NCBI GenBank assembly: GCA_900318295.1
Contig: ONKC01000003.1
Coordinates: 10,155-74,154 of the forward strand
Source of the DNA: an uncultured Eubacteriales bacterium
GTDB taxonomy: Bacteria > Bacillota > Clostridia > Lachnospirales > Lachnospiraceae
DNA length: 64,000 bases
Direction of reading: 5' to 3'
The translations under genes and the position numbers were made by a program. This document shows, piece after piece, positions 1 to 64,000 of the stretch. The notes under the pieces were generated by a model. That model made no database searches and had not been told where the DNA came from. It saw only the letters and a list, made by a program, of their open reading frames with translations. Every line of letters starts with the position of its first letter. Within the stretch, counting starts at the first letter, position 1.

Positions 1-1404
1 GCGGCACCTGTTATGTGTGCACTTATCATGAGTTTGCTCGCATTTGTTTTTACTTTGTTTAAGACAAACGGATATCTTTTTAATTTTAAAGAATATGATA
101 TGCTTATGAGTCTTCCGTTTGCGCCGAAAAGTATCGCCGCATGTAAGTTTTTATACATGTATATTAAAGGGATGGCGTGGCATCTGAGTATATCCGTGGC
201 GATGTTGATAGGATATGGTATTTTTGCCAAGCCCGCATTTTACGTTTATATCCTATGGTTGGTATTAACCCTGTTTGTTCCGATCATACCGACATTACTG
301 GCATCATTTTTAGGATTTATCATAGCGAGGATCTTTGCGGGATTTAAAAGGAGAAATATCCTTCAGACAGTCTTTACTTTTATCTTTGTGATAGCTGTTT
401 TTGCTTTTCGTTTTTTAATGGAGGATATGCTCAAGGACGGAAAGGTAAAAGAAACTCTCGAGCAAAGCTATGATATGACCGTGGGTATTGCTAAAGTCTA
501 TCTGCCTGCGGGCTGGTTTTCAGACGGTGTGACAGGGTCGAATATACTTTCGGTACTGTTTTTGGTAGTCATAAGTGTTGTTCTTTTTGTAGTGTTATTT
601 ATGCTGGTCGGCAGATCCTACAGAACGATAAACTCCAAGCTCAAATCACATGCGGCTGCGAGAAAGTATAAGATGACATCGCAGAAGAAAAAGGGCATAC
701 TCAATACGATCGCATTTAAGGAGTTTAAAAGACTTGTCGGATCGACTACTTATATGACAAACGGAGCGATGGGAGTGATACTATCGACCCTGCTCGGAAT
801 AGTAACTCTGATCATAGGCTTTGATAAGATAATCGGCCTTGTGACTAAGGGTGCACAGTTTGATCATGCAGTCGTACAGCCGGCTATCCCGTTCATAATA
901 TTTTTCTTTATCGGGATGGTTTCGACCACCTGCTGCTCTCCGTCTTTGGAAGGAAAGAATTACTGGATAATAAAGAGCTTACCTCTCGATATGAAAAAGG
1001 TATATCAGGGCAAGATGCTTTTTAATATGTATATGAATGTACCGGCGATGATCGTCACTACCTTATGCATGTGTATTTCCGCGAAGGTGCCGGTACTTGA
1101 AACTATACTGTATCTGATACTTGGATTTGTATTGTGTGCTTTTTCGACTACGTGGGGATGCGTATGCGGTATCAAGCATATGAAACTCGAATGGGAGAAT
1201 GAGATAGAAGTGATCAAGCAGGGGGCGGCGGTGACGATCTATCTTCTGCCAAACATGTTTGTGACCATGATCCTAACGGGAGCCTCTGTATTTTTAGGAA
1301 TAATAATGGGTCATATTTTACCTACTGTGATCATAACTATTGTATACGCGGGGCTCGCAGTGGTGAGCTATATCGGTGCGATGGCGCTGGCAAAAAAGAA
1401 GTGA
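1..1404 (+). CDS. ABC-2-type transporter permease (5'-partial; frame is open from base 1)
   Basis: Multi-TM hydrophobic ORF with the 'CSPSLEGKNYWIIKSLP' permease-like segment. There is no stop in frame before base 13, so the true start lies outside the window. Confidence 0.75.
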   Translation, partial: AAPVMCALIMSLLAFVFTLFKTNGYLFNFKEYDMLMSLPFAPKSIAACKFLYMYIKGMAWHLSISVAMLIGYGIFAKPAFYVYILWLVLTLFVPIIPTLLASFLGFIIARIFAGFKRRNILQTVFTFIFVIAVFAFRFLMEDMLKDGKVKETLEQSYDMTVGIAKVYLPAGWFSDGVTGSNILSVLFLVVISVVLFVVLFMLVGRSYRTINSKLKSHAAARKYKMTSQKKKGILNTIAFKEFKRLVGSTTYMTNGAMGVILSTLLGIVTLIIGFDKIIGLVTKGAQFDHAVVQPAIPFIIFFFIGMVSTTCCSPSLEGKNYWIIKSLPLDMKKVYQGKMLFNMYMNVPAMIVTTLCMCISAKVPVLETILYLILGFVLCAFSTTWGCVCGIKHMKLEWENEIEVIKQGAAVTIYLLPNMFVTMILTGASVFLGIIMGHILPTVIITIVYAGLAVVSYIGAMALAKKK

Positions 1405-1410
1405 GGGTGA

Positions 1411-2640
1411 TCAGTTTTCCAAAGCCTTTACACTCTTGATGCGAAGCAGGATCAAAGAGATGACTACGAGCAGTACACCTGAACCCTGGATCACGAGCGC
1501 GGCTCCTCGGCCCACTCCGATGTTTAGCAGTTTTCCGAGGAAGTCGGAGAGCACTCCCGACAGTCCGAAGGAGACTACATATCCGATGTTTGATAAAAAT
1601 CCGATCAGGCCCCAGGCACGTCCCTGCAGCTCGTCGGGGATATTGGTGCGTACCAGGTAATCAAGCGAGTTGTTTGCAAAGGGAAGCATTACAAAGAACA
1701 TGAACCCGAAAGGTGCGATGAGATAAATGTTTTCCCAGATGCCGAAACCGAATATAAACACACCTGCTGCCGCCAGCGATAAAGAGAGCACCAAAACAAA
1801 TCTTTTTTTGATGCCTCGGATACCGAGGAAAATACTTGATACCAGCATTCCACTGGCACATATAGTCTCGGTTATACCGAGAGTCTTTGCATCGGAAAAT
1901 GCGAGAACCAGAGGCTCAGCCAATATCTGGAAAACACCCATAAAAAGTGTGATGGCCGATGCGACCAGTATGAGAACGAGGATTCCTTTGCGGTCGCGGA
2001 TAGCCTTCCAGCCGGACTTTAGGCTGCCGAAAAATGATTCTTTGTTTTCCGAGGGCTTTGTCTTTAGTCCTCTTTTTACAACGAAGGTAGATGCTACGGT
2101 TAAAAAGAAAGTACATATATCGATGATCATCAAAAGCTTCACATCGCCTACGGCTAAAAGAAGTCCGGCGATCATCGGAGAGATAAGATAGCGTGCATTT
2201 CCGGCTATGCCGACAAGTCCGCTGGCGCGGGAGTACTCGTCCTTGGTCAAAAGATCCGTGATCGTAGCGCTGTATGCGGGTTCGAGTAACGCCTGAAAGG
2301 TTGCACTCACAAAGACACCCAGACCGATTTGCCACACTGCGCATTCGCCCTGCATCATACAGATAAGGATGTATACGATACCAAGAGCGGAAAAGCCGTC
2401 ACCGATCATCATAAGGATTCTTCTGTCATATCGATCAGCAAGGACACCCGCCGGGACGCTGAATAAAAATGTAGGCAAGAATCCAAGCAAAGTTATGATA
2501 GCCATGCTTGCGGCACTTCCGGTCTGATTAAAGACATATACACCGAGGCCGAAGCTGGTAAGTCCTCCGCCTATCGATGATATGAGCTCGCCGGCCCACA
2601 AAAGCATAAACTTGGGGAAATTGCTTTTTTGTTTATCCAT
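1411..2640 (-). CDS. MFS transporter (DHA3/macrolide-efflux-like)
   Basis: 409 aa, about 12 TM segments, MFS motif A 'AGVLADRYDRR', N-terminus 'LWAGELISSIGGGLT', C-terminal-half 'PDELQGRAWG'. RBS GGAGG upstream. Confidence 0.85.
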   Translation of the reverse strand: MDKQKSNFPKFMLLWAGELISSIGGGLTSFGLGVYVFNQTGSAASMAIITLLGFLPTFLFSVPAGVLADRYDRRILMMIGDGFSALGIVYILICMMQGECAVWQIGLGVFVSATFQALLEPAYSATITDLLTKDEYSRASGLVGIAGNARYLISPMIAGLLLAVGDVKLLMIIDICTFFLTVASTFVVKRGLKTKPSENKESFFGSLKSGWKAIRDRKGILVLILVASAITLFMGVFQILAEPLVLAFSDAKTLGITETICASGMLVSSIFLGIRGIKKRFVLVLSLSLAAAGVFIFGFGIWENIYLIAPFGFMFFVMLPFANNSLDYLVRTNIPDELQGRAWGLIGFLSNIGYVVSFGLSGVLSDFLGKLLNIGVGRGAALVIQGSGVLLVVISLILLRIKSVKALEN

Positions 2641-2723
2641 GATGATCCTCCGTTCCTACACTGATTTTTTCGATCAGATATTGATAAATATGTGTTGTTC
2701 TATGTTTTTTTGATCTGTCATGA

Positions 2724-2758
2724 ATGATTATAACATATAAATCTTAAGTAATCTTTAA
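2724..2758 (-). promoter_or_regulatory. MFS promoter: extended -10 with tandem AAGATT repeats in place of a -35
   Basis: Minus strand reads TTAAAGATTAC-TTAAGATTTATATGTTATAAT. AAGATT repeats with period 10 upstream of TGnTATAAT. Confidence 0.5.
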
Positions 2759-2803
2759 TTATTATTGAAAACGTTCATAATACGAAGGAGATGAAGTAAA
2801 AAA

Positions 2804-5662
2804 ATGCGCGAAGCACTCTTGACAATCCAATATATCAGCATAGCGGGTGTTTTTATCGAAAGCTGGATAGTGGTAAAAAACTGGAAAAAACCACTTCATT
2901 CTTATCTGCTTTTGAGTTGCTTGGCGACGTTGATAAACAATCTGGGATATCTTTTTGAGATGACATCCCAAACCAGAGATACTTATGTGGTTGCGCTCAA
3001 GATCTCGTATGCGGGACGTATCTGGTTTTCATTTTTTATGTTCTTATTCATATGCGAGCTGACAGGCAGACGTATTCCCACCTTTATTAAGAGTATACTT
3101 GTTTTAGCCCATATGGGTATATACTTCGTGATCTTTTCCATGGGAACAGGAAGTTCCAACTCCTATTACAGAAGGATGCAGTTTGCGACAGGTGGTATTT
3201 TTCCGAAGCTCACGCATGAAAACGGTTTTATGTACAACATATTCTTTTCTATGCAGATTCTGTATATAATCGTAGGAATAACATTTTTGTTTATCGCAAG
3301 ACATAAACAAAAAAACATACGGACTGCAAGAAAAAGGATCGGAGTTGTTATTATCTCCGTTATTATCGAGGCTGTATTTTATGTTGTGCAGGTTACCGGG
3401 ATCGTGAAGCTCACAGATGAATATGACATAATGATGCTCGGATACTTTATCGGGACCATACTGATGATATTTGCGATCATCAGATACGACCTGCTGGGTA
3501 TGAGCGAGATAGCGAAGGATTTCGTTATCGACAGGCTTGCAGAGGGGATTCTGGCCACAGATAGTGAAGGGGCGATCCGGTATTATAATGAACCGATGAA
3601 GATACTTTTCCCGGCGATAGATGATGACCCGGAAAGTGTGTTAAAGATAGTAAAAAGAGCAGTTGATTTTGATGAAAATATAGTAGTTGAAAACCGCATA
3701 TATATACCCGAAAAAAATGACCTCATGCATAATGGAGAGAGGATCGGAACTCTTTACTCTCTTGTAGATGAGACAGAGCACTTCAGATACATGAGTGAAC
3801 TTGAGGAACAAAGAGGCTTGGCAGACAGAGCAAACCAGGCGAAGTCATCCTTCCTTGCAAATATGTCTCACGAGATCCGTACACCGATCAATGCGGTGAT
3901 CGGAATGGATGAGATGATACTCAGAGAAAGTAAAGAAGAACAGACAAGGCGCTATGCTTCCGATATCATGTCTGCCGGAAAAACGCTTCTTTCTCTGATA
4001 AATGATATACTTGATCTGTCAAAGATAGAAGAAGGAAAGATGGAGATCATACCGGTACGTTATGAGCTTTCATCTCTGATAAATGATCTTATAAATATGG
4101 TCAATGAAAGGGCAAATAATAAGGGACTCAGACTCGAAGTAGATGTAGATAAGCACATCCCGAACAGCCTTTACGGAGATGAGGTGCGTATAAGACAGTG
4201 TGTGCTGAATCTCCTTACTAATGCTGTCAAGTATACGGAAAAAGGAACGGTTACTTTATCCGTATCATTTGATAAAACGGATGATGAAGATATCATGCTC
4301 AGCATAACTGTTACAGACACCGGTATCGGAATAAAGGAAGAGGATATCGATAAGCTTTTTTCTACTTTTACACGTATCGAGGAAAAGAGAAACAGATCCA
4401 TCGAGGGCACCGGACTTGGGATAAATATTACGCAGCAGCTTCTTGAGATGATGGAAAGCACACTTGACGTGAAAAGTGAGTACGGAAAAGGATCGAGTTT
4501 TTCATTTTCCGTCTCGCAAAAGGTCATCAGGTGGGATGAGATAGGTGATCTGTCACGTCGCTTTGATGATAGACAAACACATGATTATCATGAGCTGTTT
4601 CATGCGCCGGATGCAAGGATACTTGTAGTAGATGATACGGAGGTAAACCTCTCCGTGATCGAGAATCTTTTGAAAAAAACGAAGATAAAAATAGATACCG
4701 CGCTATCAGGAAAAGAAGCGCTCGAGCTTTCGGATAAAATAAAATACGATGCGATCTTTATCGATCATATGATGCCCGATATGGATGGAATCGAAACACT
4801 TTCATTCATAAAAAAATCCGGTAAAAATACTTTGACACCCACTGTCGCACTCACGGCAAATGCGGTATCGGGAGCCAGAGAGATGTATCTTGATGCCGGG
4901 TTTGACACTTACTTTTCAAAGCCTGTGGACGGAGAAAAACTTGAAAAGCTCTTGTATAATTTGCTCCCGGATGATAAAATAACAGAGTATGAACCGGATG
5001 ATATCGATATGACCGTATCCGGTGATGCTAAAGGGGAGTATTCCGGACACGCTGATCAGGAGTCTGATTTGTTTCCCAAAGAGCTATATGATATATCAGA
5101 GCTTGATGTGGATGAAGGAATTAAAAACGGCGGAGGAGAAGAAGGGTATCTTTCGATACTTACCGTGTTTTATAAAACCGCCGCATCAAAAGCCGACGAG
5201 ATCGAGACGCACTATGATGAAGAAGATATAAAGAACTATACTATCAAGGTTCACGCACTGAAAAGCTCAGCACGGATCATCGGAGCAAAGCATATATCTG
5301 AGCTTGCAAAGAGCTTAGAAGATGCAGGAAATGAGGGAGATAAAGCCTATATCGATGCACATACAAAGGAGCTTTTGGATCTGTACAGAGGACTTGAAAG
5401 TGAATTAAAACCGATACTTGATGCAGATGACTCATCACAGAGCGATAAGCCGGAGATAGGAAAGGCGGAGCTTAAAGAAGCTTATCAGACTATCATAGAG
5501 ATAGCGTCAAGTATGGATTTTGATCTGATGGATGAGTTACTGAAGGAGCTAGATAACTATAGTCTGCATGATGAAGATGAGACAAGACTACAAAGCATAA
5601 AAGAACTGCTTTTAAAGATGGATTGGGATGAAATCAAAGCCAAGGCCGAGGAGGGAGTGTGA
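2804..5662 (+). CDS. Hybrid sensor histidine kinase (7TM-type input, HisKA, HATPase, REC, Hpt)
   Basis: H-box 'SHEIRTP', N-box 'NLLTNAVKYT', G-boxes 'DTGIGI' and 'GTGLG', REC 'LVVDD...FIDHMMP', Hpt 'KVHALKSSAR'. Confidence 0.92.
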   Translation: MREALLTIQYISIAGVFIESWIVVKNWKKPLHSYLLLSCLATLINNLGYLFEMTSQTRDTYVVALKISYAGRIWFSFFMFLFICELTGRRIPTFIKSILVLAHMGIYFVIFSMGTGSSNSYYRRMQFATGGIFPKLTHENGFMYNIFFSMQILYIIVGITFLFIARHKQKNIRTARKRIGVVIISVIIEAVFYVVQVTGIVKLTDEYDIMMLGYFIGTILMIFAIIRYDLLGMSEIAKDFVIDRLAEGILATDSEGAIRYYNEPMKILFPAIDDDPESVLKIVKRAVDFDENIVVENRIYIPEKNDLMHNGERIGTLYSLVDETEHFRYMSELEEQRGLADRANQAKSSFLANMSHEIRTPINAVIGMDEMILRESKEEQTRRYASDIMSAGKTLLSLINDILDLSKIEEGKMEIIPVRYELSSLINDLINMVNERANNKGLRLEVDVDKHIPNSLYGDEVRIRQCVLNLLTNAVKYTEKGTVTLSVSFDKTDDEDIMLSITVTDTGIGIKEEDIDKLFSTFTRIEEKRNRSIEGTGLGINITQQLLEMMESTLDVKSEYGKGSSFSFSVSQKVIRWDEIGDLSRRFDDRQTHDYHELFHAPDARILVVDDTEVNLSVIENLLKKTKIKIDTALSGKEALELSDKIKYDAIFIDHMMPDMDGIETLSFIKKSGKNTLTPTVALTANAVSGAREMYLDAGFDTYFSKPVDGEKLEKLLYNLLPDDKITEYEPDDIDMTVSGDAKGEYSGHADQESDLFPKELYDISELDVDEGIKNGGGEEGYLSILTVFYKTAASKADEIETHYDEEDIKNYTIKVHALKSSARIIGAKHISELAKSLEDAGNEGDKAYIDAHTKELLDLYRGLESELKPILDADDSSQSDKPEIGKAELKEAYQTIIEIASSMDFDLMDELLKELDNYSLHDEDETRLQSIKELLLKMDWDEIKAKAEEGV

Positions 5663-5669
5663 GTATTAC

Positions 5670-6437
5670 ATGGAAAACAACGATGTAGGAAAGGTAGCGA
5701 TAGTAAGCGCGACCGAAAGCTTTTTGGCAAAGAGCTTGAAATCAAAGTTTGAAGGAAGCGGTATCAAGACTGCTTTTGTTCATGCAAGTATCAAAGAAAT
5801 AGAGGAATCTCTCGATGATACGGAGCTCATCATACTTTATATGAGTGAAGGTATGGAGGAGATCACTGATGCTTTGGTATACCTAAAGGATGTGATCAGT
5901 GACAGAGATATCGGACTCATTCTGATCGGTGAGATGGATCAGTACAATGTAGTCAAAAAGATCATACCGGAGCAGGATATACTCGAGTGTTATATGAGGC
6001 CTCTTGACATCGACCTGCTGCTTAAAAATGTAAATACATATCTGCAAAAAAACTCCGGAGAGAATCGCAAAAAAACTGTCATGATAGTTGATGATGATCT
6101 GACTTATATGTGGACTGTCAGAGAGTGGTTAAACAGCACATATCATGTAAAAATGGCAAATAACGGAGTGCAGGCTATAAGCCAGCTTGCAAAAAACAAA
6201 GTAGATCTCGTATTGCTTGATTATGAGATGCCCATAGCAAACGGACCTCAGGTCGCTTCGATGCTTAAAAATGACTCTGACACCGGCAACATCCCCGTGA
6301 TGTTTTTGACGAGTCACGGAGATAGAGAAAGTGTTCTTTCAGTGATCAATTTAGAGCCGGCTGACTACTTACTAAAGACGATAGATAAGGACGGATTGCT
6401 CGCAAAGTTAGAAGCATTTTTTGAGAAAAACAAATAA
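5670..6437 (+). CDS. Response regulator with a degenerate N-terminal receiver-like domain and an intact C-terminal REC; no output domain
   Basis: C-terminal 'IVDDD', 'LLDYEMP', 'FLTS', 'YLLK'. Start placed at ATG 5670, just after the kinase stop, with GAGGGAG upstream. Confidence 0.8.
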   Translation: MENNDVGKVAIVSATESFLAKSLKSKFEGSGIKTAFVHASIKEIEESLDDTELIILYMSEGMEEITDALVYLKDVISDRDIGLILIGEMDQYNVVKKIIPEQDILECYMRPLDIDLLLKNVNTYLQKNSGENRKKTVMIVDDDLTYMWTVREWLNSTYHVKMANNGVQAISQLAKNKVDLVLLDYEMPIANGPQVASMLKNDSDTGNIPVMFLTSHGDRESVLSVINLEPADYLLKTIDKDGLLAKLEAFFEKNK

Positions 6438-6441
6438 AATT

Positions 6442-6478
6442 AAAACAGCGCAGACCAAAAAGTTTGCGCTGTTTTTTT
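6442..6478. terminator. Bidirectional intrinsic terminator
   Basis: AAAACAGCGCA / TGCGCTGTTTT inverted repeat with A- and T-runs between convergent genes. Confidence 0.85.
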
Positions 6479-6484
6479 GTGTGA

Positions 6485-7099
6485 TCAAATACCGTATGAA
6501 CTTGAATCATGTCGGCGTGACATGAAGCGATGACTTTCATTTAAAAAGTTTTGAAGCATAGCTTTTCCGTAAGGAGTAAGGATGGATTCCGGGTGGAACT
6601 GAAGTCCGTAGACAGGCAGGGTTTTGTGGCAAAGCGCCATAACCTCCCCGTCGTCAGCGGTCGCTGTTATCTTCAGTTCATCAGGGATTGTTTTTTTATC
6701 TACTGATAGAGAGTGATATCTTCCCACCGGTGCGCTTTTTGGGATCGAGTCAAATACCGGACAATCAGTATCAAACTCTGTTTCAGACTGCTTGCCGTGC
6801 ATCAGAGTTTTTGCATAGGTTACAGTCGCTCCGAATGCTTCGCATATCGCCTGATGACCTAAGCATACACCGAGTATGGGAATCTCTGATGAGAGTTCCT
6901 TTACTACATCTTCACATATACCTGCATCGGAAGGCTTTCCCGGTCCCGGTGAAAGTATGATGCAGGTCGGATGCATAGAGCGAATCTCATCCGTAGTCAA
7001 AGCATCGTTTCTTACTACCTTTATATCCGGATCTATCGAGCCTATCATCTGGAAAAGATTATATGAAAAGCTGTCATAATTATCTATAAGTAATATCAT
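6485..7099 (-). CDS. trpG: Anthranilate synthase component II (glutamine amidotransferase)
   Basis: 'IDNYDSFSYN', 'SPGPG', catalytic 'GVCLGHQ' and 'QFHPES'. Directly downstream of trpE. Confidence 0.9.
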   Translation of the reverse strand: MILLIDNYDSFSYNLFQMIGSIDPDIKVVRNDALTTDEIRSMHPTCIILSPGPGKPSDAGICEDVVKELSSEIPILGVCLGHQAICEAFGATVTYAKTLMHGKQSETEFDTDCPVFDSIPKSAPVGRYHSLSVDKKTIPDELKITATADDGEVMALCHKTLPVYGLQFHPESILTPYGKAMLQNFLNESHRFMSRRHDSSSYGI

Positions 7100-7156
7100 G
7101 TCTACAGGTCCTTTCTGATTTATGATCTTATCGTGAAAAACAGTTTGTATTTGCGA

Positions 7157-8626
7157 TCATTCATCCATCTCGCTCGCCTTTTGCAGCGCTACTATTACTG
7201 CTTTTGCTTTATTTAAGCTTTCCACGTATTCGGTCTCCGGTACGCTGTCTGCGACTATACCGGCACCGCTTCTGACAAATACCTTGCCATTTTTCTTATA
7301 TGCTATGCGGATCGCGATACATGTGTCTATGTTGCCGGTAAAGTCGATGTAGCCGATCGCCCCGCCGTAGATTCCACGTTTATTGTTCTCGAGTTCTCCG
7401 ATGATCTGACATGCGCGAATCTTCGGTGCTCCGGAAAGAGTCCCGGCAGGCAGTATAGCCTCTATGGCTGAAAGCGCATCCTTGTCATCTGCTATCTCGC
7501 CGCGAACAGTCGAGCCGATATGCATGATGTGTGAGTAACGCTGCACCTCTCTGAGAGTCTCCACCTCTACGGTTCCAAACTTCGATACTCTTCCGAGGTC
7601 GTTGCGTCCGAGATCGACAAGCATGTTGTGCTCGGCGAGCTCTTTTTCATCCTTTAAAAGCTCATCTTCCAGAGCCTTGTCTTGTTCATCGGTCAGACCC
7701 CTTGGTCGTGATCCCGCAAGAGGGAATGTATGTAGTATACCATTTTCAAGCTTTACCAGTGTTTCCGGTGAAGCGCCTGCAACCTCGACGTCCGTTCCGG
7801 AAAAATAAAACATATAAGGCGACGGATTGATGGTGCGAAGCATCCTATATGTATTTAACAGGCTACCTTCAAAAGGAGCGGAGAGTCGGTTGGAAAGGAC
7901 GACCTGGAAGATGTCTCCCTCGCGGATGTATCTCTTTCCTTTTTCGACCATCTCACAGTATTCTTCTTCGGAAAACAGGGCGTCGATCTTGCCTGTGATT
8001 CGTCCGGAACAGTCCTGTTTTTTCTTGCCGTTTTTCAAAAGATGCTTCATTTGATTCAGCTCGACGATCGCTTTGTTATATGATGTCTCGATATCTTCAA
8101 GCTTTATATTTACTATGAGGACTATCTTTTGTTTTACATGATCAAAAGCGATGACTTTGTCAAAGAGCATCAGGTCGACATCCTTGAAAGCCTCCTCATC
8201 CTCTACGTCCACTCGTATGGTGGGCTCTGAATATCCGAGATAGTCAAACGCAAAATAGCCTACCAGACCTCCGGTAAAGGGAGGAAGCTCGGGTATGCGA
8301 GGTGAGCGGTATTTTTTTAAGATGTCACGAAGAAAAGAAGACGGATCATCTGTGTCGATATCTATCAGATCTCCCGCCTGAAGATGTCCGTCGATACAGG
8401 TGATATCAAGCTTGGGATCATATCCCATAAAGGTATAGCGACCCCAGTGCTCCTGTGCCATGGCGGATTCAAGCATAAAGCAATGAACCGAGATATTTTG
8501 AAGAATACGCATAGCCTCTATCGGTGTGATAAAGTCCGACAGAATCTCCATGCTTATAGGTACGATGTCGTATTCATTTTTTGAAGCATAGTCTTTGACC
8601 TGCTCCAGTGACGGAAAAACGTTCAT
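7157..8626 (-). CDS. trpE: Anthranilate synthase component I
   Basis: Trp-feedback motifs 'MLES' and 'NPSPYM'. 'PLAGSRPRG' is TrpE-type rather than PabB 'PIKGT'. Also 'EHNMLVDLGRND' and 'GTLSGAPK'. Confidence 0.9.
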   Translation of the reverse strand: MNVFPSLEQVKDYASKNEYDIVPISMEILSDFITPIEAMRILQNISVHCFMLESAMAQEHWGRYTFMGYDPKLDITCIDGHLQAGDLIDIDTDDPSSFLRDILKKYRSPRIPELPPFTGGLVGYFAFDYLGYSEPTIRVDVEDEEAFKDVDLMLFDKVIAFDHVKQKIVLIVNIKLEDIETSYNKAIVELNQMKHLLKNGKKKQDCSGRITGKIDALFSEEEYCEMVEKGKRYIREGDIFQVVLSNRLSAPFEGSLLNTYRMLRTINPSPYMFYFSGTDVEVAGASPETLVKLENGILHTFPLAGSRPRGLTDEQDKALEDELLKDEKELAEHNMLVDLGRNDLGRVSKFGTVEVETLREVQRYSHIMHIGSTVRGEIADDKDALSAIEAILPAGTLSGAPKIRACQIIGELENNKRGIYGGAIGYIDFTGNIDTCIAIRIAYKKNGKVFVRSGAGIVADSVPETEYVESLNKAKAVIVALQKASEMDE

Positions 8627-8662
8627 GATGACTGTGTAGCCTCCCGTGTAAATTTTTGTAAA

Positions 8663-8691
8663 AGTATATCATATAAATAGGAAAAAGGCAA
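8663..8691 (-). promoter_or_regulatory. SigA-type promoter for trpEG
   Basis: Minus strand TTGCCT-N17-TATACT, about 35 nt upstream of the trpE ATG. Confidence 0.6.
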
Positions 8692-8721
8692 GAGTCTACG
8701 CCATCTTTTTAAAAAAATCAC

Positions 8722-8750
8722 TTGACACTCACCTATACATGTGATATGAT
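8722..8750 (+). promoter_or_regulatory. SigA promoter of purF
   Basis: TTGACA-N17-(TG)TATGAT. Confidence 0.85.
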
Positions 8751-8760
8751 ACATAGCGTT

Positions 8761-8806
8761 GAGGCAAAGGCGTCTCGGAGAAATCCGGGGCGCCTTTTAC
8801 TATTTT
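8761..8806 (+). ncRNA. Leader: ANTAR-type hairpin overlapping an intrinsic terminator (copy 1)
   Basis: GAGGC-AAAGGC-GTCTC hairpin is mutually exclusive with the 14-bp stem AAAGGCGTCTCGGA-gaaa-TCCGGGGCGCCTTT plus T-tract. Confidence 0.8.
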
Positions 8807-8816
8807 GGAGGTATCT

Positions 8817-10310
8817 ATGCATTCCATTCATGAAGAATGCGGTGTCTTCGGAGTTTATACAGATAAGCCTTATGCAGTGGCAAAGGATGTGTACTACGGT
8901 CTGTATTCACTTCAACATCGCGGGCAGGAAAGCTGTGGTATCGTTGTCGGCGACGACGGATTATTTTTCTCACATAAGGATATAGGTGAGGTTCACACCG
9001 TATTTGACGGAGAGATACTTGATAAGCTCCCCACGGGGACGATGGGCATAGGGCATGTCAGGTATTCGACGACAGGTGGGGACGGGAGAAATAACTGTCA
9101 GCCGATGGAGGTAAACCACCAGAAGGGGAGAATGGCGCTCGCTCACAACGGAAACATAAGTAATGCTTACGATCTTCGAAGTAAGCTCGAGCTTTCCGGA
9201 GCTATCTTTCACTCGACATCTGATACTGAGATCATCGCGTATCTGGTGACCAGAGAAAGGCTTACTCATCCGTCTATCGAAGAAGCGGTGATGGCGACCA
9301 TGCCTTATTTAGAGGGAGCATACTCACTTGTTTTGATGTCCGCGACCAAGCTTATCGCAGCTAGGGATCCTCATGGATTCAGACCTCTTTGCTATGGAAA
9401 AAAAGCAGACGGTCACTACATCGTGGCATCCGAGAGCTGTGCTTTAGAGGCGGTCGGAGCTGAGTTTATCAGAGATCTGATGCCGGGCGAGGTTCTGGTC
9501 TTCGGTCAGTCTGATGAAAAGGCTTTTTCTTCGGCACCTGTTCGCGCGGGAGTGACGGTAAAGAAGGAAGCGCCGGGAGTGATAAGCTACTCAAATCATG
9601 TAGAAAAAAAGAAGAAAAAGACATGTATTTTTGAGTACATATACTTCGCAAGACCTGACTCTGTTATCGATGGTGTATCAGTTCACGAGGCCAGGATAAG
9701 AGCCGGAAGGATCCTCGCAAGAGAGGATGATAAGGGTATCGCTGATGTGGTAGTGGGTGTGCCTGACTCAGGTCTTGATGCCGCTTTGGGGTATGCTTTG
9801 GAATCAGGGATACCATACGGTATAGGATTGATCAAAAATAAGTATATAGGAAGGACCTTTATCTCTCCGACGCAGGAGGAGAGAGTAAATCAGGTTCGTA
9901 TAAAGCTCAATCCTATCAGATCTACTGTAGAAGGAAAGAGGATAGTCCTTATAGATGACTCGATCGTGCGTGGCACGACGAGCGGGCATATCGTAAAACT
10001 CCTTCGCGATGCAGGCGCGAAGGAGATACATATGCGAATAAGTGCGCCACCGTTTTTACATCCGTGCTACTACGGTACGGATATAGATTCGGAGGAAAAT
10101 CTCATCGCCTGTCATCATAGTGTGGAGGAGATCGCAGGGATGATCGGTGCCGATTCTTTGAGTTATTTACCGGTAGGATCGCTGCATGAATTGATAAAAA
10201 GTAACGACTTTTGTAACGCGTGCTTTACAGGCGACTATCCGACGGAAGTGCCCGAAAATACTGAGAAAAATCGATTTGAGCAACCTCTGTCCAGGAGGAA
10301 TAATAACTAA
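8817..10310 (+). CDS. purF: Amidophosphoribosyltransferase
   Basis: Short propeptide then 'ECGVFG', 'QHRGQES', 'GHVRYST', 'HNGN', PRPP-binding 'LIDDSIVRGTT', Fe-S Cys residues (TCIF, PCYY, CNAC). ATG 8817 follows GGAGG. Confidence 0.93.
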   Translation: MHSIHEECGVFGVYTDKPYAVAKDVYYGLYSLQHRGQESCGIVVGDDGLFFSHKDIGEVHTVFDGEILDKLPTGTMGIGHVRYSTTGGDGRNNCQPMEVNHQKGRMALAHNGNISNAYDLRSKLELSGAIFHSTSDTEIIAYLVTRERLTHPSIEEAVMATMPYLEGAYSLVLMSATKLIAARDPHGFRPLCYGKKADGHYIVASESCALEAVGAEFIRDLMPGEVLVFGQSDEKAFSSAPVRAGVTVKKEAPGVISYSNHVEKKKKKTCIFEYIYFARPDSVIDGVSVHEARIRAGRILAREDDKGIADVVVGVPDSGLDAALGYALESGIPYGIGLIKNKYIGRTFISPTQEERVNQVRIKLNPIRSTVEGKRIVLIDDSIVRGTTSGHIVKLLRDAGAKEIHMRISAPPFLHPCYYGTDIDSEENLIACHHSVEEIAGMIGADSLSYLPVGSLHELIKSNDFCNACFTGDYPTEVPENTEKNRFEQPLSRRNNN

Positions 10311-10349
10311 AGAGATTCTTGATAATATTTAACAAGTGAAAGAAAATAG

Positions 10350-10378
10350 TTGACATTATTATTCATTTGTGTTATGAT
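10350..10378 (+). promoter_or_regulatory. SigA promoter of amt-glnK
   Basis: TTGACA-N17-(TG)TATGAT. Confidence 0.85.
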
Positions 10379-10388
10379 ACGTTTTGTT

Positions 10389-10434
10389 GAGGCAAGGGCG
10401 TCTCGGTTTTGTAACCGGGACGCCCTTTGTTTTT
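10389..10434 (+). ncRNA. Leader: ANTAR-type hairpin overlapping an intrinsic terminator (copy 2)
   Basis: GAGGC-AAGGGC-GTCTC. Terminator AAGGGCGTCTCGGTT-ttgt-AACCGGGACGCCCTT followed by TGTTTTT. Confidence 0.8.
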
Positions 10435-10462
10435 ATAAAAAATAGAAATGGAGGATAGGTTT

Positions 10463-12229
10463 ATGGAAGAAGTATTGGAGCTGATGGACGGGAAACTATT
10501 TGCAGTATGGTTCCTCATCGGTGCTGCTCTCGTCTTCTGGATGCAGGCGGGATTTGCGATGGTGGAGTCAGGATTTGCCAGGGCAAAAAATGCCGGCAAT
10601 ATCCTCATGAAGAACCTTATGGATTTTTGTATCGGGTGTGTGGTTTTTATCCTGATCGGTTTCGGTCTCCTTTTGGGAGAAGACATGGTGGGACTTATCG
10701 GAAAGCCCGGGCTTGATATTTTTACAGCGTATGCGGATTTTGATTGGTCAAACTTCGTGTTCAACCTTGTGTTCTGCGCGACTACAGCGACCATCGTATC
10801 CGGAGCTATGGCAGAGCGTACAAAGTTTTTGAGCTACTGCGTATACTCCGCTGTCATCTCGGCTTTGATCTATCCGATCGAGGCTCACTGGATCTGGGGA
10901 GGCGGCTGGCTTGCTCAGATGGGATTCCATGATTTTGCAGGGTCATGTGCGATCCATATGGTGGGTGGTATCGCAGCTTTAGTCGGAGCGATCATGGTCG
11001 GACCGCGTATCGGAAAGTTTGAGAGAGATAAGTCGGGAAAGGTTATCAAGGTAAATGCCTTCCCGGGACATAACCTTGTTATCGGAGCTTTGGGTGTGTT
11101 CATCCTGTGGCTCGGCTGGTATGGATTCAACGGTGCAGCTTGTACTACTGTTGAGCAGCTTGCATCTGTATTTGTTACGACTACCATCGCGCCTTCTGTT
11201 GCGACTGTGGTATGTATGGTCTTTACCTGGATCAGATACGGTAAGCCGGATGTGTCGATGTGTCTGAACGCATCTCTGGCAGGACTTGTAGCTATCACCG
11301 CTCCATGTGATGTGACTGATGCATCGGGTGCTATCGCTATCGGAGCTATCTCAGGACTTTTAGTGATCTTCGGAGTATGGCTTCTTGATTACAAGCTTCA
11401 TGTAGATGATCCGGTAGGTGCCGTAGCAGTTCATATGATGAACGGTATCTGGGGAACTATCGCAACCGGACTTTTTGCTACATCAAGCGCACCGGGCTTT
11501 GAGCTTGCAGGTATCAAGGAAGGTCTTTTCTACGGAGGAGGCTTTGATCAGCTCGGTATCCAGTTGGTTGGATTTGCGGCAGTAGCTGCCTGGGCAGCGG
11601 TCGGTATGCTTATCGTATTTGCGATCATCAAGGCTATCTTCGGACTTAGAGTAAGTGAGGAAGAGGAGCTCGAAGGACTCGATCTCACCGAGCATGGTTT
11701 GGCAAGTGCATATTCAGGCTTTTCTATCATGGATGTATCAACAGGTGCTATGTCAGCAAACGAGAACACAAACCTCGGTGTGGCTGCATATGAGGAAGCA
11801 AGTGAGGCGATGAGAAACGCCGCAGTTCCGGTAGAGAATGTAGCCAAAGAGCTCGAGGGAACTATACCTGATTCAGGTATCTACAAGGTTGTCATCATCA
11901 CCAAGCTGTCACGGTATGATAAGATGAAGAGAGCGCTGAACACTCTCGGTGTGACAGGTATCACGGTAACACAGGTCAGCGGTTGCGGTATCCAAAAAGG
12001 TGCCGGCGAGATGTACCGTGGAGTCGAGATGGACATGACACTTTTACCAAAGATCAAACTGGAGGTAGTAGTCAGCGGTATCCCTGTTGACAGCGTCATC
12101 GAGACCGCAAAGAAAACTCTTTACACCGGTAAGATCGGTGACGGAAAGATCTTTGTATATCCTGTAAACAGAGTCGTAAAGATCAGAACCGGAGAGGAAG
12201 ATTATGCTGCACTTCAGGATGTAGAATAA
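10463..12229 (+). CDS. amt: Ammonium transporter fused to a C-terminal PII (GlnK-like) domain
   Basis: Amt motifs 'MQAGFAMVESG', 'HDFAGS', 'DDPVGAVAVH' (twin His). PII motifs 'EMYRG', 'LLPKIK', 'TGKIGDGKIF', 'RTGE'. Start at ATG 10463 after GGAGG. Confidence 0.93.
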   Translation: MEEVLELMDGKLFAVWFLIGAALVFWMQAGFAMVESGFARAKNAGNILMKNLMDFCIGCVVFILIGFGLLLGEDMVGLIGKPGLDIFTAYADFDWSNFVFNLVFCATTATIVSGAMAERTKFLSYCVYSAVISALIYPIEAHWIWGGGWLAQMGFHDFAGSCAIHMVGGIAALVGAIMVGPRIGKFERDKSGKVIKVNAFPGHNLVIGALGVFILWLGWYGFNGAACTTVEQLASVFVTTTIAPSVATVVCMVFTWIRYGKPDVSMCLNASLAGLVAITAPCDVTDASGAIAIGAISGLLVIFGVWLLDYKLHVDDPVGAVAVHMMNGIWGTIATGLFATSSAPGFELAGIKEGLFYGGGFDQLGIQLVGFAAVAAWAAVGMLIVFAIIKAIFGLRVSEEEELEGLDLTEHGLASAYSGFSIMDVSTGAMSANENTNLGVAAYEEASEAMRNAAVPVENVAKELEGTIPDSGIYKVVIITKLSRYDKMKRALNTLGVTGITVTQVSGCGIQKGAGEMYRGVEMDMTLLPKIKLEVVVSGIPVDSVIETAKKTLYTGKIGDGKIFVYPVNRVVKIRTGEEDYAALQDVE

Positions 12230-12260
12230 TATGCGCATATGTTTGCCCAACATATGATAT

Positions 12261-12298
12261 AAAAAAAGGGAGCACCGACCAAAACGGTGTTCCCTTTT
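12261..12298. terminator. Bidirectional intrinsic terminator
   Basis: AAAGGGAGCACCG-accaaaa-CGGTGTTCCCTTT flanked by A- and T-runs. Confidence 0.85.
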
Positions 12299-12313
12299 GA
12301 CACACTACTCATA

Positions 12314-13564
12314 TCAGATACTTGTTTTTGCCTTTGAAAGCATCTCCATAAACTTAGGCGCCTTACCATAATGAAGGACTCCGGCACGATATATCCTCGC
12401 AGAAAGGATACCGATACCGATGGTTGATGCGATAAGTATGATCACCGATATAACTATCTCAAACCAAGCTATATTTCCCATTACAACTCGTGTGAACATA
12501 GCCATCGGAGATGTAAACGGGACATAAGATGCAACGACCATGATAGGAGAATTAACATCTCCGTTCATTCCGAATATAACGATCATAAATGCGATAACAA
12601 AGATCATCGTAACAGGTGTCTGAAGTGTGTTTATGTCCTCTACTTTTGTTGCCATGGAGCCTATCGCACCGAACATCATAGCATAAAGCATAAATCCCAA
12701 AATGAAGAATAACAGCAAATAGAATATCATCTCGGTCGGGATATTGAATATGGATCTGACGATCGGATTGTCGGTAAAGTAGTCACTGTTTATATTGTAG
12801 CATAAAACTGCAGTTCCGAATACCAGGATAAGCTGACTCATTCCGGCAACGCAAGCAGCAAGGATCTTTCCAAACATCAAAGCTGCCGGTCTCGCCGACG
12901 TGATAAGTACCTCCATAGCACGTGAACTTTTTTCGCTGGCAACATTTGTAGCGACCATCTGTCCGTATAGAAGTATGATCATATACAGTGCGAATATCAT
13001 GATATAAGTGTAAAAATAATTCTGCGACTGATCATTTCCTAAAACCTCGGCAGTGCCCTCGACAGTGATGTCGGATGCTTTTTTTAGCTCATCTGAGTTC
13101 ACGCCGGACTGCTTCATCAAAGTGTAATAATTCAGTCTTTCCATGGCGGCATCAGATGGCCCCTGCTTATCGGAATAGATGTTTAATGTCTCTACATAAT
13201 AAGTGTAGCTTTTCAGATCATGAATTACATACGCGTATGCATAGTCACCCGACATGATCTTTGTTTTGACGTTCTCAAGATCGGACTCTGCCACAAGCTC
13301 TTTTCCGTCGCTTTTAGCGATCTCTTCGAAGGCTTGCATTGCCAGATCCTTATCTACATCTCCTTCGACCAGGATAGCGACAGCGCTTTTGCTTTGAGCA
13401 TCTGTTTCGGTACCTTTCTCATCTGAGGAGAAGGACTGAAGTATGCGCGGTAAAAATAACGCGACAGCTATGACAACTACCAAAAAGATAGTTACTCCCA
13501 CGAAGGCTTTGTTTTTAAGATGGGCTCCGAGCTCAAAGCCGAATATAGTCTTAAACTGTTTCAT
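12314..13564 (-). CDS. ABC-2 permease (NatB/YhaP-like)
   Basis: 'VASEKSSRAMEVLITS...LMFGK' signature, one N-terminal TM, an extracytoplasmic domain and C-terminal TMs. Confidence 0.85.
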   Translation of the reverse strand: MKQFKTIFGFELGAHLKNKAFVGVTIFLVVVIAVALFLPRILQSFSSDEKGTETDAQSKSAVAILVEGDVDKDLAMQAFEEIAKSDGKELVAESDLENVKTKIMSGDYAYAYVIHDLKSYTYYVETLNIYSDKQGPSDAAMERLNYYTLMKQSGVNSDELKKASDITVEGTAEVLGNDQSQNYFYTYIMIFALYMIILLYGQMVATNVASEKSSRAMEVLITSARPAALMFGKILAACVAGMSQLILVFGTAVLCYNINSDYFTDNPIVRSIFNIPTEMIFYLLLFFILGFMLYAMMFGAIGSMATKVEDINTLQTPVTMIFVIAFMIVIFGMNGDVNSPIMVVASYVPFTSPMAMFTRVVMGNIAWFEIVISVIILIASTIGIGILSARIYRAGVLHYGKAPKFMEMLSKAKTSI

Positions 13565-14462
13565 CTTCAGTATTCACCTCACTTCCGGTATACTCTACAA
13601 ATATATCGTTCATCGACGGTTCATAAACTCTGATCTCATCGATCTCATACTCAGATGCGATCTTTTGCATGATCTGTTTTTTATTGTCAGGACTTGACAT
13701 TTTTAATATAAGAGAACCGTCTTCTTGCTTTTGACAGGCGTCGCCGTAGGCAGACATGATACTGTCAGCATTCTCGCTTTTTATGACAAGTTTGTCTCTG
13801 GTGTAGCTTCTTTTTATCTCGCGGATGTCACCGGAGAGAACTATATTTCCCTGATTTAAGATGGCTATGTTGTCGCAGAACTCCTCAACATAGTTCATCT
13901 GATGACTGGAGAAAAGAACGATCTTTCCTTCTTCAATCTGACTTTTAACCACGTCCTCAAGTATCATGGCGTTTACCGGATCAAGTCCCGAAAAAGGCTC
14001 GTCGAGAACAACTATATCAGGATTGTGGATAACAGCGGTGATCAGCTGGATCTTTTGCTGATTTCCTTTTGACAGGGTATCGAGACGAGCGTTTCTGTGC
14101 TCAAACATTCCGAGACGTCCGAGCCATTTGTCTACGCCTTTTTCAGCGTCAGCCCTGCTCATACCTTTAAGTCTTGCAAGGTAGACAAGCTGATCGAAGA
14201 TCTTTTTCTTCGGATATAGGCCTCTCTCTTCCGGCAGATATCCTTTACTTACTTTTTCATGGTCGATAGGTACTCCGTCGAGAAGAATCTCACCCGAGTC
14301 AGCACCAAACACATCCATAAGAATACGGATAGTCGTGGTTTTACCCGCTCCGTTTCTTCCCAAAAGCCCGAGTGCCTGACCGCTTTTTACGGACAGATTC
14401 ACGTCCTTTAGCACGTGCTTTTGACCGAAGCTTTTGTTGATGTTTTTCAATTCAAGCTGCAT
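13551..14462 (-). CDS. ABC ATP-binding protein (NatA/YhaQ-like)
   Basis: Walker A 'GRNGAGKTT', signature 'LSKGNQQK', Walker B 'VVLDEPFSGLDP'. Confidence 0.92.
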   Translation of the reverse strand: MQLELKNINKSFGQKHVLKDVNLSVKSGQALGLLGRNGAGKTTTIRILMDVFGADSGEILLDGVPIDHEKVSKGYLPEERGLYPKKKIFDQLVYLARLKGMSRADAEKGVDKWLGRLGMFEHRNARLDTLSKGNQQKIQLITAVIHNPDIVVLDEPFSGLDPVNAMILEDVVKSQIEEGKIVLFSSHQMNYVEEFCDNIAILNQGNIVLSGDIREIKRSYTRDKLVIKSENADSIMSAYGDACQKQEDGSLILKMSSPDNKKQIMQKIASEYEIDEIRVYEPSMNDIFVEYTGSEVNTEDETV

Positions 14463-14504
14463 TGCATATAACCTCCTTGGCTAATGTGTATTACCATCCT
14501 GCTG

Positions 14505-14533
14505 ATTATACTAAAAATTAGGAATTTCGTCAA
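14505..14533 (-). promoter_or_regulatory. SigA promoter of the ABC operon
   Basis: Minus strand TTGACG-N17-TATAAT, back-to-back with the radical SAM promoter. Confidence 0.75.
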
Positions 14534-14543
14534 ATTTTTTTGC

Positions 14544-14572
14544 TTGACAAGATAATCTTAATGATGTATAAA
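14544..14572 (+). promoter_or_regulatory. SigA promoter of the radical SAM gene
   Basis: TTGACA-N17-TATAAA. Confidence 0.7.
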
Positions 14573-14673
14573 GTGAGATAAAGTGGGTGGAGATGTCGAA
14601 GATATGCCTATGCGTAGGGCATATCAGTATAGTCAGACATCGCAAAAAGCAATAATAGGAGGGAGATAAAACT

Positions 14674-15768
14674 ATGGAAAAAGACTTTGACATCCAGGAG
14701 TACATGACAAAGGGTGTGGAAAGGGTTGTCTCGGATGCCCTTCGTGCGACCTTGAAGAATCCACGGGAAAGTGCATTTATGCTCCGATTTGCCTCGGCAA
14801 GTAAGTCTGCATCGAAGAAAAGAAAGGAAGCAAAAAAGCACGGTGAGCATGTACCGCCGTTTTTGATCGCGAGTATCACCAGCGAGTGTAATCTGCACTG
14901 TGCGGGGTGTTATTCACGTTGTACGGAAGCGACTACTGATGATGATCCGACAGACCAGCTTACTTCTAAAGAGTGGTCGGATATTTTTGATGAGGCTTCG
15001 GATATGGGTATAAGCTTTATCCTTTTAGCAGGCGGCGAGCCTTTACTTCGCCGCGATGTGATCGAGGCTGCTTCAAAAAGACAGGATATACTTTTCCCGG
15101 TGTTTTCAAACGGAACTTATATAGACGATAAGTACGAAAAGATGTTTGATAAGCACAGAAACCTCGTGCCGATACTCAGTATCGAGGGAGACAAAGATAC
15201 TACTGATGATCGTCGTGGTGATGGGATATATGATATCCTCATCAAAAATATGAACAGGTTTAAAAAGGACGGCCTGATCTTCGGAGTCTCCGTGACGGTG
15301 ACTACGCAGAACTTAGAAGAGGTCATTTCGGACGGATTTTTAGAGGAGCTTGCGGATAAAGGCTGTAAGGCTGTGATCTATGTTGAGTATGTTCCGATCT
15401 CGGATGAGGCAAAGGAACTTTCGATATCAGATGAGCAAAGAGAGTATCTGAAAGATCGGATGGGTAAGCTCAGAGAGGATATCCCGGAGATGGTATTTAT
15501 AGCTTTTCCGGGTGATGAAAAAAGCTCCGGTGGTTGTGTTGCGGCCGGGCGTGGGTTTTTCCATATAAACTCACACGGTGATGCGGAGCCCTGTCCTTTT
15601 TCTCCGTACTCTGATATAAATGTCAGAGAGACATCTTTGCGCGAGTCCGTGAACTCGACATTTTTCAAAAAACTCCGCGACGGTAATCTCCTTGTAGATG
15701 ACCATGAGGGCGGGTGTGTGCTTTATGAAAAACGTGAGCAGGTGGAAGCTGTGCTATCGGGAGTGTGA
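14674..15768 (+). CDS. Radical SAM protein with SPASM/twitch-like C-terminus, substrate unknown
   Basis: CxxxCxxC 'CNLHCAGC', 'GGEPLL', C-terminal 'GCVAAGRGFFHINSHGDAEPCPF...GGC'. Confidence 0.88.
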   Translation: MEKDFDIQEYMTKGVERVVSDALRATLKNPRESAFMLRFASASKSASKKRKEAKKHGEHVPPFLIASITSECNLHCAGCYSRCTEATTDDDPTDQLTSKEWSDIFDEASDMGISFILLAGGEPLLRRDVIEAASKRQDILFPVFSNGTYIDDKYEKMFDKHRNLVPILSIEGDKDTTDDRRGDGIYDILIKNMNRFKKDGLIFGVSVTVTTQNLEEVISDGFLEELADKGCKAVIYVEYVPISDEAKELSISDEQREYLKDRMGKLREDIPEMVFIAFPGDEKSSGGCVAAGRGFFHINSHGDAEPCPFSPYSDINVRETSLRESVNSTFFKKLRDGNLLVDDHEGGCVLYEKREQVEAVLSGV

Positions 15769-15800
15769 ATAAAAGTATAAATGCTTTCTGAAATTTTTTC

Positions 15801-15829
15801 TTGACAAGTTTCTAAAAATATGATATGAT
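15801..15829 (+). promoter_or_regulatory. SigA promoter of asnB-glnN-gltBD
   Basis: TTGACA-N17-(TG)TATGAT. Confidence 0.85.
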
Positions 15830-15839
15830 GCGTTGCAGT

Positions 15840-15888
15840 GAGGCAAAGGCGTCTCAGAGGAAACTCTGGGACGTCTTTGTCTTTCTTT
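15840..15888 (+). ncRNA. Leader: ANTAR-type hairpin overlapping an intrinsic terminator (copy 3)
   Basis: GAGGC-AAAGGC-GTCTC. Terminator AAAGGCGTCTCAGAG-gaaa-CTCTGGGACGTCTTT followed by GTCTTTCTTT. Confidence 0.8.
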
Positions 15889-15907
15889 GGTTTAGGAGGA
15901 CAAAAAA

Positions 15908-17608
15908 ATGTGCGCGATACTGACTTATGCAAGGCCTGATGTGTCCGAAGGCTTCTTTTCGGAGATGCTTATGAAGACGCAGTCGAGAGGACCGGACATG
16001 TCCGATCACATCAAGGTAAAAAGAGGCTGGATCGGATTCAATCGTTTGTCGATCATGGGACCGGGAGCTACGGGCATGCAGCCCTTCACACATCGAGGAA
16101 ACGCTGTAGTGTGCAACGGTGAGGTGTACGGGTTCGGACCTTTGAAGGAGTATCTGTCATCGATCGGATATCCTTTTGAGAGCGGAAGCGATTGCGAACT
16201 TCTGATGCCGTTATACGAGAAGCTCGGTGTGGCGATGTTTAATCTTTTGGATGCGGAGTTCGCCTGTGTGATATACGACGGTGAAAAGGACGAGTTTATC
16301 GCAGCCCGCGATCCGATAGGCATCAGACCTTTGTACTACGGTTATGATGATGAAGGATATATACTGTTTGCGTCGGAACCGAAAAACATAGTCGGTGTTG
16401 CCAAGGAAATAAAACCGTTTCCACCGGGACATTTTTATAAAAACGGAGAGTTCACAAGCTACCGTGATATGACCACGGGCGGTGTATATGCGAAGGCAGG
16501 CTGGAATCCCGGAAAGGCCGGACAGGGAAGACACTTAAGCGGAGTCGGAAACGCCCACAGTCGTGCTACTGCAGGAAGCATGACTTTGTCAAACGGACTC
16601 GGGATAATGGATGAAGGAGTGGATGCAATATGTGAAGGCATCCATGACAGACTGATAGGTGGTATAAAAAAACGACTTACCGCGGACCAGCCGATAGGGT
16701 TTTTGTTATCGGGAGGACTTGATTCATCGCTTGTATGCGGTGTGGCGGCAAAGCTACTGCCGGAGCCGATACCGACATTTGCGATAGGAATGGATATCGA
16801 TGCGATCGATCTGAAGTACGCAAGGCAGGTTGCGGACTACATACACTCGGATCATCACGAGGTGATCATAACGGCAGAGGATGTCATAGAGGCTGTGGAG
16901 CCGGTGATACAGGCGCTCGCCACCTACGACATCACGACGATCAGAGCGTCGATCGGTATGTATCTTCTCTGCAAGTGGATCAGGGAGAATACGGATATAA
17001 AGGTTTTGCTCACCGGGGAAATATCGGATGAGCTTTTCGGATATAAGTACACGGACTTCGCACCGAGTGCGGAGGAGTTTCAGGAGGAGTCTAAAAAAAG
17101 GATCAGGGAGCTTCACATGTATGATGTGCTCAGAGCCGATCGCTGTATCAGCGTAAACTCTTTGGAAGCCAGAGTGCCGTTTGGAGATCTCGATTTCGTC
17201 GACTATGTGATGGCGATAGATCCCGAGAAAAAAATGAATACCTACGGCATCGGAAAGTATCTTCTAAGACATGCTTTTGAAAAGGATGAGTTCATCCCGC
17301 ATGAGATTCTGATGAGAGAAAAAGCTGCCTTTTCCGATGCGGTCGGTCACAGCCTGAGAGATGATCTGATCGATCTGGCAGAAAAGACCTACACTGATGA
17401 AGCTTATGAGGAGGGTATAAAAAAATATACCCACGCTAAGCCTTTTACAAAAGAGTCACTTTTATATCGCGACATTTTTGAAAAGTATTATCCCGGGCAG
17501 TCGCATATGGTAACGGATTTCTGGATGCCGAATAAGTCCTGGGATGGTTGCAACGTTAATGATCCGTCTGCCCGAGTTCTATCGAACTACGGAGCATCAG
17601 GAGAATAA
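15908..17608 (+). CDS. asnB: Asparagine synthase (glutamine-hydrolysing)
   Basis: Ntn Cys2 'MCAI', 'RGPD', 'CNGEVY', 'RDPIGIRPLYYG', PP-loop 'LSGGLDSS', 'SLEARVPF'. Confidence 0.93.
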   Translation: MCAILTYARPDVSEGFFSEMLMKTQSRGPDMSDHIKVKRGWIGFNRLSIMGPGATGMQPFTHRGNAVVCNGEVYGFGPLKEYLSSIGYPFESGSDCELLMPLYEKLGVAMFNLLDAEFACVIYDGEKDEFIAARDPIGIRPLYYGYDDEGYILFASEPKNIVGVAKEIKPFPPGHFYKNGEFTSYRDMTTGGVYAKAGWNPGKAGQGRHLSGVGNAHSRATAGSMTLSNGLGIMDEGVDAICEGIHDRLIGGIKKRLTADQPIGFLLSGGLDSSLVCGVAAKLLPEPIPTFAIGMDIDAIDLKYARQVADYIHSDHHEVIITAEDVIEAVEPVIQALATYDITTIRASIGMYLLCKWIRENTDIKVLLTGEISDELFGYKYTDFAPSAEEFQEESKKRIRELHMYDVLRADRCISVNSLEARVPFGDLDFVDYVMAIDPEKKMNTYGIGKYLLRHAFEKDEFIPHEILMREKAAFSDAVGHSLRDDLIDLAEKTYTDEAYEEGIKKYTHAKPFTKESLLYRDIFEKYYPGQSHMVTDFWMPNKSWDGCNVNDPSARVLSNYGASGE

Positions 17609-17683
17609 CAGAAGCGCGAGCGCTATGGTAGGGGTCCGACCGCGCTTGCACAGGAAACTTTAGTAGAATAGGAGGATAGAATC

Positions 17684-19792
17684 ATGATTGAAGCTAAAAA
17701 GTTACCCGAGGAATACGGAAGTTTGGTTTTCGGCGATAAGGTGATGCGCGAGCGTCTGCCGAAGGACGTTTATAAGGCGGTCCACAAGACGATCGTCAGC
17801 GGGACTCACCTTGAGCTCGATGTGGCAAACGCAGTTGCGGTTGCGATGAAGGAGTGGGCGATCGAAAACGGTGCTACTCATTATACACATTGGTTCCAGC
17901 CGATGACAGGACTTACCGCGGAGAAGCACGACAGCTTTATCTCACCGGAAGGTGACGGAAGTGTGATCATGGAGTTTTCAGGAAAGGAGCTTGTAAAGGG
18001 CGAGCCTGATGCATCGAGCTTTCCTTCAGGAGGACTTCGTGCAACCTTCGAGGCAAGAGGATATACGGCATGGGATCCGTCATCGCCGGCATTTATCAAG
18101 GACGGGTCGCTTTACATCCCGACTGCCTTTTGCTCATACGGCGGAGAGGCACTTGATAAAAAGACACCGCTTCTTCGTTCGATGGAGGCTCTGTCAAAGG
18201 AAGCAGTAAAAATGATGAAGCTGCTCGGATATGAAGATGTAAACAGAGTGAATACAACAATAGGGTCTGAGCAGGAGTATTTTTTAATAGATAAAGATGA
18301 CTATATGAGAAGAAAGGATCTTCTTTTTACCGGACGTACACTTATCGGCGCTCCGGCGACCAAAGGTCAGGAGATGGAGGATCACTACTTCGGTGTGATC
18401 AAGCCTAAGGTTTCAGCCTTCATGCATGATCTGGATGAGGAGCTTTGGAAGCTCGGTATCCCGGCTAAAACAAAGCACAACGAGGTCGCTCCGTCTCAGC
18501 ACGAGATGGCACCGGTATTTGAGACAGCAAACGTCGCAGTCGATCACAACCAGCTGACGATGGAGGTCATGAAAAAAGTTGCCGACAAGCACGGTTATGC
18601 ATGCCTCCTTCATGAGAAGCCTTTCGAGGGTATCAACGGATCAGGTAAGCACAACAACTGGTCAATCTGCACCGATACGGGGATCAACCTTTTGGATCCG
18701 GGCAAGCATCCGGATGAGAACATCCCGTTCCTCATCACACTGATCGCAGTCATCGCGGCAGTAGATGAGTACGCACCGCTTCTTCGTCTGTCCGTGGCAA
18801 GTGCAGGAAACGACCACAGACTCGGAGCAAACGAGGCACCGCCGGCAGTTATCTCAATCTTTGTCGGAGATGAGTTGACCAAGGTACTTGACAGCATCAG
18901 AAGCGGAAAGAGCTTCAAGGGTGCAGGAAAAGAAAAAATGGAGATGGGTGCACAGGTACTTCCGCACATCACCAAAGATAATACAGATCGTAACCGTACA
19001 TCACCGTTCGCATTTACCGGAAACAAGTTCGAGTTCCGTATGCCGGGTTCATCGGTATCTGTTGCAAACGCAAACATCGTTTTGAATACAGCAGTGGCAG
19101 AGGTCATCTCACGCATGACCGAAAAGCTTTCAGGGCTCGCCGGAGACGAACTTCACGACGCACTGACCGCCCTTTTGAAAGAGGAGCTTATAGCGCATGA
19201 AAAAGTACTGTTTAACGGAAACGGTTACACTGATGAGTGGATCGCTGAAGCAGAAAAGAGAGGTCTCCCGAACCTGAAAGCTCTTCCGGATGCTATGCCT
19301 CATTGGATTGGAGAGCCGTCTGTAGAGCTTTTCACCAAGCATCAGATCTTTACAAAAGAGGAGCTTGATTCGAGATATGAGATCCTGCTTGAGAACTATT
19401 CGAAGTCGATAAATATCGAAGCACTCACGATGCAGGAGATGGTTCGAAAAGATCTGACGAGCGGCATCATCGCATATGAACAGGATCTGACCAAGGAGAT
19501 ACTTCAGAAGGAACAGGCACTTCCGGGAGCAAAGGCAGCGCTTGAAGGAAACATCTTAAAGACACTTGATGAGGCATCCTCACAGATCGCCGTAAAGCTT
19601 GAGACACTTAAAAAGGATACGCTTGAAGCAGAGAGTATCGAAGATCCTCTGGCACAGGCTGATTTCTATGAGAAAAAAGTGCTTGCGGATATGGATGAAT
19701 TGAGAGTATATACCGATCAGGCAGAGGCTTTGATCCCGGATGAATACCTGACCTATCCGACATACGGACAGATGCTGTTTTCACTTAGATAA
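17684..19792 (+). CDS. glnN: Glutamine synthetase type III
   Basis: 702 aa. 'ATHYTHWFQP', 'GEPDASSFPSGG', 'FEARGYTAWD', 'HNEVAPSQHE', 'NGSGKHNNWS', 'DRNRTSPFAFTGNKFEFR'. Confidence 0.95.
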   Translation: MIEAKKLPEEYGSLVFGDKVMRERLPKDVYKAVHKTIVSGTHLELDVANAVAVAMKEWAIENGATHYTHWFQPMTGLTAEKHDSFISPEGDGSVIMEFSGKELVKGEPDASSFPSGGLRATFEARGYTAWDPSSPAFIKDGSLYIPTAFCSYGGEALDKKTPLLRSMEALSKEAVKMMKLLGYEDVNRVNTTIGSEQEYFLIDKDDYMRRKDLLFTGRTLIGAPATKGQEMEDHYFGVIKPKVSAFMHDLDEELWKLGIPAKTKHNEVAPSQHEMAPVFETANVAVDHNQLTMEVMKKVADKHGYACLLHEKPFEGINGSGKHNNWSICTDTGINLLDPGKHPDENIPFLITLIAVIAAVDEYAPLLRLSVASAGNDHRLGANEAPPAVISIFVGDELTKVLDSIRSGKSFKGAGKEKMEMGAQVLPHITKDNTDRNRTSPFAFTGNKFEFRMPGSSVSVANANIVLNTAVAEVISRMTEKLSGLAGDELHDALTALLKEELIAHEKVLFNGNGYTDEWIAEAEKRGLPNLKALPDAMPHWIGEPSVELFTKHQIFTKEELDSRYEILLENYSKSINIEALTMQEMVRKDLTSGIIAYEQDLTKEILQKEQALPGAKAALEGNILKTLDEASSQIAVKLETLKKDTLEAESIEDPLAQADFYEKKVLADMDELRVYTDQAEALIPDEYLTYPTYGQMLFSLR

Positions 19793-19808
19793 AAATCAAA
19801 CTAAAATG

Positions 19809-19846
19809 CATGGAAGGGAACCGACCTCCTTAGGTTTCCTTCCATG
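19809..19846 (+). other. Intercistronic 14-bp hairpin between glnN and gltB (no U-tract)
   Basis: CATGGAAGGGAACC / GGTTTCCTTCCATG. Confidence 0.6.
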
Positions 19847-19872
19847 AATAATCTAAAAAAATGGTGATATAA

Positions 19873-22800
19873 ATGGATAATAATAGTGATAATAATAACG
19901 TTAAAAATAATCCGCTTGAAAATGAAAACTGGTGGAAAAATGAACACGATGCCTGCGGTATCGGAGCTGTTATAAATATAGACGGAAAAAAGGATCATAA
20001 AGTCCTTGATGATGCTTTAAGTATCGTAGAAAAGCTCGAGCACCGCGCAGGTAAGGATGCCACGGGTAAGGTCGGAGACGGTGTAGGAATTCTGACTCAG
20101 ATATCGCATCCATTTTTCAAAAAACAAGGTAAAAAGCTTGGTATAGATCTGGGCGATGAGGGCGACTACGGTGTCGGAATGTTTTTCTTTCCGCAGGATG
20201 CCCTGAAAAGAAAGTTCGCGATGAGGATGCTCGAGGTTATCGCTGAAAAAGAAGGAGTTGAGTTCCTCGGCTGGAGAGATGTTGAAACTCATCCGGAGCT
20301 TCTCGGTCAGGTCGCTGTCGACTGCATGCCCTATATTAGCCAGTGCTTTTTGAAAAGACCTGATGATGTTGAAAAGGGAATAGATTTTGACAGAAAGCTA
20401 TACTGCCTTAGAAAGGAGTATGAACAGAGCTCCGAGGATACATATATCTGCTCACTTTCCTCTCGTACCATCGTGTACAAGGGAATGTTTTTAGTTGGAC
20501 AGCTCAGAAACTTTTATGAGGACTTACTTTCTAAGGATTATAAAACGGCGATCGCTTTGGTACACTCCAGATTTTCTACCAATACGACGCCATCCTGGCA
20601 GCGTGCTCATCCGTATCGAATGATCGCGCACAATGGTGAGATCAACACCATCCGCGGTAACGCCGATCGTATGCTTGCCAGAGAAGAGACCATGAAGACC
20701 GATCTAAGTAAGGTCTATCCTGTTATCTCATCATCGGGTTCGGATTCTGCCATGCTCGATAACACCTTGGAATTTTTATACATGAACGGTATGGAGCTTC
20801 CGCTGGCGATGATGATCACCGTGCCCGAGCCCTGGAAGCATGATGATGCGATGGGCAAGGAGCGCAAGGATTTTTATCACTATTATGCGACAATGATGGA
20901 GCCGTGGGACGGCCCTGCAGCTATCCTTTTTACGGACGGAGAACTTTTTGGAGCAACTTTGGATCGTAACGGACTCAGACCGTCACGCTACTACGTCACA
21001 AAGGATAAAAGACTCATCCTCTCATCGGAGGTGGGTGTTCTTGATATACCCGAGGATACGATCGAAAAGAAATCGAGATTGTCACCGGGAAGGATGCTTG
21101 TAGTCGATACAAAGCAGGGAAGGATCCTCTCGGATGCGGAGTGCAAGGAGCGTTATGCGACTGCACATCCGTACGGCGAGTGGCTTGATCGTCACCTCCT
21201 TCACTTAGATCATTTAAATATCCCAAATAAAAAAATACCGACACACGAGCAGAGTGTGAGAGACCGACTTTACAAGGTATTTGGTTATGCATATGAGGAT
21301 ATAAAAAATCAGATACTTCCGATGGCGACTGATGGAGTAGAGCCGACGGTATCGATGGGTGCGGATGTCCCGCTCGCGATGCTTTCATCACATCATCAGC
21401 CACTGTTTTGCTACTTTAAGCAACTGTTTGCACAGGTAACAAATCCGCCGATCGACTCACTCAGAGAAAAGATCGTCACCGACACGACCGTATATATCGG
21501 TTCGGACGGAGATCTGTTGCAGGCAAAGGGTGAAAACTGTCGAGTGCTCGAGGTAAATAATCCGATACTTACCGGAGTCGATCTGATGAAGATCGAAGCG
21601 CTCGATACGGAGGGGTTCCATACGGCTAAGGTATCACTTTTATACTATAAAAATACCCCGATAGAAAGAGCTTTGGATCAGTTAAATATTGCCGTAGACA
21701 GAGCGATTTCAGAGGGTGCAAATATCATTACTTTATCGGATAGAGGTGTAGATGAAAACCACATGCCTATCCCGTCGCTGCTCGCAGTATCATCTGTTGA
21801 ACAGCACCTGGTAAGAACGAAAAAAAGAACCGCAGTTTCACTCATACTTGAAAGCGGTGAGCCCAGAGATGTGCATCAGATAGCATGTCTTTTGGGTTAT
21901 GGTGTGCGTGCGATACATCCTTATCTTGCACATGAATGTATCGCTGAGATGATCGATATCGGAATGCTTGATAAGGATTATCACACCGCGATCGCTGACT
22001 ATAATAAAGCACTTTTAAACGGTGTTGTAAAGATCGCTGCAAAGATGGGAATATCCACTCTGCAGTCATATCAGTCTGCACGTATTTTTGAAGCAATCGG
22101 TCTTTCAAAGGAGGTTATCGATACCTACTTTACAGGTACAGTCAGCAGAGCAGGCGGTATCGGTATCAAAGAGATCGGTGAGGATGTCGAGCTTCGTCAT
22201 AATAAAGCTTTTGATCCTCTGGGACTTCCTGTGGATGCTACGCTTGATTCGATCGGATTCCACGGCCTTCGAAGCGGAGATGATAAAGAGGACCATATGT
22301 ATACTCCGAAGACCATAGTGACTCTCCAGCGTGCGGTAAGAGAGGGTGACTATGAACTCTTTAAAGAGTATGCAAAAATGGTGGATGATGAGAACAGGCC
22401 GCATACCCTGCGCGCATTGCTTGAGTTTATCCCGGCGAAAAAGCCGGTTCCTTTGGATGAAGTGGAGAGCGAGGATGATATAGTAAAACGTTTCCAGACA
22501 GGGGCCATGTCATACGGTTCTTTGTCAAAGGAGGCGCACGAGACATTGGCGACCGCCATGAACAGACTTGGCGGAAGGTCAAACACGGGAGAGGGTGGTG
22601 AGGCCACCGACCGCTTCGGTACCGAGAGAAACTCTGCAGTAAAGCAGGTTGCGTCGGGACGTTTTGGTGTGACGAGCGGTTATCTTCTCAGTGCGAAGGA
22701 GATCCAGATAAAAATGGCCCAGGGCGCGAAGCCCGGTGAGGGTGGACACCTTCCCGGAAAGAATGTATATCCCTGGGTGGCAAAGACCAGATTTTCGACA

Positions 22801-24417
22801 CCTGGTGTGGCGCTGATAAGCCCTCCGCCGCATCATGATATCTACTCTATCGAGGATCTGGCACAGCTTATATATGATCTGAAAAATGCAAATGATAAGG
22901 CACGTATTTCCGTAAAACTTGTATCAGAAGCAGGAGTCGGAACCATCGCATCAGGTGTTGCAAAGGCCGGTGCGGGAGTCATCCTGATCTCGGGATACGA
23001 CGGAGGTACCGGAGCCGCGCCGTCATCGTCAGTGCACCATGCAGGACTTCCGTGGGAGCTCGGTCTTTCCGAGGCTCACAGATGTCTGGTAGAGAACGGG
23101 CTTCGTTCACATGTAGTGCTTGAGACTGACGGAAAGCTTATGACAGGACGTGACGTCGCGATAGCAGCACTTCTCGGAGCTGAGGAGTTTGGCTTTGCTA
23201 CAGCACCATTAGTATGTATGGGATGTATGATGATGAGGGTGTGCTCAAAGGATACATGTCCTGTTGGTATAGCAACTCAGAATGAGGAACTCAGAAAGCG
23301 TTTTGCCGGTAAGCCTGAGCACGTGATGAACTTCATGAGATTTGTCGCAAGACAGCTCAGGGAGATCATGAGTGAGATGGGCTTTAGAACGCTCGAGGAG
23401 ATGGTAGGACGTACCGACAGACTGAGTACCAGACAGGAAGGAAGAAAGGACAGAGCGGCACTTGCTGATCTGACCAGGATCCTAAACAGCGATGTATCCG
23501 AGGAGCATGAGCTGAACACTCACTTTGTAGAGAAGGATGTGTATGATTTCGGTCTCGAAAAAACACTTGATTCGAAGGTCCTTATCCCGGCTTATAAAAA
23601 GAAAAAGGGCAAGGGCACTCAGACTATCGAGGTGGATATCTCAAGTACGGACAGAAGCTTCGGAACACTTCTCGGATCACGCATTACAGCCGATCATGAC
23701 GGAAGTCTCAAGGATGATTCGGTGAAGGTCATAGCACACGGCGGAGCAGGTCAGTCCTTCGGAGCATTTATCCCGAAGGGTCTTACGATCAAACTCTACG
23801 GAGATGCAAACGACGGATTCGGTAAAGGACTTTCGGGAGGAAAGCTTATCGTCAGACCTCCGGAGAATGCAGCATATAAAGCACATGAAAATATAATCAT
23901 CGGTAATGTGGCTCTGTACGGAGCGACGGCCGGAAAGGCTTATATCTGCGGTGTGGCAGGTGAGCGTTTCTGCGTGAGAAACTCAGGTGCAACAGCAGTA
24001 GCTGAAGGGTGCGGAGATCACGGACTCGAGTATATGACCGGAGGACGTGCGGTGATACTCGGTATGACCGGTAAAAACTTCGCGGCCGGAATGAGCGGAG
24101 GAATAGCCTATGTTCTTGATAAAGAGCATACTCTTTATCTGAGAATGAATAAGGATATGGCTTCACTTTCAGAGGTTACTGCGGAGTATGATATCGGAGA
24201 ATTAAAGAGCATACTTACCGACTATGTAAAGGAGACGGGATCGGAATACGGAAAAGAGATACTTGATAATTTTGAGGAGTATCTGCCCGACTTTAAAAAG
24301 ATCGTTCCGAATGATTATCAGAGGATGCTCACTGCGATATCGCATTTCGAGGAGCAGGGCGTCGATTCGGAGACGGCCATTTATGATGCATTCAGAGAAG
24401 TTACAGGTTCTGACTGA
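19873..24417 (+). CDS. gltB: Glutamate synthase large subunit
   Basis: Propeptide then 'HDACGIG', 'HSRFSTNT', 'AHNGEINT', 'KMAQGAKPGEGG', 3Fe-4S 'CMMMRVCSKDTC', GXGXG C-terminal domain. Confidence 0.96.
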   Translation: MDNNSDNNNVKNNPLENENWWKNEHDACGIGAVINIDGKKDHKVLDDALSIVEKLEHRAGKDATGKVGDGVGILTQISHPFFKKQGKKLGIDLGDEGDYGVGMFFFPQDALKRKFAMRMLEVIAEKEGVEFLGWRDVETHPELLGQVAVDCMPYISQCFLKRPDDVEKGIDFDRKLYCLRKEYEQSSEDTYICSLSSRTIVYKGMFLVGQLRNFYEDLLSKDYKTAIALVHSRFSTNTTPSWQRAHPYRMIAHNGEINTIRGNADRMLAREETMKTDLSKVYPVISSSGSDSAMLDNTLEFLYMNGMELPLAMMITVPEPWKHDDAMGKERKDFYHYYATMMEPWDGPAAILFTDGELFGATLDRNGLRPSRYYVTKDKRLILSSEVGVLDIPEDTIEKKSRLSPGRMLVVDTKQGRILSDAECKERYATAHPYGEWLDRHLLHLDHLNIPNKKIPTHEQSVRDRLYKVFGYAYEDIKNQILPMATDGVEPTVSMGADVPLAMLSSHHQPLFCYFKQLFAQVTNPPIDSLREKIVTDTTVYIGSDGDLLQAKGENCRVLEVNNPILTGVDLMKIEALDTEGFHTAKVSLLYYKNTPIERALDQLNIAVDRAISEGANIITLSDRGVDENHMPIPSLLAVSSVEQHLVRTKKRTAVSLILESGEPRDVHQIACLLGYGVRAIHPYLAHECIAEMIDIGMLDKDYHTAIADYNKALLNGVVKIAAKMGISTLQSYQSARIFEAIGLSKEVIDTYFTGTVSRAGGIGIKEIGEDVELRHNKAFDPLGLPVDATLDSIGFHGLRSGDDKEDHMYTPKTIVTLQRAVREGDYELFKEYAKMVDDENRPHTLRALLEFIPAKKPVPLDEVESEDDIVKRFQTGAMSYGSLSKEAHETLATAMNRLGGRSNTGEGGEATDRFGTERNSAVKQVASGRFGVTSGYLLSAKEIQIKMAQGAKPGEGGHLPGKNVYPWVAKTRFSTPGVALISPPPHHDIYSIEDLAQLIYDLKNANDKARISVKLVSEAGVGTIASGVAKAGAGVILISGYDGGTGAAPSSSVHHAGLPWELGLSEAHRCLVENGLRSHVVLETDGKLMTGRDVAIAALLGAEEFGFATAPLVCMGCMMMRVCSKDTCPVGIATQNEELRKRFAGKPEHVMNFMRFVARQLREIMSEMGFRTLEEMVGRTDRLSTRQEGRKDRAALADLTRILNSDVSEEHELNTHFVEKDVYDFGLEKTLDSKVLIPAYKKKKGKGTQTIEVDISSTDRSFGTLLGSRITADHDGSLKDDSVKVIAHGGAGQSFGAFIPKGLTIKLYGDANDGFGKGLSGGKLIVRPPENAAYKAHENIIIGNVALYGATAGKAYICGVAGERFCVRNSGATAVAEGCGDHGLEYMTGGRAVILGMTGKNFAAGMSGGIAYVLDKEHTLYLRMNKDMASLSEVTAEYDIGELKSILTDYVKETGSEYGKEILDNFEEYLPDFKKIVPNDYQRMLTAISHFEEQGVDSETAIYDAFREVTGSD

Positions 24418-24539
24418 CAGTTTCCGTTCGGAGGTCCGCTTGCGCCATTTCCGAGCGTAGCGGTGCACGGCTTGAGAATACCAAGCCTGCGCACCGACGC
24501 TCGCAAAGCCTCCTCACAAAAACTGTCATCAGAAACCTG
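24404..24539. repeat. About 135-bp nested imperfect palindrome (REP/MITE-like) overlapping the gltB stop codon
   Basis: Outer arms CAGGTTCTGACTGACAGTTT / AAACTGTCATCAGAAACCTG. Inner arms GAGCGT..GGTGC..GGCTTG / CAAGCC..GCACC..ACGCTC. Confidence 0.7.
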
Positions 24540-24589
24540 ATATACTGAGATTGAAAACTATATATGTACTTTTTTATAGGAGTGATAAC

Positions 24590-26056
24590 ATGGGTAAGAT
24601 AGGTGGTTTCCTGGAATACGACAGGAAGGAAAATAAAAGAATTGCACCGGGGGAGAGAATCAAAAATTTTCTCGAATTTTATGATATAAATGATGTCAAT
24701 GAGAGACGTTGTCAGGCGGCCAGATGTATGGACTGCGGAGTACCGTTTTGTCAATCGGCGATGAGCCTGGGCGGAATGGTGGTCGGATGTCCTTTGCACA
24801 ATCTGATCCCTGAGTGGAATGACGCTATTTTTAAAGAACAGGATAAGCATGCGCTTTCGAGACTTTTAAAGACGAATCCTTTTCCGGAGTTTACCGGCAG
24901 AGTTTGCCCGGCTCTCTGTGAGAAGGCTTGTATCAACGGTGAGCACGGTGAGAGTGTGACCGTACATGACAATGAAAAATATATCATTGAAACTGCTTAT
25001 AAAAATGGCTGGATGGAGCCGCGTATACCTAAGCACAGAAGCGGCAAAAAGGTTGCTGTGATCGGCAGCGGTCCGTCCGGACTCAGCACTGCCGATACGC
25101 TGAATAAAAGAGGTCATCAGGTCACGGTTTTTGAAAGAGAGGATCGTATTGGCGGACTTTTGATGTACGGTATCCCGAACATGAAACTCGATAAAAAGGT
25201 GATCTCGCGCAGAAAAAAACTCATGGAAGCAGAGGGGATTATTTTTAAGTGCGGGATAGATGTAGGTCGTGATATAAAGATCAATCAGCTTAAAAAAGAG
25301 TTCGATGCGATCGTGATGTGCTGCGGTGCCAAAAAGCCGAGACCTCTAAACGCAAAAGGAATAGAGGGTGTCAAGGGCGTAAGGTTTGCTGTGGATTTTT
25401 TGACCGATGTAACTAAAAACCTTTTAGCAGATGCACTTGATAAATCCGTAGCACCTTCCGTTAAAAATAAAAACGTGGTAGTAGTTGGCGGAGGTGATAC
25501 AGGAAATGATTGTATAGGAACCTCGATAAGACTCGGAGCAAAGAGTGTCACCGCTCTCGAGATGATGCCGAAGCCACCTGTGGAGCGTGCCGCAAATAAT
25601 CCCTGGCCGCAGTGGCCGAAGGTGTTAAAGACAGATTACGGCCATGAGGAGGCGATAGAAAAATACGGAGAGGATCCGCGTATTTTTGAAACTACCGTAA
25701 AAGAAGTGATTGCTGAAAAGGGTGTCATCAAAAAGATAGTTACGGTAAAGGTTAAGTTTGATAAAGGTCAGCTTAAAGAGGTCAAAGGTTCGGAGCAGAC
25801 TATCCCGTGTGATCTGCTTCTCATCGCTGCCGGATTTCTCGGAGCGCAGGAGTATCTTCCGAAGGCTGCAAAGGTGGAGCTTGCACCGAGAGGAAATGTT
25901 GCCACCGAACAAGACAGCTACAAAACGAACGTAGAGGGTATTTTTACGGCAGGAGACATGCACAGAGGACAGTCACTCGTGGTGTGGGCGATAGCCGAAG
26001 GAAAGGCCTGCGCAAGGGAGGTAGATGATTATTTGATGGGATATACAAATTTATAG
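24590..26056 (+). CDS. gltD: Glutamate synthase small subunit
   Basis: 'ARCMDCGVPFC', 'GCPLHN', 'VIGSGPSG', 'VVGGGDTGNDC', 'GDMHRGQSLVVWAIAEG'. ATG 24590 follows GGAGTGA. Confidence 0.95.
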   Translation: MGKIGGFLEYDRKENKRIAPGERIKNFLEFYDINDVNERRCQAARCMDCGVPFCQSAMSLGGMVVGCPLHNLIPEWNDAIFKEQDKHALSRLLKTNPFPEFTGRVCPALCEKACINGEHGESVTVHDNEKYIIETAYKNGWMEPRIPKHRSGKKVAVIGSGPSGLSTADTLNKRGHQVTVFEREDRIGGLLMYGIPNMKLDKKVISRRKKLMEAEGIIFKCGIDVGRDIKINQLKKEFDAIVMCCGAKKPRPLNAKGIEGVKGVRFAVDFLTDVTKNLLADALDKSVAPSVKNKNVVVVGGGDTGNDCIGTSIRLGAKSVTALEMMPKPPVERAANNPWPQWPKVLKTDYGHEEAIEKYGEDPRIFETTVKEVIAEKGVIKKIVTVKVKFDKGQLKEVKGSEQTIPCDLLLIAAGFLGAQEYLPKAAKVELAPRGNVATEQDSYKTNVEGIFTAGDMHRGQSLVVWAIAEGKACAREVDDYLMGYTNL

Positions 26057-26084
26057 TGACATATGTCATCAAGTGGTGTATAAT
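26056..26084 (+). promoter_or_regulatory. Promoter of carAB with a palindrome TGACATATGTCA over the -35
   Basis: GTGACA-N17-TATAAT. Perfect 12-bp palindrome at 26057-26068. Confidence 0.6.
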
Positions 26085-26142
26085 ATTCCGCAGCAAAAGT
26101 CTATGAGCATATTATTTAGATGAAAAACGAGGTGACAGATTC

Positions 26143-27165
26143 ATGAACGAACAAAAAAGAAGACTGATCCTCGAAGACGGGACCGTTTTTATCGGTGAGG
26201 GCTTCGGGGCAGAGTCTGATGCGGTGTGTGAGCTTGTCTTCAACACGTCGATGGTCGGTTATCAGGAGATAGTTTCCGATCCGTCCTATACAGATCAGGC
26301 GGTGGTGATGAGCTATCCTTTGATCGGTAACTACGGGATCACGGATGAGGATTTCGAGAGCAGGATCGTAGCTCCGACCGCATTTATCGTCAGGGATTAT
26401 AATGATCAGCCGTCGAACTTCAGGTACACGAAAACCCTGTCGGAGCTGCTCGCGGATAACGGCATCCCCGGTGTTACAGGGATTGATACGAGGAAGCTGG
26501 TAAGACATATCAGGGATCACGGATCTCAGAGGGTACTTATCACCTCGGATAATATAAGTCCGGAGGAAGGACAAAAAAGGATAGCAGATACGCCTGTACC
26601 ACACGATTCGGTCAGTCGTGTAAGCTGTAAAAAAAGATGGTATGCAAGAACAGCAAATCCGAGATTTAATGTTGTCGCCATCGACTGCGGTATCAAATTA
26701 AATATCGTCCGTATGCTGAACAAATACGGCTGCAACGTAGTTGTAGTACCGTATGACACGGGAAGTGAGAACATCCTTCAGATGCATCCGGACGGTGTTT
26801 TTGTGTCCAACGGTCCCGGTGATCCGGCTGATGTGAGTGTGGTAACAAAGACGATACAAAACCTCATCGGCAAGCTTCCGATATTTGGAATATGCTTAGG
26901 TCATCAGCTTATCGCAAGAGCATACGGAGCGGATACATACAAGTTAAAATTCGGTCACAGGGGAGTAGATGAAAAGACGATTAAAAATGATAAAATAAAG
27001 GTGTCACATATGAACCTTTTGGATAATACAGTCGAAGGTATCGTGTGTCCTTCCGATAAGGTGATGTCGGTGCAGTATCATCCCGAGAGCGCACCGGGAC
27101 CGAAGGACAGCGCGTATCTTTTTGATCAGTTTGTAGCGTTAATGGAGGAAGAAAAAAATGCCTAA
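26143..27165 (+). CDS. carA: Carbamoyl-phosphate synthase small subunit with an in-frame internal deletion
   Basis: 'LEDGTVF', '[10 protein letters not shown]', 'SNGPGDP', 'GICLGHQ', 'QYHPES'. The usual 'NHPV...SQNH' segment is missing after GHRG. Confidence 0.9.
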
Positions 27166-30100
27166 AAGAAATGATATAAAAAAGGTATTGGTGATAGGAT
27201 CGGGACCTATCGTTATCGGCCAGGCAGCGGAGTTTGATTATGCAGGTACGCAGGCTTGTCTCGCTTTGAAAGAAGAGGGGTATGAGGTCATCCTGGCAAA
27301 CTCCAATCCCGCTACCATCATGACAGATACCACCATAGCGGATAAGGTATATATGGAGCCGCTCACTCTGGAGTTCATGGCCAGGATCTGTCGTTATGAA
27401 AGACCGGATGCCATCGTACCCGGTATCGGAGGCCAGACGGGACTGAACTTAGCTTTGCAGCTCAGCGAAAAAGGAGTTCTCGATGAGTGTGAGATAGAGC
27501 TTTTGGGAACCGATAAAGAGAGTATCCAAAGAGCAGAGGACAGAGAGCTTTTCAAAGAACTTTGCGAAGAGATCGGAGAACCTGTCATCCCTTCGCAGAT
27601 CACTTATTCTATCGAAGAGGGATTGAAGGCAGCAGAGGAGATCGGGTATCCGGTTATCCTTCGTCCGGCGTTCACCCTCGGCGGAACGGGTGGTGGATTT
27701 GCCTACGATAAAGAAGAGATGAAGATAAAGATGGAGCATGCCTTGGAGGCTTCACCCGTACATCAGGTACTCGTAGAAAAAAGTATACGAGGATACAAAG
27801 AGATCGAGTATGAGGTTATCCGTGATGCAAATGACACCGCGATAGTAGTCTGCAACATGGAGAACTTGGACCCTGTCGGGATCCATACCGGAGACTCGAT
27901 AGTAGTCGCACCTTCACAGACTCTGACCAACAGAGAATATCATATGCTCAGAGACTCGGCTCTAAAGATCATCCGTGCATTAAAAGTAGAGGGCGGATGT
28001 AATGTCCAGTATGCGCTTGATCCAGAGAGCTTCCGTTACTATGTGATCGAGGTTAATCCGCGTGTGTCAAGATCATCAGCACTCGCATCAAAGGCGAGCG
28101 GATATCCGATCGCGAGAGTGTCGGCAAAGATCGCAGTCGGTATGCGACTTGATGAGATACAGCTTGCAAACACACCTGCATGCTTTGAGCCGTCACTTGA
28201 CTATGTAGTTACAAAAATGCCACGATTCCCGTTTGATAAGTTTACTACCGCATCAAACACGCTTTCCACCCAGATGAAGGCGACAGGTGAGGTCATGAGT
28301 GTCGGACGCACGATGGAGGAGAGCTTACTTAAAGCGATAAGGTCTTTGGAGGACGGTAAAAATCATATCCATCTCGAGAAGTTTGACTCAAAAAATATGT
28401 CTGTCGACGAGCTTTTAGATTATATAAAAGAAGGAACCGATGACAGGATATATGCGATCGCTCAGCTGATGTGGATGGGTGTCGATCCGTCTGTTATTAA
28501 TCAGCGAACAATGATCGATATGTTCTTCCTCGACAAGATAAAAAATATAGTATTATTTGAGAAAGAAATAGAGGGTGCACACCTCACAAGAGAGCTTGTA
28601 ATAAAAGCAAAAAGGATCGGTTTTTCAGACTCTTATATCGCCGAGCTGACTCAGAAAACAGAGGATGAAATATGGAAGTTCAGACGTGAAGAAAAGATCA
28701 GTCCGGTATATAAAATGATCGATACCTGCGCAAGCGAGTTTGAAAGCTATGTACCTTATTTTTACTCTACTTATGAGGAAGAAAATGAGAGTATAGTAAG
28801 TGATAAAGAAAAGATAATTGTACTTGGAAGCGGACCGATAAGGATCGGTCAGGGAGTCGAGTTTGATTACTCAACAGTCCATGCGATAAGAGCGATAAGA
28901 GAGCTCGGTTACGAAGCGATTGTTATTAATAATAACCCGGAGACTGTATCCACGGATTATACCACCGCTGACAAGCTTTACTTCGAGCCTTTGACCATCG
29001 AGGATATCATGAATATCATCGATCTCGAAAAGCCGAAGGGAGTGATAGTAACACTCGGCGGACAGACTGCCGTGAACCTTGCCGAGCCTCTTACAAGAAG
29101 AGGTGTAAAGATCATCGGTACAGACAGTGAGGCTATCGATAAGGCAGAGGACAGAGATTCATTTGAGTCTGTGATAAGAGAGCTTGATATCCCGCATCCG
29201 ACAGGTGAGGCGGTAACAAGTATAGAGGCCGGTGTAGAGGCAGCAAAGAGGATCGGTTATCCGGTACTTGTCCGTCCGAGCTTCGTACTCGGAGGACGTG
29301 CGATGGAGATCGTCGCAAATGAAGAGATGCTTCGTACTTATCTTAAAAATGCGGTTGAAGTAGATGTAGATAAGCCTGTTTTGGTAGACCGTTATATCGT
29401 CGGAAAAGAAGTCGAGGTCGATGCGATCTGTGATGGTGAGGATGTATTTATCCCGGGTATCATGGAGCTTGTGGAAAGGACCGGTGTCCACTCCGGAGAT
29501 TCGACAAGTGTTTATCCGCCGTTCTCTATCTCGGAAAAAGTAAAAGACACAATCCGAGAGTACACCACGAGGATCGGAAAAGGTATCGGTATAGTTGGTC
29601 TTTTCAACATCCAGTATATAGTTGACGGAGAAGAGGTTTACATCATAGAAGTAAATCCCAGAGCGAGCCGAAGCGTGCCATTTTTATCAAAGAGCACGGG
29701 CTTTTCTCTGGTAGGTATCGCTACGAAGGCGATGCTCGGAGTGTCAATAAGAGATCAGGGTATAGAAAGCATGTATCCGGCGGAGAAGCAGTATCACTTT
29801 GTGAAGGCACCTGCGTTCTCATTTGAAAAGCTGGCCGGGATGGATGCGTATCTCTCACCTGAGATGAAGTCGACGGGTGAGGCGATAGGATATGATTCGC
29901 AGCTTAATCGAGCATTTTATAAAGCGCTTCAGGCTTCCGGCATAAAAATGAAGGAGTACGGAACTGTCGTAGTAACACTCGCCGATGAGGACAAGGAGGA
30001 AGCACTGCCGCTGGTAGAGAGGTTCTATCAGCTTGGCTTCAATATCGAAGCGACACCGGGTACCGCGACATTTTTAAAGAATCACGGAGTCAGAACGCGT

Positions 30101-30337
30101 ATGAGAGGAAAGCTTTCGGAGGGAAGCGACGAGATCCTCAGGTCGATACGCGCAGGCTATGTCAGCTACATCCTGAATACCAGGGCGATACTTTCTGGCG
30201 TGCACTATGAGGACGGTGTGGCGATCAGAAAGTGTGCGGTCGCAAACGGAGTGACGATGTTTACATCGCTCGATACTGTAAGAATTCTTTTGGATGTTTT
30301 AGAGGAGATATCACCGCGCATCAGAGCGCTGGAGTAG
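27158..30337 (+). CDS. carB: Carbamoyl-phosphate synthase large subunit
   Basis: '[17 protein letters not shown]', two ATP-grasp halves ('[10 protein letters not shown]', 'EVNPRASRS'), C-terminal MGS domain. Overlaps the carA stop. Confidence 0.96.
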
Positions 30338-30418
30338 GTGAATCAGAGTGATACAGTGTATGGCAAAAGCTGCGTGCAGTCTTGATCCGGGCTGTGATGC
30401 ATGGAAAGGAAGGAAACT

Positions 30419-31588
30419 ATGACCTATACTAAAGAAGAGATAATGCAATACATGGAGGAGGAAGACGTTAAGTTTATACGTCTTATGTTCCGTGATGCAT
30501 TCGGCGTGCAGAAAAATATCTCGATAATGCCGACCGAGTTAAAAAAAGCTTTCGAGGGTGGCATAGGAATCAATGCGAGGAGAATCCCGGGCTTCGAAAG
30601 GAGTGAGACCGCGGAGCTCTATCTGGTGCCGGATCCCGAGACCATCACTGTGCTTCCGTGGAGACCGGAGAGCGGAAGGGTCGTCAGGATGTACTGCGAC
30701 GTGTGCGGTCCTGATCGTACACCTCAGAAAAATGACACGCGTGTGATGCTTAAAAATGCGATCGAGCATGCTAAAAAAGAGGGTATAGAGTTTAAGTTCG
30801 GATCAAAGTCTGAGTTCTATCTTTTCAAGCTTGATGACGAGGGAAACCGCACCGAGATCCCTTATGATGATGCCGGATATATGGATATCGCACCTCTCGA
30901 TATGGGTGAAAATATCCGTCGTGAGATATGTCTTACTATCGAGAGGATGGGGCTTCGTCCGGAGCGCTCGCACCATGAGCAGGGACCTGGTCAGAATGAG
31001 ATAGATTTCCATCACGGCGAGCCGCTGACGGCAGCGGATCAGATGTCTACTTTTATGATGGCGGTGCAGACTATCGCCGGGAGGAACGGATTGTATGCTG
31101 ACTTCTCACCGGTCCCTATAAAGGATATGCCCGGTAACGGTTATCATATAAACATGTACGCTTCGGATGCACAGGGTAATGATGTATGTCGATATGCGGC
31201 AGCGGGAATACTTGATAAGATTAGAGAGATCACTCTGTTTTTAAATCCGAGTGAAAACTCCTATCGCAGGTTCGGGACCAACACAGCGCCGGATCGTATA
31301 AACTGGACGGCAGAGGGCGAGACCTCACTTATGCATGTGTCTGAAAAACTCGGAGGAATAAGAGCTGAGCTTCGTTCGCCGGATGCTCTTTCTAATCCTT
31401 ATCTGGCTTACTCGATCCTTATCGAAGCGGGCCTGTATGGAATTAAAAATAAGCTCGAGCTGCCGGAAGAAACAGGTGATGAAAATCTCCTTCCGCAGTC
31501 ACTAAAAGAAGCGAGAGAAATCGCGGCAAAAAGTGAGTTTATAAAGAGTATTGTTTCTGAAGATATTTTTGATGAATATATGGGTTGA
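30419..31588 (+). CDS. Glutamine synthetase type I-fold protein, probably catalytically inactive
   Basis: Colinear with GSI ('VKFIRL', 'HHEQGPGQNEIDF', 'RAELRSPDALSNPYL'), but 'GPEPEF' reads 'GSKSEF', 'GYEAP' reads 'NTAP', 'NRSPLIRIP' reads 'GETSLMHVS'. The C-terminal tail is absent. Confidence 0.85.
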   Translation: MTYTKEEIMQYMEEEDVKFIRLMFRDAFGVQKNISIMPTELKKAFEGGIGINARRIPGFERSETAELYLVPDPETITVLPWRPESGRVVRMYCDVCGPDRTPQKNDTRVMLKNAIEHAKKEGIEFKFGSKSEFYLFKLDDEGNRTEIPYDDAGYMDIAPLDMGENIRREICLTIERMGLRPERSHHEQGPGQNEIDFHHGEPLTAADQMSTFMMAVQTIAGRNGLYADFSPVPIKDMPGNGYHINMYASDAQGNDVCRYAAAGILDKIREITLFLNPSENSYRRFGTNTAPDRINWTAEGETSLMHVSEKLGGIRAELRSPDALSNPYLAYSILIEAGLYGIKNKLELPEETGDENLLPQSLKEAREIAAKSEFIKSIVSEDIFDEYMG

Positions 31589-31594
31589 TAGTAT

Positions 31595-32179
31595 ATGGCT
31601 GATGGAAGCGTAAGACAACACGATATACTGATCGTCTCGTCAAACGAGAAGTTCAGTGACAGTGTGACGCGGGCTCTCTCGGACGGGAGATACCGCGATG
31701 TTGACGTGCGCAAAAGTGCTTCCGCAGCCCGCAGAGAACTCCTCGAAAAAAGCTATGATGTAGCTATGATAAACATGCCTCTTTCGGATGAGCCGGGAGT
31801 GGATCTCGCGATAGATATCGCATCGACTTATCCCACCGGAGTGCTGATAATAGCTTCCTCGGAGATCAGTGAAGACGTCGCGGAAAAGGTAACAGACGAC
31901 GGAATAATAGTGATCGCCAAGCCCGCTTCCGCACGCATCGTAAAGCGTGCTGTCAGGGTTTTATGTGCCCTCCTCGATAAGCTGAAAAAATCCGAAAAAA
32001 AAGTCCTCACTCTGGAGGAAAAGATGGAAGAGATCCGCATCGTAAATCGTGCGAAATGGAAGCTTATAGATGAGAAAAAAATGGGCGAAGATGAAGCCCA
32101 TCGCTACATCGGGAAGCTGGCGATGGATAAGTGCATCTCAAAAGGGGATGCTGCGAGAGAAATATTAGGAGGGATCTAA
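31595..32179 (+). CDS. ANTAR-domain antiterminator with a pseudo-receiver domain (NitR/EutV-like architecture)
   Basis: C-terminal ANTAR 'IVNRAKWKLI..KMGEDEAHRYIGKLAMDKCISKGDAAREIL'. Receiver has 'IVSS' in place of 'IVDD' and 'INMP' in place of 'D.MP'. Confidence 0.9.
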   Translation: MADGSVRQHDILIVSSNEKFSDSVTRALSDGRYRDVDVRKSASAARRELLEKSYDVAMINMPLSDEPGVDLAIDIASTYPTGVLIIASSEISEDVAEKVTDDGIIVIAKPASARIVKRAVRVLCALLDKLKKSEKKVLTLEEKMEEIRIVNRAKWKLIDEKKMGEDEAHRYIGKLAMDKCISKGDAAREILGGI

Positions 32180-32198
32180 AAGATCCCTCCCCTTTTTT
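32168..32198 (+). terminator. Intrinsic terminator ending the nitrogen cluster
   Basis: GGAGGGATCT-aaa-AGATCCCTCC plus T6, overlapping the stop codon. Confidence 0.85.
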
Positions 32199-32274
32199 GT
32201 TTGATTTCGGATCATTTTTCAACCTGTAAAAACACACATATTTTAGCATTGTGCACCGGGAAAGTCAATGTTCC

Positions 32275-32303
32275 TTGACAAAACCGCCTATTTGTGGTAT
32301 ATT
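32275..32303 (+). promoter_or_regulatory. SigA promoter of trpB2
   Basis: TTGACA-N17-TATATT. Confidence 0.7.
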
Positions 32304-32375
32304 TCCTTACATATTTATATGGTGTCACGGATGCCAGGAAAAATATTGAAGGGAAAATGATTGGAGGACAGTGAA

Positions 32376-33740
32376 ATGAGTGAAATACCTTACAAAATCT
32401 ATCTCGAAGAAAGTGAGATGCCAAAAGAGTGGTATAACGTACGTGCCGATATGAAAAATAAACCGGCACCGCTTCTTAACCCGGGCACGGGTCAGCCGCT
32501 TAATGCTGAGGAGCTCGGCGCGGTATTCTGCGATGAGCTGGTAGCTCAGGAGCTTGATAATGATACAGCATTTATCGAGATACCACAGGAGATCAGAGAT
32601 TTCTACAAGATGTATCGTCCGTCACCTTTGGTGCGTGCGTACTGTCTCGAGAAAAAGCTCGGCACTCCGGCAAAGATCTACTATAAGTTTGAGGGTAATA
32701 ATACAAGCGGTTCACATAAGTTAAACTCAGCTATCGCGCAGGCATACTATGCGAAGAAGCAGGGACTTAAGGGTGTGACCACAGAGACCGGAGCAGGCCA
32801 GTGGGGTACGGCACTTTCGATGGCATGTGCTTATCTTGATCTCGATTGTAAGGTTTACATGGTTAAGGTTTCATATGAGCAGAAGCCTTTTAGAAGAGAG
32901 GTTATGCGCACATATGGCGCGACAGTAACACCGTCACCGTCAGAGACGACAGAGGTTGGTAAAAAGATCCTCGCTGAGCACCCGGGTACGACAGGAAGTC
33001 TTGGATGTGCGATCTCAGAGGCTGTCGAGGTGGCAGGAAGAGATCCGGGATACAGATATGTGCTCGGTAGTGTACTTAACCAGGTGCTTTTGCATCAGTC
33101 AGTCATCGGTCTGGAGACCAAGGCTGCTCTTGATAAATACGGAATCAAACCGGACATCATCATCGGATGTGCAGGAGGCGGATCAAACCTCGGCGGACTG
33201 ATCTCCCCATTCATGGGAGAGAAGCTTCGCGGGGAGGCTGACTACCGCATCATCGCAGTAGAGCCGGCATCATGCCCGAGCTTCACACGCGGTACATATG
33301 CATATGACTTCTGCGATACAGGTATGATCTGTCCGCTTGCAAAAATGTATACACTGGGAAGTAGCTTCATCCCGAGTGCAAACCATGCCGGAGGACTTCG
33401 CTTCCACGGCATGAGCCCGACACTTTCACAGCTTTATCATGACGGATACATGGAGGCAACAAGTGTAGAGCAGACAGCAGTATTTGAGGCCGCTGAGCAG
33501 TTTGCAAGAGTCGAAGGAATCCTTCCTGCACCGGAGAGTTCACATGCTATCCGCGCTGCTATCGACGAGGCGCTCAAGTGCAAGGAGACCGGCGAGGAAA
33601 AGACCATCGTATTTGGTCTGACCGGAACAGGTTACTTCGATATGGTTGCTTATGAGAAGTTCAATAACGGTGAAATGAGTGATACAATTCCGACTGATGA
33701 GGAGATCGCAGCGAGCATCGCGAAGCTCCCGAAGGTCTGA
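32376..33740 (+). CDS. trpB: Stand-alone tryptophan synthase beta-like enzyme (TrpB2)
   Basis: PLP Lys motif 'SGSHKLNSA', 'TETGAGQWG', 'GGGSNLGG', 'HAGGLRFHG', 'PAPESSHA'. Long N-terminus typical of TrpB2. ATG 32376 follows GGAGG. Confidence 0.9.
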   Translation: MSEIPYKIYLEESEMPKEWYNVRADMKNKPAPLLNPGTGQPLNAEELGAVFCDELVAQELDNDTAFIEIPQEIRDFYKMYRPSPLVRAYCLEKKLGTPAKIYYKFEGNNTSGSHKLNSAIAQAYYAKKQGLKGVTTETGAGQWGTALSMACAYLDLDCKVYMVKVSYEQKPFRREVMRTYGATVTPSPSETTEVGKKILAEHPGTTGSLGCAISEAVEVAGRDPGYRYVLGSVLNQVLLHQSVIGLETKAALDKYGIKPDIIIGCAGGGSNLGGLISPFMGEKLRGEADYRIIAVEPASCPSFTRGTYAYDFCDTGMICPLAKMYTLGSSFIPSANHAGGLRFHGMSPTLSQLYHDGYMEATSVEQTAVFEAAEQFARVEGILPAPESSHAIRAAIDEALKCKETGEEKTIVFGLTGTGYFDMVAYEKFNNGEMSDTIPTDEEIAASIAKLPKV

Positions 33741-33756
33741 AAGAATTATGTTATAA

Positions 33757-33798
33757 CACTGAGGAGGCGGAGAGATTCGCCTCCTTCGGTGCATTTTT
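33757..33798 (+). terminator. Probable terminator after trpB2
   Basis: CACTGAGGAGGCGGA / TCGCCTCCTTCGGTG followed by CATTTTT. Confidence 0.65.
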
Positions 33799-33826
33799 AC
33801 AATAGTGATTAAGGAGACTGAAAGTA

Positions 33827-35560
33827 ATGGAAATCACAGGCGCGCAGCTTTTTGTCAAGGCACTGCAAAAGGAAAATGTTGACACTTTGTTTGCTTATCC
33901 GGGAGGACAGGCGATCGATCTTTTTGATGCGCTCTACGGGGTGAAGGATATAAACATGATCCTGCCTCGCCACGAGCAGGGACTCGTACACGCGGCTGAT
34001 GGGTATGCGAGAGCGACGGGAAAGGTAGGAGTGTGTCTGGTCACGAGCGGACCGGGAGCGACGAACCTTGTCACCGGTATCGCGACGGCAAACTATGACA
34101 GTGTTCCTTTGGTCTGCTTCACCGGTCAGGTGCCGATGAATCTGATCGGAAACGATGCTTTCCAGGAGGCTGACATCGTCGGCATCACGAGAAATATAAG
34201 CAAATGGTCGACGACGGTAAGACGACGTGAGGACCTGGCTGCGACCATCAAAAAAGCATTTTATATAGCGCGCTCGGGTAAGCCGGGAGTCGTTTTGGTA
34301 GACCTTCCGAAAAATATCCAGCTCGAGCTCGGCTCTGATGAGTATCCGGAAGAGGATATCGATATCCGCAGTTATAAACCGAATACAGAAGTACATATCG
34401 GTCAGGTAAAGCGTGCCGTACGTATAATGAAAAAAGCGGAGAAGCCTTTATTTTTACTCGGAGGCGGTGTGAATGTCGCCAGGGTAAATGAAGAGATGAC
34501 CGCACTCGCAGAGAAGCTTCAGATCCCTGTGATCACGACCATCATGGGTAAGGGAGCTATACCTACGGACCACCCGCTTTTCATCGGTAACCTCGGTATA
34601 CACGGTAGTGTTGCGGCAAACAGAGCGGTGTGTGAATGTGATGTTTTGATAAGTATCGGTTCTAGATTTAATGATAGAATAACAGGAAAAATAGATGAGT
34701 TTGCAAAGAACGCAAAGATCATACATTTCGATATAGATACCGCTTCGATATCGAGAAATATAAAAGTAGATATTCCGATAGTAGGTGATGCGGGAAATGC
34801 TATCGCTGCACTTGATGAATATGTACCACCGCTTGATACAAAGAAGTGGGTTGATAAGGTTACGGCGTGGAAAGAAGAGCATCCTATCGATGAGACTAAA
34901 AAGGATGTTGCCGGCGTCACTCCGTACAAAATAATAACGGAAATAAATAAGCAATTTGATAAGGCGGTCATCACTACCGATGTCGGTCAGAACCAGATGT
35001 GGACGACTCAGTTTATCGAGATAACAAAGGATAAAAGATTGTGTACATCAGGTGGTCTGGGAACGATGGGTTATGGCTTCCCGGCAGCTATCGGAGCGAA
35101 GCTCGGATGCCCTGATCATGCTGTGATATCGGTAAACGGTGACGGTGGATTTCAGATGAATCTGCAGGAACTAGCAACCGCAGTCGTGTATGAATTACCT
35201 GTTATTATTTGCGTATTTAATAACGGATATCTTGGAAATGTTCGTCAGTGGCAGGAGCTTTTTTACGGACATAAGTATTCATCGACATGCTTGAAAAGAA
35301 GAAAGAGTTGTCCGCTTGTATGTGATCATCCGAGAGAGGACTGTCCGAAGTACACACCTGATTTTGTGAAGCTTGCAGAGAGTTACGGAGCAAAGGGAAT
35401 CAGAGTGGAAAAAGAAGAAGATATCGCTAAAGCGTTTAAAAAGGCGGCAAAGGAAACAAAAGTACCGACGCTCATCGAGTTTATCATCGATCGCGAGGAA
35501 AATGTAATGCCTATGGTACCGCCGGGAAAACCGCTTGATGATGTCATCATGGGTGATTGA
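33827..35560 (+). CDS. ilvB: Acetolactate synthase large subunit
   Basis: 'AYPGG', 'RHEQG', 'TSGPGATN', 'DVGQNQMW', 'GGLGTMGYG', TPP motif 'GDGGFQMN...NN'. Confidence 0.95.
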   Translation: MEITGAQLFVKALQKENVDTLFAYPGGQAIDLFDALYGVKDINMILPRHEQGLVHAADGYARATGKVGVCLVTSGPGATNLVTGIATANYDSVPLVCFTGQVPMNLIGNDAFQEADIVGITRNISKWSTTVRRREDLAATIKKAFYIARSGKPGVVLVDLPKNIQLELGSDEYPEEDIDIRSYKPNTEVHIGQVKRAVRIMKKAEKPLFLLGGGVNVARVNEEMTALAEKLQIPVITTIMGKGAIPTDHPLFIGNLGIHGSVAANRAVCECDVLISIGSRFNDRITGKIDEFAKNAKIIHFDIDTASISRNIKVDIPIVGDAGNAIAALDEYVPPLDTKKWVDKVTAWKEEHPIDETKKDVAGVTPYKIITEINKQFDKAVITTDVGQNQMWTTQFIEITKDKRLCTSGGLGTMGYGFPAAIGAKLGCPDHAVISVNGDGGFQMNLQELATAVVYELPVIICVFNNGYLGNVRQWQELFYGHKYSSTCLKRRKSCPLVCDHPREDCPKYTPDFVKLAESYGAKGIRVEKEEDIAKAFKKAAKETKVPTLIEFIIDREENVMPMVPPGKPLDDVIMGD

Positions 35561-35631
35561 TGGACGGATATTTTTACAAAAAGATATACACTTACTTTTG
35601 TGAGAAGTAAGCAAGACTAAGGAGATATGGC

Positions 35632-36150
35632 ATGGAAGAATCAACATTAAAAAAACGATGCATAAGCCTTTTTGTTGAGAACGAGATCGGTGTGCTCGCG
35701 TATATATCGGGACTTTTTTCAGGCAAGGGTTATAACCTTGATTCACTCACAGTAGGTACGACTCTTGATCCGACGATCTCGCGTATGACCATCACTCTTA
35801 CAAGTGATGATATGACCTTTGAGCAGATCAAAAAACAGCTCAACAGAAGTGTTCCCGTGATCAGGGTCGTAGACTTCGCCGGCGCGGATATTTTTATGAA
35901 AGAGCTGATGTATGTCAAGGTCATGGGATGTACCGATGAAGAGATGAAAAAGATCGCAAAGATCGCGGAAAAATATGATACGACTATCATTGATTGTGTA
36001 TCTGATTCCATGCTTATGGAGTGTTTGGATACCGAAAAAGACAACGATGCTCTACTTGAAAAATTAAAGAAATATTTCAACGGACGTATGGAGATAGTTC
36101 GCGGCGGAAGCGTAGCGATCGAGGCGCTGCAAGCCAAAAAGGAGCAGTAA
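35632..36150 (+). CDS. ilvN: Acetolactate synthase small (regulatory) subunit
   Basis: ACT domain 'VENEIGVLAYISGLFSGKGYNLDSLTVG', C-terminal 'EIVRGG'. Follows ilvB. Confidence 0.88.
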   Translation: MEESTLKKRCISLFVENEIGVLAYISGLFSGKGYNLDSLTVGTTLDPTISRMTITLTSDDMTFEQIKKQLNRSVPVIRVVDFAGADIFMKELMYVKVMGCTDEEMKKIAKIAEKYDTTIIDCVSDSMLMECLDTEKDNDALLEKLKKYFNGRMEIVRGGSVAIEALQAKKEQ

Positions 36151-37205
36151 TGTATCGTTTGTATGAGTGGACTGCGATAATGCTTTTGTGTCTGGCAGGG
36201 CTTGTCATGTCGGATAACTATGTTGTTCCTGTAGCTGTAGCCATAGGTCTGATCGCGGTGTCCACTGTAGTACATCTGCTCAGTAGGAGTATTTTTTCAG
36301 CTATTATTCTTTTTGTAGCCTGTGGAGTATGCGGATGGGTTCCGCTTGTGTTTTGCGGGTTGCCTGTGTTTATGTATGAAGCGATGCGGGAGGAAAGATG
36401 GTTTCTGGTCCTGCCATCGCTTCTTGTATTATTACATACGGATGCACTTGAGCCGGCGCAGTATATAGTTGCTTTGTCGGGCGCGGGAGTGTCAGTGCTT
36501 CTATACTATATGATGTCGAGGATCGAGGATTCCGTAGAAAAATACCACGTTCTGAGAGATGAGCTTGTAGAAAAAAATGCGATCCTGGAGAGTCAGAATC
36601 AAAGGCTTAAGGAGGCACAAAATAACGAAGTACATCTGGCTACGATGAAGGAGAGAAACCGCATCGCCAGAGAGATACATGACAATGTCGGACATATGCT
36701 TACGAGATCTCTTTTGCAGTCCGGTGCTCTTATGATAGCAAACAAGGATGAAAACCTGAAGGAGCCTTTGGAAGGATTAAATGCCACCCTGGATCAGGCG
36801 ATGACGAGCATACGTGAGAGTGTGCATGATCTGCATGATGAGTCGATAGATCTGCAAGCGGTGATCATCGAGAACTTAAAGACTGCCGAGCACAGGTTTA
36901 AGACCTCGTTTAGTTATGAGATAAAGGCCGGGCTTCCTACGTCGGTAAAACTATGTTTTGCCGGGATAGTAAAGGAAGCAGTATCAAATGCGGTAAAGCA
37001 TTCGAACGGTGATAAGATAGAGGTGACGGTCGGAGAAAAGCCGGGTGTATATGAGCTGATAATATCCGATAACGGCAAAGCCGGAGAGATAAGACAGACC
37101 GGGATCGGTCTGTCAAATATGCGCGATAGAGTCGGACAGCTGCAGGGACATATCGAGTTTATCACGGACAACGGTTTTGTTATCAGAGCAGGCATACCAA
37201 GGTAA
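36150..37205 (+). CDS. Membrane sensor histidine kinase (HisKA_3, NarL-type partner)
   Basis: 'ERNRIAREIHDNVGH', 'EAVSNAVKHS', 'DNG', 'GIGLSNMRDRV'. TM-rich N-terminus. TAATG overlap with ilvN. Confidence 0.9.
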   Translation: MYRLYEWTAIMLLCLAGLVMSDNYVVPVAVAIGLIAVSTVVHLLSRSIFSAIILFVACGVCGWVPLVFCGLPVFMYEAMREERWFLVLPSLLVLLHTDALEPAQYIVALSGAGVSVLLYYMMSRIEDSVEKYHVLRDELVEKNAILESQNQRLKEAQNNEVHLATMKERNRIAREIHDNVGHMLTRSLLQSGALMIANKDENLKEPLEGLNATLDQAMTSIRESVHDLHDESIDLQAVIIENLKTAEHRFKTSFSYEIKAGLPTSVKLCFAGIVKEAVSNAVKHSNGDKIEVTVGEKPGVYELIISDNGKAGEIRQTGIGLSNMRDRVGQLQGHIEFITDNGFVIRAGIPR

Positions 37206-37222
37206 AAAAATGGACGTGCCAT

Positions 37223-37301
37223 GCGCTCGCGCGGTCGGAGTATATATTCCTCGCTCGTCCTTATAAAGGACTCCTCGGAATATATCTCCTGCCGCGAGCG
37301 C
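37223..37301. repeat. 79-bp imperfect palindrome sitting on the 5' end of the response regulator gene
   Basis: GCGCTCGCG..GGAGTATATATTCC..GTCCTT-at-AAGGAC..GGAATATATCTCC..CGCGAGCGC. Confidence 0.8.
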
Positions 37302-37323
37302 GGGATGTAGGGACGATAAACTG

Positions 37324-37917
37324 GTGGCGCTGTCACTTAAGACGATACTTGAGAGTACGCCGGATATTGAGGTCGTGGCGATGGGCAGCTCAGGTGATGA
37401 GGCGATAGGTCTTTACAAGGAGCATAGGCCCGATGTCATGCTGATGGATATCCGGATGGAGGGTATGACTGGACTTGAAGCGGGGGAGATAATCCTCAAA
37501 GATTCACCTGAAGCTAGGCTTTTATACCTGACTACTTTTTCTGATGATGAGTATATCATCAAGGCTCTTGGTATGGGTGCAAAGGGATATATACTTAAGC
37601 AGGATTATGAGGGAATAGCTCCTGCTCTTACAGCTATTATGAACGGTCAGTCTGTCTTTGGAGACAGCGTCAGGGACAAGCTTCCAAACCTTATGAGAGA
37701 TAAAGATGAATTTGATTTTGCGGCCTATGATATAAGCGATAAGGAAAGAGAAATACTTGAGGCGGTCGCAACCGGAAAGAACAATAAAGAGATCGCTGAG
37801 CAACTGTATTTAAGTGAAGGTACTGTAAGAAACTATATAAGCTCTCTTCTTGATAAGCTAGAGCTCAGAGACAGGACTCAATTAGCGGTATTTTATTATA
37901 CTGAAATAAAAGGATAA
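37324..37917 (+). CDS. NarL/LuxR-family response regulator, N-terminally truncated (possible pseudogene)
   Basis: 'MDIRMEG' phospho-Asp, 'LTTF', 'GYILK', HTH 'NKEIAEQLYLSEGTVRNYIS'. The beta1 strand and its Met are missing, and GAC-GAT (DD) lies upstream of the GTG. Confidence 0.75.
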   Translation: MALSLKTILESTPDIEVVAMGSSGDEAIGLYKEHRPDVMLMDIRMEGMTGLEAGEIILKDSPEARLLYLTTFSDDEYIIKALGMGAKGYILKQDYEGIAPALTAIMNGQSVFGDSVRDKLPNLMRDKDEFDFAAYDISDKEREILEAVATGKNNKEIAEQLYLSEGTVRNYISSLLDKLELRDRTQLAVFYYTEIKG

Positions 37918-37936
37918 ATAATTAAAAAAGTGGAAT

Positions 37937-37976
37937 AAAAAAGCTTCTGTCGGGCTTGCCGGCAGAAGCTTTTTTT
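37937..37976. terminator. Bidirectional intrinsic terminator
   Basis: AAAAAAGCTTCTGTCGG / CCGGCAGAAGCTTTTTT. Confidence 0.88.
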
Positions 37977-37991
37977 GTTTTTGTATGATTG

Positions 37992-39431
37992 TCAGACCAT
38001 CTCGTTAAGGGTTTGGGTTATAGTACTTATAATGCCTTCGGAATACGCATCTATTTGCTTATAAATGAACTTTGTCAGATCCTCATACATGTATGTTTCG
38101 AAGAGAGACACTATCTCATCATCCGACAATTTTTTTAGAAAACTTGTATCAAAATCTTTTATTATTTTTTTCAGAATAACTTCTGTATAATCATCATCTC
38201 CGATGTGTTTGATGGAAGGATTGATGATGTACTGTTGGATGAGTGCAAATGTATCCTGAAGGTATACGTCTGCCATATCATCTCTTTCTTTCAGAGCTTC
38301 GAAGGTGGCATCAGGCAATCTCTGAATGATAAAGCCGTAGATTTTTTTACAACAATCCAACATGGCTTTTTCATAGGTAGTCTGGTCTTCTTTATCAGAA
38401 CCGAGTGTCTGATCGATAAACTTATCCATCTGTTTGATAAAGTCCTCTCTTTCGAGAGCATCTTTTCCTTTTTCGATTTCTTCGTCAGTTTGCTCGGTCG
38501 GAACGTCTTTATCATCCTTATCTTTGGACTCTTCGATAAGCTTTACCCAGTCCAGATCGGTCGTGGAGATCTTGTATTTTTTAGTGTAATACTTGTCGGT
38601 TTTATGGTCGTTATTCATCCGGTTCGATCCGATCAGGAAGTAATCGTAGACGAGTGCATCCGAAGGATCATCCCAGGTGGCGTCCAGATGATACCATTTC
38701 TTATTTATCTTAACTATGTTCCACGCATGTGGTCCGCCTGCATCCCCTGTGACGTAGTGACACGGGACACCGGCATCAGTGAGCAGTTTATACATGATGA
38801 GAGCATATCCCTGACAAACGGTAGAGTGTTTTTTTGCGGTCAGACCGCCGTAGGCAGAGTGATCCTTAAGTGAGTCATCATATCTTACCAGATTTACTAC
38901 ATAGTCGTGGATGGTTTTTACTTTGGCCACATCACTCATCCCGGAAACCTTGAGTTTTTTAAGGACTTTCTTTGCTGATGCATTTACTTTTTTAACCTGT
39001 TTGGCAGTCTCCGTATAAACTATCTTCCAATATGTGACGGTCTGACCTTTGGAGTTATAATACCCGGACCAACCGAGACTCAAAAGACCGCCTTTCAAAA
39101 AATCGGCATCATCACTGGTTTTTTTGCTGTCTATCTCGCCGATAGCATCGTAGATCTTATCGGTGTCGACATTTGTACTGTTGAGGGTTAAAGTAAAGGT
39201 CTTCTTTCTTTTAAGAAGATACTTCTGAACTTTTTTAGCCATTGATTTGATGCTTGACACCTGGGCTCCTTTGTAGAGTGTGTCAAACTTCTCATCGCTT
39301 ATCCTGGTGAGCTTGGATTCTTTGATCTCAAGCATAGACGAGAGCTTCGCAGCTTCAGCGCTCTCACCGATAAAAAGGAAGGATGAGAATAAAAATGCAG
39401 CAACAATAAGCGTCTTCAGAATATTATTCAT
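37992..39431 (-). CDS. Secreted transglutaminase-like domain protein
   Basis: Signal peptide from ATG 39431 (GGAGG RBS). Cys-His-Asp triad 'VCQGYA', 'HAWN', 'DATWD'. Acidic helical C-terminus. Confidence 0.82.
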   Translation of the reverse strand: MNNILKTLIVAAFLFSSFLFIGESAEAAKLSSMLEIKESKLTRISDEKFDTLYKGAQVSSIKSMAKKVQKYLLKRKKTFTLTLNSTNVDTDKIYDAIGEIDSKKTSDDADFLKGGLLSLGWSGYYNSKGQTVTYWKIVYTETAKQVKKVNASAKKVLKKLKVSGMSDVAKVKTIHDYVVNLVRYDDSLKDHSAYGGLTAKKHSTVCQGYALIMYKLLTDAGVPCHYVTGDAGGPHAWNIVKINKKWYHLDATWDDPSDALVYDYFLIGSNRMNNDHKTDKYYTKKYKISTTDLDWVKLIEESKDKDDKDVPTEQTDEEIEKGKDALEREDFIKQMDKFIDQTLGSDKEDQTTYEKAMLDCCKKIYGFIIQRLPDATFEALKERDDMADVYLQDTFALIQQYIINPSIKHIGDDDYTEVILKKIIKDFDTSFLKKLSDDEIVSLFETYMYEDLTKFIYKQIDAYSEGIISTITQTLNEMV

Positions 39432-39451
39432 GTGTTTACCTCCGTTTATCG

Positions 39452-39552
39452 AGATTATAGCACGTATTTTCGTGGGTTGCAAGAGGCGTTTTGCTTTTTT
39501 CGGGTAAATCATTTTGCAAATTTCGGGTGTTTCGTTTAGTGTATTTCGGGTT
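39452..39552 (-). promoter_or_regulatory. SigA promoter with three upstream ACCCGAAA direct repeats
   Basis: Minus strand TTGCAA-N17-(TG)TATAAT. TTTCGGGT on the plus strand with CGGG at 39501, 39524 and 39547 (period 23). Confidence 0.6.
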
Positions 39553-39606
39553 GTATTGGCCTTTATTTGTAAAAACCGCACATAAATCGCCGGGGCGTAT
39601 CCGCCC

Positions 39607-39635
39607 TTGACTAACCCGTTAAAATTTGTTATAAT
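39607..39635 (+). promoter_or_regulatory. SigA promoter of the amino-acid ABC operon
   Basis: TTGACT-N17-(TG)TATAAT. Confidence 0.75.
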
Positions 39636-39678
39636 TTTTAGGCTTTATTATATAAATAAGTAGGAGGAGATTCCAAAA

Positions 39679-40458
39679 ATGAAAAAGATTATCGTACTTA
39701 TGCTCACGTTGGTTATGTGTATGTCACTTGTAGGCTGCGGGGATTCCGACAGCGATACGGCAAAGATCAAGGAAAAAGGAAAGCTCGTCGTGGGTATGAC
39801 CGAGTTTGAGCCTATGGATTACAAGGATGATGCAGGAAACTGGATCGGATTCGATGCTGATATGGCAACTAAGTTTGCAGAGAAGCTCGGTGTGAGTGTC
39901 GAGTTCTCGGAGATCGATTGGGATAACAAAGCGCTTGAGCTTGATTCGGGAAGCATCGACTGTGTATGGAACGGTATGACTCTTACCGATGAGGTTAAGA
40001 GTGCCATGGACTGCTCAAATGAGTATTTCAACAACTCTCAGGTAGTCGTAGTTCCGGCTGATAAGGCTGATCAGTACAAGGATGAAGCATCCATCAAGGA
40101 TTTGAAGTTTGCTGTAGAGGCCGGTAGTGCCGGTGAGTCAGAGGCAAACAGCCACGGTCTTCAGGTAACTTCTGTAAAGGATCAGGCATCCGCTCTTATG
40201 GAGGTTGCATCAGGTACATCAGATGGTGCTATCATTGACTACCTTATGGCTGCTGCCATGATAGGACCGGGTACAAGCTACGAGAACCTGACCTACACCG
40301 TAAGACTGAATGATGAAAAATACGGAGTAGGCTTCCGCAAGGGTTCTGACCTTGTTGCTGAGTTGAACCAGTTTTTCAAGGACAGCTACTCTGACGGATC
40401 GATGAAGGAAATCGCTGACAAGTACAAGATCGGAGATTCTTTGATCGAGCAGAAATAA
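39679..40458 (+). CDS. Polar amino-acid ABC transporter substrate-binding lipoprotein
   Basis: Lipobox 'LVGC', 'GFDADMA', 'IDWDNK', 'IDCVWNGMT', 'YGVGFRKG'. Confidence 0.92.
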   Translation: MKKIIVLMLTLVMCMSLVGCGDSDSDTAKIKEKGKLVVGMTEFEPMDYKDDAGNWIGFDADMATKFAEKLGVSVEFSEIDWDNKALELDSGSIDCVWNGMTLTDEVKSAMDCSNEYFNNSQVVVVPADKADQYKDEASIKDLKFAVEAGSAGESEANSHGLQVTSVKDQASALMEVASGTSDGAIIDYLMAAAMIGPGTSYENLTYTVRLNDEKYGVGFRKGSDLVAELNQFFKDSYSDGSMKEIADKYKIGDSLIEQK

Positions 40459-40529
40459 AACACTAAAGGCTTAAACAATCGCCTTAATAGTGGAAAAATG
40501 TCGAGCATATAGCTCGATACGGAGGTATT

Positions 40530-41216
40530 ATGGATACTTTTTTTGACCAGTTGCCGGTCGTGCTGAACTCGCTAAATATCGGCTTTTTGCAGACGCTCAA
40601 GCTGTTTGTGGTAACCCTTATCGGTGCGATCCCGCTCGGTCTTTTGATATCACTCGGTACTCGTTCAAGGATCGCTCCTTTACGAGGTGTACTAAAGATA
40701 ATCATATGGGTGGTTCGCGGTACGCCGCTCATGATCCAGCTTCTGATCATATATTACTTCCCCGGACTGGTTTTACACAACCCTGTCTGGGGTGGCGATG
40801 AGATCGGTCGATTTTTAGCATCATCTGTTGCCTTTATCATCAATTATGCATGCTACTTTTCGGAGATATTCAGAGGCGGTATAGAGGGTATCCCGGTCGG
40901 ACAGGAGGAAGCCGGACTTGTACTCGGTATGAGTAAAAGACAGATCTTCTTTAAGGTAAAGCTTTTACAGATGGTAAAGCGTATCCTTCCGCCGATGTCA
41001 AACGAGATACTGACGCTTGTTAAGGATACTTCCTTAGCACGTATCATCGCTTTGCAGGAGGTCATCTGGGCAGGACAGGCATTCATGAAGGGATCACAGG
41101 GAATATCGGGTGCGATCTGGCCGCTGTTTTTCTCGGCACTTTACTATCTTATTTTTAACGGATTGCTTACGGTCCTTTTAGGTAAAGCCGAGAAGAAGCT
41201 CGGATATTTTAGATAG
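40530..41216 (+). CDS. Polar amino-acid ABC permease
   Basis: 'RGTPLMIQL', EAA loop 'EIFRGGIEGIPVGQEEAG', 'LVKDTSL'. Confidence 0.92.
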   Translation: MDTFFDQLPVVLNSLNIGFLQTLKLFVVTLIGAIPLGLLISLGTRSRIAPLRGVLKIIIWVVRGTPLMIQLLIIYYFPGLVLHNPVWGGDEIGRFLASSVAFIINYACYFSEIFRGGIEGIPVGQEEAGLVLGMSKRQIFFKVKLLQMVKRILPPMSNEILTLVKDTSLARIIALQEVIWAGQAFMKGSQGISGAIWPLFFSALYYLIFNGLLTVLLGKAEKKLGYFR

Positions 41217-41255
41217 CCCGGACCGATCGCGTCCGGCGCGGTAGAAAGGTAATCT

Positions 41256-42035
41256 ATGAGTTTATTAGAAGTTGAAAACTTAGCTAAGACCTTCGACAAA
41301 ACAGAGGTTTTAAACGATATCAATTTTCGGCTGGAAAAAAGCGAGGTCTTATCGATCATCGGTTCTTCCGGAAGCGGCAAAACGACGCTTTTGCGCTGCC
41401 TGAACTTTTTAGAGACTCCCGATCACGGAGTCATAAAAGTCGCCGGAAAAACCATCTTTGATGCGAAGGATGAAAGCTATAAAAAAGAATCCGTGATGAG
41501 AGTGAACAGGCTCCATTTCGGACTTGTTTTTCAGTCGTTTAATCTTTTTCCGCAGTACAGTGCTCTCGGAAACGTGATGCTTGCAAGAAAGCTTCAGGTA
41601 CAGGATGAGCCTGATTACAAGGAGAGAAAAAAGGAGTATCTGGAGGAGATACAAAAAGAAGCAGAGGAACTTCTCGATCAGATGGGGCTTTCCGATCGTA
41701 TGGAAAACTACCCTCATCAGCTTTCGGGAGGCCAGTGCCAGAGAGTGGCTATCGCCAGAGCGCTTGCCTTAAAGCCGGATATCCTTTGCTTTGATGAGCC
41801 CACCTCAGCACTCGATCCTGAGCTTACCGGTGAAGTCCTGAGGGTCATCAGGGAACTCGCTGACCAGAAGATGACGATGATCATAGTCACGCATGAGATG
41901 AGCTTTGCGCGTGATGTATCAGATCATGTGATCTTTATGGACAACGGACTTGTTCTCGAGGAGGGGACTCCCGACGAGGTGTTTAACCATCCTAAGCAGG
42001 AGAGGACGAAGCAGTTTTTGGGAAGCATCCAGTAG
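41256..42035 (+). CDS. Polar amino-acid ABC ATP-binding protein
   Basis: 'GSSGSGKTT', 'LSGGQCQRVAIARAL', 'FDEPTSALDPE'. Confidence 0.93.
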   Translation: MSLLEVENLAKTFDKTEVLNDINFRLEKSEVLSIIGSSGSGKTTLLRCLNFLETPDHGVIKVAGKTIFDAKDESYKKESVMRVNRLHFGLVFQSFNLFPQYSALGNVMLARKLQVQDEPDYKERKKEYLEEIQKEAEELLDQMGLSDRMENYPHQLSGGQCQRVAIARALALKPDILCFDEPTSALDPELTGEVLRVIRELADQKMTMIIVTHEMSFARDVSDHVIFMDNGLVLEEGTPDEVFNHPKQERTKQFLGSIQ

Positions 42036-42093
42036 AAGCATCTGCGCAAAGATCGTTGTAATTGGGTTGTATTAAAGGGGTATAGGTGGTCAT

Positions 42094-44268
42094 ATGATTT
42101 TTGATCAGATTGGAAATGTTTACAGTATCGTAGCAGTCCTGATCGGATTGGTTATCTGTCTGTTTCGTTATATAGACAAGCCGCGACGGTCGTGGGTCTA
42201 TGTGACCATGTTTTTGCTCTGCATGCTTTTGAGCTGTTATTATTGGGGAGCGTACGTACTCATCATCGGAGATGATCCGAACGTTTCCTCTTTCCTGGCT
42301 TATGTCGGAGACAATCTGAGCTTTTTCCCACTTATTCTTCTTTTACTTCATATAAGAGCCGATGGTGAAAAGCGTTTCTTTTCCATTCTGAGTCTTTTAC
42401 CGGTTCCGCTCACTGCATATCAGTTTACTATCTATATCCAATTCGGCGGGCTTTTCAATAATATCTGGCAGTGCTTTTTAAGCACAGTTGTAATAGTTCT
42501 GAGTCTGAATAATATCATATATTATCTAAAAAATAAAAAGAACGGGGCAAAAAAACCATACGTCGGATTTGTACTGTTTTTCTATACTGTATTTGAATAT
42601 GCTATGTGGACAAGCAGCTGCTACGATTGGCCGAATGAGTGGCTTGACCCGTATAACTATGCAAATCTGTTATTGTTTGCCTCTATGATAACTCTTCCGT
42701 GGGCCGTAATAAAAATGGACGGCGGAAAGTTTTTCGAACGTACCAGAACCTCCACTCAGCGAATGGGGCATATTTTTAAGCCACTTTACATCGTGTTTGC
42801 GGTGGGAATATGTTTGAGCGGTTGTTTTATAGGTATGCAGTTTCGTGATACCATCGACAGTTCTATAACAGGAGATATCAATTCTACGGTATACTCGATC
42901 GTTCATATCGAACTCTTTACCTTCTCTTCAATACTTGTTGCTTTTTCGATCGCGATGATCTTTATAGTAAACTTTGCTCATAAAACACTCGAAAATGCCA
43001 GACTTAAAGAAGAGAAGATAATCGCGGAAAAGTCAAATATCGCAAAGAGTGATTTCCTTGCAAGTATGTCTCATGAGATACGTACCCCGATAAATGCCGT
43101 GCTCGGGATGAACGAGATGATCCTGCGTGAAGGACTGCGCGTCAGAGATAAAATGCCCTCCGATCCCGACAGACTGCATGAGACCTTTGTTGATATCTGT
43201 AACTATTCGGGAAATATAGAGAGTGCGGGAAACAATCTTCTTTCCATCATCAATGATATCCTTGATTTTTCAAAAATAGAAGCAGGAAAGATGGAGGTTA
43301 TCGACGGAGATTACAAGCTCAGTTCAGTGCTTAATGATGTAAGTAATATGATATATTTCCGTGCTAAAGCGAAAAACCTCAAGTTTATCGTCGATGTGGA
43401 TAAATCACTTCCGGATGGTCTTTACGGAGACGAGATACATGTTCGTCAGTCTGTGATAAACATCCTGAACAATGCTGTCAAGTATACTGAGGATGGATTT
43501 GTTAAGCTGAGTGTTCGAGGAAAAAAAGAGATCGATTCGCAGAACGGGTACTGGATCAACCTCGTCTTTGAGGTTTCCGACACAGGTATCGGTATACGTG
43601 AAGAGGATATGGAAAAGCTCTTTAAAAGATTTGAGAGGGTTGATCTCGAGCAGAATAAAACTGTGGAGGGTACAGGACTTGGTCTTGCGATAACGCAAAA
43701 TCTCCTTGAGATGATGGGTGGAAAGGTTTCCGTGATGAGTAAGTACGGAATCGGTTCCACATTTACGATCACGATCCCACAAAAGATCGTATCACCTGAG
43801 CCCGTGGGTGACTTCAAGGAAAAGTTTGAAAAGGAAATGGCAAGGACCAAAGCCTATGAGGATGGGTTTGAAGCTCCGGATGCAAGGATACTGGTAGTCG
43901 ATGATACGAAGCTCAATCTGTCCGTGGTTAAAGGCCTTTTGAAGTATACAAAGATAATGATCGATACAGCCGAGAGCGGAGCTGAGTCAATAGAACTTGC
44001 CAAGGACACGCCGTATGACATTATCTTTATGGATCAAAAAATGCCAAAGATGGACGGATCGCAGGCGCTTTCATTGATACGTGAGCAGGGAGGCATAAAC
44101 AAAGACACTCCGGTTATCTGCCTGACGGCGGACGCGGTTGTGGGTGCGCGAGAAAAATACATTGCTGAAGGGTTTTCCGATTATCTTACCAAACCGATAG
44201 ACAGAAACGCACTTGAAAAGATGCTTATAGAGTATATACCGGATGAAAAGGTTCATATGACTGCATAA
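42094..44268 (+). CDS. Orphan hybrid histidine kinase (TM input, HisKA, HATPase, REC)
   Basis: 'SHEIRTP', 'NNAVKYT', 'DTGIGI', 'GTGLG', REC 'LVVDD..FMDQKMP'. No Hpt domain. Confidence 0.9.
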   Translation: MIFDQIGNVYSIVAVLIGLVICLFRYIDKPRRSWVYVTMFLLCMLLSCYYWGAYVLIIGDDPNVSSFLAYVGDNLSFFPLILLLLHIRADGEKRFFSILSLLPVPLTAYQFTIYIQFGGLFNNIWQCFLSTVVIVLSLNNIIYYLKNKKNGAKKPYVGFVLFFYTVFEYAMWTSSCYDWPNEWLDPYNYANLLLFASMITLPWAVIKMDGGKFFERTRTSTQRMGHIFKPLYIVFAVGICLSGCFIGMQFRDTIDSSITGDINSTVYSIVHIELFTFSSILVAFSIAMIFIVNFAHKTLENARLKEEKIIAEKSNIAKSDFLASMSHEIRTPINAVLGMNEMILREGLRVRDKMPSDPDRLHETFVDICNYSGNIESAGNNLLSIINDILDFSKIEAGKMEVIDGDYKLSSVLNDVSNMIYFRAKAKNLKFIVDVDKSLPDGLYGDEIHVRQSVINILNNAVKYTEDGFVKLSVRGKKEIDSQNGYWINLVFEVSDTGIGIREEDMEKLFKRFERVDLEQNKTVEGTGLGLAITQNLLEMMGGKVSVMSKYGIGSTFTITIPQKIVSPEPVGDFKEKFEKEMARTKAYEDGFEAPDARILVVDDTKLNLSVVKGLLKYTKIMIDTAESGAESIELAKDTPYDIIFMDQKMPKMDGSQALSLIREQGGINKDTPVICLTADAVVGAREKYIAEGFSDYLTKPIDRNALEKMLIEYIPDEKVHMTA

Positions 44269-44272
44269 AGAA

Positions 44273-44306
44273 AAAGGACACGGAGCTTACCGTGTCCTTT
44301 TGTTTT
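44273..44306. terminator. Bidirectional terminator, GGACACG family copy 1
   Basis: AAAGGACACGG-agctta-CCGTGTCCTTT. Confidence 0.85.
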
Positions 44307-44325
44307 TCGCATGTAAGAGCAATGA

Positions 44326-44937
44326 TTACTCAGCTTCCTCTTCCTCAGCACCTTCGTCTGTTGCTTCATCCTCAGTGCCTTCATCCTCAGTGCCTTCGTC
44401 CTCTGTAGTTTCTGCTGAGTCATCAGTTGCCTGATCGTCTGTAGTAGCCTGATCATCTGTAGCGGCCTGATCATCTGTAGCAGCCTGATCGTCAGCAGCA
44501 GGAGCAGCACCGGTAGCCGGAGTGATCTCTGCAGTACCCTTCTTGAATACCTGTGTAAGCTCTTTTCCGGTAGGATCTTTGATGGTGTATGTAAGTGTCT
44601 GCTTATCCTTGTCATATTTTACTGACATGAATACGTCCTTCTTACCCGGCTGCAAAATCTCAAAACCGTCACTCTTAAGCTCGATATCAAACTCTTCACT
44701 TGTTGCAGCGTTGGTAGATACAAGCTTGTTGCCATCTTTGATAGTGAGGTTTGTTGTGGCCTGTCCCGGCTCAACACCGAGTGAAGCTGCGTAATCTGCT
44801 ACAGACTGACCATTAACAGTGTCAAGTGTCCAATCACCTTTGATCTCGTCCAAGCTGATAGCGCCACAACCTACGAGTGTGAAGCACATTGCTACAGCCA
44901 TTGCCAGCATTGCTGCCATTTTTGCGATTCTTTTCAT
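44326..44937 (-). CDS. Lipoprotein with a small globular domain and an acidic repetitive tail
   Basis: Lipobox 'LVGC'. C-terminal (A/T)DDQA(A/T) x4 and EDEGT repeats. Confidence 0.8.
   Translation of the reverse strand: MKRIAKMAAMLAMAVAMCFTLVGCGAISLDEIKGDWTLDTVNGQSVADYAASLGVEPGQATTNLTIKDGNKLVSTNAATSEEFDIELKSDGFEILQPGKKDVFMSVKYDKDKQTLTYTIKDPTGKELTQVFKKGTAEITPATGAAPAADDQAATDDQAATDDQATTDDQATDDSAETTEDEGTEDEGTEDEATDEGAEEEEAE
44429..44500. repeat. Four tandem 18-bp coding repeats
   Basis: GCCTGATC(G/A)TC(T/A)G(T/C)AG(T/C)(A/G) units starting at 44429, 44447, 44465 and 44483. Confidence 0.85.
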
Positions 44938-45042
44938 AATACCTGTCTCCTTTCGTGCGGGGGTCTATGCCCCGACTCCTCTTTTGTTTTTTGACCGTTT
45001 GGTATTCTAACACTACAAATCAAAAATGTCAAGTGTTTTTGC

Positions 45043-45085
45043 AAAAAAAAGAGGACACGGGAGATTACCGTGTCCTCGATTTTTT
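45043..45085. terminator. Terminator, GGACACG family copy 2 (terminates the minus-strand gene upstream)
   Basis: GAGGACACGG-gagatta-CCGTGTCCTC with an A8 run on the left. Confidence 0.8.
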
Positions 45086-45105
45086 ACGTATTTTACGTGT
45101 TTAGA

Positions 45106-46221
45106 TCAGTTTTTGTCAGGGATGATATAATTCGGATCACTGACAGATTTATTAACAATCAATCTGAGGTGTGTAATATAATCCGATACTTCCTTATCGG
45201 AGATTCCGATATATGCTCCTACATTCATAAATGCTTTATTGAGCATTTCGTAGTAGTCGCCGAGTCCCTGCTCCAAATCCGATGCAGAATCCGGATCCGA
45301 CAAAGCCTCTTTGATCATGTTCTTTACCTGAGAAACGAATACATCGGTCATTCCAAGAGCATTTGCGAGCTTGTCATTGTAGGTCACAAAATCCTTTACA
45401 TAGGTTTTTGCAGCCTCGGCATCTGTCGGGAGCTTATCAAGTGAATCATAAGGATACTTTTTGATGAACTCAGCCAGACCTGCTTTAGCCTCATCAACAT
45501 ATTTCTGAGATACGATACGTACCGTCTTTATAGTTGTATCGAATGATTTCTGTGAAAGATTGTTTGTGACCTTTGCAGTGTATGAATGCTCGACAAAATC
45601 AGCATCCGTAACAGTATCCGGACGGTATGCGTCATGATTGAACACGGGCTCAATCTCTTTTCCGTTCTCGTCATACCACTGATAGATGAGGTTTCTGGAG
45701 CCAATATCATCTAAATCGAATACGTCGACTGTAAGAATGTTATCTGTCTGTCCCTCAGGAGCAGCCTCGCCATTTTTAAAGATGGCTGCTAACAAATGAT
45801 TGTCTGAGAGTGCGTCTTTGAGAGCGCATTGTGGGGCATCCTTGATTCCGGCACATACATTCATATCGAACGTGTATGTCTTTTTGCCTGCGATTTTCTT
45901 CTTGAGTTTCAAAGTAACGGTAACGTTTGAGATGCCTCCGCCTACTCCCTTCAGTACAAATCCAACCTTTTTCTTGGTAAGGATCTTTTTCTGAAGCTTT
46001 ACTACATTCTTGTTCCAAACCTTTACGGAAAGGCTTTTTACGTTGGCCTTCTTGACATTTTTAATTGTAAAGGTCTTTGTCTTGTCTTTGTAGATGGTAG
46101 CGCCATCCGGTGAAAGTTTGGGTTTCTTTGTCGCTGCATCAGCATTTGTGGCGGATACTACCGGAAATGCGAGAGCGACAGCAAGTGTAGCTGCTAAAAG
46201 TTTTTTCGTTCCCTTCTTCAT
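45106..46221 (-). CDS. Secreted protein of unknown function (Lys-rich, probably Ig-like N-terminus)
   Basis: Signal peptide 'MKKGTKKLLAATLAVALAFPVVSATNADA', K-rich beta-strand region, acidic helical C-terminus. Confidence 0.7.
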   Translation of the reverse strand: MKKGTKKLLAATLAVALAFPVVSATNADAATKKPKLSPDGATIYKDKTKTFTIKNVKKANVKSLSVKVWNKNVVKLQKKILTKKKVGFVLKGVGGGISNVTVTLKLKKKIAGKKTYTFDMNVCAGIKDAPQCALKDALSDNHLLAAIFKNGEAAPEGQTDNILTVDVFDLDDIGSRNLIYQWYDENGKEIEPVFNHDAYRPDTVTDADFVEHSYTAKVTNNLSQKSFDTTIKTVRIVSQKYVDEAKAGLAEFIKKYPYDSLDKLPTDAEAAKTYVKDFVTYNDKLANALGMTDVFVSQVKNMIKEALSDPDSASDLEQGLGDYYEMLNKAFMNVGAYIGISDKEVSDYITHLRLIVNKSVSDPNYIIPDKN

Positions 46222-46325
46222 AGTGTGTTACCTCCATATATAAAAGAGTAATAATGTTACAAACCTTATTTTACCATTTATATGGGGAATTTACAACAGT
46301 TTTTTGACAGGATGCATTTTGAGTG

Positions 46326-46389
46326 TGACATTTGTCATATCAGATTCTGACAGTGTACACTTGTAAGACAGTGTGTGGTTATCTATAAT
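46326..46389 (+). promoter_or_regulatory. ABC operon promoter with a candidate response-regulator operator
   Basis: TGACA-TT-TGTCA at 46326 and TGACA-G-TGTACA at 46348, directly upstream of TTGTAA-N17-TATAAT. Confidence 0.6.
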
Positions 46390-46449
46390 AAGCGTGTAAT
46401 CAAACAAAACCATGTTTTGCGATCATATAAACGAAAGGATGGATTAACG

Positions 46450-47445
46450 ATGGAAAACACGGTAGTAAAGATTGATAATCTGGTAAAAAGATATTCGGAG
46501 CTGATCGCTCTTGATCACTTCAGTCTTGAGATAAAGGAGGGGGAGATATTCGGACTTCTCGGGCCGAACGGATCCGGAAAAACGACGACGATCAGCTGCC
46601 TTTTGTCACTCCTTGCCTACGACAAGGGCGATATCGAAGTCTTTGGCAAGCCGATGACTCCGACAAGCTACGATATAAAAAGAAATATCGGGATCATTAT
46701 GCAGAACGTCGCAGTTTTTGATGAGCTTACGGTATATGAGAATATCGATTGCTTCTGCGGGCTTTATATAAAAGATAAGGCACAAAGAAAACAGTATGTC
46801 GAGGAGGCGATCGAGTTTGTGGGACTTCAGGATTTCAAAAAGTTCAGACCGAAAAAACTCTCAGGCGGTTTGCTCAGGCGCTTAAACATCGCCTGCGGTA
46901 TCGCACACAAGCCAAAGCTGATCATACTTGATGAGCCTACAGTCGCGGTCGACCCTCAGAGCAGAAACAGAATACTTGAGGGTATCGTGGAACTGAATAA
47001 GGCCGGTGCAACTGTTATATATACCACTCATTATATGGAAGAGGTTGAGCAGATCTGTACCAGGATAGCCATCATGGACAAGGGTAAAAAGATCGCCGAG
47101 GGAACCAAGGATGAACTCAAACGCATGATCAAAAATACCGAGACGGTCTCAATCGAGGCGGCTGAGCTTTCCGAGGCCGTGATCGAAGAGATGCGAGAGC
47201 TTCCGCACGTATATGAGGTCACATATGAGGACGAAAAGCTAACTATTCGTTGCTCCGGAGGCAAGCACAACCTGATGAGGATGCTCGGAGTACTTCAGGA
47301 GAAGGATATCCACTTCGGAAGAGTGTATACTGAGCTTCCGACACTGAATGATGTATTCTTGGAGATTACCGGTAAAGAGCTCAGAGATAAAAATGAGAGT
47401 GAAGAAGAAACCGATGATACCAAGGGGAAAAAGAAAAAACGCTGA
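46450..47445 (+). CDS. ABC ATP-binding protein (LnrL/YfiL-like export family)
   Basis: 'GPNGSGKTT', 'LSGGLLRRLNIACGIAH', 'LDEPTVAVDPQSR'. Confidence 0.9.
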   Translation: MENTVVKIDNLVKRYSELIALDHFSLEIKEGEIFGLLGPNGSGKTTTISCLLSLLAYDKGDIEVFGKPMTPTSYDIKRNIGIIMQNVAVFDELTVYENIDCFCGLYIKDKAQRKQYVEEAIEFVGLQDFKKFRPKKLSGGLLRRLNIACGIAHKPKLIILDEPTVAVDPQSRNRILEGIVELNKAGATVIYTTHYMEEVEQICTRIAIMDKGKKIAEGTKDELKRMIKNTETVSIEAAELSEAVIEEMRELPHVYEVTYEDEKLTIRCSGGKHNLMRMLGVLQEKDIHFGRVYTELPTLNDVFLEITGKELRDKNESEEETDDTKGKKKKR

Positions 47446-47471
47446 GAACCGTATAGCATAACGAAAGGACG

Positions 47472-48692
47472 ATGCATATGTTTTTACATAATCTGAAATA
47501 CGAGCTTATGGTATCACTTCGGGTCAAGGATCTGATCATATGGATGATGATCTTCCCGGTGGTGCTCGGATCACTTTTCAAGATCGCTTTCGGTAATATA
47601 TATACAAATGATACACTGTTTAATTCTATTCCGACAGCGGTTGTTGAAAATGAAAAAAATGATATTTTTCACTCAATAGTAGATGACATAGAAAAGAGTG
47701 ATGCTCCGCTTCTGAAGGTCACTTATATGAGCGAAGCAGATGCGATGAAGGCTCTTGAAAATGATGAAGTAAAAGGTATTATTTATGTCGATACTGATAC
47801 GAAAAAAGAAGAGAGTGACAAGTCGTTTAGTTTCTTCGGAAAAATGATAGATGCAGTCGGTGTTCCGTCTATGGATACCAAGCTTTCACTGAAGATCAAA
47901 ACCAACGGTATCGAGCAGACTATTCTCAAAAAGTTTACTGAGAATTATATGGCTCAGGAGTCGATAGTAAGAGATGCCATAGAAAAAAATCCGATGGATA
48001 TCAGCTCCGTGACGGATGTGCTTACACAGGATATGACGACTCGTACGGACAGGCCGATAACGGAAGGAAATACGGATCCCTTTACATCTTATATGTATAA
48101 TCTTATAGCGATGATCGCGATGTTCGGATCGGTGACTGGACTGCATATAGCTGCGCAGAACCAGGCGAACCTCTCCAATCTCGGTGCGAGAAGAAACTGT
48201 TCACCTACGCCCAAAAGTATCACCCTGGCAGCCGGGCTTGTGGGAAGCTATATCGCACACGGGGCTTGTATAATCATCGGGATATCATATGAAGCATTGG
48301 TGTTAGGCGTTGATTTCGGTTCCAGGCTTCCGCTTGTATATCTGGGAGGCATTGTCGGTGGACTGATGGGTGTCTCGATGGGATTTTGCGTAGGGTCGAT
48401 ATCGACATGGTCGCAGTCGACAAAGGTTGGTATAGTGATGAGTGTGTCGATGCTCTGCTGCTTTTTAAGCGGACTCATGATGGGAGATATAAAAGGAATC
48501 ATCGAGCTAAATGTGCCACTACTCAATGATCTGAATCCGGCAGCGATCGTATGTGATGCTCTTTACTATCTGAACGTGGATGCGGATCTGAGCCGTTTCT
48601 TCATAAAGCTTTTGACGATGGCAGGCTTGGCATTTGCATTTGCAGCAGGCGGATTTGTTTTGACAAGGAGGCGTAAATATGCGAGTCTTTAA
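47472..48692 (+). CDS. ABC-2 permease
   Basis: N-terminal TM 'FPVVLGSLF', extracytoplasmic domain, six C-terminal TMs. Confidence 0.85.
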   Translation: MHMFLHNLKYELMVSLRVKDLIIWMMIFPVVLGSLFKIAFGNIYTNDTLFNSIPTAVVENEKNDIFHSIVDDIEKSDAPLLKVTYMSEADAMKALENDEVKGIIYVDTDTKKEESDKSFSFFGKMIDAVGVPSMDTKLSLKIKTNGIEQTILKKFTENYMAQESIVRDAIEKNPMDISSVTDVLTQDMTTRTDRPITEGNTDPFTSYMYNLIAMIAMFGSVTGLHIAAQNQANLSNLGARRNCSPTPKSITLAAGLVGSYIAHGACIIIGISYEALVLGVDFGSRLPLVYLGGIVGGLMGVSMGFCVGSISTWSQSTKVGIVMSVSMLCCFLSGLMMGDIKGIIELNVPLLNDLNPAAIVCDALYYLNVDADLSRFFIKLLTMAGLAFAFAAGGFVLTRRRKYASL

Positions 48693-49878
48693 TCTTTTTT
48701 TCAAAATAGCAAAGTCAAAGCTTCCGAGCGGACTGATCTATGTGATTGTATTTTTCGCGATATGTTTTCCTATTTCGCAGGCGGGCTCGAGTCAGCTCAG
48801 CTTCAAGGAGACCGAACTTAAGATAGCGGTGTTTGATGAGGATGGGAGCGCTGAGAGTAAAAGCCTTGTCGAGCACATCGCAAAGAATAATGAGATAAAG
48901 GATATTAAAAATGATCCGAAGCTTATCCTTGATGCGATGTACTATGAGCAGATCGACTATACACTCACGATCAAAAAGGGATACGGCGAAAGGATTTCGG
49001 ACACTGATAAGGATGCCGTGAAAGAGCCGCTTTTTGAGACTTATCACCTTCATGATTCATATGCGACTGCTATGATGGAGCAGTATCTGGATGAGTATGT
49101 ACGTATGGTACGCTCTTATGTGGCAGGTGGAAATGATACTGCCGGAGCGATCAAAAAAACACAGGAGAGGATAGATAAAAAGGCCGAGGTTAGCTTTGCT
49201 GAGTTTGATAGCGGTCAGGTGAAGGATGAAAACTATCCGGATGATTTTTCCTTTGTATTTCGTTATATGCCGTATGTACTGATTTCGGTTCTTATAAATG
49301 TACTTTGTCCGGTCCTCTTGGTGATGAGGAAAAAGGATCAGAGATACCGCATGAATTGCTCGAGCACCAATATGAAAAGCTTTACGGGCCAGGTGTTTGC
49401 GGGAAGCACAGTGCTTGTTCTGGCTATATGGCTTTTATTCATGATCGGAGCTATGGTGATGTACGGCGGGATCTTTAGAGGCACAAACTGCTGGATCGCA
49501 GTGCTGAACTCGTTCATATTCGGACTGATCTCAGCGGCGCTTGCGATACTGATAGCGAGCTTCTCGCCTTCGGAAAATGTTGTGAGCATGATCACGCAGT
49601 GTGTAGGACTCGGGATGTGCTTCCTTTGCGGAGTGTTCGTACCGCAGACCATGCTCAGCGAGGGAGTTTTGAAGGCAGCGAAGTTCCTCCCGGCTTACTG
49701 GTATGAAAAGGTGAATGATATCTTAAGCGGAAACCAGTCGGGTACGATGGGAGATGTCTGGATGGGGATGCTGATCGAGGTAGGATTTTTGGTGGCGCTC
49801 ATCCTTGTGACGGCATTTGTTTCAATGCAGCGTCCGCAGGGATCGACCTTAAAGATCAGGAAAAAAAGCGCAGCCTAA
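48679..49878 (+). CDS. ABC-2 permease (second subunit)
   Basis: Same topology, 'FLCGVFVPQ...AAKFLPAYWY'. Overlaps the previous stop. Confidence 0.85.
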   Translation: MRVFNLFFKIAKSKLPSGLIYVIVFFAICFPISQAGSSQLSFKETELKIAVFDEDGSAESKSLVEHIAKNNEIKDIKNDPKLILDAMYYEQIDYTLTIKKGYGERISDTDKDAVKEPLFETYHLHDSYATAMMEQYLDEYVRMVRSYVAGGNDTAGAIKKTQERIDKKAEVSFAEFDSGQVKDENYPDDFSFVFRYMPYVLISVLINVLCPVLLVMRKKDQRYRMNCSSTNMKSFTGQVFAGSTVLVLAIWLLFMIGAMVMYGGIFRGTNCWIAVLNSFIFGLISAALAILIASFSPSENVVSMITQCVGLGMCFLCGVFVPQTMLSEGVLKAAKFLPAYWYEKVNDILSGNQSGTMGDVWMGMLIEVGFLVALILVTAFVSMQRPQGSTLKIRKKSAA

Positions 49879-49899
49879 CCCGGGGTAAATAAACATAAG

Positions 49900-49932
49900 A
49901 AGGGACACGAGAGCGATCCGTGTCCCTTTTTT
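49900..49932 (+). terminator. Terminator, GGACACG family copy 3
   Basis: AAGGGACACG-agagcgatc-CGTGTCCCTT followed by TTTT. Confidence 0.85.
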
Positions 49933-49943
49933 GTGTCAAAAGG

Positions 49944-49972
49944 TTGACAAAGTCGGGGGCTTCGTCTATAAT
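49944..49972 (+). promoter_or_regulatory. Consensus SigA promoter of pckA
   Basis: TTGACA-N17-TATAAT. Confidence 0.9.
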
Positions 49973-50029
49973 GTAGAATGGTTTAATTTTCAAAATCAAA
50001 CAATATTATAGAAAGGTAAGGTATAAACT

Positions 50030-51640
50030 ATGGCAATCGATTTAAGCAAGTACGGCATCACAGATGTCAAAGAGATCATTCACAATCCTTCGTATGAGGA
50101 TCTGTACAAGGACGAGATGGATCCGTCACTCGAGGGTTATGACAAGGGAGTTGAGACAGAGCTTGGTGCGGTCAACGTTATGACAGGTATCTATACCGGT
50201 CGTTCCCCGAAGGATAAGTTTATCGTTATGGACGAGAACTCAAAGGACACTGTATGGTGGACATCCGATGAGTATCCGAACGATAACCATGTTGCTTCTC
50301 AGGAGTGCTGGGAGGCAGTAAAGGATATCGCTAAAAAGGAGCTCTCTGGCAAAAAGCTTTATGTAGTTGATGCATACTGCGGAGCAAACAAGGACACACG
50401 TATGGCTGTTCGCTTCATCATGGAGGTAGCTTGGCAGGCACACTTCATAAAGAACATGTTTATTCAGCCTACTGAGGAAGAGTTAAAGACATATGAGCCT
50501 GACTTTGTTGTATACAACGCATCAAAGGCTAAGGTTGAGAATTATAAAGAGCTTGGTCTGAACTCAGAGACCGCAGTTGTATTCAACATCACATCACGCG
50601 AGCAGGTTATCATCAACACATGGTACGGCGGCGAGATGAAGAAGGGTATCTTCTCAATGATGAACTACTACCTGCCTCTGAAGGGTATCGCAGCTATGCA
50701 CTGCTCTGCAAACACAGATATGCAGGGTAAAAATACCGCGATCTTCTTCGGACTTTCAGGTACAGGTAAGACTACACTTTCAACAGATCCTAAGCGTCTG
50801 CTTATCGGTGATGACGAGCACGGATGGGATGATAACGGAGTCTTCAACTTTGAGGGTGGTTGTTATGCAAAGGTTATCAACCTTGACAAAGAGTCAGAGC
50901 CGGATATCTACAATGCTATCAAGAGAAACGCTCTTCTTGAGAACGTAACCGTAGATGCAAACGGAAAAATTGATTTCGCTGACAAGAGCGTAACAGAGAA
51001 TACGCGTGTTTCATATCCGATCGATCATATCGAGAAGATCGTACTGAATGTTAACCCTGTTTCGGCAGGTCCTGCTGCAGATAATGTTATCTTCCTTTCT
51101 GCAGATGCGTTCGGAGTTCTTCCGCCGGTATCCATCCTTACACCGGAGCAGACACAGTATTACTTCCTGAGCGGATTTACCGCTAAGCTTGCCGGTACCG
51201 AGCGTGGTATCACCGAGCCGACACCGACCTTCTCAGCTTGCTTTGGTCAGGCATTCTTGGAGCTTCATCCTACAAAATACGGTGAGGAGCTCGTAAAGAA
51301 GATGAACAAGAGCGGCGCAAAGGCATATCTCGTAAATACAGGATGGAACGGAACAGGAAAACGTATCTCCATCAAGGATACACGTGGTATCATCGATGCG
51401 ATCCTGAGCGGAGATGTTCTTAAGGCTGAGACAAAGACTATTCCGATCTTCAACTTTGAAGTTCCGACATCTCTTCCGGGAGTTGATACAGGTATCCTTG
51501 ATCCGCGTGATACATATGCTGATCCGTCAGAATGGGATACAAAGGCAAAGGATCTTGCTGAAAGATTTATCAAGAACTTCGCTAAGTACACAGGTAATGA
51601 TGCCGGTAAGGCACTTGTATCTGCAGGTCCGCAGTTATAA
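50030..51640 (+). CDS. pckA: Phosphoenolpyruvate carboxykinase (ATP)
   Basis: 'TGRSPKDK', 'YGGEMKKG', 'MHCSAN', P-loop 'GLSGTGKTT', 'LIGDDEHGW', 'EGGCYAK', 'NTRVSYP'. Confidence 0.96.
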
Positions 51641-51656
51641 TTCTTAAAAATAATCC

Positions 51657-51728
51657 GGGACGACTGATGTCTGTATGTGCGTCCGGATGCGATACGCAGT
51701 CCGGATGCACCTGCAGGCAGGGCGTCCC
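51657..51728. repeat. 72-bp nested palindrome after pckA (terminator or REP-like)
   Basis: GGGACG..GTGCGTCCGGA-TGCG-ata-CGCA-g-TCCGGATGCAC..CGTCCC. Confidence 0.7.
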
Positions 51729-51756
51729 TAATTTTAGAAAAGGGATAATGTGACAG

Positions 51757-52848
51757 ATGAAGGCCATCTATGAAAAACACAAGCATTTTATGAAGAATAA
51801 GCCGCTTGATTCTCGCGTGTTTATGATAGTTTTGGCGGTGGGAGTGATCACGACGATCCTCTCCATCATTAACACTGTACTAGAAGGGCTTGGTGCGGGA
51901 GCGATCCTGTCGACTCTTGCTTGTCTTATTGTGATCATCGCGCTTACTGTGGTTGCCTTTATTTTTGATAAGGAAGCGATCTGTCATATTCTTTTGTGTA
52001 TACTGCTCAACTTTATTTTGCTCCCCGTGGCATTTTTCTTCTGCGGAGGGATAAAGAGCGGAATGATCACATATTTTATTTCGGGACTGTACCTGACAGT
52101 TCCGACGATATCAAAAAAAAGGACAAGGTTAATAATCTACCTGCTGTCTTTGGTGATGCTGTCAGCGACAGTTGTTGCTTCTTATGTGTTTTTCCCGGAG
52201 TGGGTTACACCGATGTCCGATGATGCTTTTTACTTTGATATGCTGGCATCATTTATACTGAATGCATTTTGCATCTATCTTGTTGCGAGCCTTACGGTCA
52301 AGGCTTATGACGAGAAAAATGAAGAGAACGAGGAGCTTGTCAAGAAGCTTGAGTCGATGACGATCCATGATGAGCTCACTGGGGTATATAATCGAAGAGA
52401 GTTGTTCCGCGTACTTGAGGAAAAGGTGATGAGAGCGGAGCAAAATGATCTTTATTGTTTGTTTATTTTTGATATTGACGAGTTCAAACAGGCCAATGAT
52501 ACATATGGGCATGTTTTTGGAGATAAGGTTTTATGTGAGGTTGCGAACTGCTTAAATGATGAGGTAGGTGACATTGAAGACGGAGAGATCGCTGCGAGAT
52601 ACGGCGGTCAGGAGTTCGTAGCTGTTTTTCATGATGATGATTTCGAGGTATCATATGCGCGTGCCGAGAAGATAAGACAGAAGATAGAAAAGCTCAGGTT
52701 TTTCGAGAACCCCGAATTCAGGGTTACCATCAGCGGCGGTGTGGACAGATGCAACGGTATGCGTCCGAGATATGCACTGCATCAGGTGGATGACCTATTA
52801 TATCTGGCAAAGACAACCGGCAAGAATCAGATCACACGCAAGTTCTGA
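51757..52848 (+). CDS. Membrane GGDEF-domain protein with a variant GGQEF motif
   Basis: About six TMs, then 'HDELTGVYNRR', 'DIDEFKQANDTYGH..GD', 'RYGGQEF'. Confidence 0.85.
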   Translation: MKAIYEKHKHFMKNKPLDSRVFMIVLAVGVITTILSIINTVLEGLGAGAILSTLACLIVIIALTVVAFIFDKEAICHILLCILLNFILLPVAFFFCGGIKSGMITYFISGLYLTVPTISKKRTRLIIYLLSLVMLSATVVASYVFFPEWVTPMSDDAFYFDMLASFILNAFCIYLVASLTVKAYDEKNEENEELVKKLESMTIHDELTGVYNRRELFRVLEEKVMRAEQNDLYCLFIFDIDEFKQANDTYGHVFGDKVLCEVANCLNDEVGDIEDGEIAARYGGQEFVAVFHDDDFEVSYARAEKIRQKIEKLRFFENPEFRVTISGGVDRCNGMRPRYALHQVDDLLYLAKTTGKNQITRKF

Positions 52849-52908
52849 TCTGCTAGTAAATCGAGTTTTGTGCGGTGACTTGCACAAGTGCTCGTCACAG
52901 GAGGTTTT

Positions 52909-53796
52909 ATGAGCGATTTCCAGTTAAGTTGTTGTTCGGCAGCGGATCTGTCGGAGGAGTATTTCAAGGAAAGAGATATCCAGTATCTGTGCTTCCATTA
53001 TGAGCTTGACGGTGTGGATCATCTTGATGATCTGGGAAAAACTATACCGCCCGAAGAGCTTTTCAGAAGGATGGATGAGGGTGCTCAGACCAAGACATCG
53101 CAGGTTTCGATCGCGGAGTACACCGATTTTTTCAGAGGGATTCTTTCAGAAGGTCAGGATCTGCTCCATGTGACCTTGTCCAGCGGGATCACCGGTACAT
53201 ATAACTCTGCAATGGTTGCAAAGGAGATCGTCGAGGAGGAGTATCCGGACAGGAAGATCTATGTGATGGATTCACTCGGAGCATCAAGCGGATTCGGACT
53301 TCTTGTTGACAAGCTTGCCGATATGCGCGATGCGGGTATCGACATAGATGAGGTCTATAACTGGGGAGAGGAAAACAAGTTAAATGTACATCACTGGTTT
53401 TTCTCCACGGATCTTACTTATTATATCAGAGGAGGAAGGGTGTCAAAAACAGCCGGAGCCATAGGAACCATGCTGAATATTTGCCCTCTGCTGAATGTGG
53501 ATTTTGAGGGACGACTCATCCCCAGAGAAAAAGTAAGGACCAAGAAAAGAGTTATCAAAAAAACTGCCGAGAAGATGGTAGAGCATGCTTTTGACGGAAA
53601 GGATTACAGCGATACCGTATTTATCTCTCACAGCTGCTGTGAGGAGGATGCTAAGGAATTGGCGTCGCTTATCGAGCAGAAATTTCCAAAGCTCGCTTCA
53701 CCCATAAAAATATTCCCGATCGGAGCGACTATCGGAAGTCATTCCGGTCCGGGTACGGTTGCCCTGTTTTTCTGGGGAGATAAAAGAACTGATTAA
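52909..53796 (+). CDS. degV: DegV family fatty-acid-binding protein
   Basis: 'KTSQVS', 'LSSGITGTYNSA', 'DLTYYIRGGR', 'IGSHSGPG'. Confidence 0.88.
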   Translation: MSDFQLSCCSAADLSEEYFKERDIQYLCFHYELDGVDHLDDLGKTIPPEELFRRMDEGAQTKTSQVSIAEYTDFFRGILSEGQDLLHVTLSSGITGTYNSAMVAKEIVEEEYPDRKIYVMDSLGASSGFGLLVDKLADMRDAGIDIDEVYNWGEENKLNVHHWFFSTDLTYYIRGGRVSKTAGAIGTMLNICPLLNVDFEGRLIPREKVRTKKRVIKKTAEKMVEHAFDGKDYSDTVFISHSCCEEDAKELASLIEQKFPKLASPIKIFPIGATIGSHSGPGTVALFFWGDKRTD

Positions 53797-53810
53797 AGGA
53801 TACTAAGTAA

Positions 53811-54317
53811 ATGAACACAAAAACATCAACGAATATTTACAGAATTACACTTGCGGCGATGGTGGCAGCCCTGTATGTGGTGCTTACCTTCGCCTCAAAC
53901 GCGTTTGGGCTTGCAAGCGGAGTGATACAGGTGCGTATATCCGAGGCTTTGACTATACTCCCGTATTTTACACCCGCGGCTATCCCGGGGCTTGTTATTG
54001 GGTGCCTTTTGTCAAATTGGCTGACAGGATGCGTGTTGCCCGACATTATATTCGGAACGCTTGCGACGCTTTTGGGAGCGCTCGGTTCATATGCACTCAG
54101 AAAGCATAAGTTTTTAGTGCCGATACCGCCCATCCTTTCAAATATGATCATAGTTCCATGGGTTCTGCGTTTCGCATATGACGTGCCGGATTCAATCCCG
54201 TTTATGATGGCTACTGTCGGAGCCGGAGAGCTTATATCATGTGGCATTTTGGGAATAGGTCTTTTATTTGCGCTTAACCCTTTCCGGAGCTCGATTTTTA
54301 AGGATGCATCGAAGTGA
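53811..54317 (+). CDS. queT: QueT-family transporter membrane protein
   Basis: 'AAMVAALYVVLT', 'IQVRISEALTILP', 'GLVIGCLLSN', 'DIIFGTLAT'. Confidence 0.78.
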   Translation: MNTKTSTNIYRITLAAMVAALYVVLTFASNAFGLASGVIQVRISEALTILPYFTPAAIPGLVIGCLLSNWLTGCVLPDIIFGTLATLLGALGSYALRKHKFLVPIPPILSNMIIVPWVLRFAYDVPDSIPFMMATVGAGELISCGILGIGLLFALNPFRSSIFKDASK

Positions 54318-54329
54318 GGATAACTACAC

Positions 54330-55190
54330 ATGAATCGTATAACTCTGACGGTCATAATACTGATAGTGCTCGGCGTGCTCGGGTATTATTGGGTTACCGA
54401 TTGGTCAAAGCCGAAGGAGTTTGAGGATGCCACAAGACCGCTTCCTTTGGGGATGCGTTCCGTATCCGGAGGTGCTGCATCAGGTGGGGCCGTATCCGGA
54501 TCTGCAGATGAAGAGGAGGAGCTTCTTCCCAAGGATATCTCGACGATCCTCGATCCCAGTAAGAATGTCCCGCTTGACACTATACCGGAGAGTATAACAG
54601 TGCTCGTAAACAGAGCATTTTTGTTGCCGGAAACATATATTCCGGAGAATCTGAAAAAAGTAAAAATAAAGTTTGATACAGAGGTTGTGTCAGAGAAAAA
54701 TGATCTGCGAAAAGAGGCGGCTGATCAGATCGAAAAAATGATATCCGATGCGGCGAAAAAAAAGATAACTATAACAGGAGTTTCCGGTTACAGATCCTAT
54801 GCAAGACAGAAGGAAGTTTTTAAGCAAAGTGCAAAGGATCACGGTAAAGAACATGCAGACAAATACTGTGCGATACCGGGATCAAGTGAGCATCAGACCG
54901 GACTTGCGATAGATGTTTCATCTCCCGAAATATTCAATGCTTTGGAACCGAGATTTGCAGGAACAAAAGCAGGAAAGTGGATTGAAAAAAACTGTTATAA
55001 ATACGGATTTATCATCCGCTATCCGAAAGGAAAACAAAAGATAACAGGATATAATTATGAGCCCTGGCATCTCAGATATGTGGGACTGAACAGAGCCAAA
55101 TATTTATATAAAAATAATCTTACTTTGGAAGAGTTTTATAATGTAAGTATGAACAAAGAAAACAAGGAATGGAGGAACGACCTGAATTGA
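54330..55190 (+). CDS. M15B D,D-/L,D-carboxypeptidase (VanY/LdcB-like), membrane anchored
   Basis: 'SGYRSYARQ', zinc motif 'SEHQTGLAID', 'EPWHLRYVG'. Confidence 0.9.
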   Translation: MNRITLTVIILIVLGVLGYYWVTDWSKPKEFEDATRPLPLGMRSVSGGAASGGAVSGSADEEEELLPKDISTILDPSKNVPLDTIPESITVLVNRAFLLPETYIPENLKKVKIKFDTEVVSEKNDLRKEAADQIEKMISDAAKKKITITGVSGYRSYARQKEVFKQSAKDHGKEHADKYCAIPGSSEHQTGLAIDVSSPEIFNALEPRFAGTKAGKWIEKNCYKYGFIIRYPKGKQKITGYNYEPWHLRYVGLNRAKYLYKNNLTLEEFYNVSMNKENKEWRNDLN

Positions 55191-55921
55191 GAAGTATAAT
55201 TCTTTTTCTGGTATATATAATCGTTTGTATACTGTCGCTGCCTCTGCAATTTATATTATTGATAATAGTAAGACCGATAAGTAAACGAGCGGCGGCGGTG
55301 TTCTCGCAAAAGGTTGTATGGCTTGCGTTCAGGCTGTGCATGCTCATATCGGGATGTAAAAGACAGATCGTCGGTCGTGAAAAAATACCCCGCGATACCG
55401 CGGTTATGTACGCAGCAAATCACCGCAGTTTTTATGACATAATACTTATGTATACGGCGGTCCCGAATCAGACTGCTTTTATCTCGAAGATAGAATTAAA
55501 AAAGTTCTTTTGTATCGCGCAGTGGATGTATTTTTTAAACTGCCTTTTTATGGACAGAGGAAATATAAAACAGAATCTGCAAACCATACTTGAAGCTATC
55601 GAGCTTGTCAAAAACAACTACTCCGTTTATATCTCTCCGGAGGGGACAAGAAATGCTACAGATGAGCTTTTACCTTTTCACGAGGGTAGTATGAAGATAG
55701 CCACGAAAGGAAAGGTTCCGATTGTTCCGGTGGTGTTTACCGGGACCGAGGATATACTGGAAAAACACTTGCCCTGGGTTCATAGAGGAAAGATAAGAAT
55801 TGAGTTTGGTGATCCGATCTATCCTGATCAGCTTGATAAAGAGGATCAAAAACATTTGGGTGAATACACAAGAGGTATTATTCAGGATATGTACAATAAA
55901 GCAAAGGAGAAAGAAGCATGA
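55169..55921 (+). CDS. plsC: 1-acyl-sn-glycerol-3-phosphate acyltransferase
   Basis: HX4D 'NHRSFYD', 'FMDR', 'SPEGTRN', 'PIVPV'. Confidence 0.88.
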   Translation: MEERPELRSIILFLVYIIVCILSLPLQFILLIIVRPISKRAAAVFSQKVVWLAFRLCMLISGCKRQIVGREKIPRDTAVMYAANHRSFYDIILMYTAVPNQTAFISKIELKKFFCIAQWMYFLNCLFMDRGNIKQNLQTILEAIELVKNNYSVYISPEGTRNATDELLPFHEGSMKIATKGKVPIVPVVFTGTEDILEKHLPWVHRGKIRIEFGDPIYPDQLDKEDQKHLGEYTRGIIQDMYNKAKEKEA

Positions 55922-56370
55922 AAGTATTTTTGATCGTAATGCTCGTGATCATTGCGGTACTTTTGGTAGGAGTCATCGTACTGTATTTCGTGGGCAAAAA
56001 GCTTCAGAAAAGACAGGAGGAGAGCCAGGTACAGATGGAGGCTGCTTCTCAGACGGCATCGATACTTGTTATCGATAAGAAGAGGATGAAGTTGAAGGAG
56101 TCGGGACTTCCCGCAGTCGTTATCGAGAACACGCCTAAGTACCTCAGAAGATCTAAGGTGCCCATCGTAAAGGCAAAGATAGGACCGAAGATCATGACCC
56201 TTATGTGTGATGAGAAGCTGTTTCCGCAGCTTCCCGTAAAGAAAAATCTCAAGGTGAAGATCAGCGGAATCTATATCATGGATGTTATCGGACGTGGTGT
56301 GCTTGAAGCACCGCCGGAAAAGAAAGGTCTTTTCAAACGTTTCCACAGCAAGGTTACGCTGAACAAGTAA
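55918..56370 (+). CDS. Hypothetical membrane-anchored protein
   Basis: N-terminal TM and a basic beta-rich domain. ATGA overlap with plsC. Confidence 0.75.
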   Translation: MKVFLIVMLVIIAVLLVGVIVLYFVGKKLQKRQEESQVQMEAASQTASILVIDKKRMKLKESGLPAVVIENTPKYLRRSKVPIVKAKIGPKIMTLMCDEKLFPQLPVKKNLKVKISGIYIMDVIGRGVLEAPPEKKGLFKRFHSKVTLNK

Positions 56371-56392
56371 GGATATACGAGGTAGTTTTTTC

Positions 56393-57769
56393 ATGAAAAT
56401 GCCCGATGGTGCGAGATCCATAATCGATACGCTGAAAAACCACGGTTATGAGGCTTTCATCGTGGGTGGTTGCGTGCGCGATATGCTTTTGGAGAGAACC
56501 CCTGAGGATTGGGATATCACTACGTCCGCGAAGCCTTCTGAGGTGAAGAAGCTTTTCAGAAGGACGGTGGATACAGGGATCGAGCACGGTACGGTTACTG
56601 TCCTTGTCGGAAGCGAGGGATATGAGGTAACTACCTACCGCATGGACGGTGTGTATGAGGATCACAGACATCCGAAGGAGGTTGTTTTTACTCCGAGTCT
56701 TGAAGAGGATTTAAAGCGCAGGGATTTCACCATAAATGCGATGGCGTACAGTGATGAGGCGGGCTTCGTGGACCTCTTTGGAGGAAGGAGCGACCTTGAA
56801 AAGGGTTGTATCCGGTGCGTGGGAGATCCAAACGAGAGATTTGATGAGGATGCGCTTCGTATGCTCAGAGGCATCAGGTTTGCCGGCCAGCTCGGGTTTG
56901 AGCTTGATCTCGCAACTTTTGATGCGATAAAAAGGCTTTCCGGTACTATCGTGAATGTCAGTGCAGAGAGGATAAGAACCGAGCTTTCAAAGCTTTTGAT
57001 CTCCGATGGTGCTGACAGGCTGGTGCTTACATATGAGACCGGTTTGTCGGGGTATTTTTTAAAAGAGTTTGATATGATGAACTCGACTCCTCAAAACAAT
57101 CCCCACCACTGCTATAATGTCGGCGAGCACAGCATCCGTGTGGTGGAGCTTGTAAATAAAGAGATAAATAAAATGAATAAAAACGGCGAGTACGTCGATA
57201 AAAAAACTCACACGGCACTGGCTTATGCGGCGATTTTGCATGATGTCGCAAAGCCGGTATGCAAAACGACGGATGAAGCCGGGATCGATCATTTCCACGG
57301 ACACGATGTGCGCGGAGAACTTTTGGCCGGACAGATACTTAGACGCCTTAAGTTTGATAATGATACTGTCAGTCTCGTGAAGTGCCTGGTAAGGTTTCAC
57401 GATGCAAGATACAAGGATGTAAAGATCGCCGGTATGAGAAGGCTTGTAGGTAAGGTCGGAAGAGAGAGGATGCCGTTACTTTTTATCCTTCAAAAAGCCG
57501 ATGTGCTGGCGCAGAGTGAGTATAAAAGGGAAGAAAAGCTCGATGCGCTAAAGTCCGGTATGGAGATGTATGACAGGATATGCGCTGCGTCGGACGCGGT
57601 TACGGTAGCTGATCTTGCGATCGGCGGCAGGGAATTGATAGATGAGTTGGGCTTTGAGCCGGGCCCCGGTATCGGCGCCGAGCTTAAAAGGCTTTTGGAG
57701 CTCGTGATGGACGATCCGTCGCTGAACACAAGAGAGCGTCTGCTCGATCTTTCGGGCAGCGAAAAGTAA
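56393..57769 (+). CDS. cca: CCA-adding tRNA nucleotidyltransferase with HD domain
   Basis: 'VGGCVRD', 'DWDITT', 'DLKRRDFTINAMA', 'EDALRMLR', 'ERIRTE', HD motif 'ILHDVAK'. Confidence 0.92.
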   Translation: MKMPDGARSIIDTLKNHGYEAFIVGGCVRDMLLERTPEDWDITTSAKPSEVKKLFRRTVDTGIEHGTVTVLVGSEGYEVTTYRMDGVYEDHRHPKEVVFTPSLEEDLKRRDFTINAMAYSDEAGFVDLFGGRSDLEKGCIRCVGDPNERFDEDALRMLRGIRFAGQLGFELDLATFDAIKRLSGTIVNVSAERIRTELSKLLISDGADRLVLTYETGLSGYFLKEFDMMNSTPQNNPHHCYNVGEHSIRVVELVNKEINKMNKNGEYVDKKTHTALAYAAILHDVAKPVCKTTDEAGIDHFHGHDVRGELLAGQILRRLKFDNDTVSLVKCLVRFHDARYKDVKIAGMRRLVGKVGRERMPLLFILQKADVLAQSEYKREEKLDALKSGMEMYDRICAASDAVTVADLAIGGRELIDELGFEPGPGIGAELKRLLELVMDDPSLNTRERLLDLSGSEK

Positions 57770-57799
57770 AGATCGAAGGATGCGGACGAAAAGAAAACC

Positions 57800-57828
57800 T
57801 TGCAGTTTTTATGAAACTGTGATAGAAT
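57800..57828 (+). promoter_or_regulatory. SigA-type promoter
   Basis: TTGCAG-N17-(TG)TAGAAT. Confidence 0.55.
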
Positions 57829-57859
57829 CAAATCGATGTTTAGGAAGGAGGATTCACTA

Positions 57860-58024
57860 ATGGAAGAATTTTTATCTGATGACGATCTGAATAACCTTTT
57901 GGGTGATGATCCTGATGCATTGGCCGGAGAGCTTGAGATCGAGGGCATGGACGAGGCGATGGAAATGAGCGCTTCAAATCGACGCTACGAGGAGATCATC
58001 AAGAAACATGCGGACGAGAAATAA
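57860..58024 (+). CDS. Small acidic hypothetical protein (54 aa)
   Basis: Strong RBS AGGAGG before ATG 57860 and an upstream promoter. Confidence 0.6.
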   Translation: MEEFLSDDDLNNLLGDDPDALAGELEIEGMDEAMEMSASNRRYEEIIKKHADEK

Positions 58025-58031
58025 GAAACAA

Positions 58032-59165
58032 ATGAAAAAGAAAAACGGGGACGTCAGTACCGGAGTGAAGATTCTGTTCACGCTTGCCGTACTGGCGGCT
58101 CTTTTCGTTAGCGGAACATATATTTACGCAAGGATAAACAACTCTGCGACTTCGGTTGTTGATGAATATGTCAGAAGCTTTACCGCCGGGAGTCCGAGCA
58201 GGATATTTCGTACACTGAATCTGAAAAATACCCGCTTTGTGACTGCCGATAACCTGGATAAGCTTCTGAAGGATATCGCGGATTATGACAAGATCACTTC
58301 ATACTCGCTGGTCAGACTTGATGAGAGCGATGACGTATGCCACTATCAGGTCACGTACATGATCGGTCGTACGGAGAGTGATTTTAAGCAGGTGCTGACG
58401 CTCAAAAAGACGGATGAAAACTATCTGTTCTTTTTCAAAAAATGGGGCATAGACAGCGCCGATCTGATCGCATCCAAGGTCGCCATAAGTGTGCCTGTGG
58501 GAGCCGAACTTTCCGTGGACGGAGTAAAGCTTTCGTCGGAGTCGCTTCGCAAAAAGTCCGATCGGATGCAGGATTATGAGATCGGGGATATTTTTATGGG
58601 TGAACATGAGTATGAGGTAAAGCTTGACGGCTTTAACCCTTATCAGGGAAAGTTTACCCTAGAGGCCAAGGATTATTTAGATGATCCGGTGGTGACAGTG
58701 AAAGCTAATCAGCTGGTCCCGGATGAGGGAAGCACCGAGGTTTTGAAAAATCTCGTGGAGAGGATCGTTCCGAAGATCTATGAGGATCTGCTGCAGAGAA
58801 GGTCTTTTGATTTTCTTACACAAGAGGTGGCCATAGAGGCCGGAAGCAGGGACGGGCTCGAAAAAAGGTACGACAAGATGCGCCGCGACCATGTGGACAC
58901 GAGGACGCATCTGACATTTGTTGATTTTACCGGGTTCAAATCCAAGGTAGCATCCACCATATCGATGGATGATTGTTATGCGCTCAAGGTGGATTCAAAG
59001 ATAAGCTACACGGCGCATTCGACTGTGGTCAGTGGTGATACTCCCGAGATAAAAGTCAAAAAGGGAAAGCTAAAGATCTCTACGATCTTTCACTACTCGG
59101 ATGGACAGTGGTGGGTGTACGATTCGGATGCTTTCGGAAGATTTGTTGATTATATCAAGGAGTAG
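58032..59165 (+). CDS. Hypothetical single-pass membrane protein
   Basis: Basic N-terminus, one TM, about 340-aa extracellular region. The start could be 58008 or 58032. Confidence 0.72.
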   Translation: MKKKNGDVSTGVKILFTLAVLAALFVSGTYIYARINNSATSVVDEYVRSFTAGSPSRIFRTLNLKNTRFVTADNLDKLLKDIADYDKITSYSLVRLDESDDVCHYQVTYMIGRTESDFKQVLTLKKTDENYLFFFKKWGIDSADLIASKVAISVPVGAELSVDGVKLSSESLRKKSDRMQDYEIGDIFMGEHEYEVKLDGFNPYQGKFTLEAKDYLDDPVVTVKANQLVPDEGSTEVLKNLVERIVPKIYEDLLQRRSFDFLTQEVAIEAGSRDGLEKRYDKMRRDHVDTRTHLTFVDFTGFKSKVASTISMDDCYALKVDSKISYTAHSTVVSGDTPEIKVKKGKLKISTIFHYSDGQWWVYDSDAFGRFVDYIKE

Positions 59166-59302
59166 GTATTTTTAGAACAAAAATACCATAAATAGGACTA
59201 GTATTTTTGGGAATTATGTGTTATAATATCTGATGTGTGATTGCGCGCTTTTGAAAAAAGGCGCGAAATCGCGATTTTTCGTGTGTTTATGAGGTGTCTG
59301 AG

Positions 59303-60667
59303 ATGAGTAGAGCAGGTGTCGGGCGTAAAGATGCAAGTTTCGGGCGCGCCCGGTGCATGAGGGCGGTATTTTTTATGCTGTGCGCATACGCTCTTTGTGC
59401 TTGCGGCAAAGTTGATAAAAAGCCGGCCGCATCTCCGAACAGTGAGGTTACCTACGAAAAGGGTTCTGACCTTACGGGCGTGGTCAGGGAGGTTGATAAC
59501 GAAGCTCAGGCGATAAGCATATATAATCCCGTCACCGAGACTGAGGAGACATTTACCTACGACAGCGCGACGTCCATTCTCTCGAAAAATGATCTGGAGA
59601 TGTCGATAAGCGAGGTTGGTATCGGAGAGGTTTATGATCTCTATGTAGAGGGTGTCGGTTCGAAGCTCTCAAAGATGAAGGCTACCGAGAACATCATCGA
59701 AGAGGAGTCTCGTGAGATATCGATAGATGCCGACAGCCACATAATGACCGTGGACGGAGTAAACTATGAGTATTCCGACAACATGGTCGTTCGCTCCGGC
59801 GAAGAGGACATCAATCCGATGGAGATCACCGATATGGACAGGGTGACCTTCCGAGGAATAGAAGGAAAAGCCTACTCGGTCGTTGTGACCAGGGGGCACG
59901 GATATATAGAGCCTGTCAACTATGAAGATTTTGTTGGTGGGACATTGGTGATCGAGGGTGAATCGATACTTCCCGTGACGGAGGGGATGCTGATCACGGT
60001 TCCGGAGGGCAGGCAGACGCTCTCCATGAAGAACGGAGACCTCGCATCAAAGGCAGAGACGACGGTTGAGAGAAACAAGGTCGCCCAGCTGAATATAAAA
60101 GAGAGCATGACTCAGGTTCCCGAGACGGCAAGAGTCACCTTCCATGTTCATCCCGAGGGTGCTGAGCTGTATATCAACGGAACTATGGTTGATTATTCCA
60201 AGCCGGTAGCTCTTTACTACGGGATCCATACGATCAAGGTCGTACTTGAGGGCTATAACCCGTACATCGGCAGGATAAGAGTACAGGATCCGGAGCCGTC
60301 ATTCCGCATAGACCTGGCGGAGGAGATAGCTACGGTCGATGATAAAAATGACGATGACAGTCCGCCGGATGACAATCAGTCGTCGCAGTCGTCGGTTACC
60401 GACGATGACGGAAGCATAGAAAACCCATCCTCGGTTGACTATGATGTTGATCACAAGATCACGGTCACTGCACCGGATGGTGCAAGCGTTTATATCAACG
60501 GAACATACAAGGGTGTGGCGCCGTGCTCATTTACAAAGTGCGTCGGCAAGATAACCCTTACACTGCAAAAGGACGGATACGAGACAAAAAGCTATTCCAT
60601 GGAGATCATAGACGATTCTCAGGATACCTCGCTTTCCTTCCCGGAGCTAAAGACTCAGAATCAGTGA
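59303..60667 (+). CDS. PEGA-domain lipoprotein
   Basis: Lipobox 'LCAC'. PEGA-like repeats 'PEGAELYINGT', 'APDGASVYINGTYKG..LTLQKDGY'. Confidence 0.82.
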   Translation: MSRAGVGRKDASFGRARCMRAVFFMLCAYALCACGKVDKKPAASPNSEVTYEKGSDLTGVVREVDNEAQAISIYNPVTETEETFTYDSATSILSKNDLEMSISEVGIGEVYDLYVEGVGSKLSKMKATENIIEEESREISIDADSHIMTVDGVNYEYSDNMVVRSGEEDINPMEITDMDRVTFRGIEGKAYSVVVTRGHGYIEPVNYEDFVGGTLVIEGESILPVTEGMLITVPEGRQTLSMKNGDLASKAETTVERNKVAQLNIKESMTQVPETARVTFHVHPEGAELYINGTMVDYSKPVALYYGIHTIKVVLEGYNPYIGRIRVQDPEPSFRIDLAEEIATVDDKNDDDSPPDDNQSSQSSVTDDDGSIENPSSVDYDVDHKITVTAPDGASVYINGTYKGVAPCSFTKCVGKITLTLQKDGYETKSYSMEIIDDSQDTSLSFPELKTQNQ

Positions 60668-60687
60668 CGATCAAGGAGGATTTAATC

Positions 60688-62421
60688 ATGGGCTACAAAG
60701 AGGTTTATCAGTCATGGCTTGACAACCCGTACTTCGATGAGGCAACGAAGGATGAACTTCGCTCCATCGCAGACGACGATGCACAGATCAAAGACAGGTT
60801 TTATGCCGATCTCGAGTTTGGTACCGCGGGACTTCGCGGAGTGATCGGGGCAGGTATAAACCGCATGAATGTATATACGGTCCGCAAGGCTACGCAGGGC
60901 CTGGCAAACTACATCATCAAGATGGGCGGACAGGACAAGGGCGTTGCCATCGCCTTTGACTCCAGAAGAATGTCGCCTGAGTTTGCGGATGAGGCAGCAT
61001 GCTGCCTGGCTGCAAACGGGATAAAGGCTTATGTGTTTGAGTCGCTCAGACCGACACCGGAGTTATCATTCGCAGTAAGAAAGCTCGGTTGTATCTCCGG
61101 TATCAACATCACCGCCAGCCACAACCCGCCTGAGTATAACGGCTACAAGGTTTACTGGGAGGACGGTGCCCAGATCACACCGCCTCACGACAAGGGGATC
61201 ATGGATGAGGTTAAGGCGGTTACCGATTATGCCACGGTAAAGACTACATCTGTTGATGATGCAAAAGCAAAGGGCCTTTACAACGTCATCGGAAAGGATA
61301 TCGACGATCCATATATCGAGGCGCTAAAGAAAAATGTCTTGCATCCCGAGGCGATCGCTCAGACTGCAAAGGATCTTAAGATCGTATACACCCCGCTTCA
61401 CGGTACAGGAAATCTTCCAGTAAGACGTGTGCTCAAGGAGCTCGGATTTGAAAATGTATTCGTTGTTCCGGAGCAGGAGCTCCCGGACGGAGAGTTCCCG
61501 ACAGTTAGCTACCCGAATCCGGAAGCTGCGGAAGCATTTGAACTTGCCATGGCTTTGGCAAAGGATAAGGATGCGGACCTGGTTCTCGCTACGGATCCTG
61601 ATGCCGACAGACTCGGAGTATATGTAAAGGATGCCAAAGGCGAGTATCACTGCCTGACCGGAAATATGAGCGGAAGCCTGCTTGCCGACTATGAGATCGG
61701 ACAGAAAAAAGCAGTTGAGGGAAGTCTTCCGGCTGACGGCGAGCTCATCAAAACGATAGTTACGACCAATATGGTCGATGCGATAGCAAAGTACTACGGT
61801 ATCAAGGTTACCGAGTGCCTGACAGGTTTCAAGTGGATCGGAAAAGAGATCCTTCGCATGGAGACAAGCGGAAAGGGACAGTATCTCTTCGGATTTGAGG
61901 AGAGCTACGGATGCCTGATCGGTACGCATGCAAGAGACAAGGACGGAATCGTCGCTTCGATGGCACTTTGCGAGGCCGCGGCATTTTTCAAAGCAAATGG
62001 CAAAACGCTTTGGGATGCCATGACTGATATGTATGACAAGTACGGCTACTACAAGGATAACGTGATCTCGATCACGCACAAGGGTATCGAGGGTCTCGAG
62101 AAGATCAAAAATATAATGGAGACACTGAGAAACAACCCGCCGAAGCAGCTTGGTGATTACAAGGTTTTGGTCACAAGAGATTATCAGAAGGATGAGATCT
62201 GTGATCTAGCAACCGGACAGAAAAAGCCTACCGGAATCCCGAACTCAAACGTTCTCTACTATGAGATGGAGGATGATGCATGGCTTGCGGTAAGGCCATC
62301 GGGAACCGAGCCGAAGATCAAGCTCTATTACGGAGTGGTCGGAAGTGATATGGATGATGCCGAGAAAAAGTCGGCGGTGCTCGGAGATCAGGTAAAGGCG
62401 CTTCTAGACACGCTCGGTTGA
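60688..62421 (+). CDS. pgm: Phosphoglucomutase/phosphomannomutase
   Basis: 'FGTAGLRG', phosphoserine motif 'TASHNP', metal loop 'DPDADR', 'FEESYG', 'RPSGTEPKIK'. ATG 60688 follows AGGAGG. Confidence 0.93.
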   Translation: MGYKEVYQSWLDNPYFDEATKDELRSIADDDAQIKDRFYADLEFGTAGLRGVIGAGINRMNVYTVRKATQGLANYIIKMGGQDKGVAIAFDSRRMSPEFADEAACCLAANGIKAYVFESLRPTPELSFAVRKLGCISGINITASHNPPEYNGYKVYWEDGAQITPPHDKGIMDEVKAVTDYATVKTTSVDDAKAKGLYNVIGKDIDDPYIEALKKNVLHPEAIAQTAKDLKIVYTPLHGTGNLPVRRVLKELGFENVFVVPEQELPDGEFPTVSYPNPEAAEAFELAMALAKDKDADLVLATDPDADRLGVYVKDAKGEYHCLTGNMSGSLLADYEIGQKKAVEGSLPADGELIKTIVTTNMVDAIAKYYGIKVTECLTGFKWIGKEILRMETSGKGQYLFGFEESYGCLIGTHARDKDGIVASMALCEAAAFFKANGKTLWDAMTDMYDKYGYYKDNVISITHKGIEGLEKIKNIMETLRNNPPKQLGDYKVLVTRDYQKDEICDLATGQKKPTGIPNSNVLYYEMEDDAWLAVRPSGTEPKIKLYYGVVGSDMDDAEKKSAVLGDQVKALLDTLG

Positions 62422-62472
62422 TCAAAAAGGGTCATAGGGAATGGGATATACTGATACGGAGGAAAACTTTCT

Positions 62473-64000
62473 ATGAAGGATATACTGAACGGATGGGCGA
62501 ATGACGCACTGATCCGCGAGCTTTCCGAAGGAACGATAAACGCACCGCAGGATCTCCTCGGATGTCACGAGTTCAAGGAAAAAAAGGCCCAGATCTTTAC
62601 AGCGTATCGTCCGTGCGCATGGCATGTATGGTTGCTCGACGGAGACGGAAATGAGATCGGAGAGATGGTACGTCTCGATGGTATCGAGGACCTTTTCGGA
62701 TTTGCCATCACAAAGAAAAAGGATTACCTTAAAAAATACCGTTTCAGAGTGCAGTACGGAGATGATGATTTCGTGGAGATCGAAGACCCGTACTCATTCC
62801 CGAAGCAGATAACCGATTTTGACTGCTTCGTTTTCGGTGAGGGTAAGCATCACAGGATATTCGACAAGCTCGGTGCTCACATGATGACCATCAACGGTGT
62901 CGAGGGAACGCTCTTTGCGGTATGGGCGCCGGATGCCAGAGCGGTGAGCGTGGTCGGAGAGTTTAACATGTGGGATGAGAGACTTCACCACATGCAGCTT
63001 CACGGAGAGAGCGGTATATATGAGCTGTTTATCCCGGGTACCTGGGAAGGAGCGGTTTATAAATATGAGATAGTTACCCGTATGGGCGACCGGCTCTTCA
63101 AGACGGATCCGTATGGAAACTACTGTGAGCTCCGCCCCGGAAATGCGTCAAGGATAACAAGACTTGATACTTACAAATGGCGTGACTCGGCTTACATGAA
63201 AAAGCGCGATGCCAAGACAAGAGCTGATCGCGAGCGTGAGCCGATGACGATATATGAAGCGCATCTCGCTTCATGGAAGAAAAAGATCGAGGACGACGAT
63301 AACGGTAACTTCGATTACAGAGAGCTTGCCGGGATGATCGGTGATTATCTTGTGGATATGGGTTATACCCACTTGGAACTCATGGGAATCGCCGAGTATC
63401 CGTTTGACGGATCTTGGGGATATCAGGTCGGATGCTACTACGCGCCGACAAGCCGTTACGGTTCTCCGACGGACTTTATGTATTTTGTGGATGAGATGCA
63501 TAAGCGCGGAATACAGGTCATACTTGACTGGGTACCCGCACACTTCCCGAGAGACGAGCATTGCCTCGGTAAGTTCGACGGGCAGGCGCTGTATGAGCAT
63601 CCCGATCCCAGAAAGGGTGAGCACCCTGACTGGGGAACATATATTTTTGACTACGGAAGAAAAGAGGTTAAAAACTTCTTAGTAGCCAACGCGATGTTCT
63701 GGGTTGAAAAGTTCCATATAGACGGACTCAGAGTTGACGCGGTCGCATCGATGCTTTATCTGGATTACGGAAAGCGCGACGGCGAGTGGATCGCGAACAA
63801 GGACGGCGGAAATGAAAATTATGATGCCGTGGAATTTTTAAGAGATTTAAACGACCTGATGGATGAGGAGCATCCGGGTGCGTACATCATAGCCGAGGAA
63901 AGTACGGCGTGGGCAGGTGTGACGGCCCCTGTAAAGGACAAAGGACTGGGCTTCTCATACAAATGGAATATGGGTTGGATGAACGACTTCCTTGAGTACA
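62473..64000 (+). CDS. glgB: 1,4-alpha-glucan branching enzyme (3'-partial; missing from the ORF track because it has no stop in the window)
   Basis: My translation from ATG 62473: 'LGAH..GTLFAVWAPDA', 'DGSWGYQ', 'ILDWVPAHFP', 'DGLRVDAVASMLY', 'IAEEST', 'KWNMGWMND'. Confidence 0.93.
   Translation, partial: MKDILNGWANDALIRELSEGTINAPQDLLGCHEFKEKKAQIFTAYRPCAWHVWLLDGDGNEIGEMVRLDGIEDLFGFAITKKKDYLKKYRFRVQYGDDDFVEIEDPYSFPKQITDFDCFVFGEGKHHRIFDKLGAHMMTINGVEGTLFAVWAPDARAVSVVGEFNMWDERLHHMQLHGESGIYELFIPGTWEGAVYKYEIVTRMGDRLFKTDPYGNYCELRPGNASRITRLDTYKWRDSAYMKKRDAKTRADREREPMTIYEAHLASWKKKIEDDDNGNFDYRELAGMIGDYLVDMGYTHLELMGIAEYPFDGSWGYQVGCYYAPTSRYGSPTDFMYFVDEMHKRGIQVILDWVPAHFPRDEHCLGKFDGQALYEHPDPRKGEHPDWGTYIFDYGRKEVKNFLVANAMFWVEKFHIDGLRVDAVASMLYLDYGKRDGEWIANKDGGNENYDAVEFLRDLNDLMDEEHPGAYIIAEESTAWAGVTAPVKDKGLGFSYKWNMGWMNDFLEY

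Follow-up and report, generated by a model that had tools for sequence, protein, structure and literature searches.

A Putative NitR-Type, RNA-Level Nitrogen Regulon in Clostridia with a Pseudo-Glutamine Synthetase as Its Candidate Sensor

The nitrogen-assimilation genes of the window, the whole 64-kb stretch of rumen clostridial DNA analyzed here, appear to form a clostridial NitR-type regulon that acts at the RNA level, in which a pseudo-glutamine synthetase (GS) would control an ANTAR protein and 2-oxoglutarate (2-OG) is the favored signal. We hold this reading with moderate confidence. It draws on the promoters, the overlap of hairpins and terminators, covarying stems, degeneracy in both the GS and the receiver, the strict pairing of their genes, and the content of the regulon, all of which can be read from the sequence. 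The observation behind the original prediction for this DNA was confirmed, and its interpretation was partly supported.

All features described lie on the forward strand. The genes are ordered purF, amtB-glnK, asnB, glnN, gltB, gltD, carA, carB, GS-like, and ANTAR, and they fall into three units that start with purF, with amtB-glnK, and with a 16-kb asnB-glnN-gltBD-carAB-GS-like-ANTAR operon, one leader preceding each. The purF gene (amidophosphoribosyltransferase, 8818–10310; Pfam GATase_6/7 and Pribosyltran) has the ribosome-binding site GGAGG. Its called open reading frame begins at 8805, and the likely ATG is at 8818. The amtB-glnK fusion (10448–12229) encodes an ammonium transporter with a PII domain (Pfam; NCBIfam TIGR00836, 419 bits). 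In the long operon, Pfam matches identify asnB (glutamine-dependent asparagine synthase, 15908–17608), gltB and gltD (glutamate synthase, 19873–24417 and 24551–26056), and carA and carB (carbamoyl-phosphate synthase, 26143–27165 and 27158–30337). The catalytic GS is the type III enzyme encoded by glnN (17684–19792; Pfam GSIII_N), which is intact, as predicted: it matches the B. fragilis GlnN structure 3o6x over its full length with 663 bits and contains every catalytic motif. The gene for the GSI-α-like pseudo-GS, the putative sensor, spans 30419–31588 and matches M. mazei GlnA1 (E 5.6e-87). It encodes 395 aa from the alternative start at 30401 and probably 389 aa from the likely start codon at 30419, which, like the purF start, is a small correction to the earlier annotation. 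Its stop codon lies 6 bp from the start of the gene for a NitR-like pseudo-receiver ANTAR antiterminator (31595–32179; Pfam ANTAR, 51 bits; Response_reg, 31 bits). A strong intrinsic terminator at 32168–32198, with a 10-bp stem, six GC pairs, and a T-run, overlaps the ANTAR stop codon and closes the operon at the end predicted for the cluster. No kinase gene was found within 6485–35560 of the window, in agreement with the earlier statement that no cognate kinase is adjacent.

The GS-like protein has the GSI-α fold and, as expected for a degenerate GSI gene, fails the GlnA equivalog TIGR00653, scoring 260 bits against a cutoff of 429 bits. Its substitutions, given in S. typhimurium numbering followed by the position in the 395-aa open reading frame, are D50'→N58, E129→K136, N264→P244, flap E327→T295, R339→E307, and R344→H312; deletions and a C-terminal truncation are also present. 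The AF2 model has a pLDDT of 85. Archaeal GSI-α enzymes are nearest in sequence and structure (39–40% identity; TMq 0.92 to 8s59), and the structures it resembles most are those of GS enzymes determined together with their partners GlnK1, GlnR, or TnrA. Among 81 family members, N264→P occurs in 79 and the flap Glu is retained in one, with metal and substrate ligands mostly kept; the glutamate/metal ligands E131, E212, E220, H269, R321, E357, and R359 are 95–100% conserved. Most members outside the window's subclade retain the six metal ligands, D50', R339, and R344, so partial or altered catalysis is possible. In the window's subclade, D50', E129, R339, and R344 are replaced too, yet the protein remains strongly conserved, 40% of columns showing no variation in a set whose members range down to 64% identity. 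The GS-like protein is likely a noncatalytic GSI paralog, with catalysis left to GSIII.

What such a protein might sense is suggested by its conserved residues. F24, R26, R87, R172, R173, and S189 (M. mazei numbering), the 2-OG pocket of archaeal GSI-α enzymes (PMC11957540, PMC10799026), are conserved in 80–81 of the 81 members. The pocket is also present in the full-length clostridial GSI of locus L046, and its occurrence in the family may reflect simple inheritance. The original prediction had proposed that the dead GS detects glutamine or glutamate in what is left of its active site, in the manner of the feedback-inhibited GS of B. subtilis (BsGS), and sequesters or activates the ANTAR protein. 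The near-complete conservation of the glutamate/metal ligands is consistent with that proposal, as are the presence of GS-GlnR and GS-TnrA complexes among the closest structures and an Arg equivalent to BsGS R62 in the window's own protein. However, the glutamine lock of BsGS consists of flap Glu304 and Arg62 (PMC10799026), and these residues are gone, the Glu from 80 of 81 members and the Arg from 78. The changes at D50', E129, R339, and R344 in the window's subclade further erode the substrate and nucleotide site. Glutamine or glutamate as the signal is thus doubtful, although such sensing would be compatible with sensing of 2-OG. Because the 2-OG pocket is kept almost without exception and the lock Arg is mostly lost, 2-OG appears to be the better supported of the two signals.

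The partner of the GS-like protein is degenerate as well. In the window's ANTAR receiver, the acidic pair has become S15/S16 and the phospho-acceptor Asp has become N60, with K109 retained. Among 74 ANTAR partners, D12→S is found in 73, D57→N in 69, and T87→V in 57. Judged by these residues, the receiver is nonphosphorylatable, as had been claimed for the window, and degenerate family-wide. The two genes travel together across families of Clostridia, with strict adjacency both ways: the ANTAR gene lies directly 3' of the GS-like gene in 77/77 complete loci (those not cut by a contig end) from other species, with a median spacer of 29 bp, and reciprocal look-ups with ANTAR homologs of about 45% identity found a 398–407-aa GS-like gene directly upstream in 3/3.

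The GS-like protein could instead be a divergent ligase or a co-expressed metabolic protein, with the ANTAR protein governed by the AmtB-GlnK PII domain or by its own leader-dependent level. The metal ligands and several ATP/phosphate arginines are kept in most members, and GS paralogs that act as gamma-glutamyl-amine ligases are known (GSI-γ, PMC10799026). PII proteins are, moreover, classic 2-OG sensors, and amtB-glnK lies within the regulon. The strict adjacency and short spacers nevertheless argue that the two genes function as a pair. A pseudo-receiver also requires a partner protein, if AmiR and NasT are a guide, and the GS-like protein is strongly conserved even though the window's subclade has lost more catalytic residues. 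A further argument comes from C. thermocellum, in which Clo1313_2032–2036 is a five-gene GOGAT, 2031 a type I-α GS, and 2030 an ANTAR gene, all co-regulated (PMC4676874); deletion of the type I GS there "deregulates nitrogen metabolism", in the words of the title of Rydzak 2017. Its gene order is that of many loci here (e.g., L047, L050, L068, L078, and L201), and Clo1313_2031 is placed in the flap-less family from synteny alone; the published work, in contrast, considers its product a metabolic GS. The mutant reportedly responded at the transcriptional level as if starved of nitrogen although glutamine was high, which would fit a negative-regulator role of the GS. Polarity onto the ANTAR gene downstream may contribute to the deletion phenotype. 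On balance, a GS-like protein without a regulatory role is improbable.

The predicted RNA targets of the ANTAR protein are three leaders of the same architecture, which, as originally described, precede purF, amtB-glnK, and the asnB operon. The 16-mer GAGGCAA[A/G]GGCGTCTC occurs without mismatch at 8761, 10389, and 15840 and nowhere else in the 64-kb window. Each copy sits 10–11 nt downstream of a TTGACA-17-TGnTATGAT promoter (8722–8750 for the purF unit, 10350–10378 for amtB-glnK, and 15801–15829 for the 16-kb operon). Four 11/12 promoter matches are present in 8600–16000; three are these leader promoters, the sole carriers of the TG extension. The three strongest terminator-like hairpins of the same region each contain one 16-mer. 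In leader 1, the antiterminator hairpin GAGGC-AAAGGC-GUCUC (8761–8776) has a 5-bp stem and a hexaloop with A1 and G4, and it forms in folding when the 3' arm of the terminator is omitted. The 5' arm of the terminator (8766–8807; 14-bp stem and T-rich tail; MFE −26.3 kcal/mol, z −4.9) includes both the loop of this hairpin and its 3' half. Folding gives the corresponding hairpins GAGGC-AAGGGC-GUCUC in leader 2 (10389–10404) and GAGGC-AAAGGC-GUCUC in leader 3 (15840–15855), with terminators at 10394–10437 (15-bp stem and T-run, z −7.3) and 15840–15893 (20-bp stem, z −8.1), respectively.

This arrangement recurs in other genomes. Core-plus-terminator sites number 98 in 81 sources, versus 6.5 expected from shuffles, and four extra stem pairs are in register at 80/98 sites, versus about 1/98 when the partner is slid. 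Across the 98 homologous sites, 93.8% of cells are paired, versus 38–55% when slid; 101 cells carry double changes, and 0/500 shuffles reach the observed value. The sites precede glnN, amtB-glnK, asnB, GOGAT, purF, carAB, pyrG, guaA, purCAB, gdhA, and the GS-like/ANTAR pair, in keeping with the predicted co-occurrence of gene pair and motif. In a separate metagenome scan, 53/125 motif matches had a terminator, mostly before glnN, amtB, asnB, or purF. The hexaloop has A at position 1, G at position 4, and conserved closing pairs, and A1/G4 is the ANTAR recognition rule (Ramesh et al. 2012, PMC3369931). The promoter ends 7–13 nt upstream of the hairpin in 48/82 leaders, and the apical terminator loop has A1/G4 in just 1/82. 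The RNA target thus reads as a single 5'-terminal hexaloop hairpin rather than the canonical dual hairpin; the ANTAR-type hexaloop that had been proposed is present, but the usual pair is not. It is very improbable that the leaders have nothing to do with the ANTAR protein and serve simply as constitutive attenuators or bind some other RNA-binding factor: they match no Rfam family and their binding by ANTAR is a prediction, yet the hexaloop fits the ANTAR rule, covariation maintains a stem 5' half that is dispensable for termination, and in 46/81 sources a leader is found no more than 10 kb from the ANTAR gene. The element also precedes the ANTAR operon itself, and a hairpin of 16 nt is smaller than a riboswitch aptamer needs to be.

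Several known systems share parts of this design. The glnA-nitR pair of C. saccharobutylicum NCP262 (formerly C. acetobutylicum P262) was described by Stutz et al. 2007, as cited in PMC6316151, where NitR is reported to switch on GS/GOGAT genes through antitermination when nitrogen is limiting. There, too, an ANTAR regulator comes directly after a type I GS gene in a clostridial nitrogen-assimilation cluster. C. saccharobutylicum glnA encodes a full-length, active GS, whereas the partner here is a shortened, flap-less paralog below the GlnA equivalog cutoff, with catalysis by GSIII; the published system also includes an antisense RNA. No GS-NitR contact or ligand is known to have been described for glnA-nitR. 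In AmiC-AmiR of Pseudomonas aeruginosa (PMC3369931) and NasS-NasT of Paracoccus denitrificans (PMC3795266), an adjacently encoded ligand-binding partner restrains an ANTAR protein with a nonphosphorylatable receiver-like domain, and the ligand frees it. Those partners have a periplasmic-binding-protein fold and sense amides or nitrate, whereas the candidate here is a GS-fold oligomer that would report general nitrogen status. B. subtilis GS, which binds TnrA and GlnR (4s0r and 7tf6–7tfe are among the closest structures), is likewise a GSI-α nitrogen sensor, but it is an active enzyme with glutamine feedback via flap Glu and Arg62 and a DNA-binding output; here, the protein is predicted to be noncatalytic, its family has mostly lost the lock residues, and it would act through antitermination of RNA. 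EutV/EutW (Ramesh et al. 2012) share the A1/G4 hexaloop with conserved closing pairs, and their hairpin likewise extends into the 5' arm of the terminator; EutV, however, is phosphorylated by a kinase and acts as a dimer on two tandem hairpins, whereas here there is neither kinase nor phospho-site and a single hairpin stands at the very 5' end of the transcript. M. mazei GlnA1 and M. thermolithotrophicus GS, closest in sequence and structure, have the same six residues in contact with 2-OG, but both are active enzymes, and 2-OG turns on their assembly or activity. In contrast to them, the present protein has no catalytic flap and is missing about 25 C-terminal residues and an internal C-terminal segment, a region that carries the inter-ring contact helices in M. 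mazei. Parts of this picture are already in print, namely clostridial glnA-nitR, ANTAR nitrogen regulons, and the regulatory phenotype that follows deletion of the type I GS in C. thermocellum; the protein–protein mechanism that we infer for the GS-like/ANTAR pair is not known to have been published.

The mechanism proposed for this candidate 2-OG-responsive regulon would run as follows. Each unit would be transcribed from a strong σ70 promoter, with the transcript beginning 0–5 nt ahead of a 16-nt hairpin whose loop (A-A-N-G-G-C, closed by 5 bp) and 3' half double as the 5' arm of the terminator. By default, the 13–20-bp intrinsic terminator would form and halt transcription ahead of the first gene. 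Upon induction, the ANTAR protein would hold the nascent hexaloop hairpin and withhold that arm, allowing RNA polymerase to read through. Binding of this hairpin by ANTAR, the sign of control, and the ligand are inferred parts of the scheme. ANTAR activity would be set by the noncatalytic GSI-α neighbor through contact with the pseudo-receiver, as synteny and analogy with AmiC-AmiR, NasS-NasT, and GS-TnrA/GlnR suggest. When nitrogen is plentiful and 2-OG low, the GS-like oligomer would sequester or inactivate the ANTAR protein, and the leaders would terminate. In nitrogen shortage, 2-OG in the conserved intersubunit pocket, possibly joined by Glu/ATP in the remnant of the active site, would remodel the GS-like protein and release the ANTAR protein, which could then antiterminate amtB-glnK, glnN, GOGAT, asnB, purF, and carAB, as well as its own operon, creating positive feedback. 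Leaders, GS-like protein, and pseudo-receiver ANTAR protein form a three-part module that is found again in hundreds of species of gut Clostridia and is probably their main nitrogen switch.

The GS-like protein (ORF 30401/30419-31588) aligns over its full length with GSI-alpha structures, the top match being M. mazei GlnA1 (E 5.6e-87), and carries both parts of the GS fold, a beta-grasp N domain (Pfam Gln-synt_N) and a catalytic C domain (Pfam Gln-synt_C). Its AF2 model (pLDDT 85) matches the M. mazei GlnA1 structure 8s59 in Foldseek with a TMq of 0.92 (E 1e-43). The protein fails the GlnA equivalog TIGR00653, scoring 260.1 bits against a cutoff of 429.15. The catalytic set of GS comprises the flap Glu327, Asp50', six metal ligands, and Arg339, Arg344, and Arg359 (S. 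typhimurium numbering). By alignment, the window protein fails this catalytic-residue test, with D50'N, E129K (a metal ligand), N264P, E327T (the flap), R339E, and R344H; E131, E212, E220, and H269 are retained. It also has a 10-residue deletion after His269, an internal gap of 15 residues, and a C-terminus shorter by ~25 residues. Among 81 GS-like proteins, the flap Glu is kept in one and replaced by Lys in 53 and Thr in 15, and Asn264 is Pro in 79. E131, E212, E220, and H269 are invariant across all 81, and E129, E357, R321, and R359 are nearly so. Judged from these sequences, the family is most aptly characterised as truncated and lacking the flap while keeping most of its ligand-binding shell, and the window's Lachnospiraceae subclade has decayed further than the family at large. 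The type III GS encoded by glnN in the same operon is intact: it matches B. fragilis GlnN over its full length at 663 bits and contains the catalytic motifs EQEYF, HNEVAPSQHE, NGSGKH, NEAPP, and FEFR.

The ANTAR gene (31595-32179) follows the GS-like gene after 6 bp. The ANTAR domain of its product (residues 140-191) passes PF03861 with 51.1 bits against a cutoff of 27.3, and the protein aligns with Rv1626 (1s8n) through the linker and ANTAR domain. The receiver scores 31.0 against the 30.2 cutoff of Pfam Response_reg and, by the residue test, is not phosphorylatable: S15 and S16 replace the acidic pair (CheY D12 and D13) and N60 replaces D57, with Lys109 kept. The same degeneracy is seen over 74 ANTAR partners, where the D12 position is Ser in 73, D13 is Ala or Ser in 59, D57 is Asn in 69, and T87 is Val in 57; K109 is retained in 67. 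In many partner proteins (P0162-P0240), the receiver is so degenerate that precomputed Pfam annotation gives the ANTAR domain alone. No kinase gene is found among those annotated in the ~29 kb of this genome from 6485 to 35560. The original prediction had described a degenerate GSI-fold gene 6 bp from an ANTAR gene, a receiver unable to be phosphorylated, no adjacent cognate kinase, and an intact GSIII, and each of these observations stands.

The pair extends well beyond this genome. Homologs of the GS-like protein number in the thousands (~390-405 aa), and a scan of one genome per species returned at least 594 relatives, the best 80 of which come from Lachnospiraceae, Oscillospiraceae, Ruminococcus, Christensenellaceae, Erysipelotrichales-like taxa (Allobaculum), Peptococcaceae, and others. 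In 77 of 77 loci uncut by a contig end, an ANTAR gene (~194 aa) lies on the same strand directly 3' of the GS-like gene, with a median spacer of 29 bp. When approached in reverse, from ANTAR homologs at ~45% identity, a 398-407-aa Gln-synt gene is directly upstream in three of three cases. By gene order, the pair is a conserved module.

Three leaders in the window precede purF, amtB-glnK, and the long operon that begins with asnB and ends with the pair. Exactly three copies of the 16-mer GAGGCAA[A/G]GGCGTCTC are present in the 64 kb (8761, 10389, and 15840). Each copy lies 10-11 nt 3' of a TTGACA-17-TGnTATGAT promoter and within one of the region's three strongest terminator-like hairpins, so that the three leaders of identical architecture first noticed in the sequence are confirmed, with correct coordinates. 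Folding energies of the complete leaders run from -26 to -35 kcal/mol (z-scores -4.9 to -8.1). The first 26 nt, folded with the 3' arm omitted, give a 5-6-bp stem capped by the hexaloop AAAGGC or AAGGGC; in the window's clade, the stem is GAGGC/GUCUC for all three units. The terminator takes its 5' arm from the loop and 3' half-stem of this short hairpin, so the two structures are mutually exclusive. Rfam returned chance-level matches only, both for the whole window at gathering thresholds and for 8600-16000 in E-value mode, which places the leader outside curated families. A riboswitch or T-box was rejected, as the conserved part is a 16-nt hairpin. In rumen metatranscriptome runs, the contigs over amtB and glnN are patchy and for the most part represent relatives at 90-95% identity, and none covers the leaders.

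Leaders were sought in 81 sources (1.2 Mb) using the core CAANGRYG (loop and closing pair) plus a downstream terminator in which the loop and 3' half-stem pair with the 3' arm, a criterion that takes no account of the 5' half of the stem. This search gave 98 core-plus-terminator sites, as compared to 6.5 expected from shuffles. In-register pairing of the other four stem positions holds at 80 of the 98 sites, versus ~1 of 98 when the partner is slid. In a formal count of stem covariation, 93.8% of cells are paired, versus 38-55% when slid, and 101 cells are changed on both sides; none of 500 shuffles attained this score. At one stem position, A-U, U-A, and G-C alternate. The sites share a 5-bp stem and the loop A-A-N-G-G-C, in which A1, A2, and G4 are invariant. 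Read on its reverse strand, a leader terminator can also show the motif plus a terminator, as in two loci from other genomes (L201, 2645-2712; L053, 8171-8226), and such bidirectional look-alikes inflate naive motif counts.

Known ANTAR substrates have a hexanucleotide loop with A1 and G4, a stem of at least 3 bp, and conserved closing pairs (Ramesh et al. 2012, PMC3369931). The leader conforms to this A1/G4 hexaloop rule, including the conserved closing pairs, and part of its hairpin doubles as the 5' arm of an intrinsic terminator, as in known substrates. However, the canonical substrate has two hairpins (P1 and P2) joined by a short linker, whereas the leader has only one. A second ANTAR hairpin was rejected at upstream, apical terminator loop, and tandem-unit positions in 82 leaders. 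In 48 of these, a strong promoter has its -10 element ending 7-13 nt 5' of the hairpin, so the transcript would begin 0-5 nt before the stem; an apical terminator loop with A1/G4 is present in only one; and only eight are the second unit of a tandem pair, where each unit is a complete attenuator. These leaders are probably protein-dependent attenuators read by the ANTAR protein. Two stem flavours were distinguished: AAGGC/GUCUU usually precedes glnN-amtB-asnB, and UGAGC/GUUCA, which has a longer terminator, precedes GOGAT, GS-like, and ANTAR genes. The two often diverge from a shared intergenic region (loci L025-L078 and L201-L204; for example, L201 2306-2712) and may reflect differing affinities or thresholds.

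The genes 3' of leaders are glnN, amtB-glnK, asnB, large or split GOGAT, purF, carAB, and the GS-like/ANTAR pair itself. By Pfam, further leader-preceded genes encode CTP synthase, GMP synthase, SAICAR synthase, adenylosuccinate synthetase and lyase, glutamate dehydrogenase, and an aminotransferase; these leader-preceded genes, namely pyrG, guaA, purC-purA-purB, gdhA, and a class I/II aminotransferase gene, lie in other genomes (loci L003, L026, L046, L167, L170, L194, L031, and L093). The gene set thus points to a regulon of ammonium uptake, GS/GOGAT/GDH, and almost every glutamine amidotransferase that extends into nucleotide biosynthesis. Co-occurrence of the gene pair and motif across genomes, which had been named as a check of the original prediction, is borne out by leaders before both nitrogen genes and the pair. 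When metagenome contigs were scanned independently with one exact 16-mer, a terminator accompanied 53 of 125 matches. Most of the 53 again lie before glnN, amtB, asnB, or purF, and in several cases the same stretch also contains the pair. The other 72 matches, without a terminator and from unrelated environments, were treated as chance.

Pfam scans of the window give the gene order purF; an amtB-glnK fusion; an ABC-2 transporter/radical-SAM island; asnB; glnN; gltB; gltD; carA; carB; the GSI-like ORF; and the receiver-ANTAR ORF. The long operon contains no strong internal terminator and ends in a clean terminator (32168-32198) that overlaps the ANTAR stop codon. The ammonium transporter and PII (GlnK) domain form a single fused 593-aa ORF (10448-12229); a similar transporter-PII fusion, Clo1313_2260, is mentioned for C. 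thermocellum (PMC4676874). The island (12314-15768), an ABC-2 transporter pair on the minus strand and a radical-SAM gene on the plus strand, lies between two regulated units, has its own promoter-like sites without a leader, and is apparently unrelated. Two first-start ORF calls are probably too long: purF (8805) likely starts at ATG 8818 (RBS GGAGG), and the GS-like gene (30401) at ATG 30419 (RBS GGAAAGGAAGG), its homologs being 389-390 aa. The GS-like and ANTAR genes share a reading frame, with the double stop TGA TAG TAT between them (31586-31597); no obvious strong RBS precedes the latter, whose translation may be coupled or depend on reinitiation. Inside the operon, just before carA, a promoter-like site, GTGACA-17-TATAAT (11/12; 26056-26084), may give leader-independent expression of the carAB, GS-like, and ANTAR genes. 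Tryptophan-pathway genes flank the cluster on both sides (6485-8626 and 32361-33740): trpE and trpG, a further glutamine amidotransferase pair, are divergent from the purF leader, and a TrpB-like PLP enzyme with its own promoter (32275-32303) follows the operon terminator.

Two recent structural papers describe an allosteric 2-oxoglutarate (2-OG) pocket at the subunit interface of archaeal GSI-alpha, formed by F24, R26, R87, R172', R173', and S189' in M. mazei and by F18, R20, R88, R174, R175, and S191 in M. thermolithotrophicus; B. subtilis-type enzymes are without it, and glutamine feedback needs the flap Glu and Arg62 of the Asp50' loop (PMC11957540, PMC10799026). The six predicted pocket residues are kept in 80-81 of the 81 GS-like proteins (F25, R27, R88, R173, R174, and S190 in the window), whereas the Arg62 equivalent is retained in three only, the window protein among them. 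The pocket appears to be inherited, since a full-length clostridial GSI in locus L046 has it too. That it is wholly retained though catalytic residues have been shed argues that it is probably in use, and these counts make 2-OG a better supported candidate signal than glutamine. The original prediction had proposed glutamine or glutamate, and sensing of either at the relic active site is a main rival. The preserved glutamate/metal site could be a second input, compatible with 2-OG sensing, as the two are not mutually exclusive; against glutamine as the signal, the flap Glu survives in a single family member. The other main rival is that the ANTAR protein is controlled by a different partner, such as PII, a domain that is encoded behind a leader in the window. 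The gene directly 5' of the ANTAR gene in every uncut locus is the GS-like one, and we consider the GS-like protein, by a modest preference, its putative sensory partner.

Parts of such a system were anticipated. Nitrogen-gene ANTAR regulons in Firmicutes were predicted in 2012 (PMC3369931), and NitR, encoded 3' of glnA in C. saccharobutylicum, is described as switching on GS/GOGAT genes through antitermination; the mechanism of clostridial NitR is "not fully understood" according to a 2018 review (PMC6316151). That system has a GS-family gene followed directly by an ANTAR gene in a nitrogen-assimilation cluster, as do the window and the 77 uncut loci. It also has an antisense RNA against the glnA 5' region; the promoter-like site on the window's minus strand at 31618-31590 (9/12) is at chance level. 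The C. thermocellum ANTAR gene Clo1313_2030, type I-alpha GS 2031, and five-gene GOGAT cluster 2032-2036 (PMC4676874) have the same gene order as many loci of this analysis. According to its title, Rydzak 2017 describes a deletion of the Clo1313_2031 GS that "deregulates nitrogen metabolism," and papers citing it mention ethanol and amino-acid phenotypes. A literature search found no paper on contact between GS and ANTAR proteins, on the family that lacks the flap or the 2-OG pocket in it, or on a leader with a single hairpin, and "ANTAR" and "antiterminat" are both absent from a 2025 review of GS regulation. The original prediction holds in its observations and in part in its interpretation, which the literature had partly anticipated. 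Relative to the published systems, the sequences add a pseudoenzyme family with a conserved 2-OG pocket, a pseudo-receiver throughout the partner proteins, one hairpin at the 5' end of the transcript, and a broad regulon.

Our analysis allows us to propose a mechanism. The GS-like paralog would read 2-OG at the pocket that archaeal GSI-alpha enzymes use for activation and would gate the ANTAR antiterminator by binding to its pseudo-receiver. Once freed, the ANTAR protein would act on single 5'-terminal hexaloop hairpins, switching on ammonium uptake, GS/GOGAT, and essentially all glutamine amidotransferases. The C. thermocellum GS deletion reportedly shows a nitrogen-starvation transcriptional response despite high glutamine, from which the GS-like protein would be a negative regulator. 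Negative action relieved by 2-OG is offered as a tentative prediction. The full scheme, in which a non-catalytic GS paralog is the dedicated nitrogen sensor of gut and rumen Clostridia, binding 2-OG between subunits and holding the ANTAR pseudo-receiver until its release onto the leaders turns on the regulon, is plausible, though we would not yet call it probable.

If true, this scheme would constitute a pseudoenzyme-to-RNA signalling route without phosphorylation and without a DNA-binding regulator. It addresses a poorly understood question, nitrogen sensing in the dominant gut and rumen Clostridia (Lachnospiraceae, Oscillospiraceae, Ruminococcus, Christensenellaceae, and relatives). The module, present in at least 594 species-level genomes, comprises a candidate sensor whose 2-OG pocket can be recognised, an antiterminator with a pseudo-receiver, and a 16-nt RNA operator. 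The question can therefore be put to a direct in vitro test, for which three purified components suffice. It would give the GS family a pseudoenzyme example and ANTAR RNA recognition a single-hairpin mode. It would also offer a handle on the nitrogen-use efficiency of rumen bacteria and may account for the amino-acid overflow phenotypes exploited in C. thermocellum engineering.

Follow-up and report, generated by a model that had tools for sequence, protein, structure and literature searches.

Three leaders in the window, that is, in the whole stretch of 64,000 nucleotides from a rumen Lachnospiraceae-like bacterium analysed here, are likely to act as "P2-only" one-hairpin ANTAR transcription attenuators that are off by default. 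The hairpin that is kept corresponds to P2 and is nested fully in the 5' arm of a terminator, and the hairpin that is missing is the upstream P1. The initial annotation had described an ANTAR-type target made of a single hairpin, and several sequence features argue for this assignment: the loop and closing pair match those of ANTAR targets, an ANTAR gene lies in one of the operons, hairpin and terminator exclude each other, no upstream partner is found and the promoters abut the hairpins.

The three leaders (8722-8806, 10350-10437 and 15801-15893) have a common layout in which TTGACA-17-TG-TATGAT is followed by 10 nt and then by GAGGC-AARGGC-GTCTC. The sequence GAGGCAARGGCGTCTC has exactly three matches in the window, at 8761, 10389 and 15840, all on the + strand, for a chance expectation of 0.03, and three matches were reached in 0/100 shuffles. 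When the region 8000-26000 was scanned for promoters, the best three sigma-70-type matches were the TTGACA-17-TATGAT sequences with an extended-10 TG located at 8722..8750, 10350..10378 and 15801..15829 (+ strand). Their hexamers agree with the sigma-70/SigA-type consensus at 11/12 positions, as counted for leader 1, with a spacing of 17 nt, and their position is conserved in relatives. With the 3' ends of the -10 hexamers at 8750, 10378 and 15829, the distance to GAGGC is exactly 10 nt in 3/3 leaders, as had been claimed. The start site of each leader is predicted from the promoter consensus. In rumen metatranscriptomes, whose patchy assembled contigs are unable to map 5' ends, no contig extends across the promoters, and among those that match perfectly the one reaching furthest 5' begins at 8777; this contig is compatible with the one-hairpin model and is not a start-site map.

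Hairpin 1 (8759..8778, core 8761-8776) reads TTGAGGC-AAAGGC-GTCTCGG, hairpin 2 (10386..10407, core 10389-10404) reads GTTGAGGC-AAGGGC-GTCTCGGT and hairpin 3 (15839..15856, core 15840-15855) reads TGAGGC-AAAGGC-GTCTCA, all on the + strand. The arms written here can form extended stems of 6-8 pairs, which would put the first base of each hairpin near +1, and no later than about +3, in the transcript as predicted. The loops AAAGGC, AAGGGC and AAAGGC all carry the A1 and G4 that define the hexaloop of Ramesh et al. 2012, and in hairpin 1 the loop is closed by a C-G pair followed by a G.U pair. In sequence the leaders also agree with the minimal motif of Walshe et al. 2022, a single hexaloop with a flipped-out G4 to which an ANTAR dimer can bind; for the leaders, this conformation of G4 and this binding are putative. 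It should be mentioned that leader 3 contains a further possible hairpin, TTGC-AGTGAG-GCAA (15833-15846), which overlaps the main hairpin and has bases in common with it, so that the two are never both folded.

The longest three terminator-like matches between 8000 and 26000 begin inside or at these hairpins (8766-8797, 10394-10427 and 15840-15883) and consist of 14-20 pairs followed by a T-run. The 5' arm of terminator 1 (8766..8806, +) is made of the loop and 3' arm of the hairpin; this terminator has 14 pairs and a T-rich tail, and its stability is -24 to -27 kcal/mol versus -6.5 to -6.8 kcal/mol for the extended hairpin. Terminator 2 (10394..10437, +) has 15 pairs and a T-run (-31.7 kcal/mol), and terminator 3 (15840..15893, +) has a 20-pair stem that includes the whole hairpin within its 5' arm, with a T-rich tail (-35 kcal/mol). 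All three combine the G+C-rich stem-loop and U-run of intrinsic terminators, with stabilities of -24 to -35 kcal/mol. Hairpin and terminator are mutually exclusive, since the loop and 3' arm, or in leader 3 the entire hairpin, form the terminator 5' arm. Folding of the growing transcript gave the hairpin as the minimum-energy fold up to about 32 nt, with the terminator winning by 36-40 nt. The apices of the terminators, CGGA-GAAA-TCCG, CGGTT-TTGT-AACCG and CAGAG-GAAA-CTCTG, differ with compensating changes whereas TGAGGCAARGGCGTCTC is unchanged across the three leaders except at the R position, which bears out the earlier description of a near-invariant core beside variable, compensating terminator loops. 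A search of the whole window against Rfam at gathering thresholds returned no matches, and leader 1 searched at E up to 10 gave chance matches driven by the terminator only.

Leader 1 precedes purF, encoding amidophosphoribosyltransferase (8817..10310, +; TIGR01134, 502.6 bits for a cut-off of 350), and leader 2 precedes the gene of an ammonium transporter that carries a fused P-II domain (10448..12229, +; TIGR00836, 418.8 bits for a cut-off of 343.3; P-II at residues 480-589). No terminator-like site was found from purF to leader 2, so that read-through into leader 2 is possible. Behind leader 3 lie asnB, a type III-like glutamine synthetase gene, gltB, gltD, carA and carB (15908..30337, +), then the genes of a short glutamine-synthetase (GS)-like protein of 395 aa (30401..31588, +; 260 bits with the GlnA model, under its cut-off of 429) and of an ANTAR regulator (31595..32179, +). 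The intergenic gaps of this operon are short and contain no terminator-like site, and the operon is closed just 3' of the ANTAR gene by a terminator with a 10-pair stem followed by CCTTTTTTG (32168..32198, +). The regulon thus comprises nitrogen assimilation and glutamine amidotransferases, like other ANTAR systems. The gene of the GS-like protein adjoins the ANTAR gene in 7/7 loci inspected.

Homologs of the regulator, one of them 99% identical, contain PF03861, the three-helix ANTAR domain at the C-terminus, and PF00072, and the regulator itself matches the profiles of Rv1626 (3e-19), AmiR (6e-10), EutV (7e-9) and NasR (6e-6). The positions by which EutV contacts RNA, R142, K149, E160 and Y164 (PMC8934654), correspond in our reading of the profile alignment to R148, K154, E165 and H169; among homologs, R148, K154 and E165 are invariant and H169 is nearly invariant, so that the RNA-contact set is retained. 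The receiver domain lacks the features of a response regulator, as a nearly invariant Asn60 replaces the phospho-acceptor Asp and the N-terminal acidic pair is replaced by Ser-Ser. Judged from its residues, this domain is a pseudo-receiver like that of AmiR. The examples of AmiC-AmiR and NasS-NasT suggest that the neighbouring GS-like protein, rather than a kinase, probably controls ANTAR activity, and we infer that the GS-like protein is the signal-sensing partner of the regulator. Co-occurrence suggests that this regulator acts on the hairpins: its gene lies in the same window and such sites are abundant in the loci of its relatives.

About 100 related loci, picked solely because they encode relatives of the window's ANTAR protein, contain 113 unique hairpins of the one-hairpin type. 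The core GCAA.G[GA][CTG]GT, counted without regard to pairing, occurs 191 times in 1.16 Mb versus about 54 times in shuffles. All three flanking pairs are present in 109 of these 191 sites versus about 2.6 expected, an enrichment of the paired-flank core sites of about 40-fold. A first structural scanner, which accepted stems from 4 pairs upward with at most 2 mismatches, returned many false matches and was replaced by a tighter version. Among 46 distinct hairpins, the C-G pair is kept in 46/46 and the G.U pair in 43/46, values that are inflated for the inner pairs because the scanner demanded at least 5 pairs, which the pairing-free core count offsets only partly; all 46 carry A1, A2 and G4, the set having been selected for that loop signature. 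The next three stem pairs interchange between AU, GC and UA, with a covariation score of 0.615 versus 0.10-0.18 for slid controls, and 0/500 shuffles reach this score. A promoter matching at least 10/12 positions accompanies 48/63 scanner matches, and in 41 of those a gap of 6-12 nt separates the -10 from the core stem; tandem promoter-distal copies also exist in relatives, each with its own terminator. When 185,579 genomes were scanned for the exact 16-mer, a search that favours identical cores, at least 120 loci were recovered; among the matches listed, most are chance occurrences in coding DNA of high-GC genomes, and at least 13 loci (at least 15 sites) are genuine leaders. The motif is also present in two cultured strains, Lachnospiraceae bacterium P6B14 and Ruminococcus albus 8.

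As the hairpin and the regulator are linked by co-occurrence only, and as the same regulon encodes P-II and GS-like proteins, the leaders could be real antiterminators stabilised by another factor, whether a different RNA-binding protein, the GS-like or P-II protein or a small ligand. We regard this as unlikely. The A1/G4 loop with its C-G closing pair is the exact ANTAR determinant, essentially the same core is genetically tied to GnfR in Geobacter (PMC2995071), and the sites are abundant in loci that were chosen only for ANTAR relatives. As to a small ligand, a hairpin of 16-20 nt is without a ligand pocket, and none of the Rfam riboswitch families match.

The initial annotation had also stated that characterised targets are bound as two hairpins by a dimer. 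This background has since been superseded: the crystal structure of EutV with RNA shows an ANTAR dimer binding a single hexaloop at a time, the minimal binding motif being a single hexaloop (PMC8934654). One-hairpin binding is for this reason expected rather than surprising, and the unusual point of the leaders is a one-hairpin transcription attenuator.

The requirement of EutV and NasR leaders for two hairpins nevertheless invites the reading that the window contains canonical two-hairpin targets, either because the transcript begins earlier and takes in a P1 or because the terminator apex serves as second binding site. The possible read-through into leader 2 would allow this, and one RNA contig of low depth from Ruminococcus albus 8 begins within the predicted -35 box, an ambiguous observation that could reflect an upstream start or DNA carry-over. 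Moreover, in about 20% of related sites the hairpin is followed by another A..G hexaloop, which in most cases occupies the terminator apex (at the apex or 11-17 nt downstream in relatives L141, L149, L150, L125, L133 and L121), so that a two-site mode may apply to the ANTAR protein family as a whole. For the window, such a reading is improbable. The three leaders contain no second A..G hexaloop hairpin fully upstream, in the 40 nt examined, nor within 40 nt downstream, and thus lack the two tandem hexaloops (P1, linker and P2) of Ramesh et al. 2012. Among the 113 related sites, 7 (6%) have an A..G hexaloop hairpin within the preceding 40 nt versus a background of 10%, in line with the earlier remark that there is no consistent upstream second hairpin. 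Most sites have a consensus promoter abutting the hairpin, and the apical loops of the window (GAAA, TTGT, GAAA, or AGAAAT) are without G4 and are not conserved. We also rebuilt a dual-hairpin covariance model from the published seed, in which MAFFT misaligned the nasF P1; this was retained because its effect is merely to make the model more permissive for P1. The rebuilt model gave 6.6-8.7 bits on the three leaders (E 0.6-2.2 in 18 kb), which is noise, with its 'P1' set on the -10 box, versus 17.2 bits for relatives that truly have two hexaloops. This supports the suspicion that dual-hairpin models could miss these leaders.

Riboswitch, T-box and DNA operator readings were considered and rejected, the first for want of any Rfam riboswitch match. 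That the conserved 16-mer is a repressor-bound DNA operator, forming an imperfect palindrome from +5 to +20 and not acting as RNA, would agree with its dyad symmetry and its place directly downstream of the promoter. It is very unlikely, since the asymmetric centre AARGGC is better conserved than the arms, the G.U pair, a mismatch in DNA symmetry, is retained in 43/46 arms and arm changes compensate in the RNA sense; furthermore, every copy of the element points in the direction of transcription and sits inside a terminator, and tandem copies far from the promoter exist. We regard it as least probable of all that the leaders are constitutive attenuators or 5' stability hairpins with a coincidental ANTAR likeness, for although 5'-terminal hairpins are in general able to stabilise mRNAs, the sites are confined to nitrogen-assimilation genes, the paired-flank cores show the enrichment given above, and the invariant 5' arm beside a 3' arm tolerating wobbles and mismatches indicates sequence-specific recognition beyond pairing.

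The one-hairpin attenuator could operate as follows. Transcription would start a few bases ahead of the hairpin, so that the hairpin, whose extended stem gives it a stability of about -6.5 to -7 kcal/mol, would fold first. By default, the 3' arm of the stronger terminator would be made about 8-12 nt later and would displace the hairpin by branch migration from the apex, and transcription would stop at the T-run. Under the appropriate nitrogen status the ANTAR regulator (31595-32179) would become active and its dimer would clamp the hexaloop, through A1 and G4, together with the top of the stem, so that the loop and 3' arm would be barred from pairing with the terminator 3' arm. The short apical helix alone might still form, away from the U-tract, and the polymerase would enter purF, amt-PII, or asnB-GS-gltBD-carAB-GS-like-ANTAR. 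As the regulator gene is inside the third operon, the circuit would be positively autoregulated. In this scheme the binding of the protein, the sign of the response and the part played by the GS-like protein are all inferred. Two points speak against an attenuator of this kind: the interval of about 8-12 nt between hairpin and terminator 3' arm is short for a protein to arrive, and EutV requires two hairpins. We give roughly even chances to the broader proposal that a kinase-free one-hairpin ANTAR subclass with a GS-like sensor runs the whole nitrogen/glutamine-amidotransferase regulon in gut and rumen Clostridia (Lachnospiraceae, Ruminococcus and relatives).

In the current model, ANTAR antitermination depends on two hairpins at a set distance from each other, with the dimer recruited by P1 before it moves to P2. 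Walshe et al. (PMC8934654), who described the EutV-RNA structure, raised the question of single-hexaloop sites and expected such sites chiefly outside co-transcriptional control, where no time limit is imposed by the polymerase. If our reading is true, the leaders would be natural one-hairpin attenuators acting within about a dozen nucleotides of transcription, the race between protein and terminator would become directly testable, and ANTAR antitermination would be possible without the P1-to-P2 hand-over proposed for EutV. Because two-hairpin covariance models miss one-hairpin sites, the ANTAR regulons of Lachnospiraceae and Ruminococcus are likely under-annotated, and a hairpin-plus-terminator model would map nitrogen regulons across many rumen and human-gut genomes. 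The conserved pair of GS-like protein and pseudo-receiver ANTAR regulator points to an uncharacterised nitrogen-sensing input. The one-hairpin leaders look like a widespread, simplified form of a known RNA switch.

One close likeness is to the eut leaders controlled by EutV in Enterococcus faecalis (PMC3369931, PMC8934654), with which the leaders share the A1/G4 hexaloop, the conserved closing pair and the competition with an intrinsic terminator; loop and closing pair of eutA P2, UUAAGC-AAAGGC-GCUUAA, are identical to those of the window hairpins, and the RNA-contact Arg, Lys and Glu of EutV are conserved in the window's protein. The leaders differ from eut in that the upstream P1 'recruitment' hairpin is absent and a single 6-8 bp hairpin stands at the predicted 5' end of the transcript, whereas EutV antitermination in vivo and in vitro requires both hairpins and their spacing (PMC8934654). 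In addition, EutV is phosphorylated by EutW whereas the regulator here has a pseudo-receiver, and the G4-stacking Tyr164 of EutV is a His here. Similarly, P2 of the NasR-controlled nasF leader of Klebsiella oxytoca, GGAU-AAAGGC-GUCC, has the identical loop AAAGGC, competes with a terminator and serves a nitrogen-assimilation target. However, nasF requires P1, linker and P2 and the NIT domain of NasR senses nitrate, whereas here we find a single hairpin and a receiver-like domain, with a GS-like gene next to that of the regulator. AmiC-AmiR of Pseudomonas aeruginosa and NasS-NasT resemble the window in having an ANTAR protein with a non-phosphorylated pseudo-receiver, controlled by a partner encoded next to it, as we propose here, and where EutV has Tyr164, AmiR likewise has a His. 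They differ in that the proposed partner in the window is a short GS-like protein and not a sensor of the periplasmic-binding-protein fold, and in that the target is one hairpin and not two.

LicT/SacY/BglG antiterminators likewise use a single protein-stabilised hairpin, the RAT, overlapping the terminator 5' arm, but through an unrelated CAT-domain fold and with recognition at internal loops of the stem, not at a hexaloop. Another close system is GnfK/GnfR of Geobacter sulfurreducens, which acts on nif genes; there, genetic work demonstrated that antitermination at the element CAGGCAANGGCGCC depends on the ANTAR regulator (Ueki and Lovley 2010, PMC2995071). This core is a near match to GAGGCAARGGCGTC here, is served by an ANTAR regulator and overlaps the leader terminators of nitrogen genes. 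The Geobacter elements differ in lying upstream of as well as overlapping terminators, in following RpoN-dependent promoters and in depending on GnfR, a true response regulator with a kinase. Finally, glnA-nitR of solventogenic clostridia and the GS-ANTAR pairs in Table S2 of Ramesh et al. 2012 (PMC3369931) have a GS-type gene beside an ANTAR gene and nitrogen targets in Clostridia, with RNA matches that were defined by a two-hairpin model. This table has no Ruminococcus entry, and its Butyrivibrio, Roseburia and Eubacterium eligens matches precede hypothetical proteins, not nitrogen genes. The nitrogen matches of Ramesh et al. 2012 include Cthe_1499 and Desulfotomaculum acetoxidans. The literature on NitR and single-hairpin ANTAR targets, searched with most subscription journals outside its scope, yielded no description of a one-hairpin architecture. 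Taken together, these comparisons indicate that the leaders extend a known ANTAR system, ANTAR control of nitrogen genes in Clostridia being already known.

A pattern search of the 64-kb window recovered three copies of GAGGCAARGGCGTCTC, at 8761, 10389 and 15840, all on the + strand, against 0.03 expected by chance. Every copy is preceded by TTGACA, a 17-nt spacer and a TG-extended TATGAT, and an 18-kb scan ranked these three above all other promoter matches; the three longest terminator-like structures of the same scan each start at a hairpin copy. They comprise 14 pairs in leader 1 (8766-8797), 15 in leader 2 (10394-10427) and 20 in leader 3 (15840-15883), all on the + strand and followed by a T-rich tail. 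The initial annotation had described a 10-nt gap between TATGAT and the hairpin and a near-invariant core next to terminator loops that vary and compensate. Both descriptions hold: the distance from the end of the -10 hexamer to GAGGC is exactly 10 nt in all three leaders, and the terminator apices read CGGA/TCCG, CGGTT/AACCG and CAGAG/CTCTG in leaders 1, 2 and 3, respectively. No hexaloop with G at position 4 (G4) was found at these three apices. Since the GAGGC-AARGGC-GTCTC stem can be extended to 6-8 pairs, the hairpin of the predicted transcript would start at about +1 to +3. Leader 3 also contains an alternative hairpin, TTGC-AGTGAG-GCAA (15833-15846), likewise with A at loop position 1 (A1) and G4; it has bases in common with the main hairpin, so that the two cannot coexist, and its transcription hinges on the exact start site. 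The TGCAGTGAGGCA string is seen again in orthologous asnB leaders of related loci (L064, L087 and L100).

The terminator 5' arm consists of the hairpin loop and 3' arm in leaders 1 and 2 and of the whole hairpin in leader 3, and the two structures are therefore mutually exclusive. When growing transcripts were folded, the 5-pair core of the hairpin had an energy of -4.6 kcal/mol, and its extended form reached about -6.5 to -7 kcal/mol. The hairpin is the minimum-energy structure up to about 32 nt of transcript and is replaced by the terminator (-24 to -35 kcal/mol) by 36-40 nt, so that termination would be the default state in this model. Were the hexaloop and upper stem locked, the only helix left to form would be a short apical one, not adjoining the U-run.

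Canonical ANTAR targets carry an upstream (P1) and a downstream (P2) hexaloop hairpin, and transcription from a start further upstream could include a hidden P1. A promoter of at least 10 of 12 was present at 48 of 63 scanner matches, and in 41 of these 48 only 6-12 nt separate the end of the -10 box from the 5-bp core stem, which would leave the transcript without room for an upstream hairpin. When promoters were ignored, an A..G hexaloop hairpin of at least three pairs was found in the 40 nt upstream of 7 of 113 unique sites (6%), compared to 10% when 40-nt windows were drawn at random from these loci, and none of the seven resembled the ANTAR consensus. As a positive control, the same test recovered both hairpins in 7 of 9 published seed sequences. 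A two-hairpin covariance model, rebuilt from eight published seed sequences and run with filters off, scored the three leaders at 8.7, 6.7 and 6.6 bits (E 0.6-2.2 in 18 kb only), values indistinguishable from other chance matches, and put its P1 on their -10 box; relatives with two hexaloops reached 17.2 bits. The lack of an upstream second hairpin and the failure of dual-hairpin models to detect such leaders, both put forward in the initial annotation, are thus borne out, and a hidden P1 is disfavoured by the promoter adjacency, the background-level upstream hexaloops and the chance-level scores. A 2012 genome-wide table of ANTAR RNAs has no Ruminococcus entry, and its Butyrivibrio, Roseburia and Eubacterium eligens entries precede hypothetical proteins, not nitrogen genes (PMC3369931), which is consistent with dual-hairpin models passing over these leaders. 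One low-depth RNA contig from a mixed-culture metatranscriptome matches the pyrG leader of R. albus 8 (locus L073, 5445-5819). Its first base coincides with the final base of the predicted -35 box, about 30 nt 5' of the predicted start; possible causes are chance, an upstream start and carry-over of DNA.

A downstream A..G hexaloop hairpin was found at 23 of 113 sites (20%), mostly as the terminator apex directly 3' of the first hairpin. Examples are TGAGC-AAUGGG-GCUCA in L141, L149 and L150, GGAG-AAAGUU-CUUC in the R. albus pyrG leader (L073, 5484) and hairpins 11-17 nt away in L121, L125 and L133. In about one-fifth of the related sites, the predicted arrangement is thus a two-hexaloop geometry unlike canonical P1-P2. 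Several relatives carry a tandem pair of single-hairpin attenuators within one leader, each with its own terminator (L121 3200-3400, minus strand; L138; L174; L203), which indicates that the single-hairpin unit works away from a promoter. The L121 tandem leader sits 5' of type III glutamine synthetase (GS) and amt-PII genes.

The NCBIfam scan placed purF (8817-10310) behind leader 1, an ammonium transporter fused to a P-II domain (amt-PII, 10448-12229) behind leader 2, and asnB, a 702-aa GS, gltB, gltD, carA and carB in the leader 3 operon, which also encodes a short GS-like protein (30401-31588; 260 bits with the GlnA model, below the 429-bit cut-off) and a 194-aa ANTAR protein (31595-32179). 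Counterparts of the 702-aa GS in related loci have about 697-698 aa and type III GS Pfam domains. A strong terminator (32168-32198) ends this third operon, and the ANTAR regulator is therefore last in an operon under its putative control. A good promoter-like match, GTGACA-17-TATAAT, lies within the operon just 5' of carA (26056-26084), and carAB expression may also be independent of leader 3. The stretch that separates the purF stop codon from the leader 2 promoter (10311-10349) yielded no terminator-like site, so that leader 1 read-through could reach the amt-PII attenuator. Ammonium uptake and GS-GOGAT aside, the regulon consists mostly of glutamine-dependent amidotransferases, namely purF, asnB and carAB in the window (8817-30337), pyrG being a further one in R. 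albus 8 (L073 5581-7184) and L121 (10599-12206). This composition hints at glutamine supply as the signal.

Homologs of the ANTAR protein contain PF03861 (ANTAR) and PF00072, and the family profile matches Rv1626 (3e-19), AmiR (6e-10), EutV (7e-9) and NasR (6e-6). Invariant R148, K154 and E165 align with the RNA-contact residues Arg142, Lys149 and Glu160 of EutV, and a nearly invariant His, also found in AmiR, occupies the position of the G4-stacking Tyr164. In the receiver domain, which is a pseudo-receiver, Asn replaces the phospho-acceptor and Ser-Ser the acidic pair, both kept across the family. In each of the seven related loci inspected, the ANTAR gene directly follows a GS-like gene (about 390-407 aa). 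This adjacency and the family-wide Asn suggest that, as in AmiC-AmiR, the two proteins (window 30401-32179; L121-L126) act as sensor and regulator without a kinase; AmiC-AmiR and NasS-NasT lead us to infer, by analogy, a signal-sensing role for the GS-like protein.

In the published ANTAR seed alignment, nasF P2 (GGAU-AAAGGC-GUCC) and eutA P2 (UUAAGC-AAAGGC-GCUUAA) share the AAAGGC loop and C-G closing pair of the window's GAGGC-AAAGGC-GUCUC, and eutG P2 reads GAAGC-AAAGAC-GCUUC. Essentially the same core is present in CAGGCAANGGCGCC, borne by the Geobacter nif leader terminators, whose read-through genetically requires the ANTAR regulator GnfR (PMC2995071). Binding of the hairpin by another factor is disfavoured by this precedent and by the exact ANTAR signature. 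Rfam searches of the whole window and of leader 1 gave no matching family.

When one genome per species was scanned for the exact core, genuine leaders with promoter, hairpin and terminator were recovered, among the matches listed, from rumen Eubacterium sp. MAGs, other Lachnospiraceae and Clostridia MAGs and Ruminococcus albus 8, and also from Lachnospiraceae bacterium P6B14, which has a leader 1 almost identical to that of the window. In 1.16 Mb of loci chosen by ANTAR-protein relatives (40-71% identity in metagenomes, 46-67% in assemblies), the pairing-free core GCAA.G[GA][CTG]GT occurred 191 times compared to about 54 in shuffles, with all three flanking positions paired at 109 of the 191 sites (about 2.6 expected). 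Among 46 distinct hairpins, preselected by a scanner requiring at least five pairs, the closing C-G is kept in all and the adjacent pair is G.U in 43 and A-U in 3. The next three pairs alternate between A-U, G-C and U-A, giving the classes GAGGC/GUCUC, AAGGC/GUCUU and UGAGC/GUUCA; the covariation score of 0.615 (0.10-0.18 in slid controls) was reached by none of 500 shuffles. The loop consensus is A-A-N-G-(G/A)-(C/U). R. albus 8 carries two near-identical leaders of the UGAGC-AAUGGC-GUUCA class about 200 nt apart (L073 minus strand, scanner positions 2687 and 2886), each with a TATAAT box 23-25 nt upstream. That the GAGGCAARGGCGTCTC element is a DNA operator is contradicted by its asymmetric conserved centre, the conserved G.U pair, arm changes that compensate in the RNA sense and promoter-distal copies.

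Nitrogen genes of Clostridia are already known to be under ANTAR control, and GS-ANTAR gene pairs and the A1/G4 hexaloop have also been described, as has one hexaloop as the minimal ANTAR binding unit (PMC8934654). In the literature searched, most subscription journals lying outside it, no description was found of a whole regulon and clade in which one-hairpin attenuators, promoter-proximal and nested in the terminator, prevail; with a predicted start site and putative ANTAR binding, this architecture is of solid specialist interest. In the EutV-RNA structure, both ANTAR domains of the dimer grip one hexaloop, and isolated P1 and P2 have similar affinity for EutV (PMC8934654), so that a single hairpin should be enough for binding. 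The proposed role of P1 in the EutV system is to capture the protein before P2 emerges, whereas in the window leaders the terminator 3' arm comes only about 8-12 nt after the hairpin; a stable pre-formed hairpin at the extreme 5' end, free of competing upstream RNA, might conceivably provide kinetic compensation.

Follow-up and report, generated by a model that had tools for sequence, protein, structure and literature searches.

A protein with the fold of glutamine synthetase (GS) is encoded among nitrogen-assimilation genes of an uncultured Eubacteriales bacterium (Lachnospiraceae), and the question raised by the locus is whether this protein makes glutamine or senses the nitrogen status of the cell. 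The gene lies in a stretch of 64,000 nucleotides of contig ONKC01000003.1, the whole of which is called the window here. Nitrogen sensing in Lachnospiraceae, Oscillospiraceae and related anaerobes, which are dominant in the rumen and the human colon, is poorly understood. An earlier note on this DNA had described the protein as a sensor that has lost catalysis and is maintained by selection.

The GS-like open reading frame

The features of the locus are listed in Table 1. The frame of the GS-like gene is uninterrupted and is preceded by a ribosome binding site (RBS), AAGGAAGG, read directly from the sequence, in agreement with the earlier note. An in-frame ATG is also present upstream, at 30401. 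ATG 30419 was taken as the start, since the RBS is found there and none at ATG 30401, and since the homologues are 389-390 aa long.

Both GS domain folds were detected with Pfam (Gln-synt_N, 64 bits; Gln-synt_C, 215 bits). The protein scored below the NCBIfam cutoffs for the GlnA equivalog TIGR00653 (260.1 bits, cutoff 429.15), for type III GS (174 bits, cutoff 470) and for gamma-glutamylputrescine synthetase (GGputSyn; 147.8 bits, cutoff 650). The protein has a complete GSI-alpha fold; its best match, in sequence as well as in structure, was GlnA1 of M. mazei (E 1e-85, 39% identity; TM 0.92 between the AF2 model, pLDDT 85.6, and 8s59). Structures of GS with bound regulators were among the top structural matches of the model, namely 8tge (GlnK1), 4s0r (TnrA) and 7tf9 (GlnR). 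The expectation that annotation pipelines would call the gene glnA was nearly right: the GS label is used, the homologues being named 'glutamine synthetase' or 'glutamine synthetase family protein'.

Table 1. Features of the window around the GS-like gene and its candidate regulon.
Feature	Position	Strand	Details
purF-like leader	8722-8806	+	promoter 8722-8750; hexaloop hairpin 8761-8776; terminator 8766-8797
purF-like glutamine amidophosphoribosyltransferase	8805-10310	+	Pfam GATase_6/7, Pribosyltran; candidate regulon member
amtB-glnK leader	10350-10436	+	promoter 10350-10378; hexaloop hairpin 10389-10404, loop AAGGGC; terminator 10394-10427
AmtB-GlnK fusion (ammonium transporter + PII)	10448-12229	+	Pfam; candidate regulon member
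asnB-operon leader	15801-15893	+	promoter TTGACA-17-TATGAT 15801-15829; hairpin 15840-15855; terminator 15840-15883 and U-tract
asnB	15908-17608	+	Pfam; upstream of GS-like gene
Type III glutamine synthetase (GSIII)	17684-19792	+	Pfam; upstream of GS-like gene
gltB	19873-24417	+	Pfam; upstream of GS-like gene
gltD	24551-26056	+	Pfam; upstream of GS-like gene
carA	26143-27165	+	Pfam; upstream of GS-like gene
carB	27158-30337	+	Pfam; upstream of GS-like gene
RBS AAGGAAGG	30406-30413	+	5-nt spacer to ATG at 30419
GS-like protein	30419-31588	+	intact ORF, 389 aa; GSI-alpha fold, catalytically degenerate, C-terminus truncated; candidate ligand sensor
ANTAR antiterminator with predicted pseudo-receiver	31595-32179	+	194 aa; 6 nt after GS-like stop codon
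Terminator-like hairpin	32168-32190	+	called on - strand too (32191-32167); overlaps 3' end of ANTAR ORF

Active-site residues and truncation

Active-site residues were called from a MAFFT alignment with B. subtilis GlnA (reference sequence identical to PDB 4s0r and 7tfc; B. subtilis numbering used throughout for these residues), and a comparison with M. mazei GS agreed. The substitutions D53N, E132K, N240P, E304T, R316E and R321H, and the retention of E134, E189, E196, G241, H245, R298, E333 and R335, were found as the earlier note had listed them. These replacements take in the Asp that deprotonates ammonium, the flap Glu, the two Arg residues that bind phosphate and one n2 metal ligand; five of the six metal ligands are kept (E134, E189, E196, H245, E333), the sixth, E132, being Lys. 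The C-terminal inter-ring helix, also noted earlier as absent, is missing, with counterparts for only 4 of the 29 residues 416-444, and two internal deletions lie at about residues 250-262 and 372-392. The replacements at catalytic positions are conserved inside the clade of the GS-like protein, which also has members in the cultured isolates Lachnospiraceae bacterium P6B14 and Butyrivibrio sp. XPD2006. N240P was rejected as a sign of inactivation, since it occurs in full-length GSI-alpha proteins with a complete catalytic signature. From the key residues that are replaced and the low GlnA score, the GS-like protein is almost certainly non-catalytic, and the earlier claim that catalysis is gone becomes a strong one. 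GSIII of the same cluster appears to be the real glutamine synthetase of this organism.

Among the homologues whose genes adjoin an ANTAR gene, the replacements are distributed unevenly. E132K, present in 13 of 120 close homologues and in 7 of 78 genome loci, is limited to the nearest kin of the window protein, and loss of D53, R316 and R321 was seen only in a Lachnospiraceae/Saccharofermentans clade. Neither the flap residue Glu304 nor the C-terminal helix is present anywhere in the ANTAR-linked family, every member being truncated at the same point. About 61 of the 78 ANTAR-linked homologues retain D53, S55, E132, R316 and R321 and are without only the flap Glu and the C-terminus. As judged from the alignments, loss of catalytic residues in the family is graded, and the family may have originated as, and in part may still be, a weakly active enzyme. 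In that case, ANTAR adjacency in itself would be no proof of a sensor role.

The adjacent ANTAR gene

The product of the gene next to the GS-like gene contains an ANTAR domain (Pfam, 51 bits) and a receiver domain (Response_reg, 31 bits), and its top PDB match was Rv1626 (1s8n; E 6e-9). The phospho-acceptor position of the receiver is Asn60, and Asn is present in 76/76 orthologues. In the acidic pocket the Asp pair is replaced by Ser15 and Ala/Ser, the first position being Ser in 76/76, and Lys109-Pro110 is retained. These residues mark the domain as a pseudo-receiver, predicted not to be phosphorylatable.

The ANTAR gene lies directly 3' of the GS-like gene and in the same orientation in 77 of 80 loci, the other three ending at a contig edge. 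The pair occurs in Lachnospiraceae, Oscillospiraceae, Christensenellales, Agathobaculum, Massiliimalia, Zongyangia and Planctomycetota MAGs. Its other neighbours are variable: GSIII, amtB, carAB and gltB come and go and switch strand. In these related genome loci, no second conserved candidate partner for the pseudo-receiver was seen beside the pair. Terminator scans gave no strong terminator before 32168 in the stretch from asnB to the ANTAR gene, and the hairpin at 32168-32190 probably ends the operon.

Leaders of the nitrogen genes

Three leaders, each with a predicted promoter, a hexaloop hairpin and a terminator, precede the purF-like gene, amtB-glnK and the asnB operon, and a search of the window gave no further ones. 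The hairpins share the consensus GAGGC-AARGGC-GUCUC, that of the asnB leader being GAGGC-AAAGGC-GUCUC. The loop and 3' arm of the hairpin form the 5' arm of the terminator, so that the two structures are mutually exclusive. The predicted folding energies are -26 to -35 kcal/mol for the terminators and about -6 kcal/mol for the hairpins; in the asnB leader the terminator (-35.1 kcal/mol, z -7.3) compares with a hairpin of -6.2 kcal/mol.

Across related loci, 79 matches to such leaders were obtained, compared with 1 in reversed-sequence controls. In the related genomes they precede GSIII, a small gltB, amtB-glnK, asnB, purF and the GS-like operon itself. Compensatory changes were found in 4 of the 6 stem pairs, and the closing pairs are C-G in 75/75 and G.U in 72/75. 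The loop, AANGGC, is invariant and carries A1 and G4, which is the ANTAR recognition signature. No second (P1) hexaloop hairpin was found upstream of the conserved one, a single hairpin being present per terminator; with the -10 box of the promoter about 10 nt before the hairpin, there is no space for P1. As the canonical target has two hairpins, binding of this hairpin by the ANTAR protein is an extrapolation. Rfam searches of the whole window (gathering thresholds) and of 8600-16000 (E-value mode) left the leaders unmatched, with chance-level matches only.

Candidate ligand site

In M. mazei GlnA1, 2-oxoglutarate (2-OG) is contacted by F24, R26, S38, R87, R172', R173' and S189' (PMC11957540). 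Six of these seven residues are identical in the GS-like protein, S38 being Asn. F24, R26, R87, R172' and R173' are invariant in 79/79 ANTAR-linked proteins, S189' being present in 78/79, and across the family this allosteric site is conserved better than the amino-acid pocket. The same residues are largely kept in full-length relatives too and do not set the sensor clade apart. Arg62, the residue for glutamine feedback in B. subtilis GS, is Asp or Gly in most members of the family, and feedback of the B. subtilis type through Arg62 was therefore rejected as a family feature. The candidate signals are 2-OG at the retained inter-subunit allosteric site, glutamine or glutamate at the amino-acid pocket, also retained, or both; we slightly favour 2-OG.

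A proposed regulatory circuit

These observations make it probable that the GS-like protein is non-catalytic, has a GSI-alpha fold and senses a ligand as partner of the ANTAR antiterminator whose gene begins 6 nt downstream. The sensor role proposed in the earlier note gains strong new support, at the level of sequence, from the obligate pseudo-receiver ANTAR partner and from the hexaloop attenuators before nitrogen-assimilation genes.

In the proposed circuit, the terminators would form by default and the nitrogen genes would be off. Free ANTAR protein would bind the nascent hexaloop hairpin and block the terminator, allowing read-through into purF, amtB-glnK and the asnB-GSIII-gltBD-carAB-GS-like-ANTAR operon. 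Because the receiver is a predicted pseudo-receiver, the activity of the ANTAR protein would have to be set by a protein partner. By analogy with AmiC-AmiR and NasS-NasT, a physical complex with the GS-like protein is the candidate: the latter would keep the ANTAR protein inactive under nitrogen sufficiency and set it free under nitrogen limitation. With the genes of the pair inside the controlled asnB operon, the circuit would be autoregulatory. Glutamine synthesis itself would be left to GSIII.

Selection and alternative explanations

The loss of several catalytic residues and the truncation might also mark a decaying or recently inactivated glnA paralogue without function. The earlier note had claimed selection and not decay, and dN/dS was calculated from close pairs, distant ones being dS-saturated (NG86 undefined or >2). 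The GS-like gene gave 0.023-0.045 for pairs with unsaturated dS (up to 0.9), values that match those of carB (0.02-0.03); carA, gltD and the ANTAR gene were comparable. The frame is uninterrupted in 78 loci across several orders, at 152 of the 389 positions no fewer than 118 of 120 homologues carry the same residue, and one truncation point recurs. Purifying selection on the gene equals in strength that on its housekeeping neighbours. Contigs of rumen metatranscriptomes contain pieces at 95-99% identity, two of which cross the GS-like/ANTAR junction and lend slight further weight against decay; most of their depth falls on conserved GSIII segments, and it is uninformative on termination or read-through. 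Decay is effectively refuted, and we give it almost no probability.

A conserved gene could still encode an enzyme, either a weak GS or a gamma-glutamyl ligase for another amine in the manner of PuuA, GlnA3 and glutamate-methylamine ligase, its adjacency to the ANTAR gene reflecting a shared nitrogen regulon. The metal ligands that are kept, together with R298, R335, G241 and H245, and the nearly whole catalytic set of basal ANTAR-linked members are consistent with this. GS-like ligases whose ammonium site is altered are well established, and the glnA gene upstream of nitR in C. saccharobutylicum is reportedly a functional GS. We nevertheless consider an enzyme unlikely. In the window protein, replacement extends to Asp53, the flap Glu and the metal ligand E132 (n2), and to both of the Arg residues that contact phosphate (R316E, R321H). 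Characterised gamma-glutamyl ligases are known to retain the residues for ATP and phosphoryl transfer. The NCBIfam scores, that for GGputSyn included, are far under their cutoffs, a bona fide GSIII is encoded in the same operon, and linkage in 77/77 complete loci to an ANTAR protein whose pseudo-receiver requires a partner would be left unexplained. That linkage also bears on a different proposal, in which the protein is a regulatory pseudo-enzyme acting on GSIII, GOGAT or AmtB-GlnK, and the ANTAR protein is controlled by GlnK/PII or a small molecule. GS-fold proteins do bind GlnK1, TnrA and GlnR (PDB 8tge, 4s0r, 7tf9), and the regulon has a GlnK domain among its products. However, ANTAR adjacency is universal while the other neighbours are variable, and the GS-like protein is the one conserved candidate partner seen alongside the pseudo-receiver; control of a target other than the ANTAR protein is thus improbable.

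Implications of the sensor reading

The ligand-sensing reading supplies a testable circuit consisting of a sensor, an effector, an RNA operator and a regulon. If it is true, a GS-fold pseudo-enzyme joins the few protein sensors known to control ANTAR antiterminators. More tentatively, and with a likelihood that we place slightly below even, the protein is a dedicated GS-fold receptor in which binding of 2-OG or glutamine shifts the assembly and frees or traps the ANTAR protein, the pair serving as a master nitrogen switch in many gut and rumen Clostridia. Such a switch, in place of NtrBC, GlnR/TnrA or NtcA, would not have been described before; some Planctomycetota MAGs would also measure nitrogen status by a GS-fold receptor, and a moonlighting enzyme would have become a pure sensor by steps that are still visible in the graded loss of catalytic residues. 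From near-complete to heavily degenerate active sites, the ANTAR-linked clade offers a natural series for study of this transition. Hundreds of 'glutamine synthetase' annotations in gut metagenomes are probably regulators, a systematic misannotation that would bear on metabolic models of rumen ammonia assimilation.

Comparison with known systems

ANTAR hexaloop targets cluster before nitrogen genes, and pseudo-receiver ANTAR proteins are governed by partner proteins (PMC3369931, PMC12591593). In AmiC-AmiR of Pseudomonas aeruginosa and NasS-NasT of Paracoccus denitrificans, a soluble ligand-binding protein sequesters the adjacent ANTAR antiterminator; its ligand state frees the ANTAR protein, which binds the leader hairpin and overrides the terminator (PMC3369931, PMC12591593, PMC3795266). 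An adjacent candidate sensor gene, a receiver predicted to be non-phosphorylatable, a leader hairpin opposed to a terminator and genes of nitrogen metabolism are found here as well. In contrast to those systems, the candidate sensor has a GS fold and not a periplasmic-binding-protein fold, and the proteins are not homologous; the relation is one of analogy, not of membership. The proposed signal also differs, being central nitrogen status (2-OG and/or glutamine) and not a specific substrate, and so does the RNA target, in which the 5' end of the transcript carries just one hexaloop hairpin. The complex itself is, for the present pair, a proposed one.

Type I GS genes next to ANTAR regulators, with GOGAT genes nearby, have precedents in two clostridia. 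In C. thermocellum the order is ANTAR regulator (Clo1313_2030), type I-alpha GS (2031) and GOGAT (2032-2036) (PMC4676874, PMC9888227). When its glnA was deleted, the cells responded as if starved of nitrogen although glutamine and 2-OG were higher, according to Rydzak 2017 as cited in PMC10967112. This is the outcome that would be expected from losing a negative regulator, and the proposed circuit would offer an explanation of why deletion of the 'type I GS' deregulated nitrogen metabolism and raised ethanol yield. For glnA-nitR (glnR) of C. saccharobutylicum NCP262, antitermination was proposed to control GS/GOGAT (PMC6316151, in its citation of Stutz 2007). The GS proteins of both loci figure as enzymes in the cited literature, where a sensor role or catalytic degeneration is undescribed, and their kinship to the truncated, flap-less clade is putative. 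The protein of the window differs from these enzymes in being without the phosphoryl-transfer and ammonium-site residues.

A protein of GSI-alpha fold that senses nitrogen status by way of a bound ligand and acts on gene expression by direct contact with a regulator, as proposed here, recalls B. subtilis GS with TnrA and GlnR. The B. subtilis protein is a fully active dodecameric enzyme, and its partners are MerR-type DNA-binding proteins; members of the ANTAR-linked family do not conserve its feedback residue Arg62. The likeness to M. mazei GlnA1, a 2-OG-activated GSI-alpha, lies in the 2-OG-contacting residues, which make binding a candidate function here. GlnA1 is however a competent enzyme in which helices H14/H15 build the dodecamer, whereas the window protein is without H15 and the catalytic residues.

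The leader hairpin resembles the canonical ANTAR RNA target (Ramesh et al. 2012) in the A1/G4 hexaloop, the conserved closing pairs, the exclusion of the terminator and the position before nitrogen genes. It departs from the dual hexaloop hairpins of that target in having one hairpin per terminator, within a few nt of the predicted transcription start. In some related genomes, two complete attenuators are present in tandem.

Conservation of the GS fold and loss of catalytic residues

The frame of the GS-like gene extends over 30401-31588. ATG 30419 is its likely start, as it carries an RBS (AAGGAAGG) with a 5-nt spacer; ATG 30401 has no RBS. A length of 389-390 aa was found for 83 of the 120 closest database homologues, and with the RBS this bears out the start and end assigned in the earlier note. 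Pfam domains Gln-synt_N (64 bits) and Gln-synt_C (215 bits) were detected. The NCBIfam GlnA equivalog, whose cutoff is 429 bits, scored only 260, and the NCBIfam type III GS and gamma-glutamylputrescine synthetase models were far under threshold. The nearest solved structures are GSI-alpha enzymes: that of M. mazei comes first (E ~1e-85), followed by those of L. monocytogenes and B. subtilis. Fifty-six family sequences went into an AF2 model, which was confident (pLDDT 85.6, pTM 0.89) and superposed on M. mazei GS 8s59 with a TM of 0.92 at 39% identity. By this model and superposition, the GS fold is intact.

The protein and 120 homologues were aligned with the B. subtilis GlnA reference, which is identical to PDB 4s0r and 7tfc. 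The substitutions proposed earlier (D53N, E132K, N240P, E304T, R316E and R321H) are all present, as are the residues said to be retained (E134, E189, E196, G241, H245, R298, E333 and R335). The C-terminal tail is missing as claimed: the protein ends at the equivalent of B. subtilis ~415 and the last helix is absent. Two internal deletions relative to B. subtilis GlnA were also seen. Close homologues, with 64% identity or more, mostly have N53, P240, T304 and residues other than Arg at 316 and 321; position 132 is Glu in 88/120 close homologues.

For a wider comparison, 78 homologues from 80 related genome loci and full-length GSI-alpha representatives were placed in a neighbour-joining tree with per-sequence signatures. 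Catalytic loss forms a graded series. The C-terminal helix and flap Glu304 are absent from all proteins linked to the ANTAR antiterminator gene. Position 304 is Lys or Arg in ~60 members (Oscillospirales, Christensenellales and similar groups), and Thr, Asn or Met in the ANTAR-linked proteins of Lachnospiraceae. Additional loss of D53, S55, S249, R316 and R321 is confined to the Lachnospiraceae/Saccharofermentans clade, and E132K to the immediate relatives of the window protein. N240P is uninformative, since full-length proteins with complete catalytic signatures carry it too.

Dozens of diverged GSI-alpha-like cluster representatives (350-440 aa) in the representative library appear to have scrambled catalytic signatures, so the diversity of degenerate GS-fold proteins may go far beyond the ANTAR-linked clade. 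The representative search was topped by P0121, a predicted protein of 4424 aa with 12 separate GS-like stretches; P0152 (2757 aa) has 6. These are either odd multi-GS polyproteins or assembly/gene-calling artefacts.

Selection and expression

The earlier note held that the gene is under selection and is not a decaying pseudogene. Pairwise NG86 dN/dS, restricted to pairs with unsaturated dS, was 0.034 (dS 0.28), 0.028 (dS 0.89), 0.023 and 0.045 for the GS-like gene. The operon neighbours gave matching values (carB 0.02-0.03, carA ~0.06, gltD 0.03-0.06, ANTAR gene 0.03-0.085), which excludes the pseudogene reading. Weak evidence of expression comes from rumen metatranscriptome contigs that match stretches of the operon at 95-99% identity. 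The GS-like/ANTAR junction is crossed by two such contigs (31559-31792), consistent with co-transcription of the two genes, with DNA carry-over or cross-mapping possible. Such contigs pile up at the type III GS gene, with a word depth of up to ~860.

The ANTAR partner and gene neighbourhood

The ANTAR gene lies immediately 3' of the GS-like gene in 77 of the 80 related loci; the other three end at a contig edge. In 76/76 ANTAR orthologues the phospho-acceptor position is Asn and the first acidic-pocket Asp is replaced by Ser, and the Lys-Pro of the receiver is kept across the same set. By these residues the protein is an obligate pseudo-receiver, like AmiR. The remaining neighbours are drawn from a fixed set (type III GS, amtB-glnK, gltB/gltD, asnB, purF, carAB) in varying order and strand. 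The window is a nitrogen-assimilation supercluster, in which the type III GS is presumably the working GS of the organism.

Features of the supercluster and adjoining genes
Feature	Position	Description
purF-like	8805-10310	
amtB-glnK fusion	10448-12229	ammonium transporter and PII (GlnK) domain in a single 593-aa ORF
asnB	15908-17608	
type III GS	17684-19792	702 aa; GSIII_N, Gln-synt_C, Gln-synt_C-ter; same operon as GS-like gene
gltB, gltD, carA, carB		between type III GS and GS-like gene
promoter-like site	26056-26084	near-consensus, GTGACA-17-TATAAT, just 5' of carA
GS-like gene	30419-31588 (+)	
ANTAR gene	31595-32179 (+)	194-aa receiver and ANTAR protein (Pfam domains), 6 nt 3' of GS-like gene
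terminator	32168-32190	after ANTAR gene
promoter-like site	32275-32303	of TrpB-like gene
TrpB-like PLP enzyme	32361-33740	NCBIfam PRK12391, 688 bits; before ilvB/ilvN

Hexaloop leaders of nitrogen genes

One layout recurs at three window sites, before the purF-like gene, amtB-glnK and the asnB operon. A near-consensus extended -10 promoter is followed after ~10 nt by the hairpin GAGGC-AA(A/G)GGC-GUCUC, whose loop and 3' arm begin a long GC-rich terminator ending in a U-tract. In each full leader the terminator is the predicted fold, at -26.3, -30.9 and -35.1 kcal/mol (z -5.8 to -7.3), against only ~-6 kcal/mol for the hexaloop hairpin by itself; termination is therefore predicted to be the default. 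A protein clasping the 5' hairpin would prevent terminator formation. Positions 1 and 4 of the hexaloop are A and G, features recognised by ANTAR domains (PMC3369931; PMC12591593). No Rfam family matched the window leaders.

A motif search over 1.29 Mb of related loci, for which a promoter, a perfectly paired 6-bp stem and a hexaloop of the form A..G.. were required, returned 79 sites; the reversed-sequence controls gave 1. The genes downstream are small gltB (28), GSIII (15), the GS-like operon (9), amtB-glnK (4), purF (2), ANTAR (2) and asnB (1), with 18 outside the reference gene set. Two stem variants, AAAGGC/GUCUUU and AUGAGC/GUUCAU, show compensatory changes at three consecutive pairs. 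Double-sided changes occur at 4/6 stem pairs, and the loop and closing C-G and G.U pairs are almost invariant. The figure of 100% pairing is circular, perfect pairing being the selection criterion; the covariation and control count are not.

Each terminator has a single hexaloop hairpin, whereas the canonical ANTAR substrate is a dual hairpin. Several genomes have two complete attenuators in tandem. Such pairs, ~75 nt apart, precede GSIII in loci L016 (- strand, 6346 and 6268), L021, L026, L028, L030, L033 and L078; a divergent leader of variant B, ~130 nt away, heads the GOGAT-GS-like-ANTAR operon.

Candidate signal and direction of control

As the earlier note had proposed, much of the amino-acid pocket remains (R298, E134, E189, E196, G241, H245, R335). 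M. mazei GlnA1 binds its allosteric activator 2-oxoglutarate (2-OG) at the subunit interface through F24, R26, R87, R172', R173' and S189' (PMC11957540). The first five are invariant in 79/79 ANTAR-linked proteins and S189' is kept in 78/79; the site thus persists even where catalytic residues are gone. The same residues are common among full-length relatives and are therefore ancestral, not diagnostic. Arg62, used for glutamine feedback in B. subtilis GS, is not conserved among the GS-like proteins. As candidate signal, 2-OG would rank a little above glutamine. M. mazei GS assembles into oligomers in response to 2-OG, and its rings touch through C-terminal helices H14/H15 (PMC11957540). By analogy, a protein without H15 and with an intact 2-OG site could plausibly act as a ligand-dependent assembly switch.

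C. thermocellum has an ANTAR regulator (Clo1313_2030), a type I-alpha GS (Clo1313_2031) and GOGAT (2032-2036) in one cluster (PMC4676874; PMC9888227), matching in gene arrangement the small gltB, GS-like and ANTAR genes of most loci. Its glnA deletion, in the account of Rydzak 2017 given in PMC10967112, is reported to 'deregulate nitrogen metabolism', with nitrogen-starvation transcription despite raised glutamine and 2-OG. The phenotype, as relayed there, would be expected if the GS-like protein were, by analogy, a negative regulator of the antiterminator.

Relation to known systems

The pair resembles AmiC-AmiR and NasS-NasT functionally, with an unrelated sensor fold. It also echoes the control of TnrA and GlnR by B. 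subtilis GS in pairing a GS-fold protein with a regulator; unlike that enzyme, the GS-like protein appears to have shed catalysis and its proposed partner binds RNA. A glnA gene next to the ANTAR gene nitR has long been known in C. saccharobutylicum (PMC6316151), and ANTAR targets are likewise known to be enriched in front of nitrogen genes. In the open-access literature, which the search covered, no paper was found that pairs a pseudo-receiver ANTAR protein with a GS clade that is truncated and catalytically degenerate. A 2025 review of RNA-binding antiterminators (PMC12591593) does not mention glutamine, and a 2025 GS review mentions neither pseudo-enzymes nor ANTAR. The earlier observation on the GS-like gene is confirmed; at the sequence level its interpretation as a sensor is supported and considerably sharpened.

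Host and adjoining genes

The host is a rumen Lachnospiraceae with 97-98% protein identity to Lachnospiraceae bacterium P6B14 and a related MAG; sequencing runs matching the window are bovine and sheep gut metagenomes. Loci L047, L056 and L058, from MAGs labelled Thermoguttaceae/Planctomycetales, carry the gltB-GS-like-ANTAR cassette, with the variant-B leader in L056 and L058; either the cassette was acquired horizontally from Clostridia or the MAGs are mis-binned. The site 5' of carA could drive carAB-GS-like-ANTAR independently of the asnB leader. The TrpB-like gene, past the operon terminator, is also 3' of the ANTAR gene in loci L001 and L002 and nearby in several distant loci. Two signalling systems unrelated to the GS-like finding are also encoded: at 2804-5662 a 7TM hybrid histidine kinase that has receiver and Hpt domains, and at 36150-37917 a LuxR-type response regulator together with a HisKA_3 kinase.
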